Source: Squalus acanthias
Taxonomy: Eukaryota
Length of the DNA: 64,000 bases
Reading direction: 5' to 3'
Assembly: GCA_030390025.1 (NCBI GenBank)
Contig: CM059435.1
Span: 30,070,001-30,134,000, forward strand
The notes beneath the pieces are model-generated. The model saw nothing but the letters and a program-made list of their open reading frames with translations. It did not search any database and was not told the DNA's origin. Within the stretch, counting starts at the first letter, position 1; each line of letters starts with the position of its first letter. Position numbers and translations under genes: made by a program. Shown in pieces: positions 1-64,000 of the stretch.

Positions 1-108
1 GAACTTTAAATCACCAGAGGAGACTTTCATAAAATTCATTAATAATGAATGCCTAACTGAACTGATTTTAAGCATATTTAAGTGTGAAGGAAAAATTTGC
101 TTCATAAA

Positions 109-345
109 CTTTACACAAAGGGTAGTGGAAATCTGGAATACTCTTTCCCATCACCGTCCCCCCTTCTCCCCAAAAAAGCTGTTGAGGCTATGTCAATTGA
201 TAATTTAAAAACACAAGATTGATAGATTTTTGTTAGGCAAGGGTATGGAACCAAGGCAGGTAGATGGAGTTAAGATACTGATCAGCCATGATCTAATTCA
301 ATCATGGAATACACTTGAGAGGCTGAATGTTTTACTCTTCCTAAT
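109..345 (+). mobile_element. CR1-clade LINE 3' end fragment
   Basis: Decayed FTQRVV..WN..LP coding end followed by the atcagccatgatct 3' UTR motif; similar to the intact copy at 54065-54300. Confidence 0.75.
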
Positions 346-1845
346 CTTGAGTTAAGAGCAAATTAATTTTACACAAATTTGACATTATAGTCTAAGTTTT
401 TTTTAAGCAAGGAAATAGTTTTTTTGTTTTAACTTAACGTCGCTCTAGAATTGCAGTGATTACAATATATAATGTAAACTTATTTTCCCTTGGCAGTTCT
501 TCAGGATGCAGCCTAGCATTCTTTAACAAGCTCCATTCTGTTTGACTGTTTTTGGTAAAACTAGTTCGCGTCAATGAAATTACAGAATGACTGCAGGGCA
601 AGAAGACTTGGGTAAAACTGGTAAAAGGCAAGTTCAGGACTGCTATCAGGAAGTAATTCACGCAAGGAGTGATTTTTAATACCTGAATGGTCTTCCAGCG
701 AGGATATTGGAAGTAAAATCTCTGGAATCAGCCAACACACAATTGGAAATGATGAGGACTGTAGATTTCTTCGGGAAGGATGAGCTCGATGTGCTGAGTG
801 GCCTGCCTTTGTGAAAAGAAGTTGATTGCAGTGACCTTGTGCTTGTTCTTCTGTCCCTCAATGATTTATTGGAAACCTTGAAAATAACCATCTGCATTGT
901 CCCCACTGTATACCTCCAGTGATTCTATTCACCTCGTACTGCATGAACTGGGAATGTGAGCAATAAAGATAGATCACAAAATTAAGTACAGGCGAGGAAG
1001 GCCATTCAGTCTATCCAGTCGATCCTTGCATTCAAACCTGCAATCCCCATCCCAACAACGCAGGATCTAACTGCCTCTTGAATGATTTCAGAGCTTTTGC
1101 CGACAATACTTTACCTGGAAGATAATTCTTTTATGAATCACTCGGTATATAAAGAAATTCAGGACCCATGACTCTTGTCCTGCTTAAAATAGTGCTGTGA
1201 CTCGACCTTTTCTGTTTTACTTCATACACCTCTACAAGGTCCCCCCCCTTCAAGGCCAAAGGAGTCCAGATATTTTTTTTTAACCTTTTCCTCATAACTC
1301 AGTTGTCTGATACTGGGGATCAGCCTCCTGTCCTTTCTCTGTACCGTTTTCAGTGGATAGTGGACAGATGGCTGGTTTGCAATTCCTGTGCTCCATTTTG
1401 GGAGTTTTGATCAATATGCAGTGTTTTGTCTCGCAGTATATCCAAGAATTTCAGAGAATTCCTGCTCCTCAAGCAAGGGAGTGAGATACAATTGAGTTTG
1501 AGTGAGACAGCTGAGTTTGAAACGGCTTCACGTGAGAATTGTGTACTAATGGCATGAGCAACCATTACAACTCAGTGGTTCTTTGATACGTGAAGCAGTT
1601 ATTGCTTCGAGATATTGCCATCTGGAGTTTAATTCTGTGACATCATCGGGGTAATTATATAACGTGCAGGGTATGTAGTAATTTGACTCTGGCACATGGG
1701 TAGGTTGTGAAGCTTTAGAATTTAACTACTTAAGGCATTCTAAATTTTGGCTATGAACCTGTAGCACAAAGGTATTCCACCTCAAAGTAATGAGATGATG
1801 AATCTTTCCATATATTAGAAAGTTTTGTAATTGAAATTGACTTAA

Positions 1846-3390
1846 ATAGAATGATGCAGCACAGAAGGAGGCAATTTGACCCATCGTGCCTGTGCTGGCT
1901 CTTTGAACTAGCTATCCAATTAGTCTCTCTTCTGCTCTTCCCCATAGCCCTGCAAATTTTTTCGCCTTCAAGGATTTATCCAGTTTCCTTCTGAAAGTTA
2001 TGATTGAATCTGCTTCCACCACCCTTTTCAGGGAGTGCATTTCAGATCATAATTCACTGTAATTTTTTTCCCTCATGTCGCCTGTGGTTCTTTTGCCAAT
2101 TACCTTAGATCTGTGTCCTCTGGTTACTGACCCTTCTGCCACTGGAAACAGTTTCTCCTTATTTACTCTATCAAAACCCTTCATGATTTTGAACACCTCT
2201 ATTAAATCTCCCCTTAACCTTCTCTGCTCTAAGGTGTACAATCCCAGCTTCTCCAGTCTCTCCAGATAACTGAAATACTGCATCCCTAGTACCATTCTAG
2301 CAAATCCTCTCTCTATCCTCGCCAAGGCCTTGACATCCTTCCTAAAGTGTGGTGCCCAAAATTGGCCACAATACTCCAGCTGGGGCCTAACCAATGTTTC
2401 ATAAAGGTTTAGCACAACTTCCTTGCTTTGGAACTCTCTGCCTCTATTTATAAAACCATCGATCCCATATGCCTTTTTAACGGCCTTCTCAACTTGTCCT
2501 GTCACCTTCAAAGATTTGTGTACGTACACCCCCAGGTCTCCCTGTTCCTGCACCCCCTTAAAATTCTACCATTAAGTTTATATTACCTCTCCTCATTCTT
2601 CTGACCATAATATATCACTTCACACTTCTCTGCGTTAAATTTCATCTGCCATGTTTCTGCCCATTTTACCAGTCTGTCCATGACCTCCTGAAGTCTGTTA
2701 CTGTCCTTCTCACTGTTTACTACATTTCCAAGTTTTGTGTCCTCTGCAAACTTTGAAATGATGCCCTGTATACTGAGTCCAGATCATTAATATATATCAA
2801 AAAGAAGTGGTCCTAATACAGACCACTGGGGGACACCACTGTATACTTCCCTTCAGTCTGAAAAACAACTGTCCATCACTGCTCTCTGCTTTGTCCCTTA
2901 ACCAATTTCATATCCACGCAGCCACTACCCCTTTAATCCCAAGGACTTCAATTTTACTAACTAGTTTATTTTGTGGTACTTTGTCAAATGCCTTTTGAAA
3001 GTCCATATACACATCAACCGCACTACCCTCTTCAACCCTCTCCGCTACTTCATCAAAAAATTCAATCAAGTTAGTCAAACACGATCTGCCTTCAACAAAT
3101 CCTGGCTTTCATTTATTAACGCATTTTTCCATGTCCAATTTATTTTGTCCTGGGTTATTGTGTTTAAAAGGTTATTCACCACTGCCGTCAGGCTGACTGG
3201 CCTGTAGTTGCCAGGTTTATCCCTCTCCTTGCTCGAACAGGGGTGTAACATTTACAATCTTCAATTCCTCTGGCAGCATCCCCATATCGGAAAGGAGGAT
3301 TGGAAAATTGTGGCTCGAACTTCTGCAGTTTTCACCCTTCCTTTCCTCCGCCACCTAGGAGGCATCCCATTCGGATCGGTGACTTTTCTA
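1846..3390 (-). mobile_element. CR1-clade LINE, 5'-truncated ORF2 (RT and C-terminus) with 3' UTR
   Basis: ORF 2047..2553 (LYETLVRPQLEYCGQFWAPH..LRGDLIEVFKIMKGFD); upstream frameshifted KFAED, GVP and DFQKAFDKVPQ RT motifs. Confidence 0.92.
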
Positions 3391-5806
3391 CTTTATTACA
3401 TCTGTTGAGCAGACCTCTAATTCTTGAGCTTGGTGGATTAAAATATGAATGCATGGTTTTGAATATTTACACCTCAACTTTTTATTCCTGGAAAAATAGT
3501 AAAAATATTTTCACAAAGCTTGTGACCAAGTGATGAGTAATCCCCTTTTTTGTATTCGGAATAATGTTTTTGAATTTTCTTTTGTTGAAGAACAATTTCA
3601 GGAAGTGGTACAAAGCTTACCCTTGCGACTGACTGACTGGGGAGTCTGTGTGGAAGTCAGAGAAGACATTTCCTAAAAAGATGTTTCTGACCCAACAATA
3701 ATACTCTTATTCAGTAAAGATCAGTGAAATGTTGATTTTTTTTTTTCTGGCTGTTAAAGGTTACAAAGGCTATGTAAGCTGTCTAAACAATGAATAGTTG
3801 CAAACAATAGCAAGTCCGTTCTATTTTCTGTCCTTTTGGAAAATGTGCAACTTAGTTACTGCAATTCTCTTGATTTTTTTTTTTCTTGACAGAATGCTTG
3901 AGGGAAATGTTTGTTTGTCCATGTACTTGGGATTATGCATGCGCATTTACTGACCGTTTCTTTCCTTAATTTTTTTATCCTCTTCGCCCACCTCCCCCAC
4001 TTAAAACTGACACTGCACAGGTGTTGACTGGTTGTGCTGATTTGATGCAAAGCAATGTCCGCTTCATATCAATGTGTACAACTCCACGCTGAGGCTCCTC
4101 AAATCAAATTGACACAAAGGAGTCCAACTGCAATCGGCATGAATATGGGCACCAGATTAGCCTGTTTCTAATCTACGGGTACCTATCCAGTTTCCAGTGG
4201 CGCTCTCCTAATTGCCAGCGCTTCACAAATCCCCTCCATAGAGTCTCTTAGCACTCTGGGATAAATACCATCTACGCCTGGGCATTCATTTATTTTGAGT
4301 CCTTTTTAGCTAGTTAGGGATTTCCATTTCATTCATAATAGTCGTTGATTTTACTTGGGTTAGCTTTATTTGGAGCATATCTGCTTGGAGGAAATAAACT
4401 TTCAGAATGTTTGTCCTCAGTTTCAAGTCCATTTTGCATCTTTTCACTGCTTCTGACTACCCCACTACTGTTGTACAACTGCATTTTGTTTTTAAAAAAA
4501 AGTTGTGTTTAGCCTCCCATGGTCTGTCTTTACCCCGCTGATCACTCTTTAATGTGTTGCTGTATTTTTTTTTGTGACCCCCCCCCCCCTTTCTCCTGGA
4601 AGATTTGTAACTGTTGTTTTTCCTCGTATTTCCATTTTAATTTGTTTGCAAATGCATTTAGGGTTATGTTTTTTCAGTCTGAGCTTGTTCATTTTAGGAA
4701 TATACTTGTCCTGCATGCTCAGCATTATTCATTTGTCCTGTACTGAAGTTTCAATTGAGCAACCTATCCCAATCCATTTGCTTCAGTTCCTTTATTTATT
4801 TTATTTATTTATTTGAATTTGGTCCTTTTAAAAGTTAGATAATTGACTCCTGGTCTTGGGTATTTGTGACTCCCAGGTCATGTTGAACTTGATCATTCTT
4901 TTCCATTGCCTTTAGGGGTATTACAGCTTCTATTTACAATACATTGTCTGGATCATTGCTAAATAGCAGGTCAACGTGAGCACTGCTTCTTGTTACTTCC
5001 TTGAAGCACTGGATCATGGAACTGTTGTGCATAACATTGGCCAACGCTGACTCTAAATCACTTGTGTTTTTCAGTTTATGTTTGGATGATTGAAGGCTCC
5101 TATGAAAATAACTCTCTCATACCTTTCTTATCTCTAAAGCAAATGGTCCTCCTTTTTATGCAGACACCTCGTGTAACCTTGGATTAAAAAACAAGAGATG
5201 TCTATCCAGAGTAGTTTATTTTGCAGTTTGCCCCCTCCCACCGGATCAACTTTGGTCTCCTGCGAGTCTCTGAAACAGAGCTACATCCATTTCCTTTTCT
5301 GTGCAAACTATCTTTTTTTGAGCACAGTACACTCCTGAATATTAAGGTCATTTCCAACCTCCTGGATTTAGCCACGTTTCTCTGGTTAGTCTTGACTATA
5401 CCCACAGTTTCCTACCTTCTACTTGTAATCCATAGTTTCTAGTTTCTTTCCTGCCCCCTCCATAAATTATTGATTGCTGCCTCAATGCTCTTTGCAAGTC
5501 TCTTCCCCCCCCCCCCCCCCCCCCAACCCTCCAGCCACTTGGCTTTTGTGCAGCCTGTCTATCTTCTACTAGTCTGCTTTATTCTGAAAATCTTTCCCAT
5601 TTGTTTATGAAGGTGGCTTTGATGTTATCCCACCATGTTAGCAGCCATTTATTTACATCCTTAGTTTTCTTGGTGAACTGCCCTCCCTTCCCAAACACTG
5701 GAAGTGTATCAGAACTTTCCTATATATCCTTATCTTTGATCTTGGCGGCAATTCTTGTGTATGTGACTTTAAGGCTGACCTATTACGTCTCCCTATGTCC
5801 TTTATC

Positions 5807-5988
5807 TTAATGTCGCTACTTACCATAGTTATTCCTCCCCCCAGCCTCCCCCTTGCTTTTTTATCTGTTTCATTTCCTGCTTTTTTTCTCAGTTCTGACG
5901 AAGGGTTTCGACCTGAAACGTTAACTCTGTTTCTCTCTCCACGGATGTTGCCTGGCCTGCTGAGTTTTTCCAGCGTTTTCTGTTGTTG
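5807..5988 (+). mobile_element. Short non-autonomous Penelope-type 3' fragment with hammerhead motif
   Basis: Flanked by TGTC(C/A)TTTATC direct repeats (5796-5806, 5989-5999); tail similar to the minus-strand copy at 26141-26230. Confidence 0.75.
5891..5926 (+). ncRNA. Minimal type I hammerhead ribozyme motif
   Basis: AGTT-CTGACGA-AGG(gtttcga)CCT-GAAAC-GTT-AACT: helix I AGTT/AACT, intact core, loopless palindromic helix III (ACGT), GUU cleavage triplet. Confidence 0.7.
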
Positions 5989-6851
5989 TGTCATTTATCC
6001 CTACTTGGACTTAACGAGACAGGAAAGGGTGCAGAGGTGTTAAGTATCCCTTCTAACCTTTCCTCAGTATATACTACTGAAGCTCTAGGTAGACTATTCA
6101 TAGGTACTGTCTTTATAACACGTGGGTATCGACTTTCCTGAGCAAAGAATTCTCCATGATTACAATCTCTCTGTGTAAACTGCATCTTTGTTCAAGTTGT
6201 CCTCTCACTTTCTTGCTCCCTATTCTTTGAGACCTTGTTTCCTTTTGCATTAATAGATCCTGGGATCTGTTGATTGGTGCAATCTCGTAAGTAGTTTCAC
6301 TGGTTTTCTTACTACGTTTACTGCTTTACCATATCCCCTATCTTAATTTTCTTGGCTCAGCACTTGTTTTTATTTCATAGCAGCACAATCCCTGATTCTG
6401 CTGATTCCCTGCTCCCATCACTGATGGTTCACTCGTGAGGTCTAATGTTATTTGGACATTTCACTGACCTGGGCTAACTTTTTTTATTGGTGTTTTCTTC
6501 ATTGTTTTCCTTCTATTTGTTGCCTTTGAAATCAAATGGCCCCCTATTCCTCTTCCTCAGTGCTTCAAGGTCTCCCTTGTTTCTGAGTGACCAAGAGTGA
6601 ATCTGCGGTCTGAGCAGAGCACTCTACCGTTTGATCATGATTTCCTCTGACTTGAATTATATACATCAAAGACATAGCAAGATACAACTGAAACAATGAG
6701 GTGTAGTCGCAGGGGTTCTAACGTGTCAAAAGCTGCCGTCTGTATGTAAAACGAAAAGCTTTAACATTTTTTTACTTTTTTACTGGGAAAATTTTTACTT
6801 TTTTACTGGGAATCACATCTGTGAACAAGCTAACGACGACTCGAGTCCGGA

Positions 6852-7358
6852 TCACGTCATGTATCGTGACATAAACCCAAGATCCCGATTGAGACCGTCT
6901 TCATGAGTGCGGAACTTGGCTATCAGTTTCTGCTCGATGATTTTGCGTTGTCGTGTGTTTCTAAGGTTGCCTTGGAGAACGCTTACCCGCAGATCCGAGG
7001 CTGAATGTCCTTGACTGCTGAAGTGTTCCCCGACTGGGAGGTAACAATCCTGCCTGGCGATTGTTGCGCGGTGCTCGTTCATACGTTGTCTCAGTGTCTG
7101 CATGGTCTCGCCGATGTACCATGCCGCGGTGCATTCTTTCCTGCAACGTATGAGGTAGACAACGTTGGCCGAGTCACATGAGTATGTACCATGTACCTGG
7201 TGGGTAGTGTCCTCACGTGTGATGGTGGTATCTGTGTTGATGATCTGGCATGTCTTGCAGAGTTTGCCATGGCAGGGTTGTGTGGTGTCGTGGTCGCTGT
7301 TATCCTGAAAGCTGGGTAATTTGCTGCGAACGATGGTACTTCTGAGGTTAGGCGGCTG
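6852..7358 (-). pseudogene. Penelope ORF C-terminus: Cys-rich linker plus GIY-YIG endonuclease (5'-truncated, open frame)
   Basis: Stop-free 168-codon frame QPPNL..PCHGKLCKTC..CDSANVVYLIRC..WYIGETMQTLRQRMNEH..VGEHF..EQKLIAKFRTHEDGLNRD; extends upstream of track ORF 6852..7103. Confidence 0.9.
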
Positions 7359-7548
7359 CGACTACACCTCATTGTTTCAGTTGTATCTTGCTATGTCTTT
7401 GATGTGGTACCTTCCTGGCTGACTTAATTAACTTTATCACACCTCGGCAGATAGTCAGGATGATTTAATTTATTGGTCTGCAATTGTAAAGTACACATTC
7501 TTTGTTTTCCATCTATATATGCTTTGGAGATTCTGTATCTAATTTACT

Positions 7549-7591
7549 TCACCTGAGGAAGGAGCAAATCGATAGCTCCGAAAGCTTGTGA
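7549..7591 (+). ncRNA. Minimal type I hammerhead ribozyme motif in Penelope terminal repeat
   Basis: TCAC-CTGAGGA-A-GGAGC(aaatcgata)GCTCC-GAAAG-CTT-GTGA: helix I TCAC/GTGA, 5-bp helix II, palindromic AGCT helix III, CUU triplet. Confidence 0.8.
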
Positions 7592-7739
7592 TTTCAAATA
7601 AAACTGTTGGACTATAACCTGGTGTTGTGCGACCTCTCAATTTTGAATTATATAGCCAAAACAGTAGAATTTAGCAGTCTATTGGCTTTTTTGATTGCTC
7701 TACATTGGTTGAGTGTCGGGATCTCTCTTTTGAATTTCA

Positions 7740-8230
7740 TCTGATGCTATTTCAGCGTCATTCATGGAGTATGTGTTGCTCATTTTCCTTTCTATCTGCT
7801 AAATTTCACTAATTTGTATTCAATTTTGGCCCACTCAAATATTTTGTTTAGATCATTCAGTAATTTCAGGGCTGTCTCCTTCGATTCTACTGCCTTCCAA
7901 GGATGATATCTGCAACTTTGACTACTTTGCATTGAGTTTCTGAATCCAAGTTATTAATTAGAAGTCTAGAAACAGCAGTGGTCCCAATATATTGACCCCT
8001 GGGGCACCCCACTCTGTACTTCCTCCTTCCCACCCTGATATTTGCCCTCTGACTATTACCTATTATTTTCTACCCTTCAACCAATTTTGCTCTGAATCCC
8101 CACAGCTTTCGAGTTTGGTCATCTTTTGTATGAAACTGCTAAATGTCTTTTGGAAGCCGAAATACACAACTTCGTAGGGCTTACCACAGTTGACTTGGGT
8201 TGCCAGTTCCTCAAATAAATCGAGGATGTT
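7740..8230 (-). mobile_element. Decayed CR1-like RT fragment
   Basis: Reverse strand encodes GVPQGSILG (about 7982-8010) and a YEVVYFGFQK-like motif near 8150-8178. Confidence 0.6.
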
Positions 8231-11200
8231 GGTAATTTGTGCACGTCACTTCAGATGTCTGAATTTTTTTTAAACATGGTGCTGCAAAATAGGACTGCAC
8301 CATGGGCTGGCAGGATTGTGCTTTGAGCCACCGTGACACTCCTGCCTGTAACAAGTAATTGATCTTAACACGTATCCTGGGGCATGCAACATGCTTTCCT
8401 GGAATGAGACTTGGTTTTCTTGCAGTGTTTTTGAACAGTGCAGTCTCTTGATGGACTATATTGCACAATGCTCACGTTATAGGGCTTCATTCGTTCTGTA
8501 TTTGTATTGAATTCTTGATCATGTATAATAATTGATTACAAGTACATTTATAAAGCAAGAGTATCCTAACATCAGCTATTGATTCTCTTTTGGATGCCTT
8601 TATTGTAGATGATTTGAATTTGAGGTCAACGACTTGTAAATAGTGTGCCATGATACACATGCATTTTGAGGATGCCAGAGCTTGCTGTATGTGCAGAGAC
8701 CTTAAATGATAAGTGTGCTGCTTAGGGATAGTACTGCACCAGAGAAACTGGTGCTGCGCTGAATGCAAGGACACCGGTTCATGTCTATATTCTCTCACCG
8801 TGTGATTTCCCTATCTCAGTCCTGCTCCTGTTGGGAGTTACCAGCGACCAGGCACTTTCTCAAGACAGAAGTTGGATGGGTTGATTTGGTGTCCTTTCCA
8901 GTTGCAAAGTATGGAGTGATGTGGGAGACTAGCGACTAGTCAGCTTTCATTGAAAACCGTGGCAATTATTCACATTCTTGAATGTGAAAGGGGTACAGAA
9001 CTTCAAAAAGATTCATTGCAACCTGTTAGGCCATGCCCCTCTCTAATATGCCTTTGTATGGCTCTGAGGCAGCCTGCTGGAGGGTCAACTATGTTGCAGT
9101 TGCTCAATAATGACACTGCAGTGTAATGTGGTTTTTTTTAAAGTTTTGCGGGCGTTGTTTATTTTGCATATTCCAATTTACTTTAAACGAACTGGTAAGC
9201 TTTATGCAAGTGGAAGTGACTACAACATAAAGCATGGCTGTACACTTGCCAGGGCAAGTATTTGAGGCAGTGTTACAAGTTCTCACTCCTACCAAAACGT
9301 AGAGTTTTTAGTAGAGCCACCTTTCACTTCAGAATATGCTGCTGTGTTTTGTTTTGGGAATTTCTGCAAAATTCCTTCTACGGTACCACATTTTAAAATA
9401 TTCCTTAACCCTATAATATGTCAAGTTATGATAAGTTCAGTTTTTTTACTTGCTGTTCTATTCTTCAAATCTGACTTTTTTTAATGTTGGCAAATCTGGC
9501 TTTTCTCGTGGACTGCGATTGCAGGGTTTGTTTTTTTCCCCATTTTATTGGGAGCTGTTTGCTAATCTTGGCAGGGTGGGGGGTGGGGGGGATGTTTCAA
9601 TTTCCAAGATTGGAGGTTTTTATTCCCCTTTGTTTATTGCTACATTCATTATCCATTGAGTTACAATTTGTTGCTGTTTTATGAATATGAAATTTGGCCT
9701 GGTAATTGCAAGATTTGCATATGCATTAGTGCGACAGCACAATGTGTGCTAAATGCAACAGTTTATTACTTATTTTTATTGCACGTACTAACGATGAATG
9801 AAAGGGTTTGTAACCATTCACCTCCTAATTATAAACGCTACATTTTATGATCACAATGAGGGCGTTTGCCAAGACCACCCAGAAGTAGCAGACATGAGCA
9901 ATATTTAATTACAGCAGCATACTTGTGAAGAACGGATTATTTTTCAAACTGGGTGAAATGTTATTTTACCTGTTCCCCTCTGCACTTGTCCTGAGTAAAG
10001 AGGATCAAGAGCAGTCAACCTGCTTGCAGGCATCTACCAATGTGGTTGTGTAACGTCTGTCAGGAGTAGGGTGTGAGTGATGTTCTTTGAACATCTGCTT
10101 AATCCTGGGTTCACTCGTTGATGGTTTCTGAGTTTGGTACATGATACATCATGCCATTGTCATGTCCAATAATTTCCTGAGATATTGCACCTAGTTATGC
10201 GAAAGGGTTAAGTCTCTGTCGCAGCACATATCCTTTCAAAGATCATGAGTGCTGTTATTAAAAAGATGAGTTTATGAGAAGGAACAGCTGTGATGTTTCT
10301 GCTTTTAAGTACTAGAGTTGGCAATTCACAACTATAACATGTGGTGGTTTTTTTTTGTTATTGACATCAATCTTTTTAGTTCAGTTACAGTGTCATTTTC
10401 AAAATTATTAGAAATTTAAATTGTTTTGTATAGTTTCTGGGCACATAGTAAGGTTGATGCAGTGGGAGAAATGTTCCTGTTTGAAGTGGTATCAATATTT
10501 TTTAAGCCCATGGTCCCCAAGGAGGATCTGATTAAGTCTATAATTGTAAAAATAAAATATTATTCTTTACAAGTGACCTCAAACTTGCAGCTTCATAGGA
10601 TACGTAATCTCAGCCACAACAGTACACAGTTAGTACTGCAGTTGTGTTATCGCCACCACCCTGTTACATTGTGTAATAGTTCCACTGTGGTACCGCAAAG
10701 TAATAAAACCATTTAAAGAAAAAATGGAATTACTACTTCAGCCCCTCCCTAAGTTTCCCTAAATGTTGTTTTGAAGTTGGAACTTTCTTTAGGTTAACAG
10801 TATTGTTGGATCTGGCATAAGAGACTTGTTGCTGTACTGAAGCTATAGAGTTACTTTGCAAAATGGTTTGTATTTATAACTGGTTTACATTGACTGGAAA
10901 ACCAGCTGTAGTATTGCATACAGTTTGAGATATATTTAACTAACATGGTGTACAGCAACGGGATTGAAGTTATTGCTCGCAGAAGCAATCGGCTCCACAG
11001 CACTGACGAGGATTTTACAGCTGTATCTGCTCACCTGTATTAATTTTACCTGCTGTGTTGGCATGTCCTTCATAATGGTAATGACTCATAAATTCACCTA
11101 ACTTTATCGGCAAAAATTAAAGTAGTTTGTTGACTAAAAATTGTGTTTTAACGAGACTTGAGATGCCAGCATTATCCATGGGATTCAATCCAGATCCTGC

Positions 11201-11679
11201 ATGCATCAAGTATAATGCTGACCCTTCTTCTGGAATACTAGGCCAGTCCTGAGTCCGAGGCAGGAGTTCTTGTCCACGTGATATTAAACTATGCCTGTGC
11301 AGGATCTGTATTGGAAGCAGCTGACCATCTAAACTGTAGATATGTTGTGCAAGCTCCAATCTTGTCCTTTTTTTTATTTTAAAAATGAATGATACAGCTT
11401 TTGTGCTGCTGTTCTATAGAATTTTTATACTAATGTGTTGCAGTTGCTTCTTGGGAGCCAGGGAACTGGTAGCAGCAATAGCTTGCATTTACACTGCACC
11501 TTAATTGTAACGCAAAGCGCCAATGTGGTTTACTGAAACAGTGCCACTAAACTTGATCTGTATGTGGCTACTTTCCTCAACTACACATGTAGCTGTGTCA
11601 CCACGGTGCCACTTTACCAAACCAAAGACCAGACTTTCATGGGGTATCGAAGTTGTTTGTATTGCTAATGCTACTCCTA

Positions 11680-12555
11680 CATTTTAAAAGGGGAGATGGA
11701 ACAAGTCCAGGGAACTATAGACTAGTTAGCTTAACATTGGTGGTAGGAATATCTTTACTCAAAGATGCAATAGAAAAACATTTAGAAACTGAAAATAGAA
11801 TAGAGTGCTCAACACTGATTTCAAGAGGGAATTCTTGACCAACCTTATTAAATTCTTCAAAGAAGTAGTAGAAGGAATTGTCAAGCGTAATGCAGTAGAT
11901 GTAATATACTTGNNNNNNNNNNNNNNNNNNNNNNNNNNNNNNNNNNNNNNNNNNNNNNNNNNNNNNNNNNNNNNNNNNNNNNNNNNNNNNNNNNNNNNNN
12001 NNNNNNNNNNNNNNNNNNNNNNNNNNNNNNNNNNNNNNNNNNNNNNNNNNNNNNNNNNNNNNNNNNNNNNNNNNNNNNNNNNNNNNNNNNNNNNNNNNNN
12101 NNNNNNNNNNNNNNNNNNNNNNNNNNNNNNNNNNNNNNNNNNNNNNNNNNNNNNNNNNNNNNNNNNNNNNNNNNNNNNNNNNNNNNNNNNNNNNNNNNNN
12201 NNNNNNNNNNNNNNNNNNNNNNNNNNNNNNNNNNNNNNNNNNNNNNNNNNNNNNNNNNNNNNNNNNNNNNNNNNNNNNNNNNNNNNNNNNNNNNNNNNNN
12301 NNNNNNNNNNNNNNNNNNNNNNNNNNNNNNNNNNNNNNNNNNNNNNNNNNNNNNNNNNNNNNNNNNNNNNNNNNNNNNNNNNNNNNNNNNNNNNNNNNNN
12401 NNNNNNNNNNNNNNNNNNNNNNTAGAGGCTGATTGTGTCAAATTTTGAATGAGAATTAGGTAGATGTTTGAGGAAGTGGGTGATTGAGAGGTAATGGATT
12501 TGGGACTGGACAGATGGACTGCAGACTTTTTTCTGGTCCTGTATTTCCTATATAC
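11680..12555 (+). mobile_element. CR1 LINE fragment spanning an assembly gap
   Basis: FKRG..PGNYRLVSLT and LTNLIKFFKEV..VDVIYL on the left of the gap; CR1 3' end/UTR on the right. Confidence 0.7.
11913..12422. other. Assembly gap (510 N)
   Basis: Run of n characters. Confidence 1.
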
Positions 12556-13530
12556 CACTGTGGAGGAGGATGCTGTTTACAATATTCATAAACAATGTCT
12601 CAAAACTGCCCTGAGTCTTTTTTAAGTATGGGCCAAAAATATGATATGCCAAGAGCAAATAATTAAAAAATCCTTCGGTTCTCATGGATTATCCTTTTGT
12701 TTTGTGTTCAAATCTCTCCTGATTTGCATCCTGTAACTGGATAATATCTTCCTCATTAACAATGCAACATAAATGGGGAATGAGATATATTATTCATATT
12801 AAAAGATCTTGTCTGCATGAATGCAGTTCAGAGGCGTCCAATAAGATGCAGAACCCGAGACAACTAGTCCTTCAACCAGTTGCATCCCAGAACCATATCG
12901 CCAATTGGATCTCCGAATCATTCTAAATTGTCATGTTTGATTTGTTCTCTTTACGACTGACCTTGTCGCTGACTATACAACTACATATAACACATAAAAA
13001 AAAATATATTGGCAAAACAATATTGGCAAAACAAAGACTGCAAGATGACCTAAGGCAGAGAAAATGAAAGAGAATTAGATGGAGACAAGCAGGGAGACGC
13101 TTGCAAGAAGAGACAATTTACAAAAAAAAAAGTTGCCCTTTGTATATTGTGTCATGGCATTCTGTATAACACACGATGTTTGTTGCGCCCTGGATTTTTT
13201 TTTAAAAGAGAAAATTTAGAAAAATACACAGCTGAAGGAGAGGAGAATGTCACCTGAAAGTAGGATCACTGACTACGGACCGGTTCCAGGACCATCAGGA
13301 CAGAGTGAAAGTCTGGACTACATGTAACCCTGAAACAACAGAGGACTGGAAGCAGGGAATTTGTTAGTGAATTTTAATCCCATTTTTAATTGTAAAAAAA
13401 TTATCTAAAAGGAACTGTGATTTTTGTTGGAAGGGTTGTATTGCTACCGAGTCCAGTTTAAATCCTGTGTTCAAGTATTTGGGTCTCTGAGATGGCATTG
13501 AAGTTTGATTTGCAGTTTTTATATTTGCAG

Positions 13531-13692
13531 GAATTGCTAAAACGAACCCCCAAAAAGCACAGCGATAACTCGGCGGTAGAGAAGGCCTTGCAAGCAATGA
13601 AAGCTGTGTGCACAAATATTAATGAAACAAAGAGGCAGATGGAGAAACTAGAAGCCTTGGAACACTTGCAGTCGTCAATTGAAGGATGGGAG
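13531..13692 (+). CDS. PREX1: PREX1 internal exon, end of DH domain ([54 protein letters not shown])
   Basis: atttgcag acceptor, gtatga donor; 162 nt, phase 0/0; translation matches recalled P-Rex DH C-terminus ([24 protein letters not shown]). Confidence 0.96.
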
Positions 13693-14902
13693 GTATGATT
13701 TACAAAGACTCTGAGGAAGTGACAAGCATTTCCTTGTTAATTGATTTCATTTGAAATGTTCAGGAGTCTATTTTCGAAGTCATTGTTCTGAAGTGCTGGA
13801 AGAAATACTCAATTCTTACATTTGTAAATCCATATACGAAATCCCTTTTTTGATCATGGTTCCATTGACAGTTTTTTCTTTCCGTGAGAAGTTATTCTGC
13901 AGAAGTGCACTAATTTAAAATTCTATAACTAGGTTGACTGAACAGAAGTTTCTTTGTATATGACATTTGCTGGTGGAACCTTCCTTGTGTATCCAATCCT
14001 TGCTGTTTCACAAAACAAATGCAAGATTTAACATTAGTCTAATATCTATATCTACAGTATAAAAACTGGTATTAGATTACACATTTAGCCACTATCTTGC
14101 CAATTTAATCACTTTTTTGAGAGAAATAACATAATTCTAGGTGGGTATTACGATGTACCCTGTCAACAGCACTGTCCTTCCCTAAAATGCCCCAGATACA
14201 CCACAGTATGATGGGTCAATAAGTGCTATTAATCTTTATTAATGTGGCAGCTTAAAATAACAAAACTGTGTACTGTAACATGCAGCAACACTTGTCATTC
14301 TTGTATGACAGTCATTTCTAATGTGAGATTAGTTCTGTTGTGAATGTCCCTTTGTTGAAGAAATGAAGACCTTTGCTGTTTTAGCTAGTGCCTTGCATCA
14401 GTAGCAGCTGCAAAGATGATGTAACCTTCTGACTGAAGGAAGTGCCTTCTCTGCTGTCTTGACTGAATGCTGGGCAGCAAAATGTCCTGCTGAAGATTTC
14501 ATGAGGCAGACCAGACTTATTTAGTCACACAACTGCGAGTGGCAACACTGCTTTATTTTATTACTTGAATAGAGGGATGTCATTCTCTTAAGATTATTAT
14601 TTATGGACATGGGAATAAATCAAATTTACCAACCCTCTCTTCCCCAAAAATGGTAATATCTAACACGAGTAAAATTGAAACCTTTCTGAACTTTTAACTT
14701 TCCTATCATAACTTGAGCTGGTGGATTGAATGTTCTCGTTCCCCATCCCCAATAATTGAAGAAGTGTGTTCCATTGCAAAATATCAAAACTTATTTTGAG
14801 TACGTTTCTGAAGAGAAATAATGTAAAAGCAAAACTAAGAAAAAGTTCTGAATGAGTTTTCTACTAATTTTCATCCACCAAAGATTGTGACTGCATGTGT
14901 GA

Positions 14903-15410
14903 CAACTTGCCTTTAACATAGTAAAATGTCCCAAGGCACTTTGCAGGAAGGAGCGGTATCAAACCAATTTTAACACCGAGCCACTTGAGATATTGGACAG
15001 GTGACCAAAAGCTTGGTCAAAGAGAGTTTTTTAAGGACCGTCGTAAGAGGTAGAAAGGTGGAGAGGTTTAGGGAGGCAATCCAGAGCTTGGGGCCTGGGC
15101 AACAACAGCAACTTGTATTTATATCGAACCTTTAATGTAGTACAGTGGTTCACAGGAGCATTGTCAAACAAAATTTGACAACTGAAGGCACGGCTGCCAA
15201 TTGTGGAGCAATGAAAATTGGGGATGCGGAAGAGGCCAGAATTGGAGGAGCGCAGAGATCGCGGAGGGTTGTCGGGCTGGAGGAGGTTAGAGAGGCTATG
15301 GAAAACCAGGATGGGGGACCGGGAGCCAATGTGAGCATGGGTGATGGGTGAACGGGACTTGGTGCGAGTTAGGATACGGGCAGCAGAGTTTTGGATGAGC
15401 TCAAATTTAG
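14903..15410 (-). mobile_element. L2-clade LINE/SINE 3' fragments (two nested tails)
   Basis: Two caacttg..tttata-type tails; reverse-complement similarity to the plus-strand copy at 34170-34505. Confidence 0.7.
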
Positions 15411-16069
15411 AGGGTCCAAAAAGGGTGCTGGCTGATGCTGGCTTTTACCACCTCACCTACGGGGATACAATTTGTAGAATTTATGCTATGGTTAGCTTGA
15501 AGTTTCATAATATTAGCGGTTAACAGGTCATGTGTGTGTGTGTGTGTGATGGTGCACAATATAGGCCTGTGGTTCTGGCTCGCTCTTGTAACTATGATAG
15601 ACAATGTGGCCTCGTCTATCTGTTTATCCTCATTCTCTCCAGAGGCATTTCAGGATATGTCCGAACAGAATGCTCTTCTTACTTCAGTATTTAAAGTAAT
15701 AATGTAAATTTTGTTCTGCAGTTAGTCATACTACTTGCAGGTTTTACTTGGTAGGGAAATTTGAGGATTTGCAATGAATCTTCCCACTTTCTTCTCTCTT
15801 CTAAATATAAAACATGAAAGTTGGTGTACAGCTGAGATGTGTGGTTGAGAAAATTCAGCTGTGTACTTCCTCATCTGCCGTTAAAAGCCATTTTGAGTGC
15901 AAGAAATGAAAAATGTAGCCAATAATCAGACCATTTTACTGCTTGCAGTTTTTTCGCTATGTACTCCATTAATATTTCTTGTACTTTGCAAAAGTATACG
16001 AGCTAGTGTAAGGTTAAAATCACTAAGTTTACAAAATGCAGAATGTTTCCAATATTTTTTTTTTGCCAG

Positions 16070-16203
16070 GGTTCAAATTTGACAGATATCTGCACTGAGC
16101 TGCTGCAACAAGGACCATTGTTGAAGATTTCAGCTGGAAATATTCAGGAACGCATGTTCTTTTTGTTTGATAACTTGCTGGTGTACTGCAAAAGGAAGTC
16201 CCG
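16070..16203 (+). CDS. PREX1: PREX1 exon, PH domain start ([45 protein letters not shown])
   Basis: ttttgccag acceptor, gtaagt donor; 134 nt, phase 0/2; [25 protein letters not shown] motif. Confidence 0.96.
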
Positions 16204-17631
16204 GTAAGTCATGACTTGGATCTGTCAAACGGCCTCCCAAAGAGTTGCAGAAATTGCTGACTTTCAGCCTCTTTATGCAACTCCAACAGAATTAATTTCG
16301 TTATCATAAACTCAGCCGTGCATTGTGGATTTCACTGCGCTGAGCATCCCCCTCATCTTATTTGAAAGTATGAAATTTGGTGACCTATGGTCGCCAACAT
16401 GAGAACACATTCTGCTCTATCAGCGGAATGTTCTTCTTATGTGCCCCTCCAATCTGGGAATGCTGATTTTAGGGAGAAGTAAATCTAGTCAGCTGTGGGA
16501 TTATTGGCCATGAAGTGCATGATTAGTGTTGTAGTCAACTGGTGGACTTCTCTAGTGAAAGTCAGTCTTGTACTTTTGTCTTTGGTGAAATCACAGTGAA
16601 TCGCAGCAGAAGGAAGGAAACCAATGGTTTCAAGCTGCCTCACCATTTACAGAAGGACTTGGAAATAAAAAGTAGTAACTTCCCTACATTTTCTGCAGTG
16701 CTGATGTGGCATTTGGTTCTAAGTCTACTCAAGATCAGCTGATCATTCCCAACGAAAGGCCTTGTTGTCCAAAGGAACCTTGGTGCGCATTACTCATTCG
16801 AAAGCTTCCTGTTTGTTAATGCTTAGTGGCAAAATAGTTGAGAAACTGGACAAACTTGCTCTATAGAACCTCCTAGTGGCCAGAGCTTACAATTACATTG
16901 ACTGTTGACACAGAAGCATGAATCGGAAATGCTGACATTGTACTTTTACAATTGTAAATGTTGACACAGAAGCATGACAGAAAAAATCCTGATGGGCAAC
17001 AGAAAGTAAGATTTCTGAACAGCATGTGCATACTCTACTCAAGATTGTTAATATATCAGTATGGGAGCAGGTGATTGGGGAGGTTTTCTTTCTTTTGTCA
17101 AATTCCAGAAGAACTGCTGTCGTTGGATTGGTTTGGTGATGCCTTTCAGTCAGAATCCTTTTTGATTTAAACTATTTGCTGCTGAGTCTGATGGCCTCAA
17201 TGGAGACAAGAGTTTGGTTTATCAGTTCAAATGAACTAGGGTATTATGTTATCAGTAAAATAATCTTTTATCTTCCCTTGTATGTAGCTTGAAAGTGCTC
17301 ATTTTCAGTTGCTCAATTTGTTGTAAACTTCAAGCCAATTTGAAACATGAACAGAAGTAGGCCATTTGGCCCACTTAAGCTTCCAAGACAGCTCTGTCTC
17401 TCCAAGCTTAATTGCCTGACTTTTCTCCATATCCCTTAATACTCTTGCTTCCCAAGTAAGTACTTAGCTCCCTTTTAAACACCTCAATTGACTTGACTTG
17501 GGCCTCTGGAAAGCACATCCATATTCTTGTAACCCTTTGTGTGAAGATGTTCTTGGATTTATTTTTAAGCCTGATGATTAAGCTTTGGAATTCATTCTCT
17601 ATTCAAAACGCTTATTTCCTCTTTCTTTCAG

Positions 17632-17747
17632 GGTTGCTGGCAAGAAGTCAACCAAGCGCACCAAGTCTATGAATGGGGCCCAATACATTTTCCGTGGAAG
17701 AATCAACACCGAGGTGATGGAAGTGGAGAATGTTGAAGATGGAACAG
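17632..17747 (+). CDS. PREX1: PREX1 exon, PH basic loop ([38 protein letters not shown])
   Basis: ctttctttcag acceptor, gtatta donor; 116 nt, phase 2/1. The KKSTKRTKS loop is PREX1-type, not PREX2-type. Confidence 0.96.
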
Positions 17748-17859
17748 GTATTAATTTACGTGTCAGTTTACTCTTCTATTGTTTCCCCCCCCCCCCCCCC
17801 CCCTGATCTCCTGAAGATGATTGCTTCCTGGAATATATTTCCATGGATGTTACTCGCCC

Positions 17860-18030
17860 TTTGGTACCTTGCCCAAGTGGCCATTATATTTGAATGTTTA
17901 CCAAATAGCCTCAGTGGCTGGCTATTTGACTGCAGAGGGCTTCAGATCCTACCCAATTCTCGTCTCACTTGATGCCCACACTTGTGCACATCCAGCAAGG
18001 GCTTGATGCTGACATTGGGTGCAACAACTT
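17860..18030 (-). mobile_element. SINE fragment, same family as 44160-44520
   Basis: Reverse complement shares the gggcaaggtac and gtcaaat segments with the plus-strand copy. Confidence 0.45.
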
Positions 18031-19547
18031 CAAACAGTGCATCATTTCCCAGCAGTAAAATTTCTCTCCTTATTGATCACAAACTTTTACTTCACGCTAT
18101 GATTGCAGAAAAGGGGTGCAGCTGGTGAAATTCTTCCTACTCCTGTTCTAAAGGTCACTGACAATCTTCTGGAAAAACAAGCTTTCGGTGTACTTCTCAA
18201 TCTTCAGGTTATGAGCTGGAGAAATTGACTCAGTATCTCCAAATAAAATGAGCTGGTTTTCACGTGCTCAGTGACGTTACATTTTTCCATCCAGCACTTG
18301 TCCAGTCAGATGTTCCAGCCCAGAAACTGAAGGTTGATTAGGTACAGATTCTACAATTTAAAAAATGGTGCTCCAATGTATGGGAGGCGAGGGACTTCTT
18401 CAGCATGGTGCAGCTCATTGTTCACATAGCTTTCTTTGTACTGATTGGAAAAACAACGCTCTTCTTCTCAAATGTTAATTACAACTAATAATAATCGATT
18501 AAAGATTCTCTAGTGGTTTTTTTAAAATCTAGTTTCTGCTCTGCCTATTTATTGCAGAAAGATGAGCAAATAAATTTAAATTGTAGTCCGCTCTACCAAG
18601 GTTGAAGGGCTAACTTGCAATCCGTTTCCTGGCATGTTCTGACTTGAGTTCTCGGAACTTGCCCTGCTATTCAATTAAATAAACGTTGTTGTGGTTTTAC
18701 TTCTCGTTAGTAGCGATACAAATTCTTTCATAACACACTTTTAGAAGTATTCTGCTCAAAGGAGCAAAAAGGTTTTATTACCTTCTGGACAACATTTTAA
18801 TAAATTAATACATTAATTGTCAGTTTGCTGATAGATTAAGCAAGAGTTGAAAACTGATTTATAGAGTTGAGGTACATAGGTTCTTGTTTGAAATATTCAA
18901 CTGACTGTCTGTCTATTCTGTAATAACCAAGCTATAACAGTCTCTACTTAATGTATAGAACTGGCAACCTGATCTGTTTCTGTAACATCAGCATGAAATG
19001 GATCTTTTGCCACGGGCCTATTTCGTACTTGTTTAGCAGCTGTGGTCAAGGCGAACAGCTGACTCTGAGCTTGGAAGCTTAAGACTCAGATGAAAGCCAT
19101 GTACGTCATGAGTTTTCCATCCATTTTTGTGGAATGATCACTTTTACTTTGTGATCTGCATACTTCAGTACTCATCTTTAAATGCCATTTGGAGATTGTG
19201 AATCAGAGAATGCATTCAAAATCAGTCCTACACTGGCTATTTCAGTGAAATTTGGGGTTCACCACAGTGCAGTTTTATCTTGCTTAAGAAATGATGATTA
19301 ATTTCATATTGGGTGATTGGTTTAATTTATGGTGGAATGTTTTTTTTTTTCTTTCCCTCCCTAATTCAGTTGCCAAATAGTCCATTATAGAATGATTACC
19401 TGGTCCAGTCACAAACTAATTTAGATTGCTGTTGCGAACTTCATTACAGAGCCTGTTAACCGCGCAACAATGTGAAACCTGCTTCTGGCTGAAGAGAGAA
19501 AATATTAGATTTTTCAGTTCTAGCAGCATATGCACCAGAAATTTGAT

Positions 19548-19990
19548 GGGGTGGGATTTTCACCGGACTCATTGACTTGTTTCTGACCTTGGAGAACTTT
19601 GGTGGGCTCGGAGTTGTTTCTGCTTGTGCCGGGCAGCCTGCCATGGAGGTTGGGGGTGGGGGAGGGGCAGAAGAGCAGAAGAATTCTGCTGCCAATACTG
19701 GCAAAATCTATCTGAGCAGAGAATGTGCACCTGCGATCGATGGCATTTGAGGGTGTGGGCCCATTAATAAATGTTCTGCACGCTCCCTGGCAGTTGTGGA
19801 ATCCAACTAATATCCATAGAAGTAAGTGTAACGTATGACGTTGCACCATTATTATTGCATTCTTGTAATATTTTTGCGCGGAAATAAACCAGCAGAAAAT
19901 CTGAAAAATGGTGGCAACCTGATGTAACTGCCTGCTGCAGTCCCGCCAGAAAGTTGGCGGCAAAGCCACTGGCACAGGCAGCAAAACCCC
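19548..19990. mobile_element. Putative non-autonomous DNA-transposon relic
   Basis: GC-richer block starting ggggtgggattttc and ending gcaaaacccc, resembling the ends of the element at 62257-63054. Confidence 0.35.
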
Positions 19991-20078
19991 TGTTTGAAGT
20001 GTGTGTCTGCACTGATAAATTTTACATTTCATGGGTGTTTTCTAATGTTCCTTCGCCGGCTCTGTCCATTGTTTGCAG

Positions 20079-20228
20079 CTGATTACCATAGCAACGGCTA
20101 TACTGTGACAAATGGTTGGAAGATCCACAACACGGCCAAAAACAAATGGTTTGTCTTAATGACCAAAACTGCTGAAGACAAACAGAAGTGGCTGGATGCA
20201 ATTCTGAAGGAACGAGAGCAGAGAGAGA
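20079..20228 (+). CDS. PREX1: PREX1 exon, PH C-terminus ([49 protein letters not shown])
   Basis: gtttgcag acceptor, gtgagt donor; 150 nt, phase 1/1. [13 protein letters not shown] is PREX1-diagnostic. Confidence 0.96.
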
Positions 20229-21419
20229 GTGAGTAATTTCTGATCATCATTACTCTTGGTTTACGGAATCATCAATCTTGCTCCACTACATGAGCCAATT
20301 ATGGATGCATGCATACATAACTCATTATTTTCTTGTATGTATTAAGCTAGTTAATTTTCAATGTGCTTATTTAAAGGTTGGATCTAGATGTTTGTTTAAG
20401 GGCCTTCTGTTAAAATTCCTTATTGAATGCAAATATTTCCAAGCATGCTGAGGTTAAATAGCTTTCAAATACAATTTCAGAGTTCTTGCAATGTTTTCCA
20501 AGGTTAGGTAACCAGATTGTAATTATTTTGATGCACGTGTCGAAGGCCAGAGTCTTGACGAGTAGCTGAGAGTAGTATGCCTTTCGGACTTGTACATGTC
20601 TATACATTTCTTTGAACTTGGCGTGTTATAGCTTTGAATATGCCTCCAGTTCAGCAATAGAACTACTTTGGTCCAAGTATGGCAGGCATCTCTTCGGTGT
20701 TTTCCCTCTCCTACCTCCACCCTCACTTCAGACATCATCATAACCTGCACTACAGGATTTGCAACGTTACCAGACATAAAACTACTACGCAATGGTACAA
20801 GTCATATCTGTCGGTGCACAGTGACACCCAGCCATTGATAATGCGTTACCCTTTAAATGGTCTGTCAGGATTCAAATATCTGGGGCTAATGTAATCTCAG
20901 AACATCAAACTTTCTACAAATGTTCCGAATGTAATCAGGCACACCTTTTAATCTTGCTGTTTTCTTTTCGAGTAGCAGCTGCCATGTTGGCAACAGGCAA
21001 AATCATGGGTTTTTGAGGGGAGTGGAGAGTACCACCATCAGCTGGATTCCCAGCTATCAAAAGACATTTACTTATATTAGTATAGTTCAACCTGGAGCAG
21101 AGCAGCTTGTGTGTGGTGCAGCATTAGAAACTGGGACGTGGAAGATGGTGCTGGAGCTGGTGATGGGAGACAGATCTGCTACAGTACCACCAGTGGTGGG
21201 AGGGTTGCAGTTGTCAATCATGATATCTGACATTGGGAAATTCCATGGGAAATGTTGGCCTAGGCATTTCTAATATGAAATATTGATAATGGTTTGACCA
21301 AGAATCCTGCCAATAGGAAGTTGGTAAGCAAGGTTTTGTGGTCAGGAAGTGCATTTCCTATGCAAGATTTAAAAAAAAAAAAAAAATTTTTTTGAAAGCA
21401 GCAGTTGTGCTAATGACCC

Positions 21420-22660
21420 TTGTTCACATTCTCATGTATGGAAACCATCCATCAACCATTACTGTTTTCTGACCTTTTAACTGACTTTTTATTCATGTTG
21501 CCATATTCCTTTTAATATAATGTGCCTTCATTTTATCATTAAGCCTCCTACATGGCACCTTTTCAAACATCTCTTCAAAAATCTATATACACAACCTCCA
21601 CTGAATTTACTTTATCAATTTGTCCTGTTATTTCTTCAAAGAACACCATTAAATTTGTCAGATACACCTTGCCCTTTACAAATCCATATTGGCTGTCCTA
21701 ATTCACTGGTGTCTTTCTAGCTGAGTACTCGTTTTAGCCCATACAAATTTGATCTTACCCACTACCAATGTTGGGGTAACTGATCTATTGTCGCCTAGTT
21801 TATCCCTTTTCGTCTTTTTTGATCAGAGGTGTTAGATTGGCGACCCTTCAATCCTCTGGCATGACTATATCTAAAGGTATTTGAAAGATTGTGTTCAGAG
21901 CCTCTGCTTTTTCTTCTCTGACTTCTACAATGTATGTTACCAGGGCCCAGTGCCTTTTCCATTTTGATTTCCACCAATTTATTCAGTGCTACTTCCTTGT
22001 CAATAGTTATCCTAATGCCAATATCACACAAGAAATTATTTGGACATTTGTCTCATGGCTCTTTGTCACATCTTGTGTGCAAATTGGCTGCTGTGTTTCC
22101 TGACTTTGAAACGGTGACTACGCTTCGAAAGTATTTCATTGGCTGTTATGTGCTTTGGGACGTTCTGTGGTCTTGAAAGGTGCTACATAAAGACAAGTTT
22201 TCCTTTCTATCTTAATTGCTCCATCTCTTGCTCTTGTACTCTTTTATTCCCACTACTGCATTCAGGTGAAAAATTGTGTTCAATTTAGTGTCTCAGCTGT
22301 TCTTTCAACCTCCATAGGAAGACTGCATCTTATTGGTCCCATCTTTTCTTTGACTATTCTTTACTGTTTTGTGTTTATAAAATTATTTACTATTTCCTGT
22401 TACCAGTCTTCTGTCATATACTCTCAGCCTTCCTAACTTTTTTGCTTCCCCTCTATACTTTTTATACTCTTGAATTTCTCTCATTCTCTTTGGTGTTAGT
22501 GACCTAGATTTGCCTCTTGATAGTTTTTTTTACGTATCCTTTTAATGAATTTCTCTACTCGTCCGAGGAACTCTAGCTTTTGCTGCATCCACTTGCGGGG
22601 ATATTTCTCGTTTTCTCAGCAATTTATTTATGATTCCCCTTTTTATCTGGTGGAAATTCT
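21420..22660 (-). mobile_element. Decayed CR1 RT region interrupted by a SINE/L2 tail (about 22070-22200)
   Basis: Resembles 2860-3390 (tccattaa/tcttcaaaa/tttacaaatcc blocks); track ORF 21795..22031 has VALNKLVEIKMEKALGPGNIH. Confidence 0.55.
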
Positions 22661-23877
22661 TTTCTTGGTCAAGTTAAAGAAAGAACTTGTATTTATATAG
22701 TGCATTTCATATTCAGAGGGCATCCAAAATTACTTGACAGCCAATTAATGATTGTTGAAGTATGGCCACTGTTGTGTAGACAGCCAATTTATACATAGCA
22801 ATGAGATAAATGACCAGATCATCTGTTTTAATGCTGTTGTTTGAAGGATAAATGGGGTGGGGGAGATTGAGGAACTAAAAGTAGCTTAGTAGCTACTCCA
22901 GAGGCTTTTCACATACTAAATAGTTTCAGAATAGCTCGTTCTGCAAGCTACATTTACTGTATGTTAAACTAAAGTGGCTCTCATGAGTGCCACTTCCATG
23001 TCATTCTGGCAACAGACTTTGAAAACAGCAGCTCTACATTTTAACTATATATACTGCACCAGGGAAGTCCTGTCTGAACCTATATAATCTCACTTAAAAT
23101 TTGCCTTGCATTTTAGTTTTCAAGCACACAGTATGCCTTTATAATGAATAATTTTAGAACTCTCATGAAGAGAGGAACCAATCAGGTGAAGCCTAATGGA
23201 CTGCAGGTCTGTAAAAATGATTGGAAACACATGGAGATGGAGATGCATTATTCTGTAATCTGATTTTTTTTTTTTCCTAGTGTTTTCAAATCACGCATTT
23301 TCTTAAGCAGTTGGGAATTCAGAAGACTATTACACAAATTGACAGTTAATCAATTAAATTCTTAATGGGACCTAAACCATATGTATCTTGAGATCAAAAA
23401 TTGGCCTTCCAACTTAAAATGGTCTCGGGTGGGGAATATTATCCAGCAAAATAAGTTGATTTGTTTGAAGTAATGCGCCCCACCTGGGACCATTTTGCAC
23501 TGGGAAGCTATCCACGTAGAAGTTAACTTGGAAGCAGAGTGGGTAAAGTGCTGCATTTGTGTGTGGATAAAATGCAGTACATGTTGGATTAGTCAGCAGT
23601 ACCTCACAGTCTTGAATTTGAGGCAGCTTTCTGTCTCAGTAAAGTACGAAACTTGGTTGATTTTTGAGTTGAATTTTCTTCATTGCTTTGTTTTAATTTT
23701 GCATCTGTAACCGTTTAAAATGCAGCTGTCACTATAGTTGTGAATGTGCTAATGAAAATGGCGTGTGTGCGCGTGTGTGTGTGATGCAGTCCATCTGGAA
23801 TAAGCTCTGTAGTGAAAAAGTTGCTGGTGTATTCAGAGGACAAGTTCACGCACCATGTTCCTGAATGTGTACCAACA

Positions 23878-25120
23878 GTAACTTGCATTTATATAGCATC
23901 TTTTAATACAATGAAAGTCCCAAGGAGCTACAGGTAGGATAACGTGAATGCCGAGTGGTAGTACAAGACATAGACGAAAGCAGTGTTGAGAAGATTGATT
24001 TTTGAGAAGGCATTTTAAGAAGAGAGCAGTAGAAAGGCAAAGATTATGGAAGGAGTTCTAAAGCATAGGCTTTTACAGCTGAAGGTTCCACGATCGATAG
24101 AGGGTCAAAGTCAGTGGGCTGAAGGGAACAGGTTTCGATGCAAGGCTGGAAAAGTTTGCAGAGCTAGTATGGGTTGTGCGCATGCAGAGATTTGTAAGCC
24201 AGGATGAAGATTTTGAACTCTTGAGTTAGGGGGCAGGAAACCTGTGGAAGTTGACGAGTATGGATGTAAAATGCACATGACCTAGTGTGGGGTTTGATGC
24301 AGGTGGCAGAGTTGGTATAGGATAGAGCTTGGGAGTTTGTCTTTGGGGGAAAAGTCTGAAGGTCAGCAAAAGCTTTGTGAGTTTCGGTGGTAGAATGTTG
24401 GAGTGGCAGAGGTGGGCAGTGTTGCAGAATTAAGCTATCTTGCTGATGGTTAAGATACGAGGTTTGGCGTTCCACTTAGTCGAGCAGAATATGGAATTTC
24501 ACACGGTTCAGCCTGATTGAGCGGAGGGTGGGGGGGGGGGGAAGAAATGGGATGGATTCAGTTTTCTCTTTATATTTCGAGAAAATTATGGCTGAAGCAT
24601 GCGGTTGTGGAGTTGACGATGTTGCCTGTCCACGAGCCAGGTTTCAGTCGAGATGTCAACGCAGAATTTTGATCCGAGATCACATTGAGAATGAGGGCCT
24701 TGTTCAAATGTCTGGAGGGCAATACCTTCCTGGGGATTCAAAGTGAGGAGAAAGTATAACAGGACAGGGAGGAGGTTAGAGGTGTTAATTCCCAGCATAT
24801 GAACTGGGTAGGATTGCCATTGGGAAAGAGAAGTGAGGCAGTAGGGAAGGCTGCTGCTTCAGGAGAGATAGGGTCAGTGGTGGTCAGATATCTGGGTTAG
24901 ACTGAATGGTGATGGTCTGTTTGTTTCAGGATCCAGGGTTTGGTTGAGAAGCATGGGCCAAGTTTAAGTATCGGGGAGCTGGATCTGGTTGGTGTACGGA
25001 GGGTGCTCTGAGCTGTCCAGTGGTTGGAGAAACAGAGACTCGCAGCTAGGTTGTGCTCAGCCATACTTTTTGTTTTCTTGGACCAGTCAGTGTATGTGTG
25101 GCACTCAACCCTCTGAGGCA
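23878..25120 (-). mobile_element. Decayed L2 LINE 3' portion
   Basis: aacttgcatttatatagc tail at 23880; minus-strand QEFKIFILAYKSLH (L2 ORF2 C-terminal motif). Boundaries approximate. Confidence 0.6.
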
Positions 25121-26140
25121 CAGTAGCTGCTGTGCAGGTTTACTGTGATTTTTCTTGTTTCCTTATGCCATTTTCCGATGTGGATTCACCCTGCAGACTT
25201 GTGCAATTTCTCGCAAAGAATTTCACTCCTCATGAAATGATCTCTGCTTCAATTTCAGTATCCTAGAACTTATTTGTATCCACAGAAACCTCCTGCATCC
25301 TGTGCGAACTCTGGTTGGTGTTGTCTGACTTAGAGTTCTCTGACTTCGATTTACCCATGTTCCTGAATCCTGTCTGTTGAATGCATGTAGTATTCCTCAT
25401 GCAAGAACCTTTGCTTCACTGCGTTTCATCTTGTGTTCCTTCTTTGTCCAATCTGTCAGATTTCTGGAAACCTTAACATTTATGTTACTTTTTTTTATCG
25501 CTACATGGGATAATCATTGATTTTCCCAAGATATCAGAGAAAGATAAATCAATGACTATTCTTTACATTTGATGTGTACTTTGTGATTCAAGCATAGACT
25601 CCATTGTGCATGGGTGACATGAGAAAGAAGAGAGAATGCAGTCAATCATTGCTTTTTTTTTCTGATTGCATTATATGCAGCGAGATGGCTTTATAAATTT
25701 TAAATACTTTATGTATTGCTCCTCCTCCAGATAGTTTACTTTAAGGTTGTGATCGGTGCGTTTGGTAAATCAGACGACGTCCCTTCTGTACCAATTTAAA
25801 ATTAGTTGAAAAAAGCTAAAGTAAGAAGTATTGGTTGTCATTTACCTTCACAGGCCTCTCAGAACTTGGCCAACCAAAAGCAAAGAACTTGATCAGAAGA
25901 GTGATGGCATTGGCAATCACCACACGTGTGTTGTCTAAATATTTGCTAGGCCATAATTTTTATTTTTGTTTAAAAAGTTTGTAAAATTTGCACCAAACAG
26001 TTGCTTAGCACTGACCTTTAGTCACATGTTTAATTGGAGTGCATGTGGTCTGCTAGGTCATGTCAGGGAGTTGACCAGAACTATTGGAAGTGGAATTACT
26101 TTGCAAATTAGTACTTGTGGACTGGGCATTATTACAGGAT

Positions 26141-26230
26141 TAAAAACAGAAAATGCTGGGAATACTCAGCAGGTCAGGCAGTATCTGTGGAGAGAGAAAG
26201 AGAGTTCAGGTCGATGACCTTTTGACAGGA
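26141..26230 (-). mobile_element. Penelope-type 3' tail with degenerate hammerhead
   Basis: Reverse complement ctgtcaa-aaggtcatcgacct-gaactctc..ccacagatactgcctgacctgctgagtattcccagcattttctg parallels 5895-5985, but the core is mutated. Confidence 0.7.
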
Positions 26231-27739
26231 GTTGACGCATGAGCAGAGACTATGGGAGACCGAAAGGAGTGCATAACCTTACGGATCTACTGCCTGGCAG
26301 GTCTAATAGTTGGAGATCTCCGTCAGTGGCCTAAGGTTGAATCCTAGCCTTTCAATTTTGCACCTCTGAGCAAATTTGATCTTCTCTTGCTCAGCTAATG
26401 AGGCCGAGTGTCGTACACAAGTGTTAGAGGTCTTTAGAACGAGAGAAAACTGCCTAAGCTGTTGTCTCGCCCCAAAATATCCACCTCTGGTTAATTGTAC
26501 TGTAATATTCAAGGTTTGAGGAAACCTGTGGATCAGCCATTCCTGCTAATTTGTTGAAAGAGGACATCTAAAGAAGTTGGGCCTCCAGGTGAGGGGCATG
26601 GAGGAGAACAAGGATTAAAATGTGGTTTTAATTTTTGTGGACTTGGTTTTCTTTCCCTGATTAGAAACACATCTGCACACAATGAGAATTTTTAATGAAT
26701 AAAATGGGACTTTCTGTACCATTCCAATTTATTGTGTACCTACTTTCATATGTTTCACAAACCTCAGCCTGCAGCTGACTTTGTTGCACTGAGATTGAAT
26801 GCCAGATCACAGAGGTGAAGTGTAGTGGCTCCGTGTCAGTAAAGGGAAAATGACAAGAACATGGGATTTACAAAAACTGCACACAGTTCTAACTACACAC
26901 ACCAGAGACTCTAATTTACTTGAAGCCATTTGGGACAGTAATAAACTTCCTGTTATAAAAAAAAACCCAATAAAAATTGTTGCATTCTGTATCCTCTCCA
27001 CATGACCTATGTTGATGAGACAAGAAATGAATGAAACTTTTTCAGGAATTTTGGTTCATAAATAAACATCTGCTGTAATGAACTCGTGCTTCATTGAAAG
27101 TGACTGCTACCCATATCTTTGAGTGGAGAATAGTGTATCCAAAGTACAAACTTGTATCCATTGCTGGCTCCACTCCGCTCCACACATTTCCAGGAAATGG
27201 ATGCAGAATATTAGTTCTACAGTGGAGCCCACTTGAAGAGGGAGAGTACTGCCGCTGCAGGGTTTATATATTTAAAAGTGAAAGTTTTGATATTATTAAG
27301 GAATTTAATACAGCAGAGTGCTGGCTGAAATTTGATTCACTATGATTTATTGCATCTTGTATATTAGCCTTCCTCCCCAAATTGATGATCACATTTTAGT
27401 CGATTGTTGAGCTCGTTACTCCGTGCACACATATTGCTCAAATACTGGCACTTGCAGTATCTCCATTTATTGTACTGATCAAATACTGAGACCTCTCAGT
27501 GGCCGCATTGCTGTACATCGTGGTTACAGTGCACCTTGAACATACTCTGTTTGCTTGATGGGGAGTACACACTTTTTCCCTATAGGGATAAATCCCACTT
27601 GCCTAAATCCAGAGAGCTTATATGCAGGTTGGCAGATTTCATGCTTGGTTACCTACTTAATGTTCAGATACTGCTGCATTTAACTGGCTAAATCATGTAG
27701 CCCATCAGGACTTGGCACTGCTAAGCCTTGCTGCTTCAT

Positions 27740-27965
27740 GTGCAGCTAGGATCATCCTGTGTGTTCGCTCTGGAATTCTCTCCCTAAACCTTTTTGCCTT
27801 TCCTACAAGACACTCTGTAAAACCTACCTCTTTGATCAAGCTTTTGGTTACTTGTCCTAATGTCTCCTCTTTCGGCTCAATCAATTTTTTGTCTGATTAG
27901 GCTTCTGTGAAGTGCCTTGGGCAGTTTTACTACGTTAAAAGTTGCTATATAAATGCAAGTTGTGG
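27740..27965 (+). mobile_element. L2 3' tail fragment
   Basis: Ends gctatataaatgcaagttgt; similar to 34310-34505. Confidence 0.7.
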
Positions 27966-29269
27966 TGGTGGTGTTGGTGTACCAGCTAGTTCAGTGAGAA
28001 GAAACCCAGCTTACAGAGATGGGTCTGTCCCTCTGGGTTCCATTCATGAGCCAGGCTGGCTCGAACGAGCACGAGAACTGTGAAGCTCCCCAGCTCGGGT
28101 ATCAGGTTGGAGTCTGCCACAGAAGGTTGAATTGGTTTCAAATTTGCATTGCTACGCATGTATTCTTCGAGTCCTCTCAATCCCCAGGAGGCCCCAATTG
28201 CAATGCCCCCTTTCTTTGTTCCCGCCGCGCCCCCGCCCCCCCCCCCCCCCGATCCCAGCCAAGGGTAGTCACGAGTTAATCATCAGACAAGTGGAAGATG
28301 AGAGTTTGAGGTTTAGGTGGAGAGCAGGTACTACCCTGGCAAGTAGTGCAGCTCATCGCAAATTGTATAAGCACATTGCCACCATCTTCCTGATCACAGT
28401 GTGCATAAGCAAAAGGTGGCTGCAGCTGTTGAAGGTGTGCAACATTAGCAAATTGCGTTGTAATCGTAGCAGGCACTGAGCCCTGGTTAGGAGTGTATGT
28501 TCATACTTGGCCTGCAGGTAAAGCCTTCCAGCAGCTGTTCCAAATCTCAGTTTCTTCAGTTTTTATGAGCAATATTGATGGCTATGTACTTTTAGCATGA
28601 TGAAAGGATCTACACAGGGCAGTTAGTGTCGTTTCTGCCATCTTGATGTTTTGGACATTTAAGTTCAATGCCACGTACCAAGCTTGCTCATCAGCAAATG
28701 CTAAATCCAGGTCCTGCTGAGTAATTTCGACTTGAGGCTGACTCTTCCTACTTTCCAGCTGCCCGTCTATTTTTCTGCCATAAATCCATCTGTTTGATCC
28801 TGGATATCATTTAGAGTCAGAGGAAGCCTTTGCATTGCATGCCTTGGAATGCTAAATGATGTAGAGGAACTGTTGGAACTTGTTTTATAAGCCAGAAGTT
28901 TGGGACTGCAATAGGACCTTTTGAAGTATAATTGGCTTGAGTATAGTGCAGTTTGTTGTTTGGAGGTTGTTGTTGGCACATTGTTGAAACTGTGAAGGGA
29001 ACTTTACCCTACATCTAACTTGTGCTTGTACCTAACCCATGACTGCTTGGTGAGAATGGATGTTCTGTTCTGCCTTGATTATAAAAAAATGCACCTAAAA
29101 GTTGTAATTTAAAAAAAAAAAATGGTCCTTTTATATTCAATGGTATTAGAATATAGAATTAGACACTTAATTTGTTTTCCATTTTTAGCAACACATGGAG
29201 TGAAATAATTTATTGCCAAGCTTGCTCTATGAATTGGTCGTGTGATGTTCTCTAACCTTTGATTTCTAG

Positions 29270-29417
29270 GTCTGAAGTTGGGCATGGAGCGTGATGCATA
29301 TGTCATGATCTCGGAGAAGGGAGAGAAGCTCTATCACATGATGATGAGCAAGAAGGGAAATCTTATAAAGGACAGGAGGAGAAAGCTTTCTATTGTCCCG
29401 AAGTGCTTTTTTGGCAA
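29270..29417 (+). CDS. PREX1: PREX1 exon, PH-DEP1 linker/DEP1 start ([48 protein letters not shown])
   Basis: gatttctag acceptor, gtaagg donor; 148 nt, phase 1/2; read manually, not in the ORF track. Confidence 0.96.
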
Positions 29418-31240
29418 GTAAGGCAACATCAATTTTCATGTCCTATTCATGCAACTTGAAAGACTGTACACTTGATTTCCTGTAAACTTCATTTTGGTTT
29501 GCCAAATCAGATAAAATTTGATGGGCCCTAATTGCAAAGACATTACTATCTATTATTCAAGCAACAGCAATTAATCATTTTTGTCTTAACTGCACGCTGA
29601 ATGCAGATTGCGTGGTGTAGCAACGCCACATATTTTCCATTACACTGTAACTTAAAAATTGCAGTGAACACAATTAAATGTTTTATAAACACTTTACAAA
29701 AAAATGTTACTACACACACAGCTTGTATTAGTTAACTGTATATTAATCCAGGTCATATTACATTCAATTATAAATCATCTGGCAATTTATGCCATGATCA
29801 ACAGCATTGCATAGTAAATTCAACCTGCTGTAATTAGATTGTATGCATTCTGCTGAATGTAGTCATTTGTTTTCTGTATCTGCTCCATAAAGTACATGTT
29901 GCATAGAGGATATCTTGCCAATTACATTGAATTCAAAGTATGAAAGATCCCTAGTGTATAATCATTGTAGATAGCGATTTACAGTTTTCTATTGCACGAG
30001 CGGAAAGCACACTTGGAACTGCATCAACAGTGATCTAATTCGTATGTTAAATGGATCTTCAGATAATTTCTGTGCTTTTTCCTGCTGCTAATTGTAAAGT
30101 GTTACATAACATTTGTGAAATAATTTATCCTTGTGAATTTTACACGAGAACAGTTGTATAACGACTGAAATGACCAGTGGTGCTAATATAAATTAAAAGA
30201 TTTAAATAGATGTTGCCCCTGCATCATGAACCAAACTGGGTCTCTTGAACGAGTAGGGAGATGACAATGTAAGTGTAGGCTTTCAACTATATCATCTGTA
30301 TGAGAATACAAGCTCCCCTGTTCCCTCCAAATGCAGTACTTAAAAAGAAAACTCCAATAATGAAAATGTCATCTGGTTTTAATATTCACCTACTATCTGT
30401 CTGTGACCTCATGACATCAGTGATATTATCCTATGTGTAACGACTGCTGATGGTATAGACTGTTCCTTTTTGTCTAAGTTTAAGTGCCTCAGATTGGCTC
30501 ATACTAATTGGTGCAACTGAGTCACCTGATTGAAACGCTGAAAGGATATTTCATTAACCATTAAATATGACAGTCAAAATTTAAAAAGGTTTATACTTTT
30601 TTGCACATAATTTGGATGTACTTGCAGTCAACATGCGCCACTAGTTGCTGTGTGTAGAAAGGTGATATTTGAGTGAATTAAAACTGAAATTTGTTTCTGG
30701 CTTTTGAAAAAGCTACTGCCTGGCTGTGGGCCAAATTCAACATAAAAGAAGCCTCAACTGTTTAAGAATTAGGCACTTGTCGGAGCTTATGAATTGTGCC
30801 AAAGGAACTCTTGGGTTTATGTACTTTAGATGGAAACTAGCTCTCAGAAATGAGCACGCAGCTTTAAAAAAAAAAAGTTTTACAGCTACAGTAGCTTGCC
30901 TGTTGACGGAGGACATTAACTTTTTAAAAAACTAATTTATTATAAAAGTTAGATTAAAAAAAAATCTAATTATCCAATTAAAATCATAGACATTTGAGTG
31001 TGTTTAGGTAAAGTCCTCGTTTATAAACGGCCTTGTAATTAATTTAATACCTTGAGGCTTCTTGTGAAAATTGCTTTTTTCTTTGCAGATTTTAATCAGA
31101 TTATATATGAACATTAACGTGAAGTTTTGTATTGCAAGTGTGCTAATAAGAGTATTTGTACTATTCAAACACTGGAGATAATTACTTGCTTTTGTTTTGT
31201 GCTAGCTGTATGAAGTTCTTGTTTAATATTTTGCTTCCAG

Positions 31241-31341
31241 TGAGTTTGTTTCCTGGCTGATGGAAATAGGAGAGATCACTAAAGCCGAGGAAGGAGTGAA
31301 TCTGGGTCAAGCATTGCTTGAGAATGGCATCATTCATCATG
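31241..31341 (+). CDS. PREX1: PREX1 exon, DEP1 ([33 protein letters not shown])
   Basis: ttgcttccag acceptor, gtgagt donor; 101 nt, phase 2/1. Confidence 0.96.
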
Positions 31342-34169
31342 GTGAGTACATCCAAGCAAACTTTTAAAGTGCATTGCAAAGGAAGGCTGCGCTTTTCATC
31401 TAGGTCCGAGGCAGCTGTCAATGATGTGCCTTGAAATGATCCAACTCAAATGAACTGGATAAATTTGCTGGCAATCAGAGTGAACACAGCTTCACTTAAA
31501 GGGGAAGCTCATTAACTCCAGTTGTCAGATTCACTCGAGTTGTTGTAAAATGCATATAAACTGTGTTTTTCATGAGAAAGCGGAACACTTTTCCTGACCA
31601 ATCTCACCATAGTTCAGTATCTTGCGCGGTTTATATCTGGCGAATATCTCCTTATAGTGCAGAGCCGTACACAGTGCTATTTGTGAGTATCTCAGCATAG
31701 TACAATGTCTTGTACAGTGTATATATGGGAACTTCATTTAACAGCTCCTTTCTCCATCCCAATGCACATGCGGACACATGCATACAAGGCAGGGTCACAC
31801 ATCTAAAAGTGTCATGTGGTGTGGGGTAACTTTTGCCTAACCCATCTAGAATTGAACTTGCACCTAATTAGTGTTTCTTCACATCTTTCAAACTACCCAA
31901 AGTGCTCATAGATGGTAAAGTGGCAGTTTGGGCACAGCAATATCCCACAAGCAGCGATATGAAGAATGACTAATTAAACTGTTCTTGGTGGTATTGGTTA
32001 ATGGAGAAATGTTGAGGATCAATATGAGGATTTCCCAACTTGAAAGTCATGATCTGTCATCACATTTATAATTTTGGAATGTGTTGCTCTGTCAGCTTAA
32101 TTTTAAACATTCAGTTTACAGTTTAATTGGGAACGAAGTAGTTCAATGTTCACTAATCTGAATAGCAGCCACTTAATTAGAAAACTTTGATTTTTTTTTG
32201 ACATTTTGAAATGACACAATTATCCAACCGGTGTTTGATACAGAAAATGCAAATATCAGACTTAAGAGGTTGAAGAGTGACCTGATGGAGATTTTCAAGA
32301 AAAGTGAAACATGTAAGGTGCAAAGTTAAGAATTATAAGGGAATCTTAAATAGTGTCCTCACACTAAAGGGGATTGGAATACAGAATTCTCAGCCTCAAA
32401 CTGCTGTTAAAATAGTTCATAAATTCAAAAAATAAGATGTCTGAAGAAGAATATTAGATTGTCTAGGAAGTGAGCAGGAAGGTGGGATTAATCGAGTTAG
32501 CTGAGGAGTAAAACACTGGCACAGATTTGAAGGGCTCAGTGGCCTGTTTCATGCTTTAAAATTCTATGATTCCATGAACACTTACCAGTTGTGTCCACTG
32601 ATAAATGGTAGAGTTGAATAGTTGCTTTTTAGGGATCGACTCAAATTGGCTTGAAATTTATTGAGAAAATCACAACTGCTGCAGGCAAAGTCTATTGCTG
32701 CCAGTTAAACAAGTTCTGCCATTCTTAGTTTTGTACTAAATGATTGACTTTTGGAACAACTTCTTCTGTGGTCTTGAAATGAGGGCAACGGAGGAGTTCT
32801 GATGCTATGCCCAGACATCTCATGGCTGTGATGGTCCATGAAAAGAGCAAAGGGAATGGTGAGAAAATACAGGATTTTTTTTTGGAAGCCATGTGTCTGA
32901 TATGTGCCAAAAACCACCATCATCCTAGAGAGACTCCAAGCTAAGCTACTGAGAAATCAACATAAGTGAGTTTCTGTTTCTGTTTCTCTTATGTGGAGGG
33001 CGTGCACTATCCCTGGAGGGACACACTCCACTTCAACCCAGAGAACTTGACTCTTGCTAGCCTGTGCCTAGCGATCGTCAAGTGTGCACATGGGGATTGC
33101 TGGAGTTTAACCAGCTACAACCACACAACGTAATGGAACAGGGCACGGTTTGTCCAGCTGGAACCACCCTACCAGTTGGGGTATTGGCTTAAAGAGTAAT
33201 CTAGAGCGAAATATCTCTGTTCCCAGTAACAGATATACCTCTCCAGGTCCTATCTATAGCCCTGGCTGACTCAGCAATGTTCTGAAGTGCTGCAGACCTG
33301 TCTGGCTCAGATTTTGGATTAAAGCAGCAATGGGAAGAAGGGACAAGGACCACAAGATGTTGTTAGGTGATTGAGATGGATTATTAATGGAGATGCTTGG
33401 ACAAAAACAAAAGTATGACAGCTTGGCATTAAAACTGAGCACTAATGGAAGGAATTGAAGTGATGAAATTAGGCCTGGGTACCAGGACCCCCAAGGAAAT
33501 AATGGAATAAAAGATACTGGAAAGTAATATCCTTAAATCAACTTAAATGAAGGAATTGAATTGCTAATTATTTTCTAGAATTGCTTTTCTTATTAAAATT
33601 GTCTGCAACTGGGTAAAATAGCTTCAGTGAAATGACCATATGCTATTCAGTACCTTGCGGTTTATCTCAAGGTTGCGCATGTTTCAGTGCATCATGTACT
33701 CTATCTACTTGATTTAAGTGTTTTGGCTATTGAAGCTAAGGCAGACCCATTTAATTTGGCTTTGGCTTGATCTGAAGCATCTCTGCCACAGCCATGGCTA
33801 ATCACTAAAAATATTCATTCTTCAAGGGAAATTAAACCTTTGAATTGCCTTTGCTTCACTTTTGACTTGCAGCTTTTACACAATTGCACCATTGGGCAGA
33901 GGAAGAGAGACAGCTTTTCACCTGCACGGTGTCTTCTAAACTTGTTGAGCATCCTCTTTACGTGCACACAATTGCTATTTATTCATCTGACCTGAACTTG
34001 CTTCTTCTGACTTGCAGAGGAATGTCTTTAAACCATGACGTTGTCCCATGTATAGTGGAGCAACTTTACATGGCATTACCCCATAATAGAATGGCTGGCG
34101 TTAAAGTACTGATTTGGAGATGCTTTTAGCAATAATCTGCAAAATTTAAAGTTACCGTTTTTAATTGTA

Positions 34170-34505
34170 TCCCTTCATGGCCTCGTCCCTCCCTATCTCT
34201 GTAACCTCAAACTCTGCGATCTCTGCGCTCCTCCAGTGCTGGCCTCCTGCGCATCCTCAATTTCCATTGCTCCACCATTGGCGGCCGTGCCTTCAGCTGC
34301 CTAGGCCCTAAGCTCTGGAATTTCCTCCCGAAACCTCTCTACCCCTCTCTCCTCCTCCTTTTAAGACACTCCTTAAAACCGACCTCTTTCACCTGTCCTA
34401 ATATCTCCTTATGTGGCTCGGTGTCAAATTTTATTTGATAATATGCCTGTGAAGTACCTTTGGACATTTTATTATGTTAAAGGCACTATATAAATGAAAG
34501 TTGGT
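34170..34505 (+). mobile_element. L2 LINE 3' end
   Basis: Encodes SLHGLVPPYL..GGRAFSCLGPKLWN, followed by the ctatataaatg tail. Confidence 0.8.
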
Positions 34506-34899
34506 GTATTTATTTATAAGTAATATAGTTGACATTCTTCACCTTCCCTGAACCACCACTTGAAAATATAAAATGTAAAGTTGATTTAATACCTTCACAA
34601 TATGCAGCCCAGAAACGGCACTGAGATGGGGGAAGACCAGCTGGGTTGTTGAGTGTGTTGTTAACATTTGATCTAATCAATATCGGAGATTATAATTTCA
34701 AGATGAAGTAACTGTTTCTAAATTTAATTGAAACTATACCATTTCCTTCAGTAAATAGCTGTCCACAGGTTTATATGTTAAACTAAGTTTAGCAAAACCC
34801 ATTTTGCTGAATGATATGGTTCTTATTAGCAAAGCACAGGTTTAATAGGGATGGGAGGGGAAGAAAAGCACAAATCTGTATGTGACAAATTCTCTCGCT

Positions 34900-35695
34900 T
34901 ACATAGAATTGCATAGTTTACAGGACAAGAACAGGCTATTCGGTCCAACATGTCCATATCGGTGTTGATGCCCCACATGAACCTCCTCCCACCCTGCTTC
35001 ATCTGACCCTATCAGCATATCCCACTATTCCTTACTCCCTCGTGTTTATCTCGCTTCCCATTAATTGCATCTATGCTATTCGCCTCAACTACTCCTTGTG
35101 GTAGCAAGTTCCACATTCTAACCACTCTGAGTAAATAATGTTCTCCTGAATTCCCTATTGGATTTATTCATGACTATCTTATATTTATGACCTCTAGTTT
35201 TGGGCTCCCCACACATGGGAACATTTACTCTATGTCTACCCTATCAAACCCTTTCATAATGTTAAAGACGTTCATCACGGAACCCCTCAGCCTTCTCTTT
35301 TCTAGAGCAAAGAATCCTAGCCTGTACAGCCTATCCTGATGAGTACTTCCCCTCAGTTCTGTTATCATCCTTGTGAATCTTTTTTGCACCTTCTCCAGTG
35401 CCTCTATATCCTTTTTGTAATATGGAGACCAGAACTGTTCGCAGTACTCCAAGTGTGGTCTAATCAAGGTTCTATACAAGTTTAACATAACTTCACTGCT
35501 TTTCAATTCTATTCCTCTAGAAATTAATGCCAATACTTGGTTTTCTTTTTTATGGCCTTATTAACCTGTGTCACTAATTTTAGTGATTTGTGTATCTGTA
35601 CCCCATGATCCCTTTGTTCCTCTAACCCTATTATCCAATCAGTATGTGGCCTCCTTATTCTTCCTACCAACATGTACCACCTCACACTTTTCTAT
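34900..35695 (-). mobile_element. CR1 LINE 3' fragment
   Basis: ORF 35225..35533 (LYRTLIRPHLEYCEQFWSPYYKKDIEALEKVQKRFTRMI) plus 3' UTR. Confidence 0.9.
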
Positions 35696-35921
35696 GTTTT
35701 GAACTTAGAACTCCCAGAAATATAATCTAGAAAATGGCAGCATTTCTAGCTGTTTAAATTATACTGTACTTCCAAGAAATTGTCAGGTTTAGTAATCATA
35801 CAGCAGTATTACATTTTTAAGTATGGTTAGATTGCAAGTCATTTTGGGATGATGGGCAAATAACATGATGCATTTTGTAGCCCTAACCTTGGTTTCTCTT
35901 GTGGACATTTTTATGTTTTAG

Positions 35922-36025
35922 TTTCTGACAAGCACCATTTCAAAAATGAGCTGGTACTCTACAGGTTTCGGTATGATGACGGAACCTACAAAGCTAGAAG
36001 TGAGATGGAAGATATCATGTCTAAG
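35922..36025 (+). CDS. PREX1: PREX1 exon, DEP1 end ([34 protein letters not shown])
   Basis: atgttttag acceptor, gtaatg donor; 104 nt, phase 1/0. Confidence 0.96.
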
Positions 36026-36233
36026 GTAATGCTCTTCTGTTGCTATAGATACATTCTATTTGAATAGGATTTCTCAGCTGTGGAACTTGCATGCTGTGTG
36101 GGGAAGGAACTTGTGGAATGAGCCCATTTGACTTGTGCTGGATACAGATGAAGAGTATTGTACATTTCTGAATAAAATTAAGGGACAGCACACTGGGTTT
36201 TGCATATAAAGGATATTACTCTTTTCTTGACAG

Positions 36234-36283
36234 GGCGTGAGGCTGTACTGTCGACTACACTGCCTTTTCACTCCTGTGGTTAA
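36234..36283 (+). CDS. PREX1: PREX1 50-nt exon (GVRLYCRLHCLFTPVVK)
   Basis: cttttcttgacag acceptor, gtaagt donor; phase 0/2; matches recalled GVRLYCRLHSL.TPVI. Confidence 0.94.
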
Positions 36284-37578
36284 GTAAGTTGTGTTATTTT
36301 TTTTTCCAGTGATTTTTGATTTCATGAGGGGTAAAGACTAAATAAACATCTGTCAATCATTGAGTGAAAAGAAACGTCCTTGCATACTACTGATTAACTA
36401 TTCAATTTGAGTCTGTTTTTGTCTTTTTTGTTCAAATAATTTCACAAATTAGAGAATTTGTTTGCATCTGTGGATTTACTTTTGCACATGAAAATAAACT
36501 TCCAAATGCCACGAAGTAATAGGGCATATTTTTGAGTAGAGTTCCCAGTATTGATGCACTAATGATAATAGGTAACTGCTTGATATATTGCTCCATATAA
36601 TGCTTCCCAGATGTAATTCAGAAACAGAATGTTGTAATCTGAATCATAAAAGATGTACATCACTCAAACGTTGTCCTTTTGCAGTTGGGATTATATCTAA
36701 TGGCCCTGTGTCTAGTTTTGCTAGATCTTCTCGTGTATAAATTGTTTTGTTTCTTCGTGAGCATTGAGTGTTAAGAATACACTGTTATAAGCTATGTCTG
36801 CCATTAATCCTGATTTCCCCAAAATGACAGCTTAATTAATTAGGGGCTGACTGAGGACATGGGACAGTTGAGACAAAGTAATCAATGTCTCATTTTAAGA
36901 GATTAAAGCATATGTTATATGTGCTGAACTTTAGCACTGTTGACTTAATTGTGTACCAGAACAATAATGAGTAAATGTGACTCAAAGTATACGAGGGTGG
37001 AAGTAGTGGTGTGTCGGTGCTAGACGTCTGCTGGAGTCTTTTTTGGTAACAGCCTTTCATTTTTAAATAAGCCGAGTCCATGCTTTTGGTACAGGAAGCT
37101 TTGCTGTATTTTTATCCCATGTTACTTCCACATGTAATTCAGTCGTGTTATCTCATTAGCAAAGGAAATAAACAATTTTCTGTAGTATGTAAACTGAGAG
37201 AGAAGTTTTTTTCTTACATAAAATCAGACTGAAGAGACAAATGTTTTTGGCATAAATTGCCTCAGTATTTTCATCAGCAAAAGCAATTTAATGCTTTCCT
37301 GCCCAGACATTTCAAGAATTTTGATGAGAAATGGCAGCTTATTTTGATGATTGTTTGCGTTCCCAAAAAGTAGCTTTCAGATTGGATCTAATGTTCAGGG
37401 CAGTTTAAGTGACAGTAGGAATAGAGTTTTTCACAAGCCTGGAAGACCTAGACCTTTGAGCCTTGCAGAGCTGAGTAATTTGGGTCTCTGCTGAACTTGA
37501 GCTTCCCGCTGATGTAGTGGCGCATTCTTGTATTGCGATTTCCAACAAGTTTAAAACTTGCTGTTAGGTTTTATTTAA

Positions 37579-37713
37579 GATGTGGAGATGCCGGTGTTGG
37601 ACTGGGGTGGACAAATGTGAGAAGTCGCACAACACCAGGTTATAGTCCCAACAGTTTTATTTGAAATCACAAGCTTTCGGAGCGCTGCTCCTTCGTCAGG
37701 TGAAGTGAAGAGA
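37579..37713 (-). mobile_element. 135-bp Penelope terminal fragment with hammerhead
   Basis: 10-bp direct repeat TTTTATTTAA at 37569-37578 and 37714-37723; near-identical in reverse to 7546-7640. Confidence 0.85.
37667..37703 (-). ncRNA. Minimal type I hammerhead ribozyme motif
   Basis: Minus strand: TCAC-CTGACGA-A-GGAGC(agc)GCTCC-GAAAG-CTT-GTGA. Confidence 0.8.
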
Positions 37714-37933
37714 TTTTATTTAAAGCATTGCTCATTTCATGTATGTTGAAACGCATGGAGTGAATTTTTGAATCCTGTAAATAATGAACTCGGGTGCATC
37801 AATATTTAAAATAAATTGATCCCTTTTTAATTTAAAGAAAAAATAATAAAAGTTTCACAAGCATTGCCTGTATATGTGAACAAAATGCCCAAACTAATAA
37901 AGGACAAATCATCTTGTATTGTATCAAACACAG

Positions 37934-38009
37934 AGACCGAGATCACCATCTGAAGACCTACAAGTCTGTGGTGCCAGCCAGCAAGTTGATTGATTGGCTC
38001 CTAATGCAG
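37934..38009 (+). CDS. PREX1: PREX1 exon, DEP2 ([25 protein letters not shown])
   Basis: aaacacag acceptor (weak pyrimidine tract), gtaaga donor; 76 nt, phase 2/0. Confidence 0.93.
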
Positions 38010-40184
38010 GTAAGAAATACTTGAGGACAAGATTGATGTGTTTTTCTTCCAACCGGCATTTGTGCATTAATTGCTAATTAAACTCGCCGCATAAAGTTGG
38101 GGCTCGTAATTAACAGCACAAGTACCTTTTTAATAACTAGATTTAAGTTCCTGCAATGCTACTCAATCTCTCTAGCTCAGAAAGGGAACAATTGAAACTG
38201 TGGAATCTTATTCCATCATGTTAAGATGTTTTAAACTTAATTTTTACTTTCTTTTAATTCTTTTCCTTTGTCTCTTTTATCTCTCTCCTAATTCAATCTT
38301 TCTTTCCCTCTTTATTTATCTTTCGGCACTTGATTTGAACTCGCCCTATTTCCTTCTTTGTCGTTCCTGTTTCTTTCTCGGTCCTTAAATCTCATTGGTT
38401 AACGAGATAGACGGTTGGTCCCGTCATTCACTAAGGTCCTAGTTGCCCCGTTCTCCGCTTGCACTTCCAGGAACTTGCAGGGTAGTTTTCTTTTTCGAGT
38501 TGAATGGTGAGCTTAAAAGTGCAACAGGGCATGCTGCGAGCTGCCCTGCTCCAGCAAAATCTGGGCCATAATGTCCAGATGCTGTTAGCTTCCCAGTTGC
38601 CAGCTGGAAACAGCTTGACTGTCCATCCTCCTTGAGTGTGCTGGCAGGGCAGTGGGGTTGGGGGGGGCGCGGTGGTGGGAAGCCAGACAAATGGGAGAAA
38701 ATTACCTCCAAAAAAGGACCAGATAAAATATTCACTGGTTTCTTGCATTTTTGTGGAATCATAATTTGTTATAATTTTTTATGATTATACCCTACAAGTA
38801 AGTGTATTCTGAAAGCCACAGGTATGCAGTACTCTGAGTTAAATGCAGTTGGCAGCAGAGTTAAATGCCTTTACAGATTTGACTCTCTGCCACTGCTTGC
38901 TAAGGGGTGTGAATATTCATTTCACCTGCTACCAGTTTGGCCCCATGAGCCGGGCCACCCCTTGTAACAAGTTGGCAGTTGTAAGTGTTAGAATTCTTTA
39001 TTCCCTTCTCGTGCTGTACGCAGTTCTGCAGTGAGATGGGCAGTTGAACACTCCCAGGCTTCAGGCAATGCAGAACCATTCCTGTCATCGGGAAGGTTTG
39101 CGGGAGAGGCCAGGATAACTTTTCACATTTTTCCCCCCTTTTCACTTCTGGTTAGAAACCTCTGAGACGGCATGCCTGACATCTGGAAATTGTTATGGGT
39201 GTGAACTAGCAGACGAGACCATTTTGCTAACTTTGTGCAGCTTTTTAATAAGTTTTTCTGCGTTTTGCAGAGGCACTTGTATCCACCAGCTATTAAAAAG
39301 CTGGAACTTTTAGCCTTGTTCAGGATGACCAGGAGCATACTGCTCTTTTTTTTTAAAGTGTGCATGTAGGGAGTTTTACTGTGTTCCAGCTACTTAAGTA
39401 ATAAATCACCTTGAGCTTGCTGTCACATGGTCAAGCCCAAGTGTGCTTCTAGCTGTTGTTTTACAGAGAATTTAGGACATTAGTAATCATTGTGCATCTG
39501 GAGTGAAGGGAGGAATACTTTCAATTGCAGTCCAGTTCTGCAGTGTCTTTTAATGGATTATCACAAACGTATGAAACAAAAATTTCGAAGAATGAGTCTT
39601 TCTTTGCTTTTCTAATGACATTCTCAAAGTGGAGGTATCATTTGAAGATCATTGGTCAAAGTTAACGGTAAATATATGAGTGTCTTTGTGACTATAGTTA
39701 GTTTTCTTAGAATAAATTCTGAATTCTTCAGTGAATAGATATCATTCTGATTAACACCCTCCAAATTACCAATGTATCTTTTTTTAAACAATTTACTGAG
39801 GAGACACTGACGTCATATTCATGAGAAGAGCTGCTTGTGGGTGGGTACTTCTGAAAAACTGAATGTCTACTGTTTAAAAATAAACTTTGCCTCAGAAACC
39901 AAAATGTAAGTCAGCTGTTGTATCTGAAATCATTTACAACTATGGTACTAGCCATAAACAAGTGAACTTTAGATAATTGCCTCCAGACCCATTTCTTTGT
40001 CCTCCTAACTTCCTTTGCAAGTATTCATAGCTCAAGATTTGCTATTTTAAAACATCAGCGGAGACCCATGCCATTTCTGTTGAGGTTATTGTTTGCAACA
40101 AAGAAAGAGCACTTGCTAAACTTAGACTTGCAATCACAAGCAAAGGAAAAATCTCTAGGTGTAAAAATGTCATTTTGTTGCTAG

Positions 40185-40257
40185 GGTGACTGGCAGACCA
40201 GAGAGGAAGCGATCACACTCGGTGTTGGACTGTGTAATAATGGCTTCATGCATCACG
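40185..40257 (+). CDS. PREX1: PREX1 exon, DEP2 ([24 protein letters not shown])
   Basis: ttgttgctag acceptor, gtaatc donor; 73 nt, phase 0/1. Confidence 0.95.
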
Positions 40258-41804
40258 GTAATCAATCAAAGAAACAAAAAAAATCTTTCTTCAAATGCAT
40301 TTTCAATGTTTATCATAATTAAGTTGACAGTCAGTACTTAAGGTGTCCTGCAGTTCCCTTTGTTCTTTGCAGACTTTTAAATTTATGTTTCATAATTTGC
40401 TCACTCCAACAAACATTGCCGCCACCCCGCACCCCAAAAAAAAGCTAGTTGGATCACACCAGTCACAGATTTCACTATCTCAGTTGACCTCCCCAGTTGT
40501 GTTGAAGAACTATGGGGGGCCAGGTCGGGGGTGTGGGGGAGGTGGTGGTGGGGCGGGTGGGTGTTCGGCTTTGTGCAGTTTCCTTCCCCTCTTCCTCCTA
40601 AAGGTGGTTAATTATCTTCTTAGAAATGTTCAACCCAAACAGTCAGTCAGGAGCTCATGAAACATACCACTGCCTTTGAAAGCTTTCATTGAAACCCACA
40701 ATTACAGGGTGAGCGTTGAGTAACTCTTTGTTACTGGCATTGCTTATGCCCATTTCCGTTTTTTTATGACCGTGCATTGAAACAGCGAGGTTATTCTATC
40801 CACTAACTTGGCTGGGATGTTAAACTAATTCATTGCACACTTTTGGTTAATAAATTGGAGCAGAGTCTCCTGATATTGTATGATTTTTGTGTTTGTGAAG
40901 TCTGCCATAGGGTGTATCTCAAATTGTGCATATTTGTCAAACAATCTACAATGTGTCCCTTTTTCTCTCTGGAACTACAGCAGTGATGATGCTCTGTTAA
41001 GCTTTGTGGTTTGGCAAATATTTGTAATATTCCTGCATGTGCATTGCTGCCACTTAGTAATTCCTTTTGCACTGGGATAATGGCACTGTGCACAGTACCA
41101 ACCCGGTCACACCATAATCCTGCAAACAATGTGATATACGTTGGTAATCATATCAAATGTTATTGGCAACATGGCCGCTCCCTCTGACTCTCACTCCCCC
41201 ACTCAGACCAAAAATTGACCTGAATTGAAAATCAACATTGGCCAACTGGAAGGGAAACTGCATATTTCAAATCCTAGAGTAGATTATGTTACTCACGAGT
41301 TATTGATGCTTCTAGATTGTAAACAATTGCCATTCCCCAAATTTTTGTGGTAAGAAATGTTATTTCATGTTTGGCAAAGGACTAACTATGTCGGGGTGAA
41401 TTCAGATGTTGAGTCAAAAGGGGAAAAAAAAAGTTCACTTTTATGCTTGAAATGAACCAAAATGCCCATGCCACACATTTTTATCTGCTTTTTAGGGATT
41501 TTTTTCATTACATTTCATTTTATTGCTGTACTTCACTGAATTACATGAAGGTAAACCTATTTACGAGTGAACTATTTGACTTGTTTATAATGGGTGTTAG
41601 ATTTCTGTTGGTTTTGTTTCATGGTAATATTTTGAATTAGTTGTAGAAGGCGATATAAAAATGATTTAATGACAACTCTCTGGTTATAATGGCAATTTTA
41701 TGAGGCTGTCTTTTTTTTTAGACTATGTAGTAGTGTACTGACTTTCCTTTTGTATTAGGAAAAGGCCTATGTTATTGTTCAGTTTAAATTTTTAATTTTA
41801 ACAG

Positions 41805-41947
41805 TGCTGGAGAAAAGTGAATTCAAGGATGAATCCCAGTTCTTTCGCTTTTATGCTGATGAAGAAATGGAAGGGACCAGCTCCAAAAACAAACAGCTGC
41901 GGAATGACTTCAGATTGGTTGAAAACATCCTTGTTAAATCCCTTCTG
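41805..41947 (+). CDS. PREX1: PREX1 exon, DEP2 end/linker ([47 protein letters not shown])
   Basis: ttttaacag acceptor, gtaagc donor; 143 nt, phase 1/0. Confidence 0.96.
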
Positions 41948-44159
41948 GTAAGCAGATAAATGATTGTTTTTGCATTTGATATGGGAGACTTTTCCATGCT
42001 GTTATCCAAGTGTTGCAGCTGATGGATTGGAGACTTGAACAAAATGCTTTAGTAAGACTGATTAGGTCAGTGCATGGGAAGTTAACCTTCTAAGTACTTG
42101 ACACTTTTCTTGCAATTGTATACATTTTCAATTACAATTTAAAAAAAAAAACACATCGCTATCCAGTGTTGTGAAAAAGGCACACAAGTTTGTAGCCTTG
42201 TTGCTTTGGACTTGATGCCAAGCAAATATAGTACATTTCCTAATTGCTTTCATCTTTGCCTTGTGTTTAAATGAAGACTGCATCGTGAATCCTCGTCTCT
42301 CTTTCCTCCTCGGTTGTGAGTTTAATTCTTTGATTATTTGTGTTCCCTCTCTGCAATGAAGAGACTAGGAAGAATATTTGCTCCTAAGCTCTGATCCAGA
42401 TGCTGGGAGATCTATAAGGGTGATTTGAATAAATCTTTTTCCACATTTACTTTGTTGAAAAGAAATGCCTTGCCTCCAGTTGCATCTTCCACTCCATTTG
42501 GCTGGTTTCTGGTGATCCTGTTTTTAGGCAATTATGGTTGTAAGTCCAAGTGCAGTGAGTCAGTACATCGAAATGGTGCTGCAAGTGTATGAAGCTTTGT
42601 GGTACGGTTGAGGGAAAAGTGAAGAGCAGGGTGGGATTGGAGGGTAAAACTGACCTAATTAAGCAGGTTATTGGGTGGTCTTGATGTGATCTTAGCTGAC
42701 TTTGAGGCAATTCCAAAAAGCAATGATTGCGCCCTTTACCTGGGAGGATGGGTCTTCATCTGCAGTACAGCAGCTGAAGGTATCTCGGCCAGCTTTAACA
42801 TTGCTGATCAACTGTTGAAATATATTTTTGGGGTGAGTGATTTGCTGCTAAATGTCACTGCTCACCTGAATTATGTTTTCGGCTGCAAATCGAAGACTTG
42901 GTGATATTTAAAGATTTTATGGTTTTTCAATATTCATGTTTGCCTCTTGGATTACCCTGGCACAGTGTTGCTGTGCTTGATGTTGCATTCTCCCTTGCTT
43001 TGTCAAAATCTGTAGAGGAATACTTCAAGAGAAGGCCCAAGAAAAGTGAATATTTATTTCAAAAACTGCATTCGGTATTCAGCTTGTATTTTAAACTGTT
43101 CTCCTTTTTGAAGGCAATGATTGACTGATGTTGGAGTAAAGTTCCACAGGATCATCTTCATGCCTGACTTGATGGGCTATTTGTGCTGAAATTCCATCTA
43201 AGTTGGATAGTTTTCTCCCCCAGTAGCTGCACATGTAGATACTTTAATTCAGTAGTGGTCAGTGGATGGTGCTGGGGACCAGGACCACTATCTAAGTTTG
43301 TTTTCTCCTGTCTAGACTAGGAGTGATTCCATTTGTAGTATCTCTACAGCAACCTCAGCTGAAATAAGTAGCTGCTCGTGCATAACAGATTAAACCTGGG
43401 AATTTCCTAGTCTGTTTGGATCAGTACCGTGCCATATGGTGTAATTGTCCATTGAGCCGACAGGAAGTCCTGCATGATGTTTTCAAATACAGAAGTAAGT
43501 CAGAGCAGGGCAAACTTTTCTCGACCAAGAAATAGCATACATAATCCCGTACGCCGTTAAGGACAGATGTGCAGGAATTTATGAATTCACCCACAGTGGA
43601 AAGCTGATGGATCAAATGGAAGCTCTGCTGCCTGAGGTTTTCCCCCAGAAGCAAAGAAAGATGTTGCCCACTACCAACAAAATAGTTATCGCAATCCCCA
43701 GTGGACAAATGGTTGCATTGGACTTGTGTACTTTGCTTTATTGGAGATGCAGTTAATTTGACTGCACCGGGTCTAAACTGGATCTGAATTTGGTAATCCC
43801 ATGAGCCATTTGAATTGTGCTTCAGTAGTTTCATGTTTCATGGGCACTGAAAATATGAATGTAACATGTGAGGTTAGATAGGATTATTTGTGTTATGTTT
43901 TTAAACTGTATTTAAGAGATCATTGCATATCAATGCCTAACATGATTTTTAGTTCAAAATTTAACCTTACTTGTTTTGGTGGATGGAAGCATTGAGAGCA
44001 TTTAACCAGATTTTAAATATTGAAGTGGGATTGGATTCCAGCTGTCATAGCTTTGCTGATTAGTGATTTTTAGAGGAAGTAGAGCAGGAATGAAGAAATA
44101 TTTGTGAACTGGAGACGTCATGCTGATGAGTGGTAGGTTTAAAAATGTACAGCTAGGCC

Positions 44160-44520
44160 TCTTGCAATAGCTTAGTTGATAAAGGTTCAATGTGGAACTG
44201 AGCCATCCAGACTGGCAAGAACTCTGGTTCAACCCCTGCTGTGTGCTAAAGTGGCTGATAATCTGGGTCGTGGTAGGGATGCTACAATTGGTCCCATACA
44301 CGAAGGAAGGGAAATTTCAGCTAGGTTCCTGCTCCTGATCACTATGCAGTAATTCTAATTGATCGAATGTTTGTTGCGAACAAGTTCATGCTTGGCAGTG
44401 AAACCCTTCACGAGTCAAATGGAGTGCTGATATTATTTAGGCTCACACATGAATAACAGTCAATAGGGCAAGGTACTGGCAAAAATGCTTGATGCCTGCT
44501 AAAATGTAGACCTCAATAGA
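44160..44520 (+). mobile_element. Old tRNA-derived SINE
   Basis: A-box-like tagcttagttg and B-box-like ggttcaacccc head; body shared with 17860-18030. Confidence 0.5.
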
Positions 44521-46504
44521 ATATTTCTTTCTAAGATCATTTAAAGGTTAACATAACTGTTTTCGCTTTTCAAAACTGAACTTAAAGTTTGGTTGACGCA
44601 CCCTTATCATAAGTGCTCTGATTGGTGAGAGTTATTTGTCATGCTTTGAACACTGAATACAAATTCCGGAGACCCAATCAGTTTTATAGTCCTGTTCTGA
44701 AACACTGTTTCAAACAACCTCCTACAGATGTCCATATCAACATCCTGATATTGTCTTGGACTCTTATCATCTGGCAGCAGTGGGCCTCCCTTTGTAGCCA
44801 TACAAAGCTTTTCCATTTCTTTTGGCTGCTGAGATAAATTCTCCAAACAAAACTCTATGGGTGTGGAGACTTCTTGGATAGGAGTGCAATTGGAAATGGG
44901 GCTGCAACACTAAGACACATTCTGTGATTGGTGCTTCTCTCTAACCAGCCTTCACACGAAGAGCACAGCCTCATGAAATACTCCTAATGTCTTACTTGCT
45001 TTGAAAGTATATAATTTTGAATGCTTTTTTGTTACAGGCAGCCCTGCCTGAATGCTGATTTATTTTGATTCCTTATATATGTAGAATTCTGCTGATTAAA
45101 ATGTTGCCTGCAATTTTGGGGAGGTCCAACTATCTTAACAGCTTTTTGGAAGTGAAATCCTCCCACTTTTTCCCCATTGTTGCCTTGTCTCCTTTTCAAA
45201 TATTATGCTACATGAAAGCCTATTGAAGGATTGCCTTTAATTTGATTAGCCTGCTGACACTATGTGACGTCCAGAAATCATTCAATAGCCTTCAACTTCC
45301 ACGCTTAAATGTGAGCAGAATGGTAGCTTCAGTATCTTTGTCTAAATCCAGGAAATTCCTTGCGATAAATTCGATTTCTGATTTGCTACGTGTCAAAATC
45401 TAGCTTGTCCCCAGTGTTTCAGAATTAATTTGATTCCTCTGCAGATATTGCCTTATGCTTATGACCAATATCCTAATTTATTTCAATTGCATTTGGCATA
45501 ATGAAAGTGTACTTGGACCGTTGCTAAAACTATGTGACGTGTTCAGAAGAAATTGAATTTACTTCTCAATGTCAGAACAGGGTATGGATTGACAAGTCGT
45601 TAAATGGGATCGCTGGGGGAAGATTCTTGTTTCCTGGGATAGCTGGTGGTTTGGTTTTTTAGTATATTCACACTTTTCTCAAGTGATGAAATGTGTCTGA
45701 GTGCACTAAACCAGCTCTGATTTTTCTTTTAAAAAGCTTGGATCTAATTAGTAATTCTCAGCATTGTACACGAATGCTGTCTTGAAAGTTTAAGCAACCA
45801 TTTCAATTTAGTTGAACTGAGATTTTCCTCCTCCCATATTCTATTTTTTATTTTCTGCTGCTTCCTTTTTAAGATGAAAGCGAATAAAAGCCAAGGGGCT
45901 AAAATAAGGTCCATTGTAACAGTTAACTTAGATTTTAATTTTTATGTGAAACTATAAGGTTTTAAGCAACTCCACAATACATAGACTAGTTGAAATCTAC
46001 ATCTTTGGCCATTGACATTAGTTACTTTGTGACCTCTACATGATAAGTAGTTTAATGCAATGATAACAAGCTGGTTATGTTGTAGCTATGCTAGTGATGT
46101 CAAAGACTCTGAGTTTGCTAGGCTTTTAAATTTCAATTAATTATGGTTGGAACAAGCTGAACTTTAATTTGCCAAAGTCGTCATAGGCAGGCTTTGTAGC
46201 AGTGAGCGCAAAATGCTGGACGTATAAGCCTAGATTTTCTAATCGGAAATATTTTAGCACCAGCAACAGCCCATTTATTTTTAACGGATTGTCAGTGGTG
46301 TTAAAACAGTGCCAATCAAAATCAAGGCTGTGGAGCGTCGAACAGAACAGTTTATTCATTGAAACGCAAGAGAAAGATTCAAGCCCTGGAAGCATGTTAG
46401 AACAAGGCCATGAAGCTGGTCTTTACTGTCAAAGGTTTGAGTTGTGTGAAAAGGTTAAAAAACTCAACTCTTCAGCATTGAGAGGGGCCTTACAGACTTG
46501 TGTG

Positions 46505-46810
46505 AAACATAGAAACATAGAATCTAGGAGCAGGAGTAGGCCATTCGGCCCGTCGAGCCTGCTCCACCATTCAATACGATCATGGCTGATCATCCAAGTC
46601 CAGTACCCTGTCCCTGCTTTAATCCCCACAGTACACATATCCCACCCTACCCCCGTAACCCCACGTATTTAATTCCCCCTAACATATCCCATCCTATCCC
46701 CATAACCCCTCATATTTAATCCCCCCCTAACACTAAGGGTCAATTTATCATAGCCAAATCAACCTAACCCGCACATTTTTGGACTGTGGGAGGAAACCGG
46801 AGCACCCGGA
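46505..46810 (-). mobile_element. V-SINE (HE1-like), 5'-truncated, with CR1-type tail
   Basis: Minus strand tccgggtgctccggtttcctcccacagtccaaa (V-domain core), then the atcagccatgatc..ggcctactcctgctcc..tctatgtttctatgtt tail shared with the CR1 at 54215-54300. Confidence 0.8.
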
Positions 46811-47632
46811 TCGTCATGGACAAGGGAACATGGCTTCAAACTGGTTAAAGGCAAGTTCAGGATTGATGTCAGGAAGAGTATCACCCAAAGAGTCATTAAT
46901 ACCTGGAATCATCTCCGTATGGGCACTGGCTGTAAAAACTTTCATTCAGCAATCGGATGTTGTGATCGGAGACCTAAGGTTTTTATGGAACGATAGGCTG
47001 AATGTCTGTCTTCATCTATGATCCATTGCTGCATCTCTTGATGGTTGGCATCATGCAATGTTTGATTGCCCTCCATTACCTCCATCATCTTTTCTCCACC
47101 TGGGCTAGAAAAGGTTTCAACTGATAGGTTTAACAGCCTATCAGTTGTTGAATAGGTTTCAGTAGTCAGTCTTTGTCACACGTGATCCTTTACATTATCC
47201 CTTCAACTGTGCACTATTCTGTTCACCTTCCAATGTTTCTGATTCTAATAAGTATTTGCAAAGGAAGGACAAAAAGGAAACTGGGTAAGGGCAAGGAAAT
47301 AAGATTGGAGGAGCTCTAGTTGAAGAGCTAACAGCAGCACAGGCGAGATTAATTGTATGATCTACTAATGCTCTTTTGTTAATCACAGACTGGGGACCTT
47401 GCCAAATTGCCTTGTGTTTGTAGCATTAATAAATCATTATGGATGTTTTATGTTTGTGAAGGATAATGAGTAACTCACCAGCCCTAAATTAAAAACTTAA
47501 TAAAGTCAAAAGGTTTAGTGGGGAGCTGTTGACTGTGACGTTTTAGAAGTGTCTCACTTAGAAGTTGGCTTCCTCTATTTATAGTATGCTTCAGGTGATT
47601 TCTCCCATAGAAAATTACAATAAATTAGTATG

Positions 47633-47857
47633 AAGTTTGGAAAGAGGTGTTCTCCCTCGGCGTAAAATGTAGTGATGATCAAATTTGATGGGGTAAAGAA
47701 AAACTCTGAGCAACCAGGAGTTTAAATCTAATTTCGGCGGCGGTATGAAACCGGCACGAGCGGATCGGCCGTCGGTTATTCACCCTGCCTGATTTTCCTT
47801 TCCATTGACTGCAGTGGACTGATCTTGCCCCTAGGGAGAACACCTCTTTTCAAACTT
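47633..47857. mobile_element. MITE-like element with 25-bp terminal inverted repeats
   Basis: aagtttggaaagaggtgttctccct (47633-47657) matches the reverse complement of 47833-47857 at 24/25 positions. Confidence 0.75.
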
Positions 47858-48220
47858 TAGAGCAAGTGTGTCAAAAAATGCAGTAAACCATTGTAATTTA
47901 AAAAAAAAGCTTGAATCTGATTAGAATTATTATATGAATTGTATTTAAACAAAACATGAATGCTCCTCAGTGGCAATCAATATGATTCCAAATTCAAGTG
48001 CTGAAACCTCACCAGTTGTGACGTTTGTACAGTTCTACAGTTGGATATATTTCCCCCTTCTCCTCCCATTTAAATTGACTTGTTTGGGCTCAGGTGAGCT
48101 GTGGATTAGCATGCTGTGGACGATGGTTTAAATAATTAAAATTAAAGTTTTCAGATACAGTATTTCATATTGTCATAGCAAACGTGGCATTTGTTCTTAA
48201 ATTTTGTTTTCTTTTCCTAG

Positions 48221-48313
48221 ATTTTCCCTGAAGATGAGAGCTACGGGTTTGAAATTGAGGAGAAAAATAAGACCATTGTAGTGAAATCTGTACAAAGTGG
48301 CTCTTCTGCTGAG
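48221..48313 (+). CDS. PREX1: PREX1 exon, PDZ1 start ([31 protein letters not shown])
   Basis: cttttcctag acceptor, gtaatt donor; 93 nt, phase 0/0. Confidence 0.95.
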
Positions 48314-48514
48314 GTAATTTCTCCGTTTTGCTCTGCTGCCCATATTGACATTCAGATCCAATGAACAGAACAGCCCCAGCGATATGGACACCAAGTTACC
48401 TGCCACTGCACAAAAAAGACTTGCAATATTTGGCTTCCATGTAGCAGTAGAGCAAGAGTGGAAGTATTCAAGTGTTAACTAATTTAGGACCTTGCAGTTC
48501 AGCATATTTATAAA

Positions 48515-48980
48515 GGGCGATGGAGAGGCCGCAAGGTTTAGAGAGGGAATTCCAGAGCTTTAGGGCCTAGACTGCTGAAGGCACGGCCGCCAATGGTGAG
48601 GCAAAGGAAGTCGGGGATGCACAAGAGCCAACTATTGGAGGAACAGAGTTCTCAGACAGTTGTAGGGCTGGAGGAGGTTACAAAGATAGGGACGGGCAAG
48701 GCCATGGAGGGATTTGAAGACGAGGATAAGAATTGTAAGTTTGAGGTGTTTGTCGATTCTGAGCCAATGCAGGTCAGCCAGCACCAGGGCAATGGATGAA
48801 TGGGATGGTGTGAGTTACGATATGGGCTGCAGAGTTTTGGATGAGCTCAGGTTTCTGGAAGATTTGGAATAATTGCGTCTGGAGGTAACCAAAGTATAGG
48901 CAAGGGTTTCAGCAGCAGTTGGACAGATGTAGCGGCGGAGACAGACGATATTACACAGGTGGAAATGGGCGGTATTGCAG
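48515..48980 (-). mobile_element. L2 LINE 3' fragment
   Basis: Similar to 15060-15400; track ORF 48815..49045 has AAETLAYTLVTSRRNYS (L2 ORF2 motif). Confidence 0.7.
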
Positions 48981-49843
48981 CTTAATGATTCATATTCAGG
49001 GTTTTTCCTCACCAACCGTTTGCTTGGTCTATTGAAGGCGCACACGTGTGAAAGACAGGAGTTCTCATTTCAAGGGGATGCTTTCGTAATGCCCCGGTTT
49101 ACACTATCGCAGGTATAGGGCAGTGTAAGTCAATTTCCCATGAAAGCAAGACGCCATTGAACCCAAGACTTATCTACAGCAAACCCAAATTTGTAACAAG
49201 AAGTTAACTTATCACAAAATAATGCAGTAGATCTAGATAAAGAAAAGGTTTCAGTAGTGATCAAATCAACAGCAGCTCATTTTAATGTCTTTAAAAAAAA
49301 AAAACAATTTTGAGCCAAAGGAACTGCTAGATTAATGAATGAATTCCAAACTCCAGACCCATGAAGTATACTTATAATTGATGCACATATTTTGGTGGGC
49401 TGTTATCTTATAAGATGAAAACTACTGCATGGCCAAATTAGGGTCATAGTGAAAGCCAATGAGTTTACTATGGCTTGCTAATATTTTGCACAGGTTTAAA
49501 AGCTACAGTCTGGTTTGCATATTTGATACTGTGAGGAAAAACCTAATTATAAAAGTTTTATTTGGCTCCATAATCATATTTGATAGCCCTGGTCATGTGA
49601 ATTTCTTCTTCTGCAAGATGATACACTTGAAATCACATAATGTCATAGGCAACTTACGGTAACTGACTGCTACTCAGTTGGACACGCTATAATTTGCCCG
49701 GTGGGGTTTGTAGATTGAGAGATTATGGTACCAGAGATCTTGTATCAAAACTGTAGTTCAAATCTACACAAGAATTTACGGTTCAGCCTCCAAGATCTTT
49801 TCAAATGTAGAAATGCAGCTACATCAGCGTCCAGCAATTTCTT

Positions 49844-49874
<31 letters not shown>

Positions 49875-51193
49875 CCAGAGGGAGGAGAGGTGCTTTTAGA
49901 GATATTCCTTTTAACTTGATGTACACATTTCCTCGACCAGGTTGCATTTATTATTCAGAAAGACAGCAGCTGTGTCTGTTTCCCCAGTAATAACCTACCA
50001 GTTTTAGACTTCATACAATATAAATGAAAAATCATTTCATGCTTCTCTAATTTAAAAATATTTATAAATTTATGCAAATTCTTTCACAGACACCGTACAG
50101 CCTAAAGCATACTTAAAGTCTGAGCTGTGCCAATTTGTGGTTTGAAAAAGATTTTGGGTGAACTAGATCCTTGTGGTGCTGGTTGTGGTGGATCTGTTTT
50201 GTGGGGCTTAATGGTCGAAATCAAACAGTAGTTATTTTGACATAACCTCAGTTTATTTTATGCTTCTTCTCCTACCTCCCCCCCACCCCTTTTGTTTATA
50301 TAGTTCTTTTTAAAGCATCTCTTGGATGTCTATATTTTGCAAACCAACCTCACTTATACCTGAGAAACCACCGATTATTTTTGTCAACTTTCAATTAGAA
50401 TTTATATTTCCTGCGGATAACCAATTACTTAAGCCTGCCATTGAAAATTCTCATAAAGGCCCATTGTTTAAATGCATCACATAACGAAGCAGATAGACAC
50501 TAGAACTGTATATACACAGAAATACACTCTCTGGAAGTCTGCAGGTGTCTTTGCAAATGAAAGGTTTAACGAGCAAAACAATCTTGGAGAAGTTAAGTGT
50601 TAAATTTGTTCAGTTGCTTTCAAAGTTGCACTTGTAGACGTGGTGAGCACAGCTCACAGGAGACTAGAATACTAAGCACAGATTGCCAGTCTGGTAATAA
50701 ATGACAGAACCTTTAAGGATGCTGGTCACAGTGTCTCAACTGCATTATGATGCAACAGGCTTGTGTAAAAGCTGAGCAGATGTGCTTGATGTAAACCAGG
50801 ATATCAGTTATTTAAGAACAGGAAAAAAAAACCAAATTTAATTAAAACTACATGTTTGCTGTACAAATTTTCCATATTGATGTATTGTTGGATTTCAATA
50901 GCAAGGCTTGCTTTGAATGAAGGGGTCATGGACTTGTTTACTGTGTAATTTGGCCCCAGCCGACTGTAGTTAAAGCCATCCAACTGAAATTGTATGGTTT
51001 GAACTTGTTAGTCTTCCCCTCATACAATGCACATAACCTACAATATCTGCATTTGCTTGTCCTCTATTATGGAGCTGGTTGCCATGAAAGCAGTTCTGAT
51101 TTTATATATAGCCTGGTTTTTATTATAGTGTTCATACTGTGGGCTGAACTTGGACCGTTTTTGAAAATCTGACTCTCTTCATTTGTACTATAG

Positions 51194-51342
51194 ATGGCAG
51201 GTCTTCAGGTTGGAAGGAAGATTTACTCTATCAATGAGGATTTGGTATTCCTTCGACCACTTCTGGAAGTGGAGACTATTCTAAATCAGTTCCATTGCAG
51301 TCGGAGGCCACTGAGGGTGCTGGTTGCAACAAAACCCAAAGA
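51194..51342 (+). CDS. PREX1: PREX1 exon, PDZ1 ([49 protein letters not shown])
   Basis: actatag acceptor, gtgagt donor; 149 nt, phase 0/2. Confidence 0.95.
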
Positions 51343-51699
51343 GTGAGTCATCTCATGTGACCAACTAAAGAAGAAGTTTGTGCAAAACTGTAATGTACCG
51401 TTAGTAATACACTCGTCATCACATCCATTTCTGTAAGCTGCTTAGCATTTGAAAGGGGTTATCTAGTTTAAAATTATATAATCACAATCAATGCATTTCA
51501 AGTGTCCTCACTCCGGTTGCATTAGTCATAAACCTATGTGGATTTTGGGGTGTTGGTGTTGCAGATTGGAACATTTCTACATCTACTGTTGCCATTCGCA
51601 ACTTCCGATCAGTTGTAGTTTATACAGTATTGAGAGTAAAGCTATCTCTACTATGTTATATTTTAACCTCGGCGGAACACCTCTTTTCAGTCCGCAAGC

Positions 51700-52040
51700 G
51701 TGACCCTGAGCTTCTAGTCGCCTGTCATTTTAATTCTCCATCCCACTCCCACTCTGACCTCTGTCCTCAGCCTCCTACACTGTTCTAATGAAGCTCGAGG
51801 AACAGCACCTCAACATTGAGTTCAAGAATTTCAGATCATAACCTTTGCCTCCATTTTTGAAGGACGGCAGCTGTTGCTGATTCTGATATTCCCATTTACA
51901 CCTCCTAGATCCATCTTTTGTTTCTTTACTTGTCCCATTACCATCTCCTTTTGCCTTGCACCATTATCCCTTTTGTCGTTTAATCTTTTTGCTTGTGTCA
52001 TTTAATCTCTCCTGCCTTCCACCCTATCAAGCATCACTTT
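51700..52040 (+). mobile_element. Decayed Penelope GIY-YIG C-terminus and 3' UTR
   Basis: VACHFNSPSHSHSDL..LEEQHL..NIEFKNFR remnants with deletions. Confidence 0.7.
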
Positions 52041-52042
52041 GT

Positions 52043-52460
52043 TCTCTTCCCCCCCTTCTCTTTCCCCCCCCCTTCTCTTTCCCCCCCCCTTCTCTTTTCC
52101 CCCCTCCTTCTCTTTTCCCCCCCCCTTCTCTTTCCCCCCCCCTTCTCTTTTTCCCCCCCCTTCTCTTTTCCCCCCCCCTTCTCTTTTCCCCCCCCCCCCT
52201 TCTCTTTCCCCCCCCCCTTCTCTTTCCCCCCCCCCTTCTCTTTCCCCCCCCCCTTCTCTTTCCCCCCCCCCCTTCTCTTTCCCCCCCCCCTTCTCTTTCC
52301 CCCCCCCCTTCTCTTCCCCCCCCCCTTCTCTTTTCCCCCCCCCTTCTCTTTTTCCCCCCCCCCTTCTCTTTCTCCCCCCCCTTCTCTTTCTCCCCCCCCC
52401 TTCTCTTTCCCCCCCCTTCTCTTTCCCCCCCCCCCCTTTTCTCTTTCTTCCCCCCCCCCC
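52043..52460 (+). repeat. Polypyrimidine minisatellite, unit about C(7-10)TTCTCTTT
   Basis: About 420 bp of only C/T in tandem units of about 16-19 nt. Confidence 0.95.
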
Positions 52461-52885
52461 ACCGACCCAGAAAAAAAAAAATCCGAACCTACCTGCTGAT
52501 TCCCGGGCTTCAGAGACTTCGGGTCCTGGGCCTGCAGGCATACACCTACGTAAAGGCCTACGGATCCCAGGGACACAGGTGGTTCGGTGGGGTCACATAG
52601 GGCCAGGTCCTCCTATCAGGAAGGGGGATTCCTCAAATGGGGATTCCATATACGAAGGGAATCCCCATAAGCATGAACCCAATCCCCAAATAATTTGCAC
52701 AACTGGAATAAAAATAAATGTTCCCATTTTCAAATTTAATTAAAAGTCCCTTTAATGAAGCATTTAAAATAAAAATGTAATTTTTTGAAAAATAATTTTA
52801 AACATTTTAATTTGGGCCAAAATTTACATAAGCTAATTATAAATGTTTGTGGATGCTATTTTAGTTTAAAATTTTTAATTTAACA

Positions 52886-54304
52886 TTTAAGAAAGGAGGG
52901 AGAGAGAAAACGGGGAACTACAGACCAGTTAGCCTGACATCAGTAGTAGGGAAAATGCTAGAATCTGTTATTAAGGAAGTGGTAGCAGGGTACTTAGAAA
53001 ATAATAATAGGATTGGGCAGAGTCAACACGGATTTATGAAAGGGACATCGTGTTTGACAAATCTGTTAGTTTTTTGAGGTTATAACTAGCAGAATAAATA
53101 AGGGGGAACCAGTGGATGTGGTGTATTTGGATTTTCAGAAGGCATTCGATAAAGTGCCACACAAGAGGCTATTAAACAAAATTAGGGCTCATGGGATTGG
53201 GGGTAATATATTAGAATGGATTGAGGATTGGTTAACGGACAGAAAAGAGAGTAGGAATAAACTTGTCATTTTCGGGTTGGCAGGCTGTAACTAGTGGGGT
53301 ACCGCAAGGATCAGTGCTTGGGCCTCAGCTATTCACCATCTACATCAATGATTTGGATGAGGAGACCAAATGTAATATATCCAAGTTTGCTTATGATACA
53401 AAGCTGGGTGGGAATGTAAGTTGTGAGGAGGATGCAAAGAGGCTTTAAGGGGATATAGACAGGCTAAGTGAGTGGGGAAAATAGAATATAATGTGGAGAA
53501 ATGTGAAGTTATTCACTTTGGTAGGAAAAATAGAAAAGTCGAGTATTTTATAAATGGTGAGAGATTGGGAAATGTTGGTGCTCAGAGGGACCTGGGTGTC
53601 CTTGTACACAAATTACTGAAAGTTAACATGCAGGTACAGCAAGCAATTAAGAAAGCAAATGGTATGTTGGCCTTTTTTACTGGAGGATTTGAGTATAAGA
53701 GTAAAGATGCCTTACTGCAATTATATAGGGCCCTGGTGAGACCACACCTGGAGTATTGTGTACAGTTTTGGTCTCCTTACCTAAGGAAGGATATACTTGC
53801 CATAGAGGGAGTGCAACAAAGGTTCACCAGACTGATTCCTGGGATGGGGGGATTGTCCTATGAGGAGAGATTGAGTAGACTAGGCCTATATTCTCTCGAG
53901 TTTAGAAGAATGAGAGGTGATCTCATTGAAACATACAAAATTCTTACAGGGCTTGACAGGGTAGATGCAGGGAGGATGTTTCCCTTGGCTGGGGAGTCTA
54001 GAACCAGGGGTCACATTCTCAGAATAAGGGGTCAGCCATTTAGGACTGAGATGAGGAGACATTTTTTCACTCAGAGGGTGGTGAATCTTTGGAATTCTCT
54101 ACCCCAGAGGGCTGTGGAGGCTCGGTCGTTGAGTATATTCAAGACCGAGATCGATAGATTTTTGGATATTAAGGGATATGGGGATAGTGGAGGAAAGTGG
54201 AGTTGAGGTAGAAGATCAGCCATGATCTTATTGAATGGCGGAGCAGGCTCGAGGTGCCGAATGGCCTACTCCTGCTCCTATTTCTTAAGTTCTTATGTTC
54301 TTAT
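52886..54304 (+). mobile_element. Relatively young CR1 LINE, 5'-truncated ORF2 (RT) with 3' UTR
   Basis: [48 protein letters not shown], 244-aa C-terminal ORF; few frameshifts; tail of ttcttatg repeats. Confidence 0.95.
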
Positions 54305-56191
54305 TTATATTAACTCTTGTGCTTTTACCAGGCTTAAGGGTTTCATGGGCAGTAGTTTGGCAAATAGCCCAACTCTGCACCAGCGTAAGTGTTTTTGGGT
54401 TGCAGGCAGACGATCTGTCAAGGCGAACCTTGACTGATCGCAAGTTCCGGGTTTTCGCGCATGCGGAAACTTGGAACTTGTGGGGCCTTTTACAAGGCTT
54501 ACGACCATCGGCGCCACAAAATCCGGGCTATTGACAAACTATTGGAGACCACCTCTCCTAACCTCTGAAAGAGCAAGGAGAACAGCCTTTTCATTGCACA
54601 AATAGTTTTTTAAAATTACTATAGGGCAACAAAAGCAACATCTAGTCAGATCCGATGACTTCACTGAACCCCCTGAGTCTAGGGATCCCAGGTTGAAAAC
54701 AGTTGTGTCAAAGACTGGAGCTCTATGGGTCATTGGGAGAGGATATTACAGATAAATGATTTAGATACAGTTATGAGGAAATTTATCTAAGTTTTCTGCT
54801 GTTAGCAAATTGGGGGCATGGCCTACTGAAGAGTGTGGTGAATATCACAAAATTGGATGCTTGGAGCACATGCCTGTTAAGTAACCCACCTGATTTTCCT
54901 CCATTTAACTCAATTAGATAAGGAAGTTGGAAACATTGAGCTAAAGGTGCATAATGTTCCTTTTGTGGTTTTGTTCCCGTGCAAATGCTGACCGTAAGAG
55001 AACTAAATATGCTTCTGCTTTGAGGTGTTTATGCAGTGAACATTTTCTTGGTGACATGACAATTGATGTAATTGTTTTTAAGCTTTTTAACACACCTCCA
55101 GCAGTATGCTTTCCCTCTGAAAGTAGGCGTAATGAAATCCTATTAAGTAATAAAAAATCCATTTGTGTTTGAAGTTTAATGTAATGTTCTGACAGCATTA
55201 TGTAAACCACGAGTTGTTCACATTCAGTTCTAGCCTGCCAAAAAGACACATCAGCTGCCTGCATTAGACCAAATTTTGAAGTCTAGATTTATGAACAAAC
55301 CGAAGCAATCCAATCTGAAAAAACTTGAGTGCTTAAATGGACTGTAACCATGTGACCATAATTAATGTGTTCTGCAGAGATTCTGCAGCAATGCATCTCA
55401 AAGTCACATACACAATAGTCATGGCCTTTGGCTGTTTTGTGCTTTTAATGTTCTGGGTTTCATTCCTTGAACCTGTTTAAAAGTTGTCCAGTGTTGATGC
55501 ACCTTTTAGTCATTTTGGCCAGAAGGAACCATTGTTGAAAGGTGGTAAATTCTTTTTGACATGTTTTTGCTTGCACATGAAATTGTTTTCGCAAAAGTCC
55601 TCCGGAAACAGAAGGAGATAATTTTTCTCCAATGTGTGCAAATAATGCAATGAGGCATTTTGATACAACATCTGTTGTCTCGCAAACTGGCTTGCTAACT
55701 TTTTCTTCTTGAAGATAGTGGACCTTTTTTAAATTCCAGCTTTAGCTTCACCATTCCTGTTCATCTGATTTAATCTTGTGGTATCATCACATAAACTGTT
55801 GCCATTAGTACATTATTCCACACTGTAAAGTAGTTTGTTCAGAGTTGGTGCTTGCAATGTTTCTTGGGCAGTTAGATGCTATGATGCACTTTAAAGGGTC
55901 TGAATGTTGAAACCTCATGTGTTGTGACTAAGCTTATGTGGAATTGGAAACCTTCAATTACTTTTTAACGAGCTGCTGTTCATGGCTCAGATCTTATTGA
56001 TCCAAGTCTGATTGCAGCATTTCTTTCTGTTTGAATTCTCGTGGCAATGTTGTCGGAAAGTTCTCAGAGGCATTTTGTACCCAGCGTTACAACCAGCCTG
56101 GGAACGTTATAACGTTGTAGTGATAAATAGAAAGTTGAGATTGGCTAGTTGAGTGTAGCTATCCAACTTGTATCTTGTATTGTTGATGCAG

Positions 56192-56277
56192 GATAATCAA
56201 AGTTCCCGACTCCTCAGAAGGACTGAGCTTCCAGATCCGTGGAGCTGCTCCTCCATTTGTTCATGCAGTTCTAAAAG
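56192..56277 (+). CDS. PREX1: PREX1 exon, PDZ2 start ([28 protein letters not shown])
   Basis: gatgcag acceptor, gtaaga donor; 86 nt, phase 2/1; FQIRGAAPP motif. Confidence 0.94.
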
Positions 56278-59019
56278 GTAAGACAGTCATGTTGGCACAA
56301 AGATGGGAATTGGTATTGGATTCTACAGATATGATGTAAACATTGTCTTAATTGCAATATCAACTATTAGAAATGTTGACAGACCATTGATGATCTGCAT
56401 TATCTGATTTTATACAAAGCTAACAAATATTTACACACTTGAACAGTGCCAAATGCATCTTAAATGTTTGAGCTGTCAAATGGAGAAAATTTGTCAAGTG
56501 TTTTGTTCATTTTTTTGAGGTTTATTAGAAAGAGATTTTGTTCAACATTTTGCCAGCAATGTTTCAAAATCACTTTTTTTCCAGAGCAGTTCTGTGAAAA
56601 TTCATTCATTTTCTCCCATTGCATGTGATATGTCATCCTCTCACCAAGTGGATGCAATTCTGAACAGACTTTGAGCAAGAGTTCCACAGGCTATGTGTTT
56701 GGGTGGGAGTTTCTATGTGTATGGGGGTATGACAGAGGGCGTCTGGTGATTGACTTGCTTTTTTCCCCCTGTTTCTTTGTCTCTCTCTTTCACACTCAAA
56801 CGCTACTTCCTGTTCTATACCGAGAACTCTCAGACAGGGGAAGAACCTAATTCCTACCACTGTGTGTCAACATGCCAATGTGTTGCTTTACTGGAACACT
56901 AATTCCCATCCTTTTTCCCCAGTTTCTGTGTTTTCCAAACAGGATCCTGGAAACTTAGGACTGTACTTAACTTGTGTTCCTTCCAAATGTCTCTGATTTT
57001 GAAAGCATTGCATTTAAATTGCTGCTATAATTCTTGGATTTCATTTTTGTTTGCTTTTTCCTCCCCCTTCCAAGCACGTGGGATCACATGAGGACAGGCA
57101 GAGAAAACGGAGTTCTAACACTGATTGCCTGCAGTCAACTGCTAAGAAATGCACGGGAACAGACTATTCACTAACTTTGTGCCTTGCGTATACATTTTTC
57201 TTCCTCCGTTTTCTCTTCCCCTCCCAACCCCTGCCCCCCCCGGCCATGGTATGTTTAAGGTCAGAAATTTGTCAAGTGGCCAATCGTGTTGCAAACCCAG
57301 GTCCTGTAACAGAACATGTTGATATATATCAACACACTGTGCCACTTTCACACAATCCACACTAGATGCAAGTTCCAACATGATTTTGAACATTTTTCCA
57401 CCAGCTTTCTAGTATTACTTCAATTATCCTTCATTCAGGGTTTCAATAAAAAGCTGAAAATGCAGCTTTTACAGTTCTACTATTACGGTAACCTTAACTT
57501 TCAAACGCTTGCATGGCGACCTGCAATTTAACTTTCTTTGAACAATAAAAAAAAAAGTTTGAACTTGCAGAGAAATGGCATAATTGTCAGCAGGTGAGTA
57601 GGAGGTGCTGGGATATTATTACTGGGAAAATGAAAGATGGTTCAGAAGTAGCAGAAACATTGGTGGGTGTTGCAAGTTTTTTGTTTGAACAAATTTTTGA
57701 TGTGTTCTCTTTTTGATTAATGATAGGTTAGGTTGTCAGACCTTGCTGCTTTCTTCAGATGTATTTCTGGTGCGGGGGCGGCGGGGGGAAATCTATTCAA
57801 ATCAACATTAGGTGTCGTGCATGTAGTTTCTTACCCCAAGTTTCTTGAACCATGGAAACTAAAGTTAATGTTCACTTTTATCACTATCCAGACAGTTTTT
57901 AAATGTGATTCATTTTAACTTTTAAGATGACTATATTCTGAATGAGAAGACTGTTTAAATAAATGTTTTGGCAATGTAGGTCTATATTGCTGCCACTATG
58001 AAGTTATAGTGAATAGATGACAGAGCTGAAGCTGCAAGTTCTTGTTTAAAATCTCCAGCGAGGTTTTGAGTTGACGTGTGCGGTCTGCTCCAGAGAAACA
58101 TGTACCTGATCCAAATGTAAACTGTGATTAAAACATGAAATTGTAAGGTACCAAATAATTTCCTGTTCGCTTGTAGCATCTCTACTTTCTAATCCAGTAT
58201 TGGTATTTGTCTACTCAATTCTGATGTAGACATAAAACTGTTCAAATTATTCATTTTTCCAATGGACAAGACTTTACATTGCCAACTGCAAGGTAATTCC
58301 ATCTATAGATTGCAATTCTGCTTGATTTTCAATTTGCTTGTTTTATTAGGTTTGGTAGAGAAACAGCCAAAGCCGCTTCATAGTGGCATAATCAGGGATA
58401 ATTTAACACTGAGCCAAAGGAGATATTCGGAGGGATGAGGTCACAGAGGTGGTTTTAGGAGTGCCTTAATAGGCAAGAGTGGTGTAGGGGTAGTCAGCAC
58501 TCTTAACTTGTCAATGAGCCAAAGAAGATATTTCTAATTGGGCCTCTGTTAAGTGCCTTGGGATATTTTTCTACATTAAAGGCACTGTATAAATGCAAGT
58601 TGTTGTTGGTTGTTACATGAAACTTGGTGTGGGAGTGCAAGTGATCCCTTTCAGAAGGAATGGTAAATTAGGAGGATTGAACTTGTAACACGAAAGCACG
58701 CAGAATAGCAGTTATTAAGTCTACTGTTCAGGTGGCTTCACTCTCCTCACTGAACAAGTTAGTTATTCACCACATCTGCCCCATCTACTGCTAAACACTG
58801 CTTTACTGTTGCATGTTTCCAGTGCTCTGCTTGCCAGTAGCCTTGCTTCCATCCTCCATAAATTGTAGGTCATCCAGAATGCCATGGCCCCCATTCTCAC
58901 CCATACAAATTCCCATCATCCCTGTCCTCACAAAGCTCCACTGACTTCCTGTGTCTGAGATTCAACCTTAAGATCCTTATCCTCAACTTAAAATCCCTCC
59001 AAGGCTTTTCCCTTTCATG

Positions 59020-59630
59020 AGAACGTAAGAATAGCAGCAGGGGTAGGCCATTCGGCCCTTTGAGCCTGCTCCGCTATTCAGTAAGATCATGGCTGATCTT
59101 CTATCTCAATTCCACCTTCCCGCACTATCCCCATATCCCTTGATTCCCTTAATATCCAAAAATCCATCGATCTCTGTCTTGAATATACACAACAATTGGA
59201 ATTCTCTACTCCAGAGGGCTGTGGATGCTCAAAGATTCACAACCCTTTGAGTGAATCTCTTCATCTCTGTCCTAAATGGCCAACCACTTATTCTGAGACT
59301 GTGACCCCTCGTTCTAGACTCCCCAGCCAGGGGAAACATCCTCCCTGCATTTACCCTGTCAAGCCCTGTAAGAATTTTGTATGTTTCAATGAGATCACCT
59401 CTCATTCTTCTAAAATCGAGAGAAGAAAGGCCTCAGTCTGCTCAATCTCTCCTCATTAGGACAATCCCCCCCATCCCAGGAATCAGTCTGGTGAACCTTT
59501 GTAGCACTCGTTCTAAGGCAAGTATATCCTTCCTTGGGTAAGGAGACCAAAACTGTTTACAGTACTCCAGGTGTGGTCTCACCGAGGCCCAATATAATTG
59601 CAGTAAGACTTCTTTACTCTTAGGCTCCAA
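59020..59630 (-). mobile_element. CR1 LINE 3' fragment
   Basis: ORF 59442..59651 (LLQLYWASVRPHLEYCKQFWSPY); UTR is the reverse complement of 54150-54300. Confidence 0.88.
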
Positions 59631-61294
59631 TCCAATCCTCTCCAGATCCATTTTCCTTTCTTCCTACTGCTCTGGATCTACTCGCTATCCAACAAACTAT
59701 AAAGCACTGAAATGCTTCTATTTATAATGAGAACTATAGAAATGCAAGTTGTTGAAGGATGGAGGCCAGGGAACGAGTGAGCAATTGATTTCTGTCCCTT
59801 AATCAACAACTTAAGTTGGAAAAAGAAAACTCCTCCGGACTGGTGAGCTAAACTTGTGGTTAATACAAAAAAAAATTAAGGCTCGATAAGAACCTTTTGA
59901 GGTTGGCACATTATAACAAATTGTTCTAACAGGATTCCACATACAAGATGGGTTTGTTTTACACAATCAAGCCCATGACTTTCCAAAAGCATCATCGAAG
60001 GATTTTGTTGTCCTTTCTGTTGCTTATTTACTGTAAACTCTTTGCGAAAATGTTGAGAGCTAATCCTCATTTTTTTAAAAAAAATCCTCAATTTATAAGA
60101 AAAGTGAGTCATTTATAGGCTGGATTTTGTGCAATGGATTACAGCAGGACATTGCGGAATACTGGCCAGCGGGCAGCATTGTGCAATGATTATGGTAAGA
60201 GCTATTTATACAGAGACGTGTGAGCACTGGGATTCCCAGAACTATTGACTTGAAAACCATATGTCTCAAGGCTCTTCTCGCCAAAAATGCAAAACTTCTT
60301 GAAAACAATGGGTGTGAGGGGTTTCAGGAGATTTATGTAGATCAAAACAATTCTTGGAGTAAAGTTTCACTGAGACTTTGATTATGATTGGTTTGAGTCT
60401 GCTTGTGCAGGGTTTCAAATGTAAAACATATATTTTCAAAGAGCGTGTTTCTTCTTCTCCCTGCAAAACAGCCCCGTTCTGGGATATTACAAAACATATG
60501 GGTAGCTTACAGAGTAGACAATCTGTCTTCTGTCTTATCAAGATTTCACACAAGCTCAGGAGGAGGTCCGTCATGACATACCATCTTGCCAGAAACTACG
60601 CAGCTGTCAGTCTGTTTTACTGCCTCTCCTTCTCCCCCTTTCCTCTTCTCTCTCTCCACTCCTCACATACTAACTGGTTTAAACATTCCATCTTTATGAA
60701 TGAATGTGAAGTACTGCAAAGAAATTGAGGAAATGGAAAATAGTGCATGCTGGGTCCAATCTTCGTGAGTTATTTACTGTCACAGTGTGGGTGCATTTTG
60801 ACTTCTTCATCCTCTTTCTTGTGTGTGTGAGTGAACTGTGGGTAAGGGAGTGGGAGGAATGGCCAGGCCTGCTTGTGATAGTTTTCATCAGTAAATTATT
60901 TCTTTATGCCACCCTGTACTCTCTTCTGTTAGTTCATTTTGGTTTATTACCTCATTTACTTGTTGTGGTCCATGTCTACCATTAAACTTACCAGCTTGTG
61001 TTTATATTTTGGAACATGTACCTATAAGTGGTAAACAAGAAATAATAATACTGCATGAAATCCTGAAGATTCAGTTCTTGAGAATGTTTCCTGTTGGTAA
61101 CAGGGAAAATTCTGCCCGTACTACTTAGACGACACACTTGATGTAACTGAATGTGAACAGCTTTAAATGGATAACGCATTTAAAAGAAAATCTGAGGAGG
61201 GGGTGCTTTCTGTTAAAAGTTCCCTCCACCCCATCCCAGCTTTCACTTAAAAATATATTTATATATTTTCTGTACCCTGTGTAAATTTGATGGT

Positions 61295-61295
<1 letters not shown>

Positions 61296-61333
<38 letters not shown>
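61296..61333 (+). repeat. Poly-C tract (38 nt)
   Basis: Direct reading. Confidence 0.95.
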
Positions 61334-61334
<1 letters not shown>

Positions 61335-61602
61335 CCAATGTCGAGAGCTGTTCGAGTGTTCTACATCACGGGAATAGTCACATTCATCCCACAGTAGCCC
61401 CAATGACGAGAGAGCTGGCACTTTGGACTAGATTGGGATTGATCCGGAGCCACCACACCCTGGACAATTGCTCCCAGCTGGGCATTCAGCATAATCTAGC
61501 CAGTAGAGTGCTTTAAAATGTTTGTTGTAGGGTTGTACAGCTTTAAGTTTGTGGACTATAAATGGTTTACAAGAATGTGCTGAGATTCTGATTATCTTGC
61601 AG

Positions 61603-61739
61603 GGTCTGGGGCTGCAGCAGCTGGGCTTCTCCCTGGCCAATGTATTTTGAAAGTAAACGGGAATAATGTCAGCAAAGAGAACTACACTGAGGTCCTGGAA
61701 CACTTCAGTGCTTATAGAAAAAATGTACAGCATCTACTG
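61603..61739 (+). CDS. PREX1: PREX1 exon, PDZ2 ([45 protein letters not shown])
   Basis: tcttgcag acceptor, gtaagt donor; 137 nt, phase 1/0; [15 protein letters not shown] motif. Confidence 0.94.
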
Positions 61740-62099
61740 GTAAGTAGCAGTACAGTAATACAGCATACTGCATGCAATCATGGGTTTTCTCTCCAACTAG
61801 GCGTGGATGAATTGGTCTCGTCAATGTGCACCATTGTAAATAAATAGAAAAAGAATATGTTTACCATTTCCCTACACATAACCAACCAGAGCAATTCTTC
61901 CTCTTCCCTCCTCCTGCCGCAGATGCGAGTGAATTGAATTGGAATTGTTTGTAATGTTCCAGAAGAATCTATTACACAGTGAAACTAAAGGCCATGTTGT
62001 GTTGGAATTCTAAAGCGGTGTGCTATGTAGTGGTAGAATGAGGGTTTGTTTTCCAAGTTTGTCATGGAAAAATATACAGTTTTGGCTCAACATTTTTAA

Positions 62100-63120
62100 T
62101 TTGTTGAAGGAATGTGGGTAATGCTGGCAATGCTGCATTTATTGCCCATCCCTAGTTGCCTTGAGAAAGTGGTGGTGGACCACCTTCTTGAATCACAGCA
62201 GTCTTCGTGGTAATGGTGCTCCCACAATGGTATTTGGTAGGGAATTCTAGGACATTGGGCTGGATTTTGCCAGCCCTGGGGAAGCGTACCCATCTCGCCC
62301 CAACCCGCCTCCGTGCCATCTTCCCAGGAGGCGGGTAGCCGACCCGCGCCGGGTCCCGTCTCCTGGAGGCGGGAAGGGGATTACAGCCACTTAACTACCT
62401 GTTAACAGGTAGTTAACAGGCAGTTAAGAGGATTATCCCCATTTTTCCACCAGAGGCGCGGGCTTCCCGACGTCGGGGAAACCCCGCCAGGGTCACCGAG
62501 GCGAGCAGTGGGTCTGCGCGGGTCGAAGAGGTGCAAAAGTGCGCTGTGGAGGTGAGTGGTGGGTGTAAGTGTGGAGAGGTAAGTATGTGAGGTGAGTGAA
62601 AAGTGCAAGAAAATGTTTACTTACCTTTGTTTCTTCCTGCAGGCTTCAACAGTTGGGGAACCGGAGACTCCCGCATCTCACCGGCAGAGATGACAGATGT
62701 CTGCTGCATTCTCCAATGCAACAACCATCTGATTTCTGCTTACAAAAGAGGTTTGATGAGTCTTGAATGCAAGGACTCATCAAACAACAGAGAATGTCAG
62801 TGTTTGACAGCTTCACAGAGCTGTCAAACGATGACAATTCATCTGTCAAAAATTTTTGACAGATGAAACGTCATATGCTGACGTTCTCTGTAACCGGCTT
62901 CCCCTTAATTGGCCTGCTAAGCCCACTGGGCGGGCTTAACAAGGTCACTCAAGGGGAAATAGTGTGGGTTGGTCAGAAGTCGATGGAGGCGGGACTGAAA
63001 CCTGACAAGCAGCAGTCCCGCCTCCAACGCGCCCCCATTGCCAAAATCACCCCCTTTGATACAGCAATGATTAAGGAATGGCATATCCAATCAGGATCGC
63101 GTGTGACTTGGACTGAGGTA
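62100..63120 (-). mobile_element. LINE 3' end split by a DNA-transposon-like insertion
   Basis: Minus strand FKKVVHHHFLKA..gggatgggcaataaatgc end at 62100-62256; the sequence resumes at 63055-63120. Confidence 0.55.
62257..63054. mobile_element. Non-autonomous TIR element (Harbinger-like ends, inferred)
   Basis: Imperfect TIRs gggctggattttgcc / gccaaaatcacccc; CpG-rich interior; interrupts an older LINE. Confidence 0.6.
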
Positions 63121-64000
63121 CTGCTGTGTAGCGAAATTGCAAAGCAATCCCCCCTGACTGCAATGGTTCTGATGATCACCAGAGGCTCGGTGCTGCTGCA
63201 AAAGTAGGAAGTGGGGCATTGCCAAGCAATCCACCCAACAGAGCCTTTGAGTAGCTGAAGAGCAGTTATTGGCTAAGGGTTGGGAGGTGTTTGTTGGTCT
63301 GTCTTGTTAGGAAGAGAATCATTTGGGGCTCTTGTATAGCTAAGGGGTTGTTGGGGGCAGGGTGCTTTTGGACAAATAAAATTATACTGATGTAAAGTAT
63401 CACTATTAACTCTGCATTAATGTTTTATATCGCTAATTACACTGTTGGAGTGAATACTTGCATAAAAGTGGAATTGTAAAAGAACCATGAAGATGCTGCT
63501 ATTTCATTATTTCTGCACAATATGTTTGAGGGAATAAAAACCTGTTTAGCTTCCAGCACTGAGCAATAACTTGTATACTGCTACAGTCTAATTAGGTGCC
63601 TCTGTACAGTTATGAAGTTCCTTGTCCTATTCCCACGTTTTGTTCGAAAGCATATGCACAAAAACGCAAACCATATGCATGGATATGTGTCAGTCTCTCT
63701 GGAGTGTTAAGTCTGGAGTGTTAAGTAATAGTTTCAATCGGCAAAGCTCAAAGAATCTGTGTAGCACCTTCTGTAGAATGCTAGCCTAATGGTCCCTGAC
63801 TGAGGTCACGTAAAGATGCGTTTTATAGAAAGTTAACCTATTCAGTCTTTGTTTAGCTAACTTTTTTTTGTTACCGTTGCTTACTTCAGGATGTTTCAGG
63901 TTTTTTAATCTGTGTGAAACCTTGGCACGGTGCTACACACCAAGTGTTTCAGTATTACTCCCTGGTACAATAATTGGTTAATATCCCACTTTGCATATTT

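Follow-up and report, generated by a model that had tools for sequence, protein, structure and literature searches.

Three insertions in a 64,000-nucleotide stretch of Squalus acanthias DNA (the window), each carrying a minimal hammerhead ribozyme motif, are very probably dead-on-arrival 3'-end copies of EN+ Penelope-like elements (PLEs), and their hammerheads silent passengers in PREX1 introns.

The first hammerhead lies at 5891-5926 on the plus strand (C3 at 5895, H17 at 5922), the second at 7549-7591 on the plus strand (C3 at 7553, H17 at 7587), and the third at 37667-37703 on the minus strand (C3 at 37699, H17 at 37671). These positions reproduce exactly the spans of the original prediction and its predicted cuts, after 5922, after 7587, and between 37671 and 37670. 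The core CUGANGA ... GAAA ... UH is present in all three motifs, and the 4-bp helix I, short helix II and loopless palindromic helix III that had been described were re-derived in each. In motif 1, helix II has 4 bp, opens with a G-U pair and is capped by a UUCG loop; it has 5 bp and a 9-nt loop in motif 2, and 5 bp and a 3-nt loop in motif 3. The palindrome at 15.2-16.2 reads ACGU in motif 1 and AGCU in motifs 2 and 3. The ribozymes had been called intact, a claim that we keep for the core sequence, which is complete in all three. An unpaired extra A between positions 9 and 10.1, found in all three motifs, had been overlooked; a strict descriptor without this A recovered motif 1 alone, read with an A-U first pair. 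The pair 10.1-11.1 is G-C in motifs 2 and 3 and G-U in motif 1, and a G-U at this place is seen in the published alignment too.

A search with a minimal-hammerhead descriptor, which had been proposed as a check, was run on the window using a descriptor built on the published consensus and composed after the motifs were already known; it found all three, against none in 1000 order-2 Markov windows. The Rfam check proposed alongside it was negative: Rfam covariance models gave three matches in the window at E up to 10, none of which was a hammerhead. Seven of the 11 core-like strings in the window were dismissed, with palindrome and helix I missing, and one of those dismissed, at 48228, falls in a PREX1 exon. 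DNA anchors outside the motifs had no match in viral contigs, two metagenome scans and prokaryote genomes.

Structure and origin of the inserts

Each insert had been said to be flanked by a 10-12 bp direct repeat, and such repeats were found around all three: 5796-5806 and 5989-5999 for insert 1 (10/11 matching), 6652-6663 and 7643-7654 for insert 2 (12/12), and 37569-37578 and 37714-37723 for insert 3 (10/10). Among 1000 pairs of 40-nt stretches taken at random, a repeat of at least 11 nt with one mismatch occurred in 11 pairs, an exact repeat of at least 12 nt in 1, and an exact repeat of at least 10 nt in 3. The bounds of inserts 1 and 2 were borne out by empty sites in a contig comparison of 5560-8000, which covered the best-matching rows, all of them contigs, from four (X5, X6, X11 and X13) of the 24 runs with matching sequence listed; none of the 24 was RNA. 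At insert 1, X11 record 1 and X13 record 7 have 37 letters against 232 in the window, and at insert 2 they have 4 against 994; these two runs come from one study and their contigs are near-identical, so they count as a single observation. In X5 record 16, 6651 is joined to 7643 with a single target-site copy, which is the empty site of insert 2. The match of X6 record 22 ends at 6651, resembling an empty allele, and was left out of the count.

Insert 2 (6652-7654) is bipartite, consisting of an inverted endonuclease piece and a direct 3' end, as delimited by the direct repeats, homology and the empty site. A perfect 50-bp inverted repeat has its left arm at 6663-6712 on the minus strand, where the inverted piece ends inside the 3' UTR, and its right arm at 7356-7405, at the start of the direct piece (7356-7645, plus strand), which continues with the remaining 3' UTR, the hammerhead and a tail-less end; the last 3 nt of the element are shared with the right target-site copy. 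The inverted piece contains a 169-codon open frame (6852-7361, minus strand; homology over 6858-7358) with a C-terminal GIY-YIG endonuclease and, upstream of it, a CX4CxxC motif. This frame is 86% identical to residues 477-643 of the RT-bearing shark protein P0121, and its Pfam score is 22.4 bits, 0.2 bits under the cut-off of 22.6; the insert carries the endonuclease part and lacks the RT itself. The sequence thus directly supports a PLE origin of insert 2, and the CX4CxxC motif suggests that family 2 is of Neptune/Nematis type.

Insert 3 (37569-37723, minus strand) is an end copy of family 2 of about 145 nt that starts 14 nt before C3. Its alignment with the end of insert 2 spans about 100 nt at 86.5%, and it carries a 33-nt PLE tail (37579-37611, minus strand) that is not present in insert 2 and that matches the loose-end consensus behind 7645 in X5 and X6. 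All 33 constrained positions are identical in motifs 2 and 3, and both free elements (N7 and loop II) differ between them, but this constancy is not significant, because downstream differences are also few (about 4 of 55 positions). Insert 1 (5796-5999 including both target-site copies, plus strand) is a short end of a very abundant repeat, as indicated by direct repeats, empty sites and contig depth, and is likely a 5'-truncated end of the family 1 repeat. No RT or endonuclease ORF tied to it was found in the window, and blastn gave no link between insert 1 and the endonuclease remnant at 51.7 kb. The Penelope-type origin originally proposed for all three inserts was therefore obtained directly for insert 2, is supported by family membership for insert 3, and for insert 1 is supported by motif and anatomy only.

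The short, ORF-less inserts 1 and 3, with their target-site duplications, could also be read as non-autonomous SINE-like or retrozyme-monomer elements with a life cycle of their own, as the literature describes monomers derived from PLE terminal repeats, and insert 3 begins close to the core. We consider this unlikely. Insert 3 shares its end with the ORF-bearing insert 2 and has the PLE tail, all three motifs are single with no tandem arrangement, and the starting points of inserts 2 and 3 differ, neither falling at the cut site.

The reading as truncated PLE copies suggests the following course. The element protein would nick AT-rich DNA, and reverse transcription would begin downstream of the hammerhead, at either of two positions that lie about 33 nt from each other; the choice of start site would give the tail-less end of insert 2 or the tailed end of insert 3, after which synthesis would stop early. 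Priming from both strands is likely for insert 2 and would yield the direct 3' piece, the inverted endonuclease piece and the 50-bp duplication. Each insert spans its own scissile bond and none starts at the cut site, indicating a template that had either stayed whole at that point or been re-ligated. A dimer between tandem repeats would be the working form of the motif in the parent element, probably helped by the element's protein, and a lone intronic copy would have no tandem partner. By analogy with other species, lone copies are likely inert, although the fully intact cores of all three motifs weigh against this.

Pairing, folding and cleavage in trans

When motif 1 is modelled in a double hammerhead with motif 2 or 3, one of the eight pairs of helix I forms, along with two of the four in helix III; same-family partners form all eight and all four. 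The existence of two families with mutually incompatible palindromes is supported, and the incompatibility of motifs 1 and 2 is stronger than first claimed, since helix I is mismatched too; according to the model, these two cannot partner as a double hammerhead. Both families are very abundant, so that partners in trans may exist. The summed contig depth in X5 was 4.9e6 in the bin of motif 1 versus 12 in unique bins, and for both families it is 1e4 to 1e5 times that of the unique flank, a ratio that does not represent copy number. Runs X11 and X13 are rich in the end that bears the motif but not in the UTR upstream of it.

These complete same-family pairs and the high contig depth are what could be expected if the sense copies were cut in PREX1 pre-mRNA by a transcript of their own family in trans, perhaps aided by protein and at a small cost to the gene. 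The available text of Frangieh et al. 2024 (PMC11167929) describes an anole PLE motif that cut only with protein, and tandem-derived relatives are reported to be under-represented in Xenopus introns (bioRxiv 10.64898/2026.07.22.740005, available part). However, the free monomers are predicted to be more stable than the double hammerhead by 2.5 kcal/mol (family 2) and 9.7 kcal/mol (motif 1), and the best homodimer fold by 9.8-16.2 kcal/mol, in nearest-neighbour energies that leave out Mg2+ and core tertiary contacts. Helix II of motif 1 has a probability of 0.01 in its 236-nt context, so that this motif is predicted to misfold; for motifs 2 and 3 the predicted probability of helix II in context is 0.89-0.99. 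Antisense copies of the families in the same pre-mRNA, with predicted duplexes of -155 and -106 kcal/mol, would block rather than activate the motifs, though they lie 20-30 kb downstream. Covalent dimers themselves cut poorly in the accessible account of Cervera and De la Pena 2014 (PMC4209133), in which single minimal motifs gave no detectable cleavage and dimers low cleavage, and eight of nine Xenopus dimer elements gave no cleavage product. In the anole PLE, the available text records that ribozyme mutants had no effect on insertion and that no RNA-seq reads ended at the cut site (PMC11167929). On these models, cleavage of PREX1 RNA in trans is unlikely, and we give this reading of the sense copies very little credence.

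Slimmer still is the chance of the broader scenario, in which a young and still segregating Penelope family would scatter intact half-ribozymes in introns of the shark that abundant family RNA or the element's protein then completes in trans, cutting host pre-mRNAs. If true, trans cleavage would bear on the open question of the cellular role of these ribozymes, retroelement load would amount to a dispersed, family-specific RNA-cleavage network, and insert 2 would offer a natural allele-specific test. A literature search among openly available papers listed no paper devoted to PLE hammerhead cleavage of host introns and none devoted to shark PLE hammerheads.

PREX1 context and absence of inserts 1 and 2 in related animals

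PREX1 is located on the plus strand, and motifs 1 and 2 are thus in sense orientation to it, as originally noted. The first PREX1 exon located in the window (13531-13692, plus strand) encodes residues ~183-235 of shark PREX1. A sensitive search for residues 1-185 in positions 1-13520 gave no credible exon, and inserts 1 and 2 are intronic by inference. A gap of 510 N at 11913-12422 could conceal a PREX1 exon, which leaves the intronic reading unaffected. Insert 3 is antisense and lies within the intron between the PREX1 matches 36231-36275 and 37914-38009. The intact motifs in the window are two sense and one antisense, and one or two decayed copies are antisense, numbers too small to establish a bias.

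Contigs of organisms C and D lack inserts 1 and 2 at the orthologous site, and one organism A contig lacks insert 2 as well. Since this contig shares its organism code with the best matches, insert 2 is likely polymorphic for presence or absence, as a member of a young subfamily specific to the lineage. This suggests recent activity, and makes insert 2 a built-in control for the effect of a lone intronic hammerhead on its host transcript. A special meaning for PREX1 is not supported: as inserts 1 and 2 are missing in related animals, they are likely inert leftovers and not a PREX1 device. Two intact sense-strand cores within 1.7 kb could point to co-option for PREX1 splicing or output, comparable to the intronic CPEB3 ribozyme, but the empty sites largely refute this; motifs 1 and 2 are, moreover, incompatible, and each is a single member of a very large family, which makes co-option highly improbable. 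That the motifs are chance matches, as the missing Rfam hammerhead match might suggest, is refuted by the descriptor counts and by their location within inserts of verified bounds, and has next to no probability.

Relation to known systems

With these motifs a class known since 2014 gains shark examples, and as read here this matters little. The published alignment of minimal hammerheads comprises 56 motifs from 40 species, with no cartilaginous fish in the portion available, and most copies are described as single and tied to truncated PLEs (PMC4209133). In the available description, these hammerheads share with ours the type I topology, the short helix I, the extra nucleotide between 9 and 10.1, the loopless palindromic helix III and the NUH site. 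Motif 1 differs from the usual G-C by its G10.1-U11.1 pair, as do several aligned motifs, and motif 2 differs by its 9-nt loop II.

Inverted truncated copies and 30-40-bp tails are traits of PLEs in the accessible text of PMC11167929 and PMC8557442. As described in the available part of Craig et al. 2021 (PMC8557442), the Neptune/Nematis EN+ PLEs have a C-terminal GIY-YIG and a CX2-5CxxC motif, both found in insert 2, as well as 5' truncation, an adjacent inverted copy (insert 2) and a 30-40-bp tail (33 nt in insert 3). Unlike in that description, insert 2 has an inverted piece that stops within the 3' UTR, which leaves the 50-bp inverted repeat and brings in no second hammerhead. The Poseidon element of Anolis carolinensis, as presented in the available sections of PMC11167929, likewise has AT-rich targets, an uncut RNA template and two RT start sites that define the tail, and insert 2 with its tail-less end and insert 3 with its tailed one are as this two-start-site model predicts. 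Poseidon belongs, however, to a different PLE clade, and lacks the cysteine linker and has a hammerhead overlapping the ORF start.

The non-LTR retrozymes, in the accessible part of bioRxiv 10.64898/2026.07.22.740005, also have a hammerhead of type I that stems from PLE terminal repeats; they were found in one cartilaginous fish, and many Xenopus monomers are intronic. They consist of tandem units with a motif in each, whereas the inserts described here are single and one has endonuclease sequence. The CPEB3 ribozyme resembles motifs 1 and 2 in its position on the sense strand of an intron, but is HDV-like, conserved and active according to the available text of PMC10919898, whereas the motifs here are lineage-specific repeat copies known from sequence.

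Minimal hammerheads and their inserts

Sequence inspection bore out the original prediction of three minimal hammerheads (motifs 1, 2 and 3), which lie in inserts at 5796-5999 (+ strand; insert 1), 6652-7654 (insert 2) and 37569-37723 (- strand; insert 3). They share a 4-bp helix I, a full core that is intact in all three inserts, an unpaired A after position 9, a helix II of 4-5 bp, a loopless palindromic helix III (ACGU in insert 1, AGCU in inserts 2 and 3) and a cut triplet with a terminal U, which is the consensus architecture given in Cervera and De la Pena 2014 (PMC4209133). A minimal-hammerhead descriptor based on this consensus returned three hits in the window, motifs 1-3, and none in 1000 simulated windows; the proposed Rfam check detected none of the three. 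The predicted flanking direct repeats proved to be target-site duplications of 10/11, 12/12 and 10/10 nt for inserts 1, 2 and 3. Between motifs 2 and 3, 0 of 33 constrained and about 4 of 55 downstream positions differ; from two copies, stronger conservation of the motif than of its flank is not significant.

Inserts 2 and 3 belong to the same family (family 2), as insert 3 matches the end of insert 2 at 86.5% over 104 nt. Insert 3 starts 14 nt before the core and ends 33 nt beyond the stop of insert 2, and the same tail continues past 7645 in contigs of sequencing runs X5 (52) and X6 (12). For an anole element, Frangieh et al. 2024 (PMC11167929) showed two reverse-transcription start sites that define such a tail, and reverse transcription on both strands of AT-rich DNA. 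On the - strand, insert 2 carries a 169-codon GIY-YIG endonuclease frame at 6852-7361 (Pfam 22.4 bits versus a cut-off of 22.6), which shares 86% identity with the C-terminal end of a shark protein that has a reverse transcriptase (RT) domain further upstream; among named proteins, the nearest relatives of the element protein occur exclusively in sharks, so the host is likely a shark. The frame contains CX4CxxC, the mark of Neptune and Nematis elements according to Craig et al. 2021 (PMC8557442). Relative to the end with the hammerhead, the endonuclease piece is inverted, and a 50-bp segment of the UTR is present twice (6663-6712 and 7356-7405). Several shark host proteins (cytochrome P450, septin 5a, XRCC5, IQ-domain K and follistatin-related 5) are annotated with family-2 endonuclease sequence, pointing to exonised copies or to errors in the gene models.

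Insert 1 represents a second family (family 1), and no linked open reading frame was found within the window; its likely membership of the Penelope-like elements (PLEs) is based on the motif, the duplication, its abundance and the family continuation behind 5984-5987. A decayed family-1 copy at 26142-26228 (- strand) has a broken core and a deleted palindrome; beyond the motif, on its downstream side, it is 84-86% similar to insert 1. Its helix II start equals the loose-end consensus before 5908 in 4 of 4 runs, which marks a second family-1 subfamily. A fourth, probably decayed minimal hammerhead at 18170-18210 (- strand) has a full core, an AGCU palindrome and a 3-bp helix I, without helix II; no clear insert bounds were found for it, and such partial matches average 0.021 per simulated window. 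The + strand at 51678-52050 holds a frameshifted remnant that looks like the end of another PLE endonuclease (E 0.014 to protein P0127). After it come a pyrimidine-rich stretch and then an 18-bp C/T tandem array (51981-52470); no hammerhead was found behind the remnant, and no link between it and insert 1.

Position in PREX1 and insertion age

PREX1 lies on the + strand of the window. The exon peptide at 20.1 kb matched solved P-Rex1 (E 2.5e-28), and P-Rex2 more weakly, and shark PREX1 proteins aligned to a series of exons in the right order, beginning at 13.5 kb (where the acceptor AG ends at 13530) and reaching 61.7 kb. Since a sensitive search did not find PREX1 residues 1-182 in 1-13520, we infer that inserts 1 and 2 are intronic. 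An assembly gap (510 N, 11913-12422) precedes the first exon of PREX1 that was identified. Insert 3 is flanked by PREX1 exon matches at 36231-36275 and 37914-38009. PREX1 introns also hold two inverted LINE-like fragments (53472-54299 and 59030-59633; 89-93% complementary, ~5 kb apart), which could give long double-stranded RNA; their 244-aa frame had no Pfam match and presumably resembles CR1/L2-type RT ends.

Contigs from 4 of the 24 listed runs were aligned to 5560-8000 at 80% likeness. Runs X11 (organism C) and X13 (organism D), both from one study, each have one 2180-nt contig that spans the region, with 37 letters replacing 5807-6038 and 4 replacing 6664-7657; thus, both inserts 1 and 2 are absent from these contigs. 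A 987-nt contig of X5 (organism A, the organism code shared by the best-matching runs) aligns to 5972-6651 and 7643-7946 with nothing between, includes the 3' end of insert 1, and is an empty allele of insert 2 with one target-site copy left. Therefore, insert 2 is likely polymorphic in the species, the evidence being one contig from one run. A young age fits its target-site duplication and 50-bp inverted repeat, both free of mismatches, and its endonuclease frame, which is open.

Summed contig depth in X5, which does not equal copy number, was 12 for unique bins, 4.9e6 for motif 1 and 4.2-4.4e5 for the insert 2 UTR. In X11 and X13 this UTR has almost no depth (0-17), and the endonuclease and motif-bearing bins exceed 1e5 there. 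The 9-nt loop II of motif 2 reaches 7-9e5 in X5, 17 in X11 and 241 in X13, and the X11/X13 loose-end consensus has the short loop II of motif 3. Insert 2 is a member of a subfamily that is lineage-specific and high in copy number; the long loop II is a trait of this subfamily.

Pairing and cleavage models

For cleavage in the parent element, motifs from tandem repeats would pair into a double hammerhead. Published activity is weak: PMC4209133 reports no activity for monomers and low activity for dimers, and PMC11167929 no cleavage of the anole hammerhead without protein and its dispensability for insertion; of 9 Xenopus dimers, 1 is reported to be active. Because the scissile bond lies within each of the three inserts, their templates would have been uncut there, or re-ligated.

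In models, same-family pairs kept 12 of 12 intermolecular pairs and motif 1 with motif 2 or 3 kept 3 of 12, so the predicted incompatibility of motifs 1 and 2 holds. Predicted energies, which omit Mg2+ and tertiary contacts, put the same-family double hammerhead 2.5 (family 2) and 9.7 kcal/mol (motif 1) above two free monomers. Motif 1 is predicted to prefer a core-burying hairpin, with a helix II probability in context of 0.01 versus 0.89-0.99 for motifs 2 and 3. The loop II regions hold short self-complementary words (7566-7574, 37684-37686 and 5907-5910), so two identical copies should pair into an extended duplex, with a predicted energy 9.8-16.2 kcal/mol below that of the double hammerhead; for the pair of motifs 2 and 3 this gap is only 3. 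On these models, two different members of one family might make a better-cleaving pair than a perfect homodimer.

That family transcripts cleave PREX1 pre-mRNA in trans at the intronic motifs appears very improbable, though the cores of motifs 1-3 are intact and trans partners may be plentiful. Antisense copies of both families in PREX1 pre-mRNA (26142-26206 and 37612-37709) could pair with the sense copies, provided that the introns were still present.

Comparison with known elements

Shark motifs or mixed-dimer tests may already be reported by Lunse et al. or in the supplements of a 2026 preprint. The 2014 alignment (PMC4209133) contains no cartilaginous fish, and therefore the present motifs add shark members to a known class. 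Inserts 1-3 differ from non-LTR retrozymes in lacking a tandem arrangement. Inserts 2 and 3 are members of the endonuclease-positive PLEs with minimal hammerheads, and insert 1 is a likely member.
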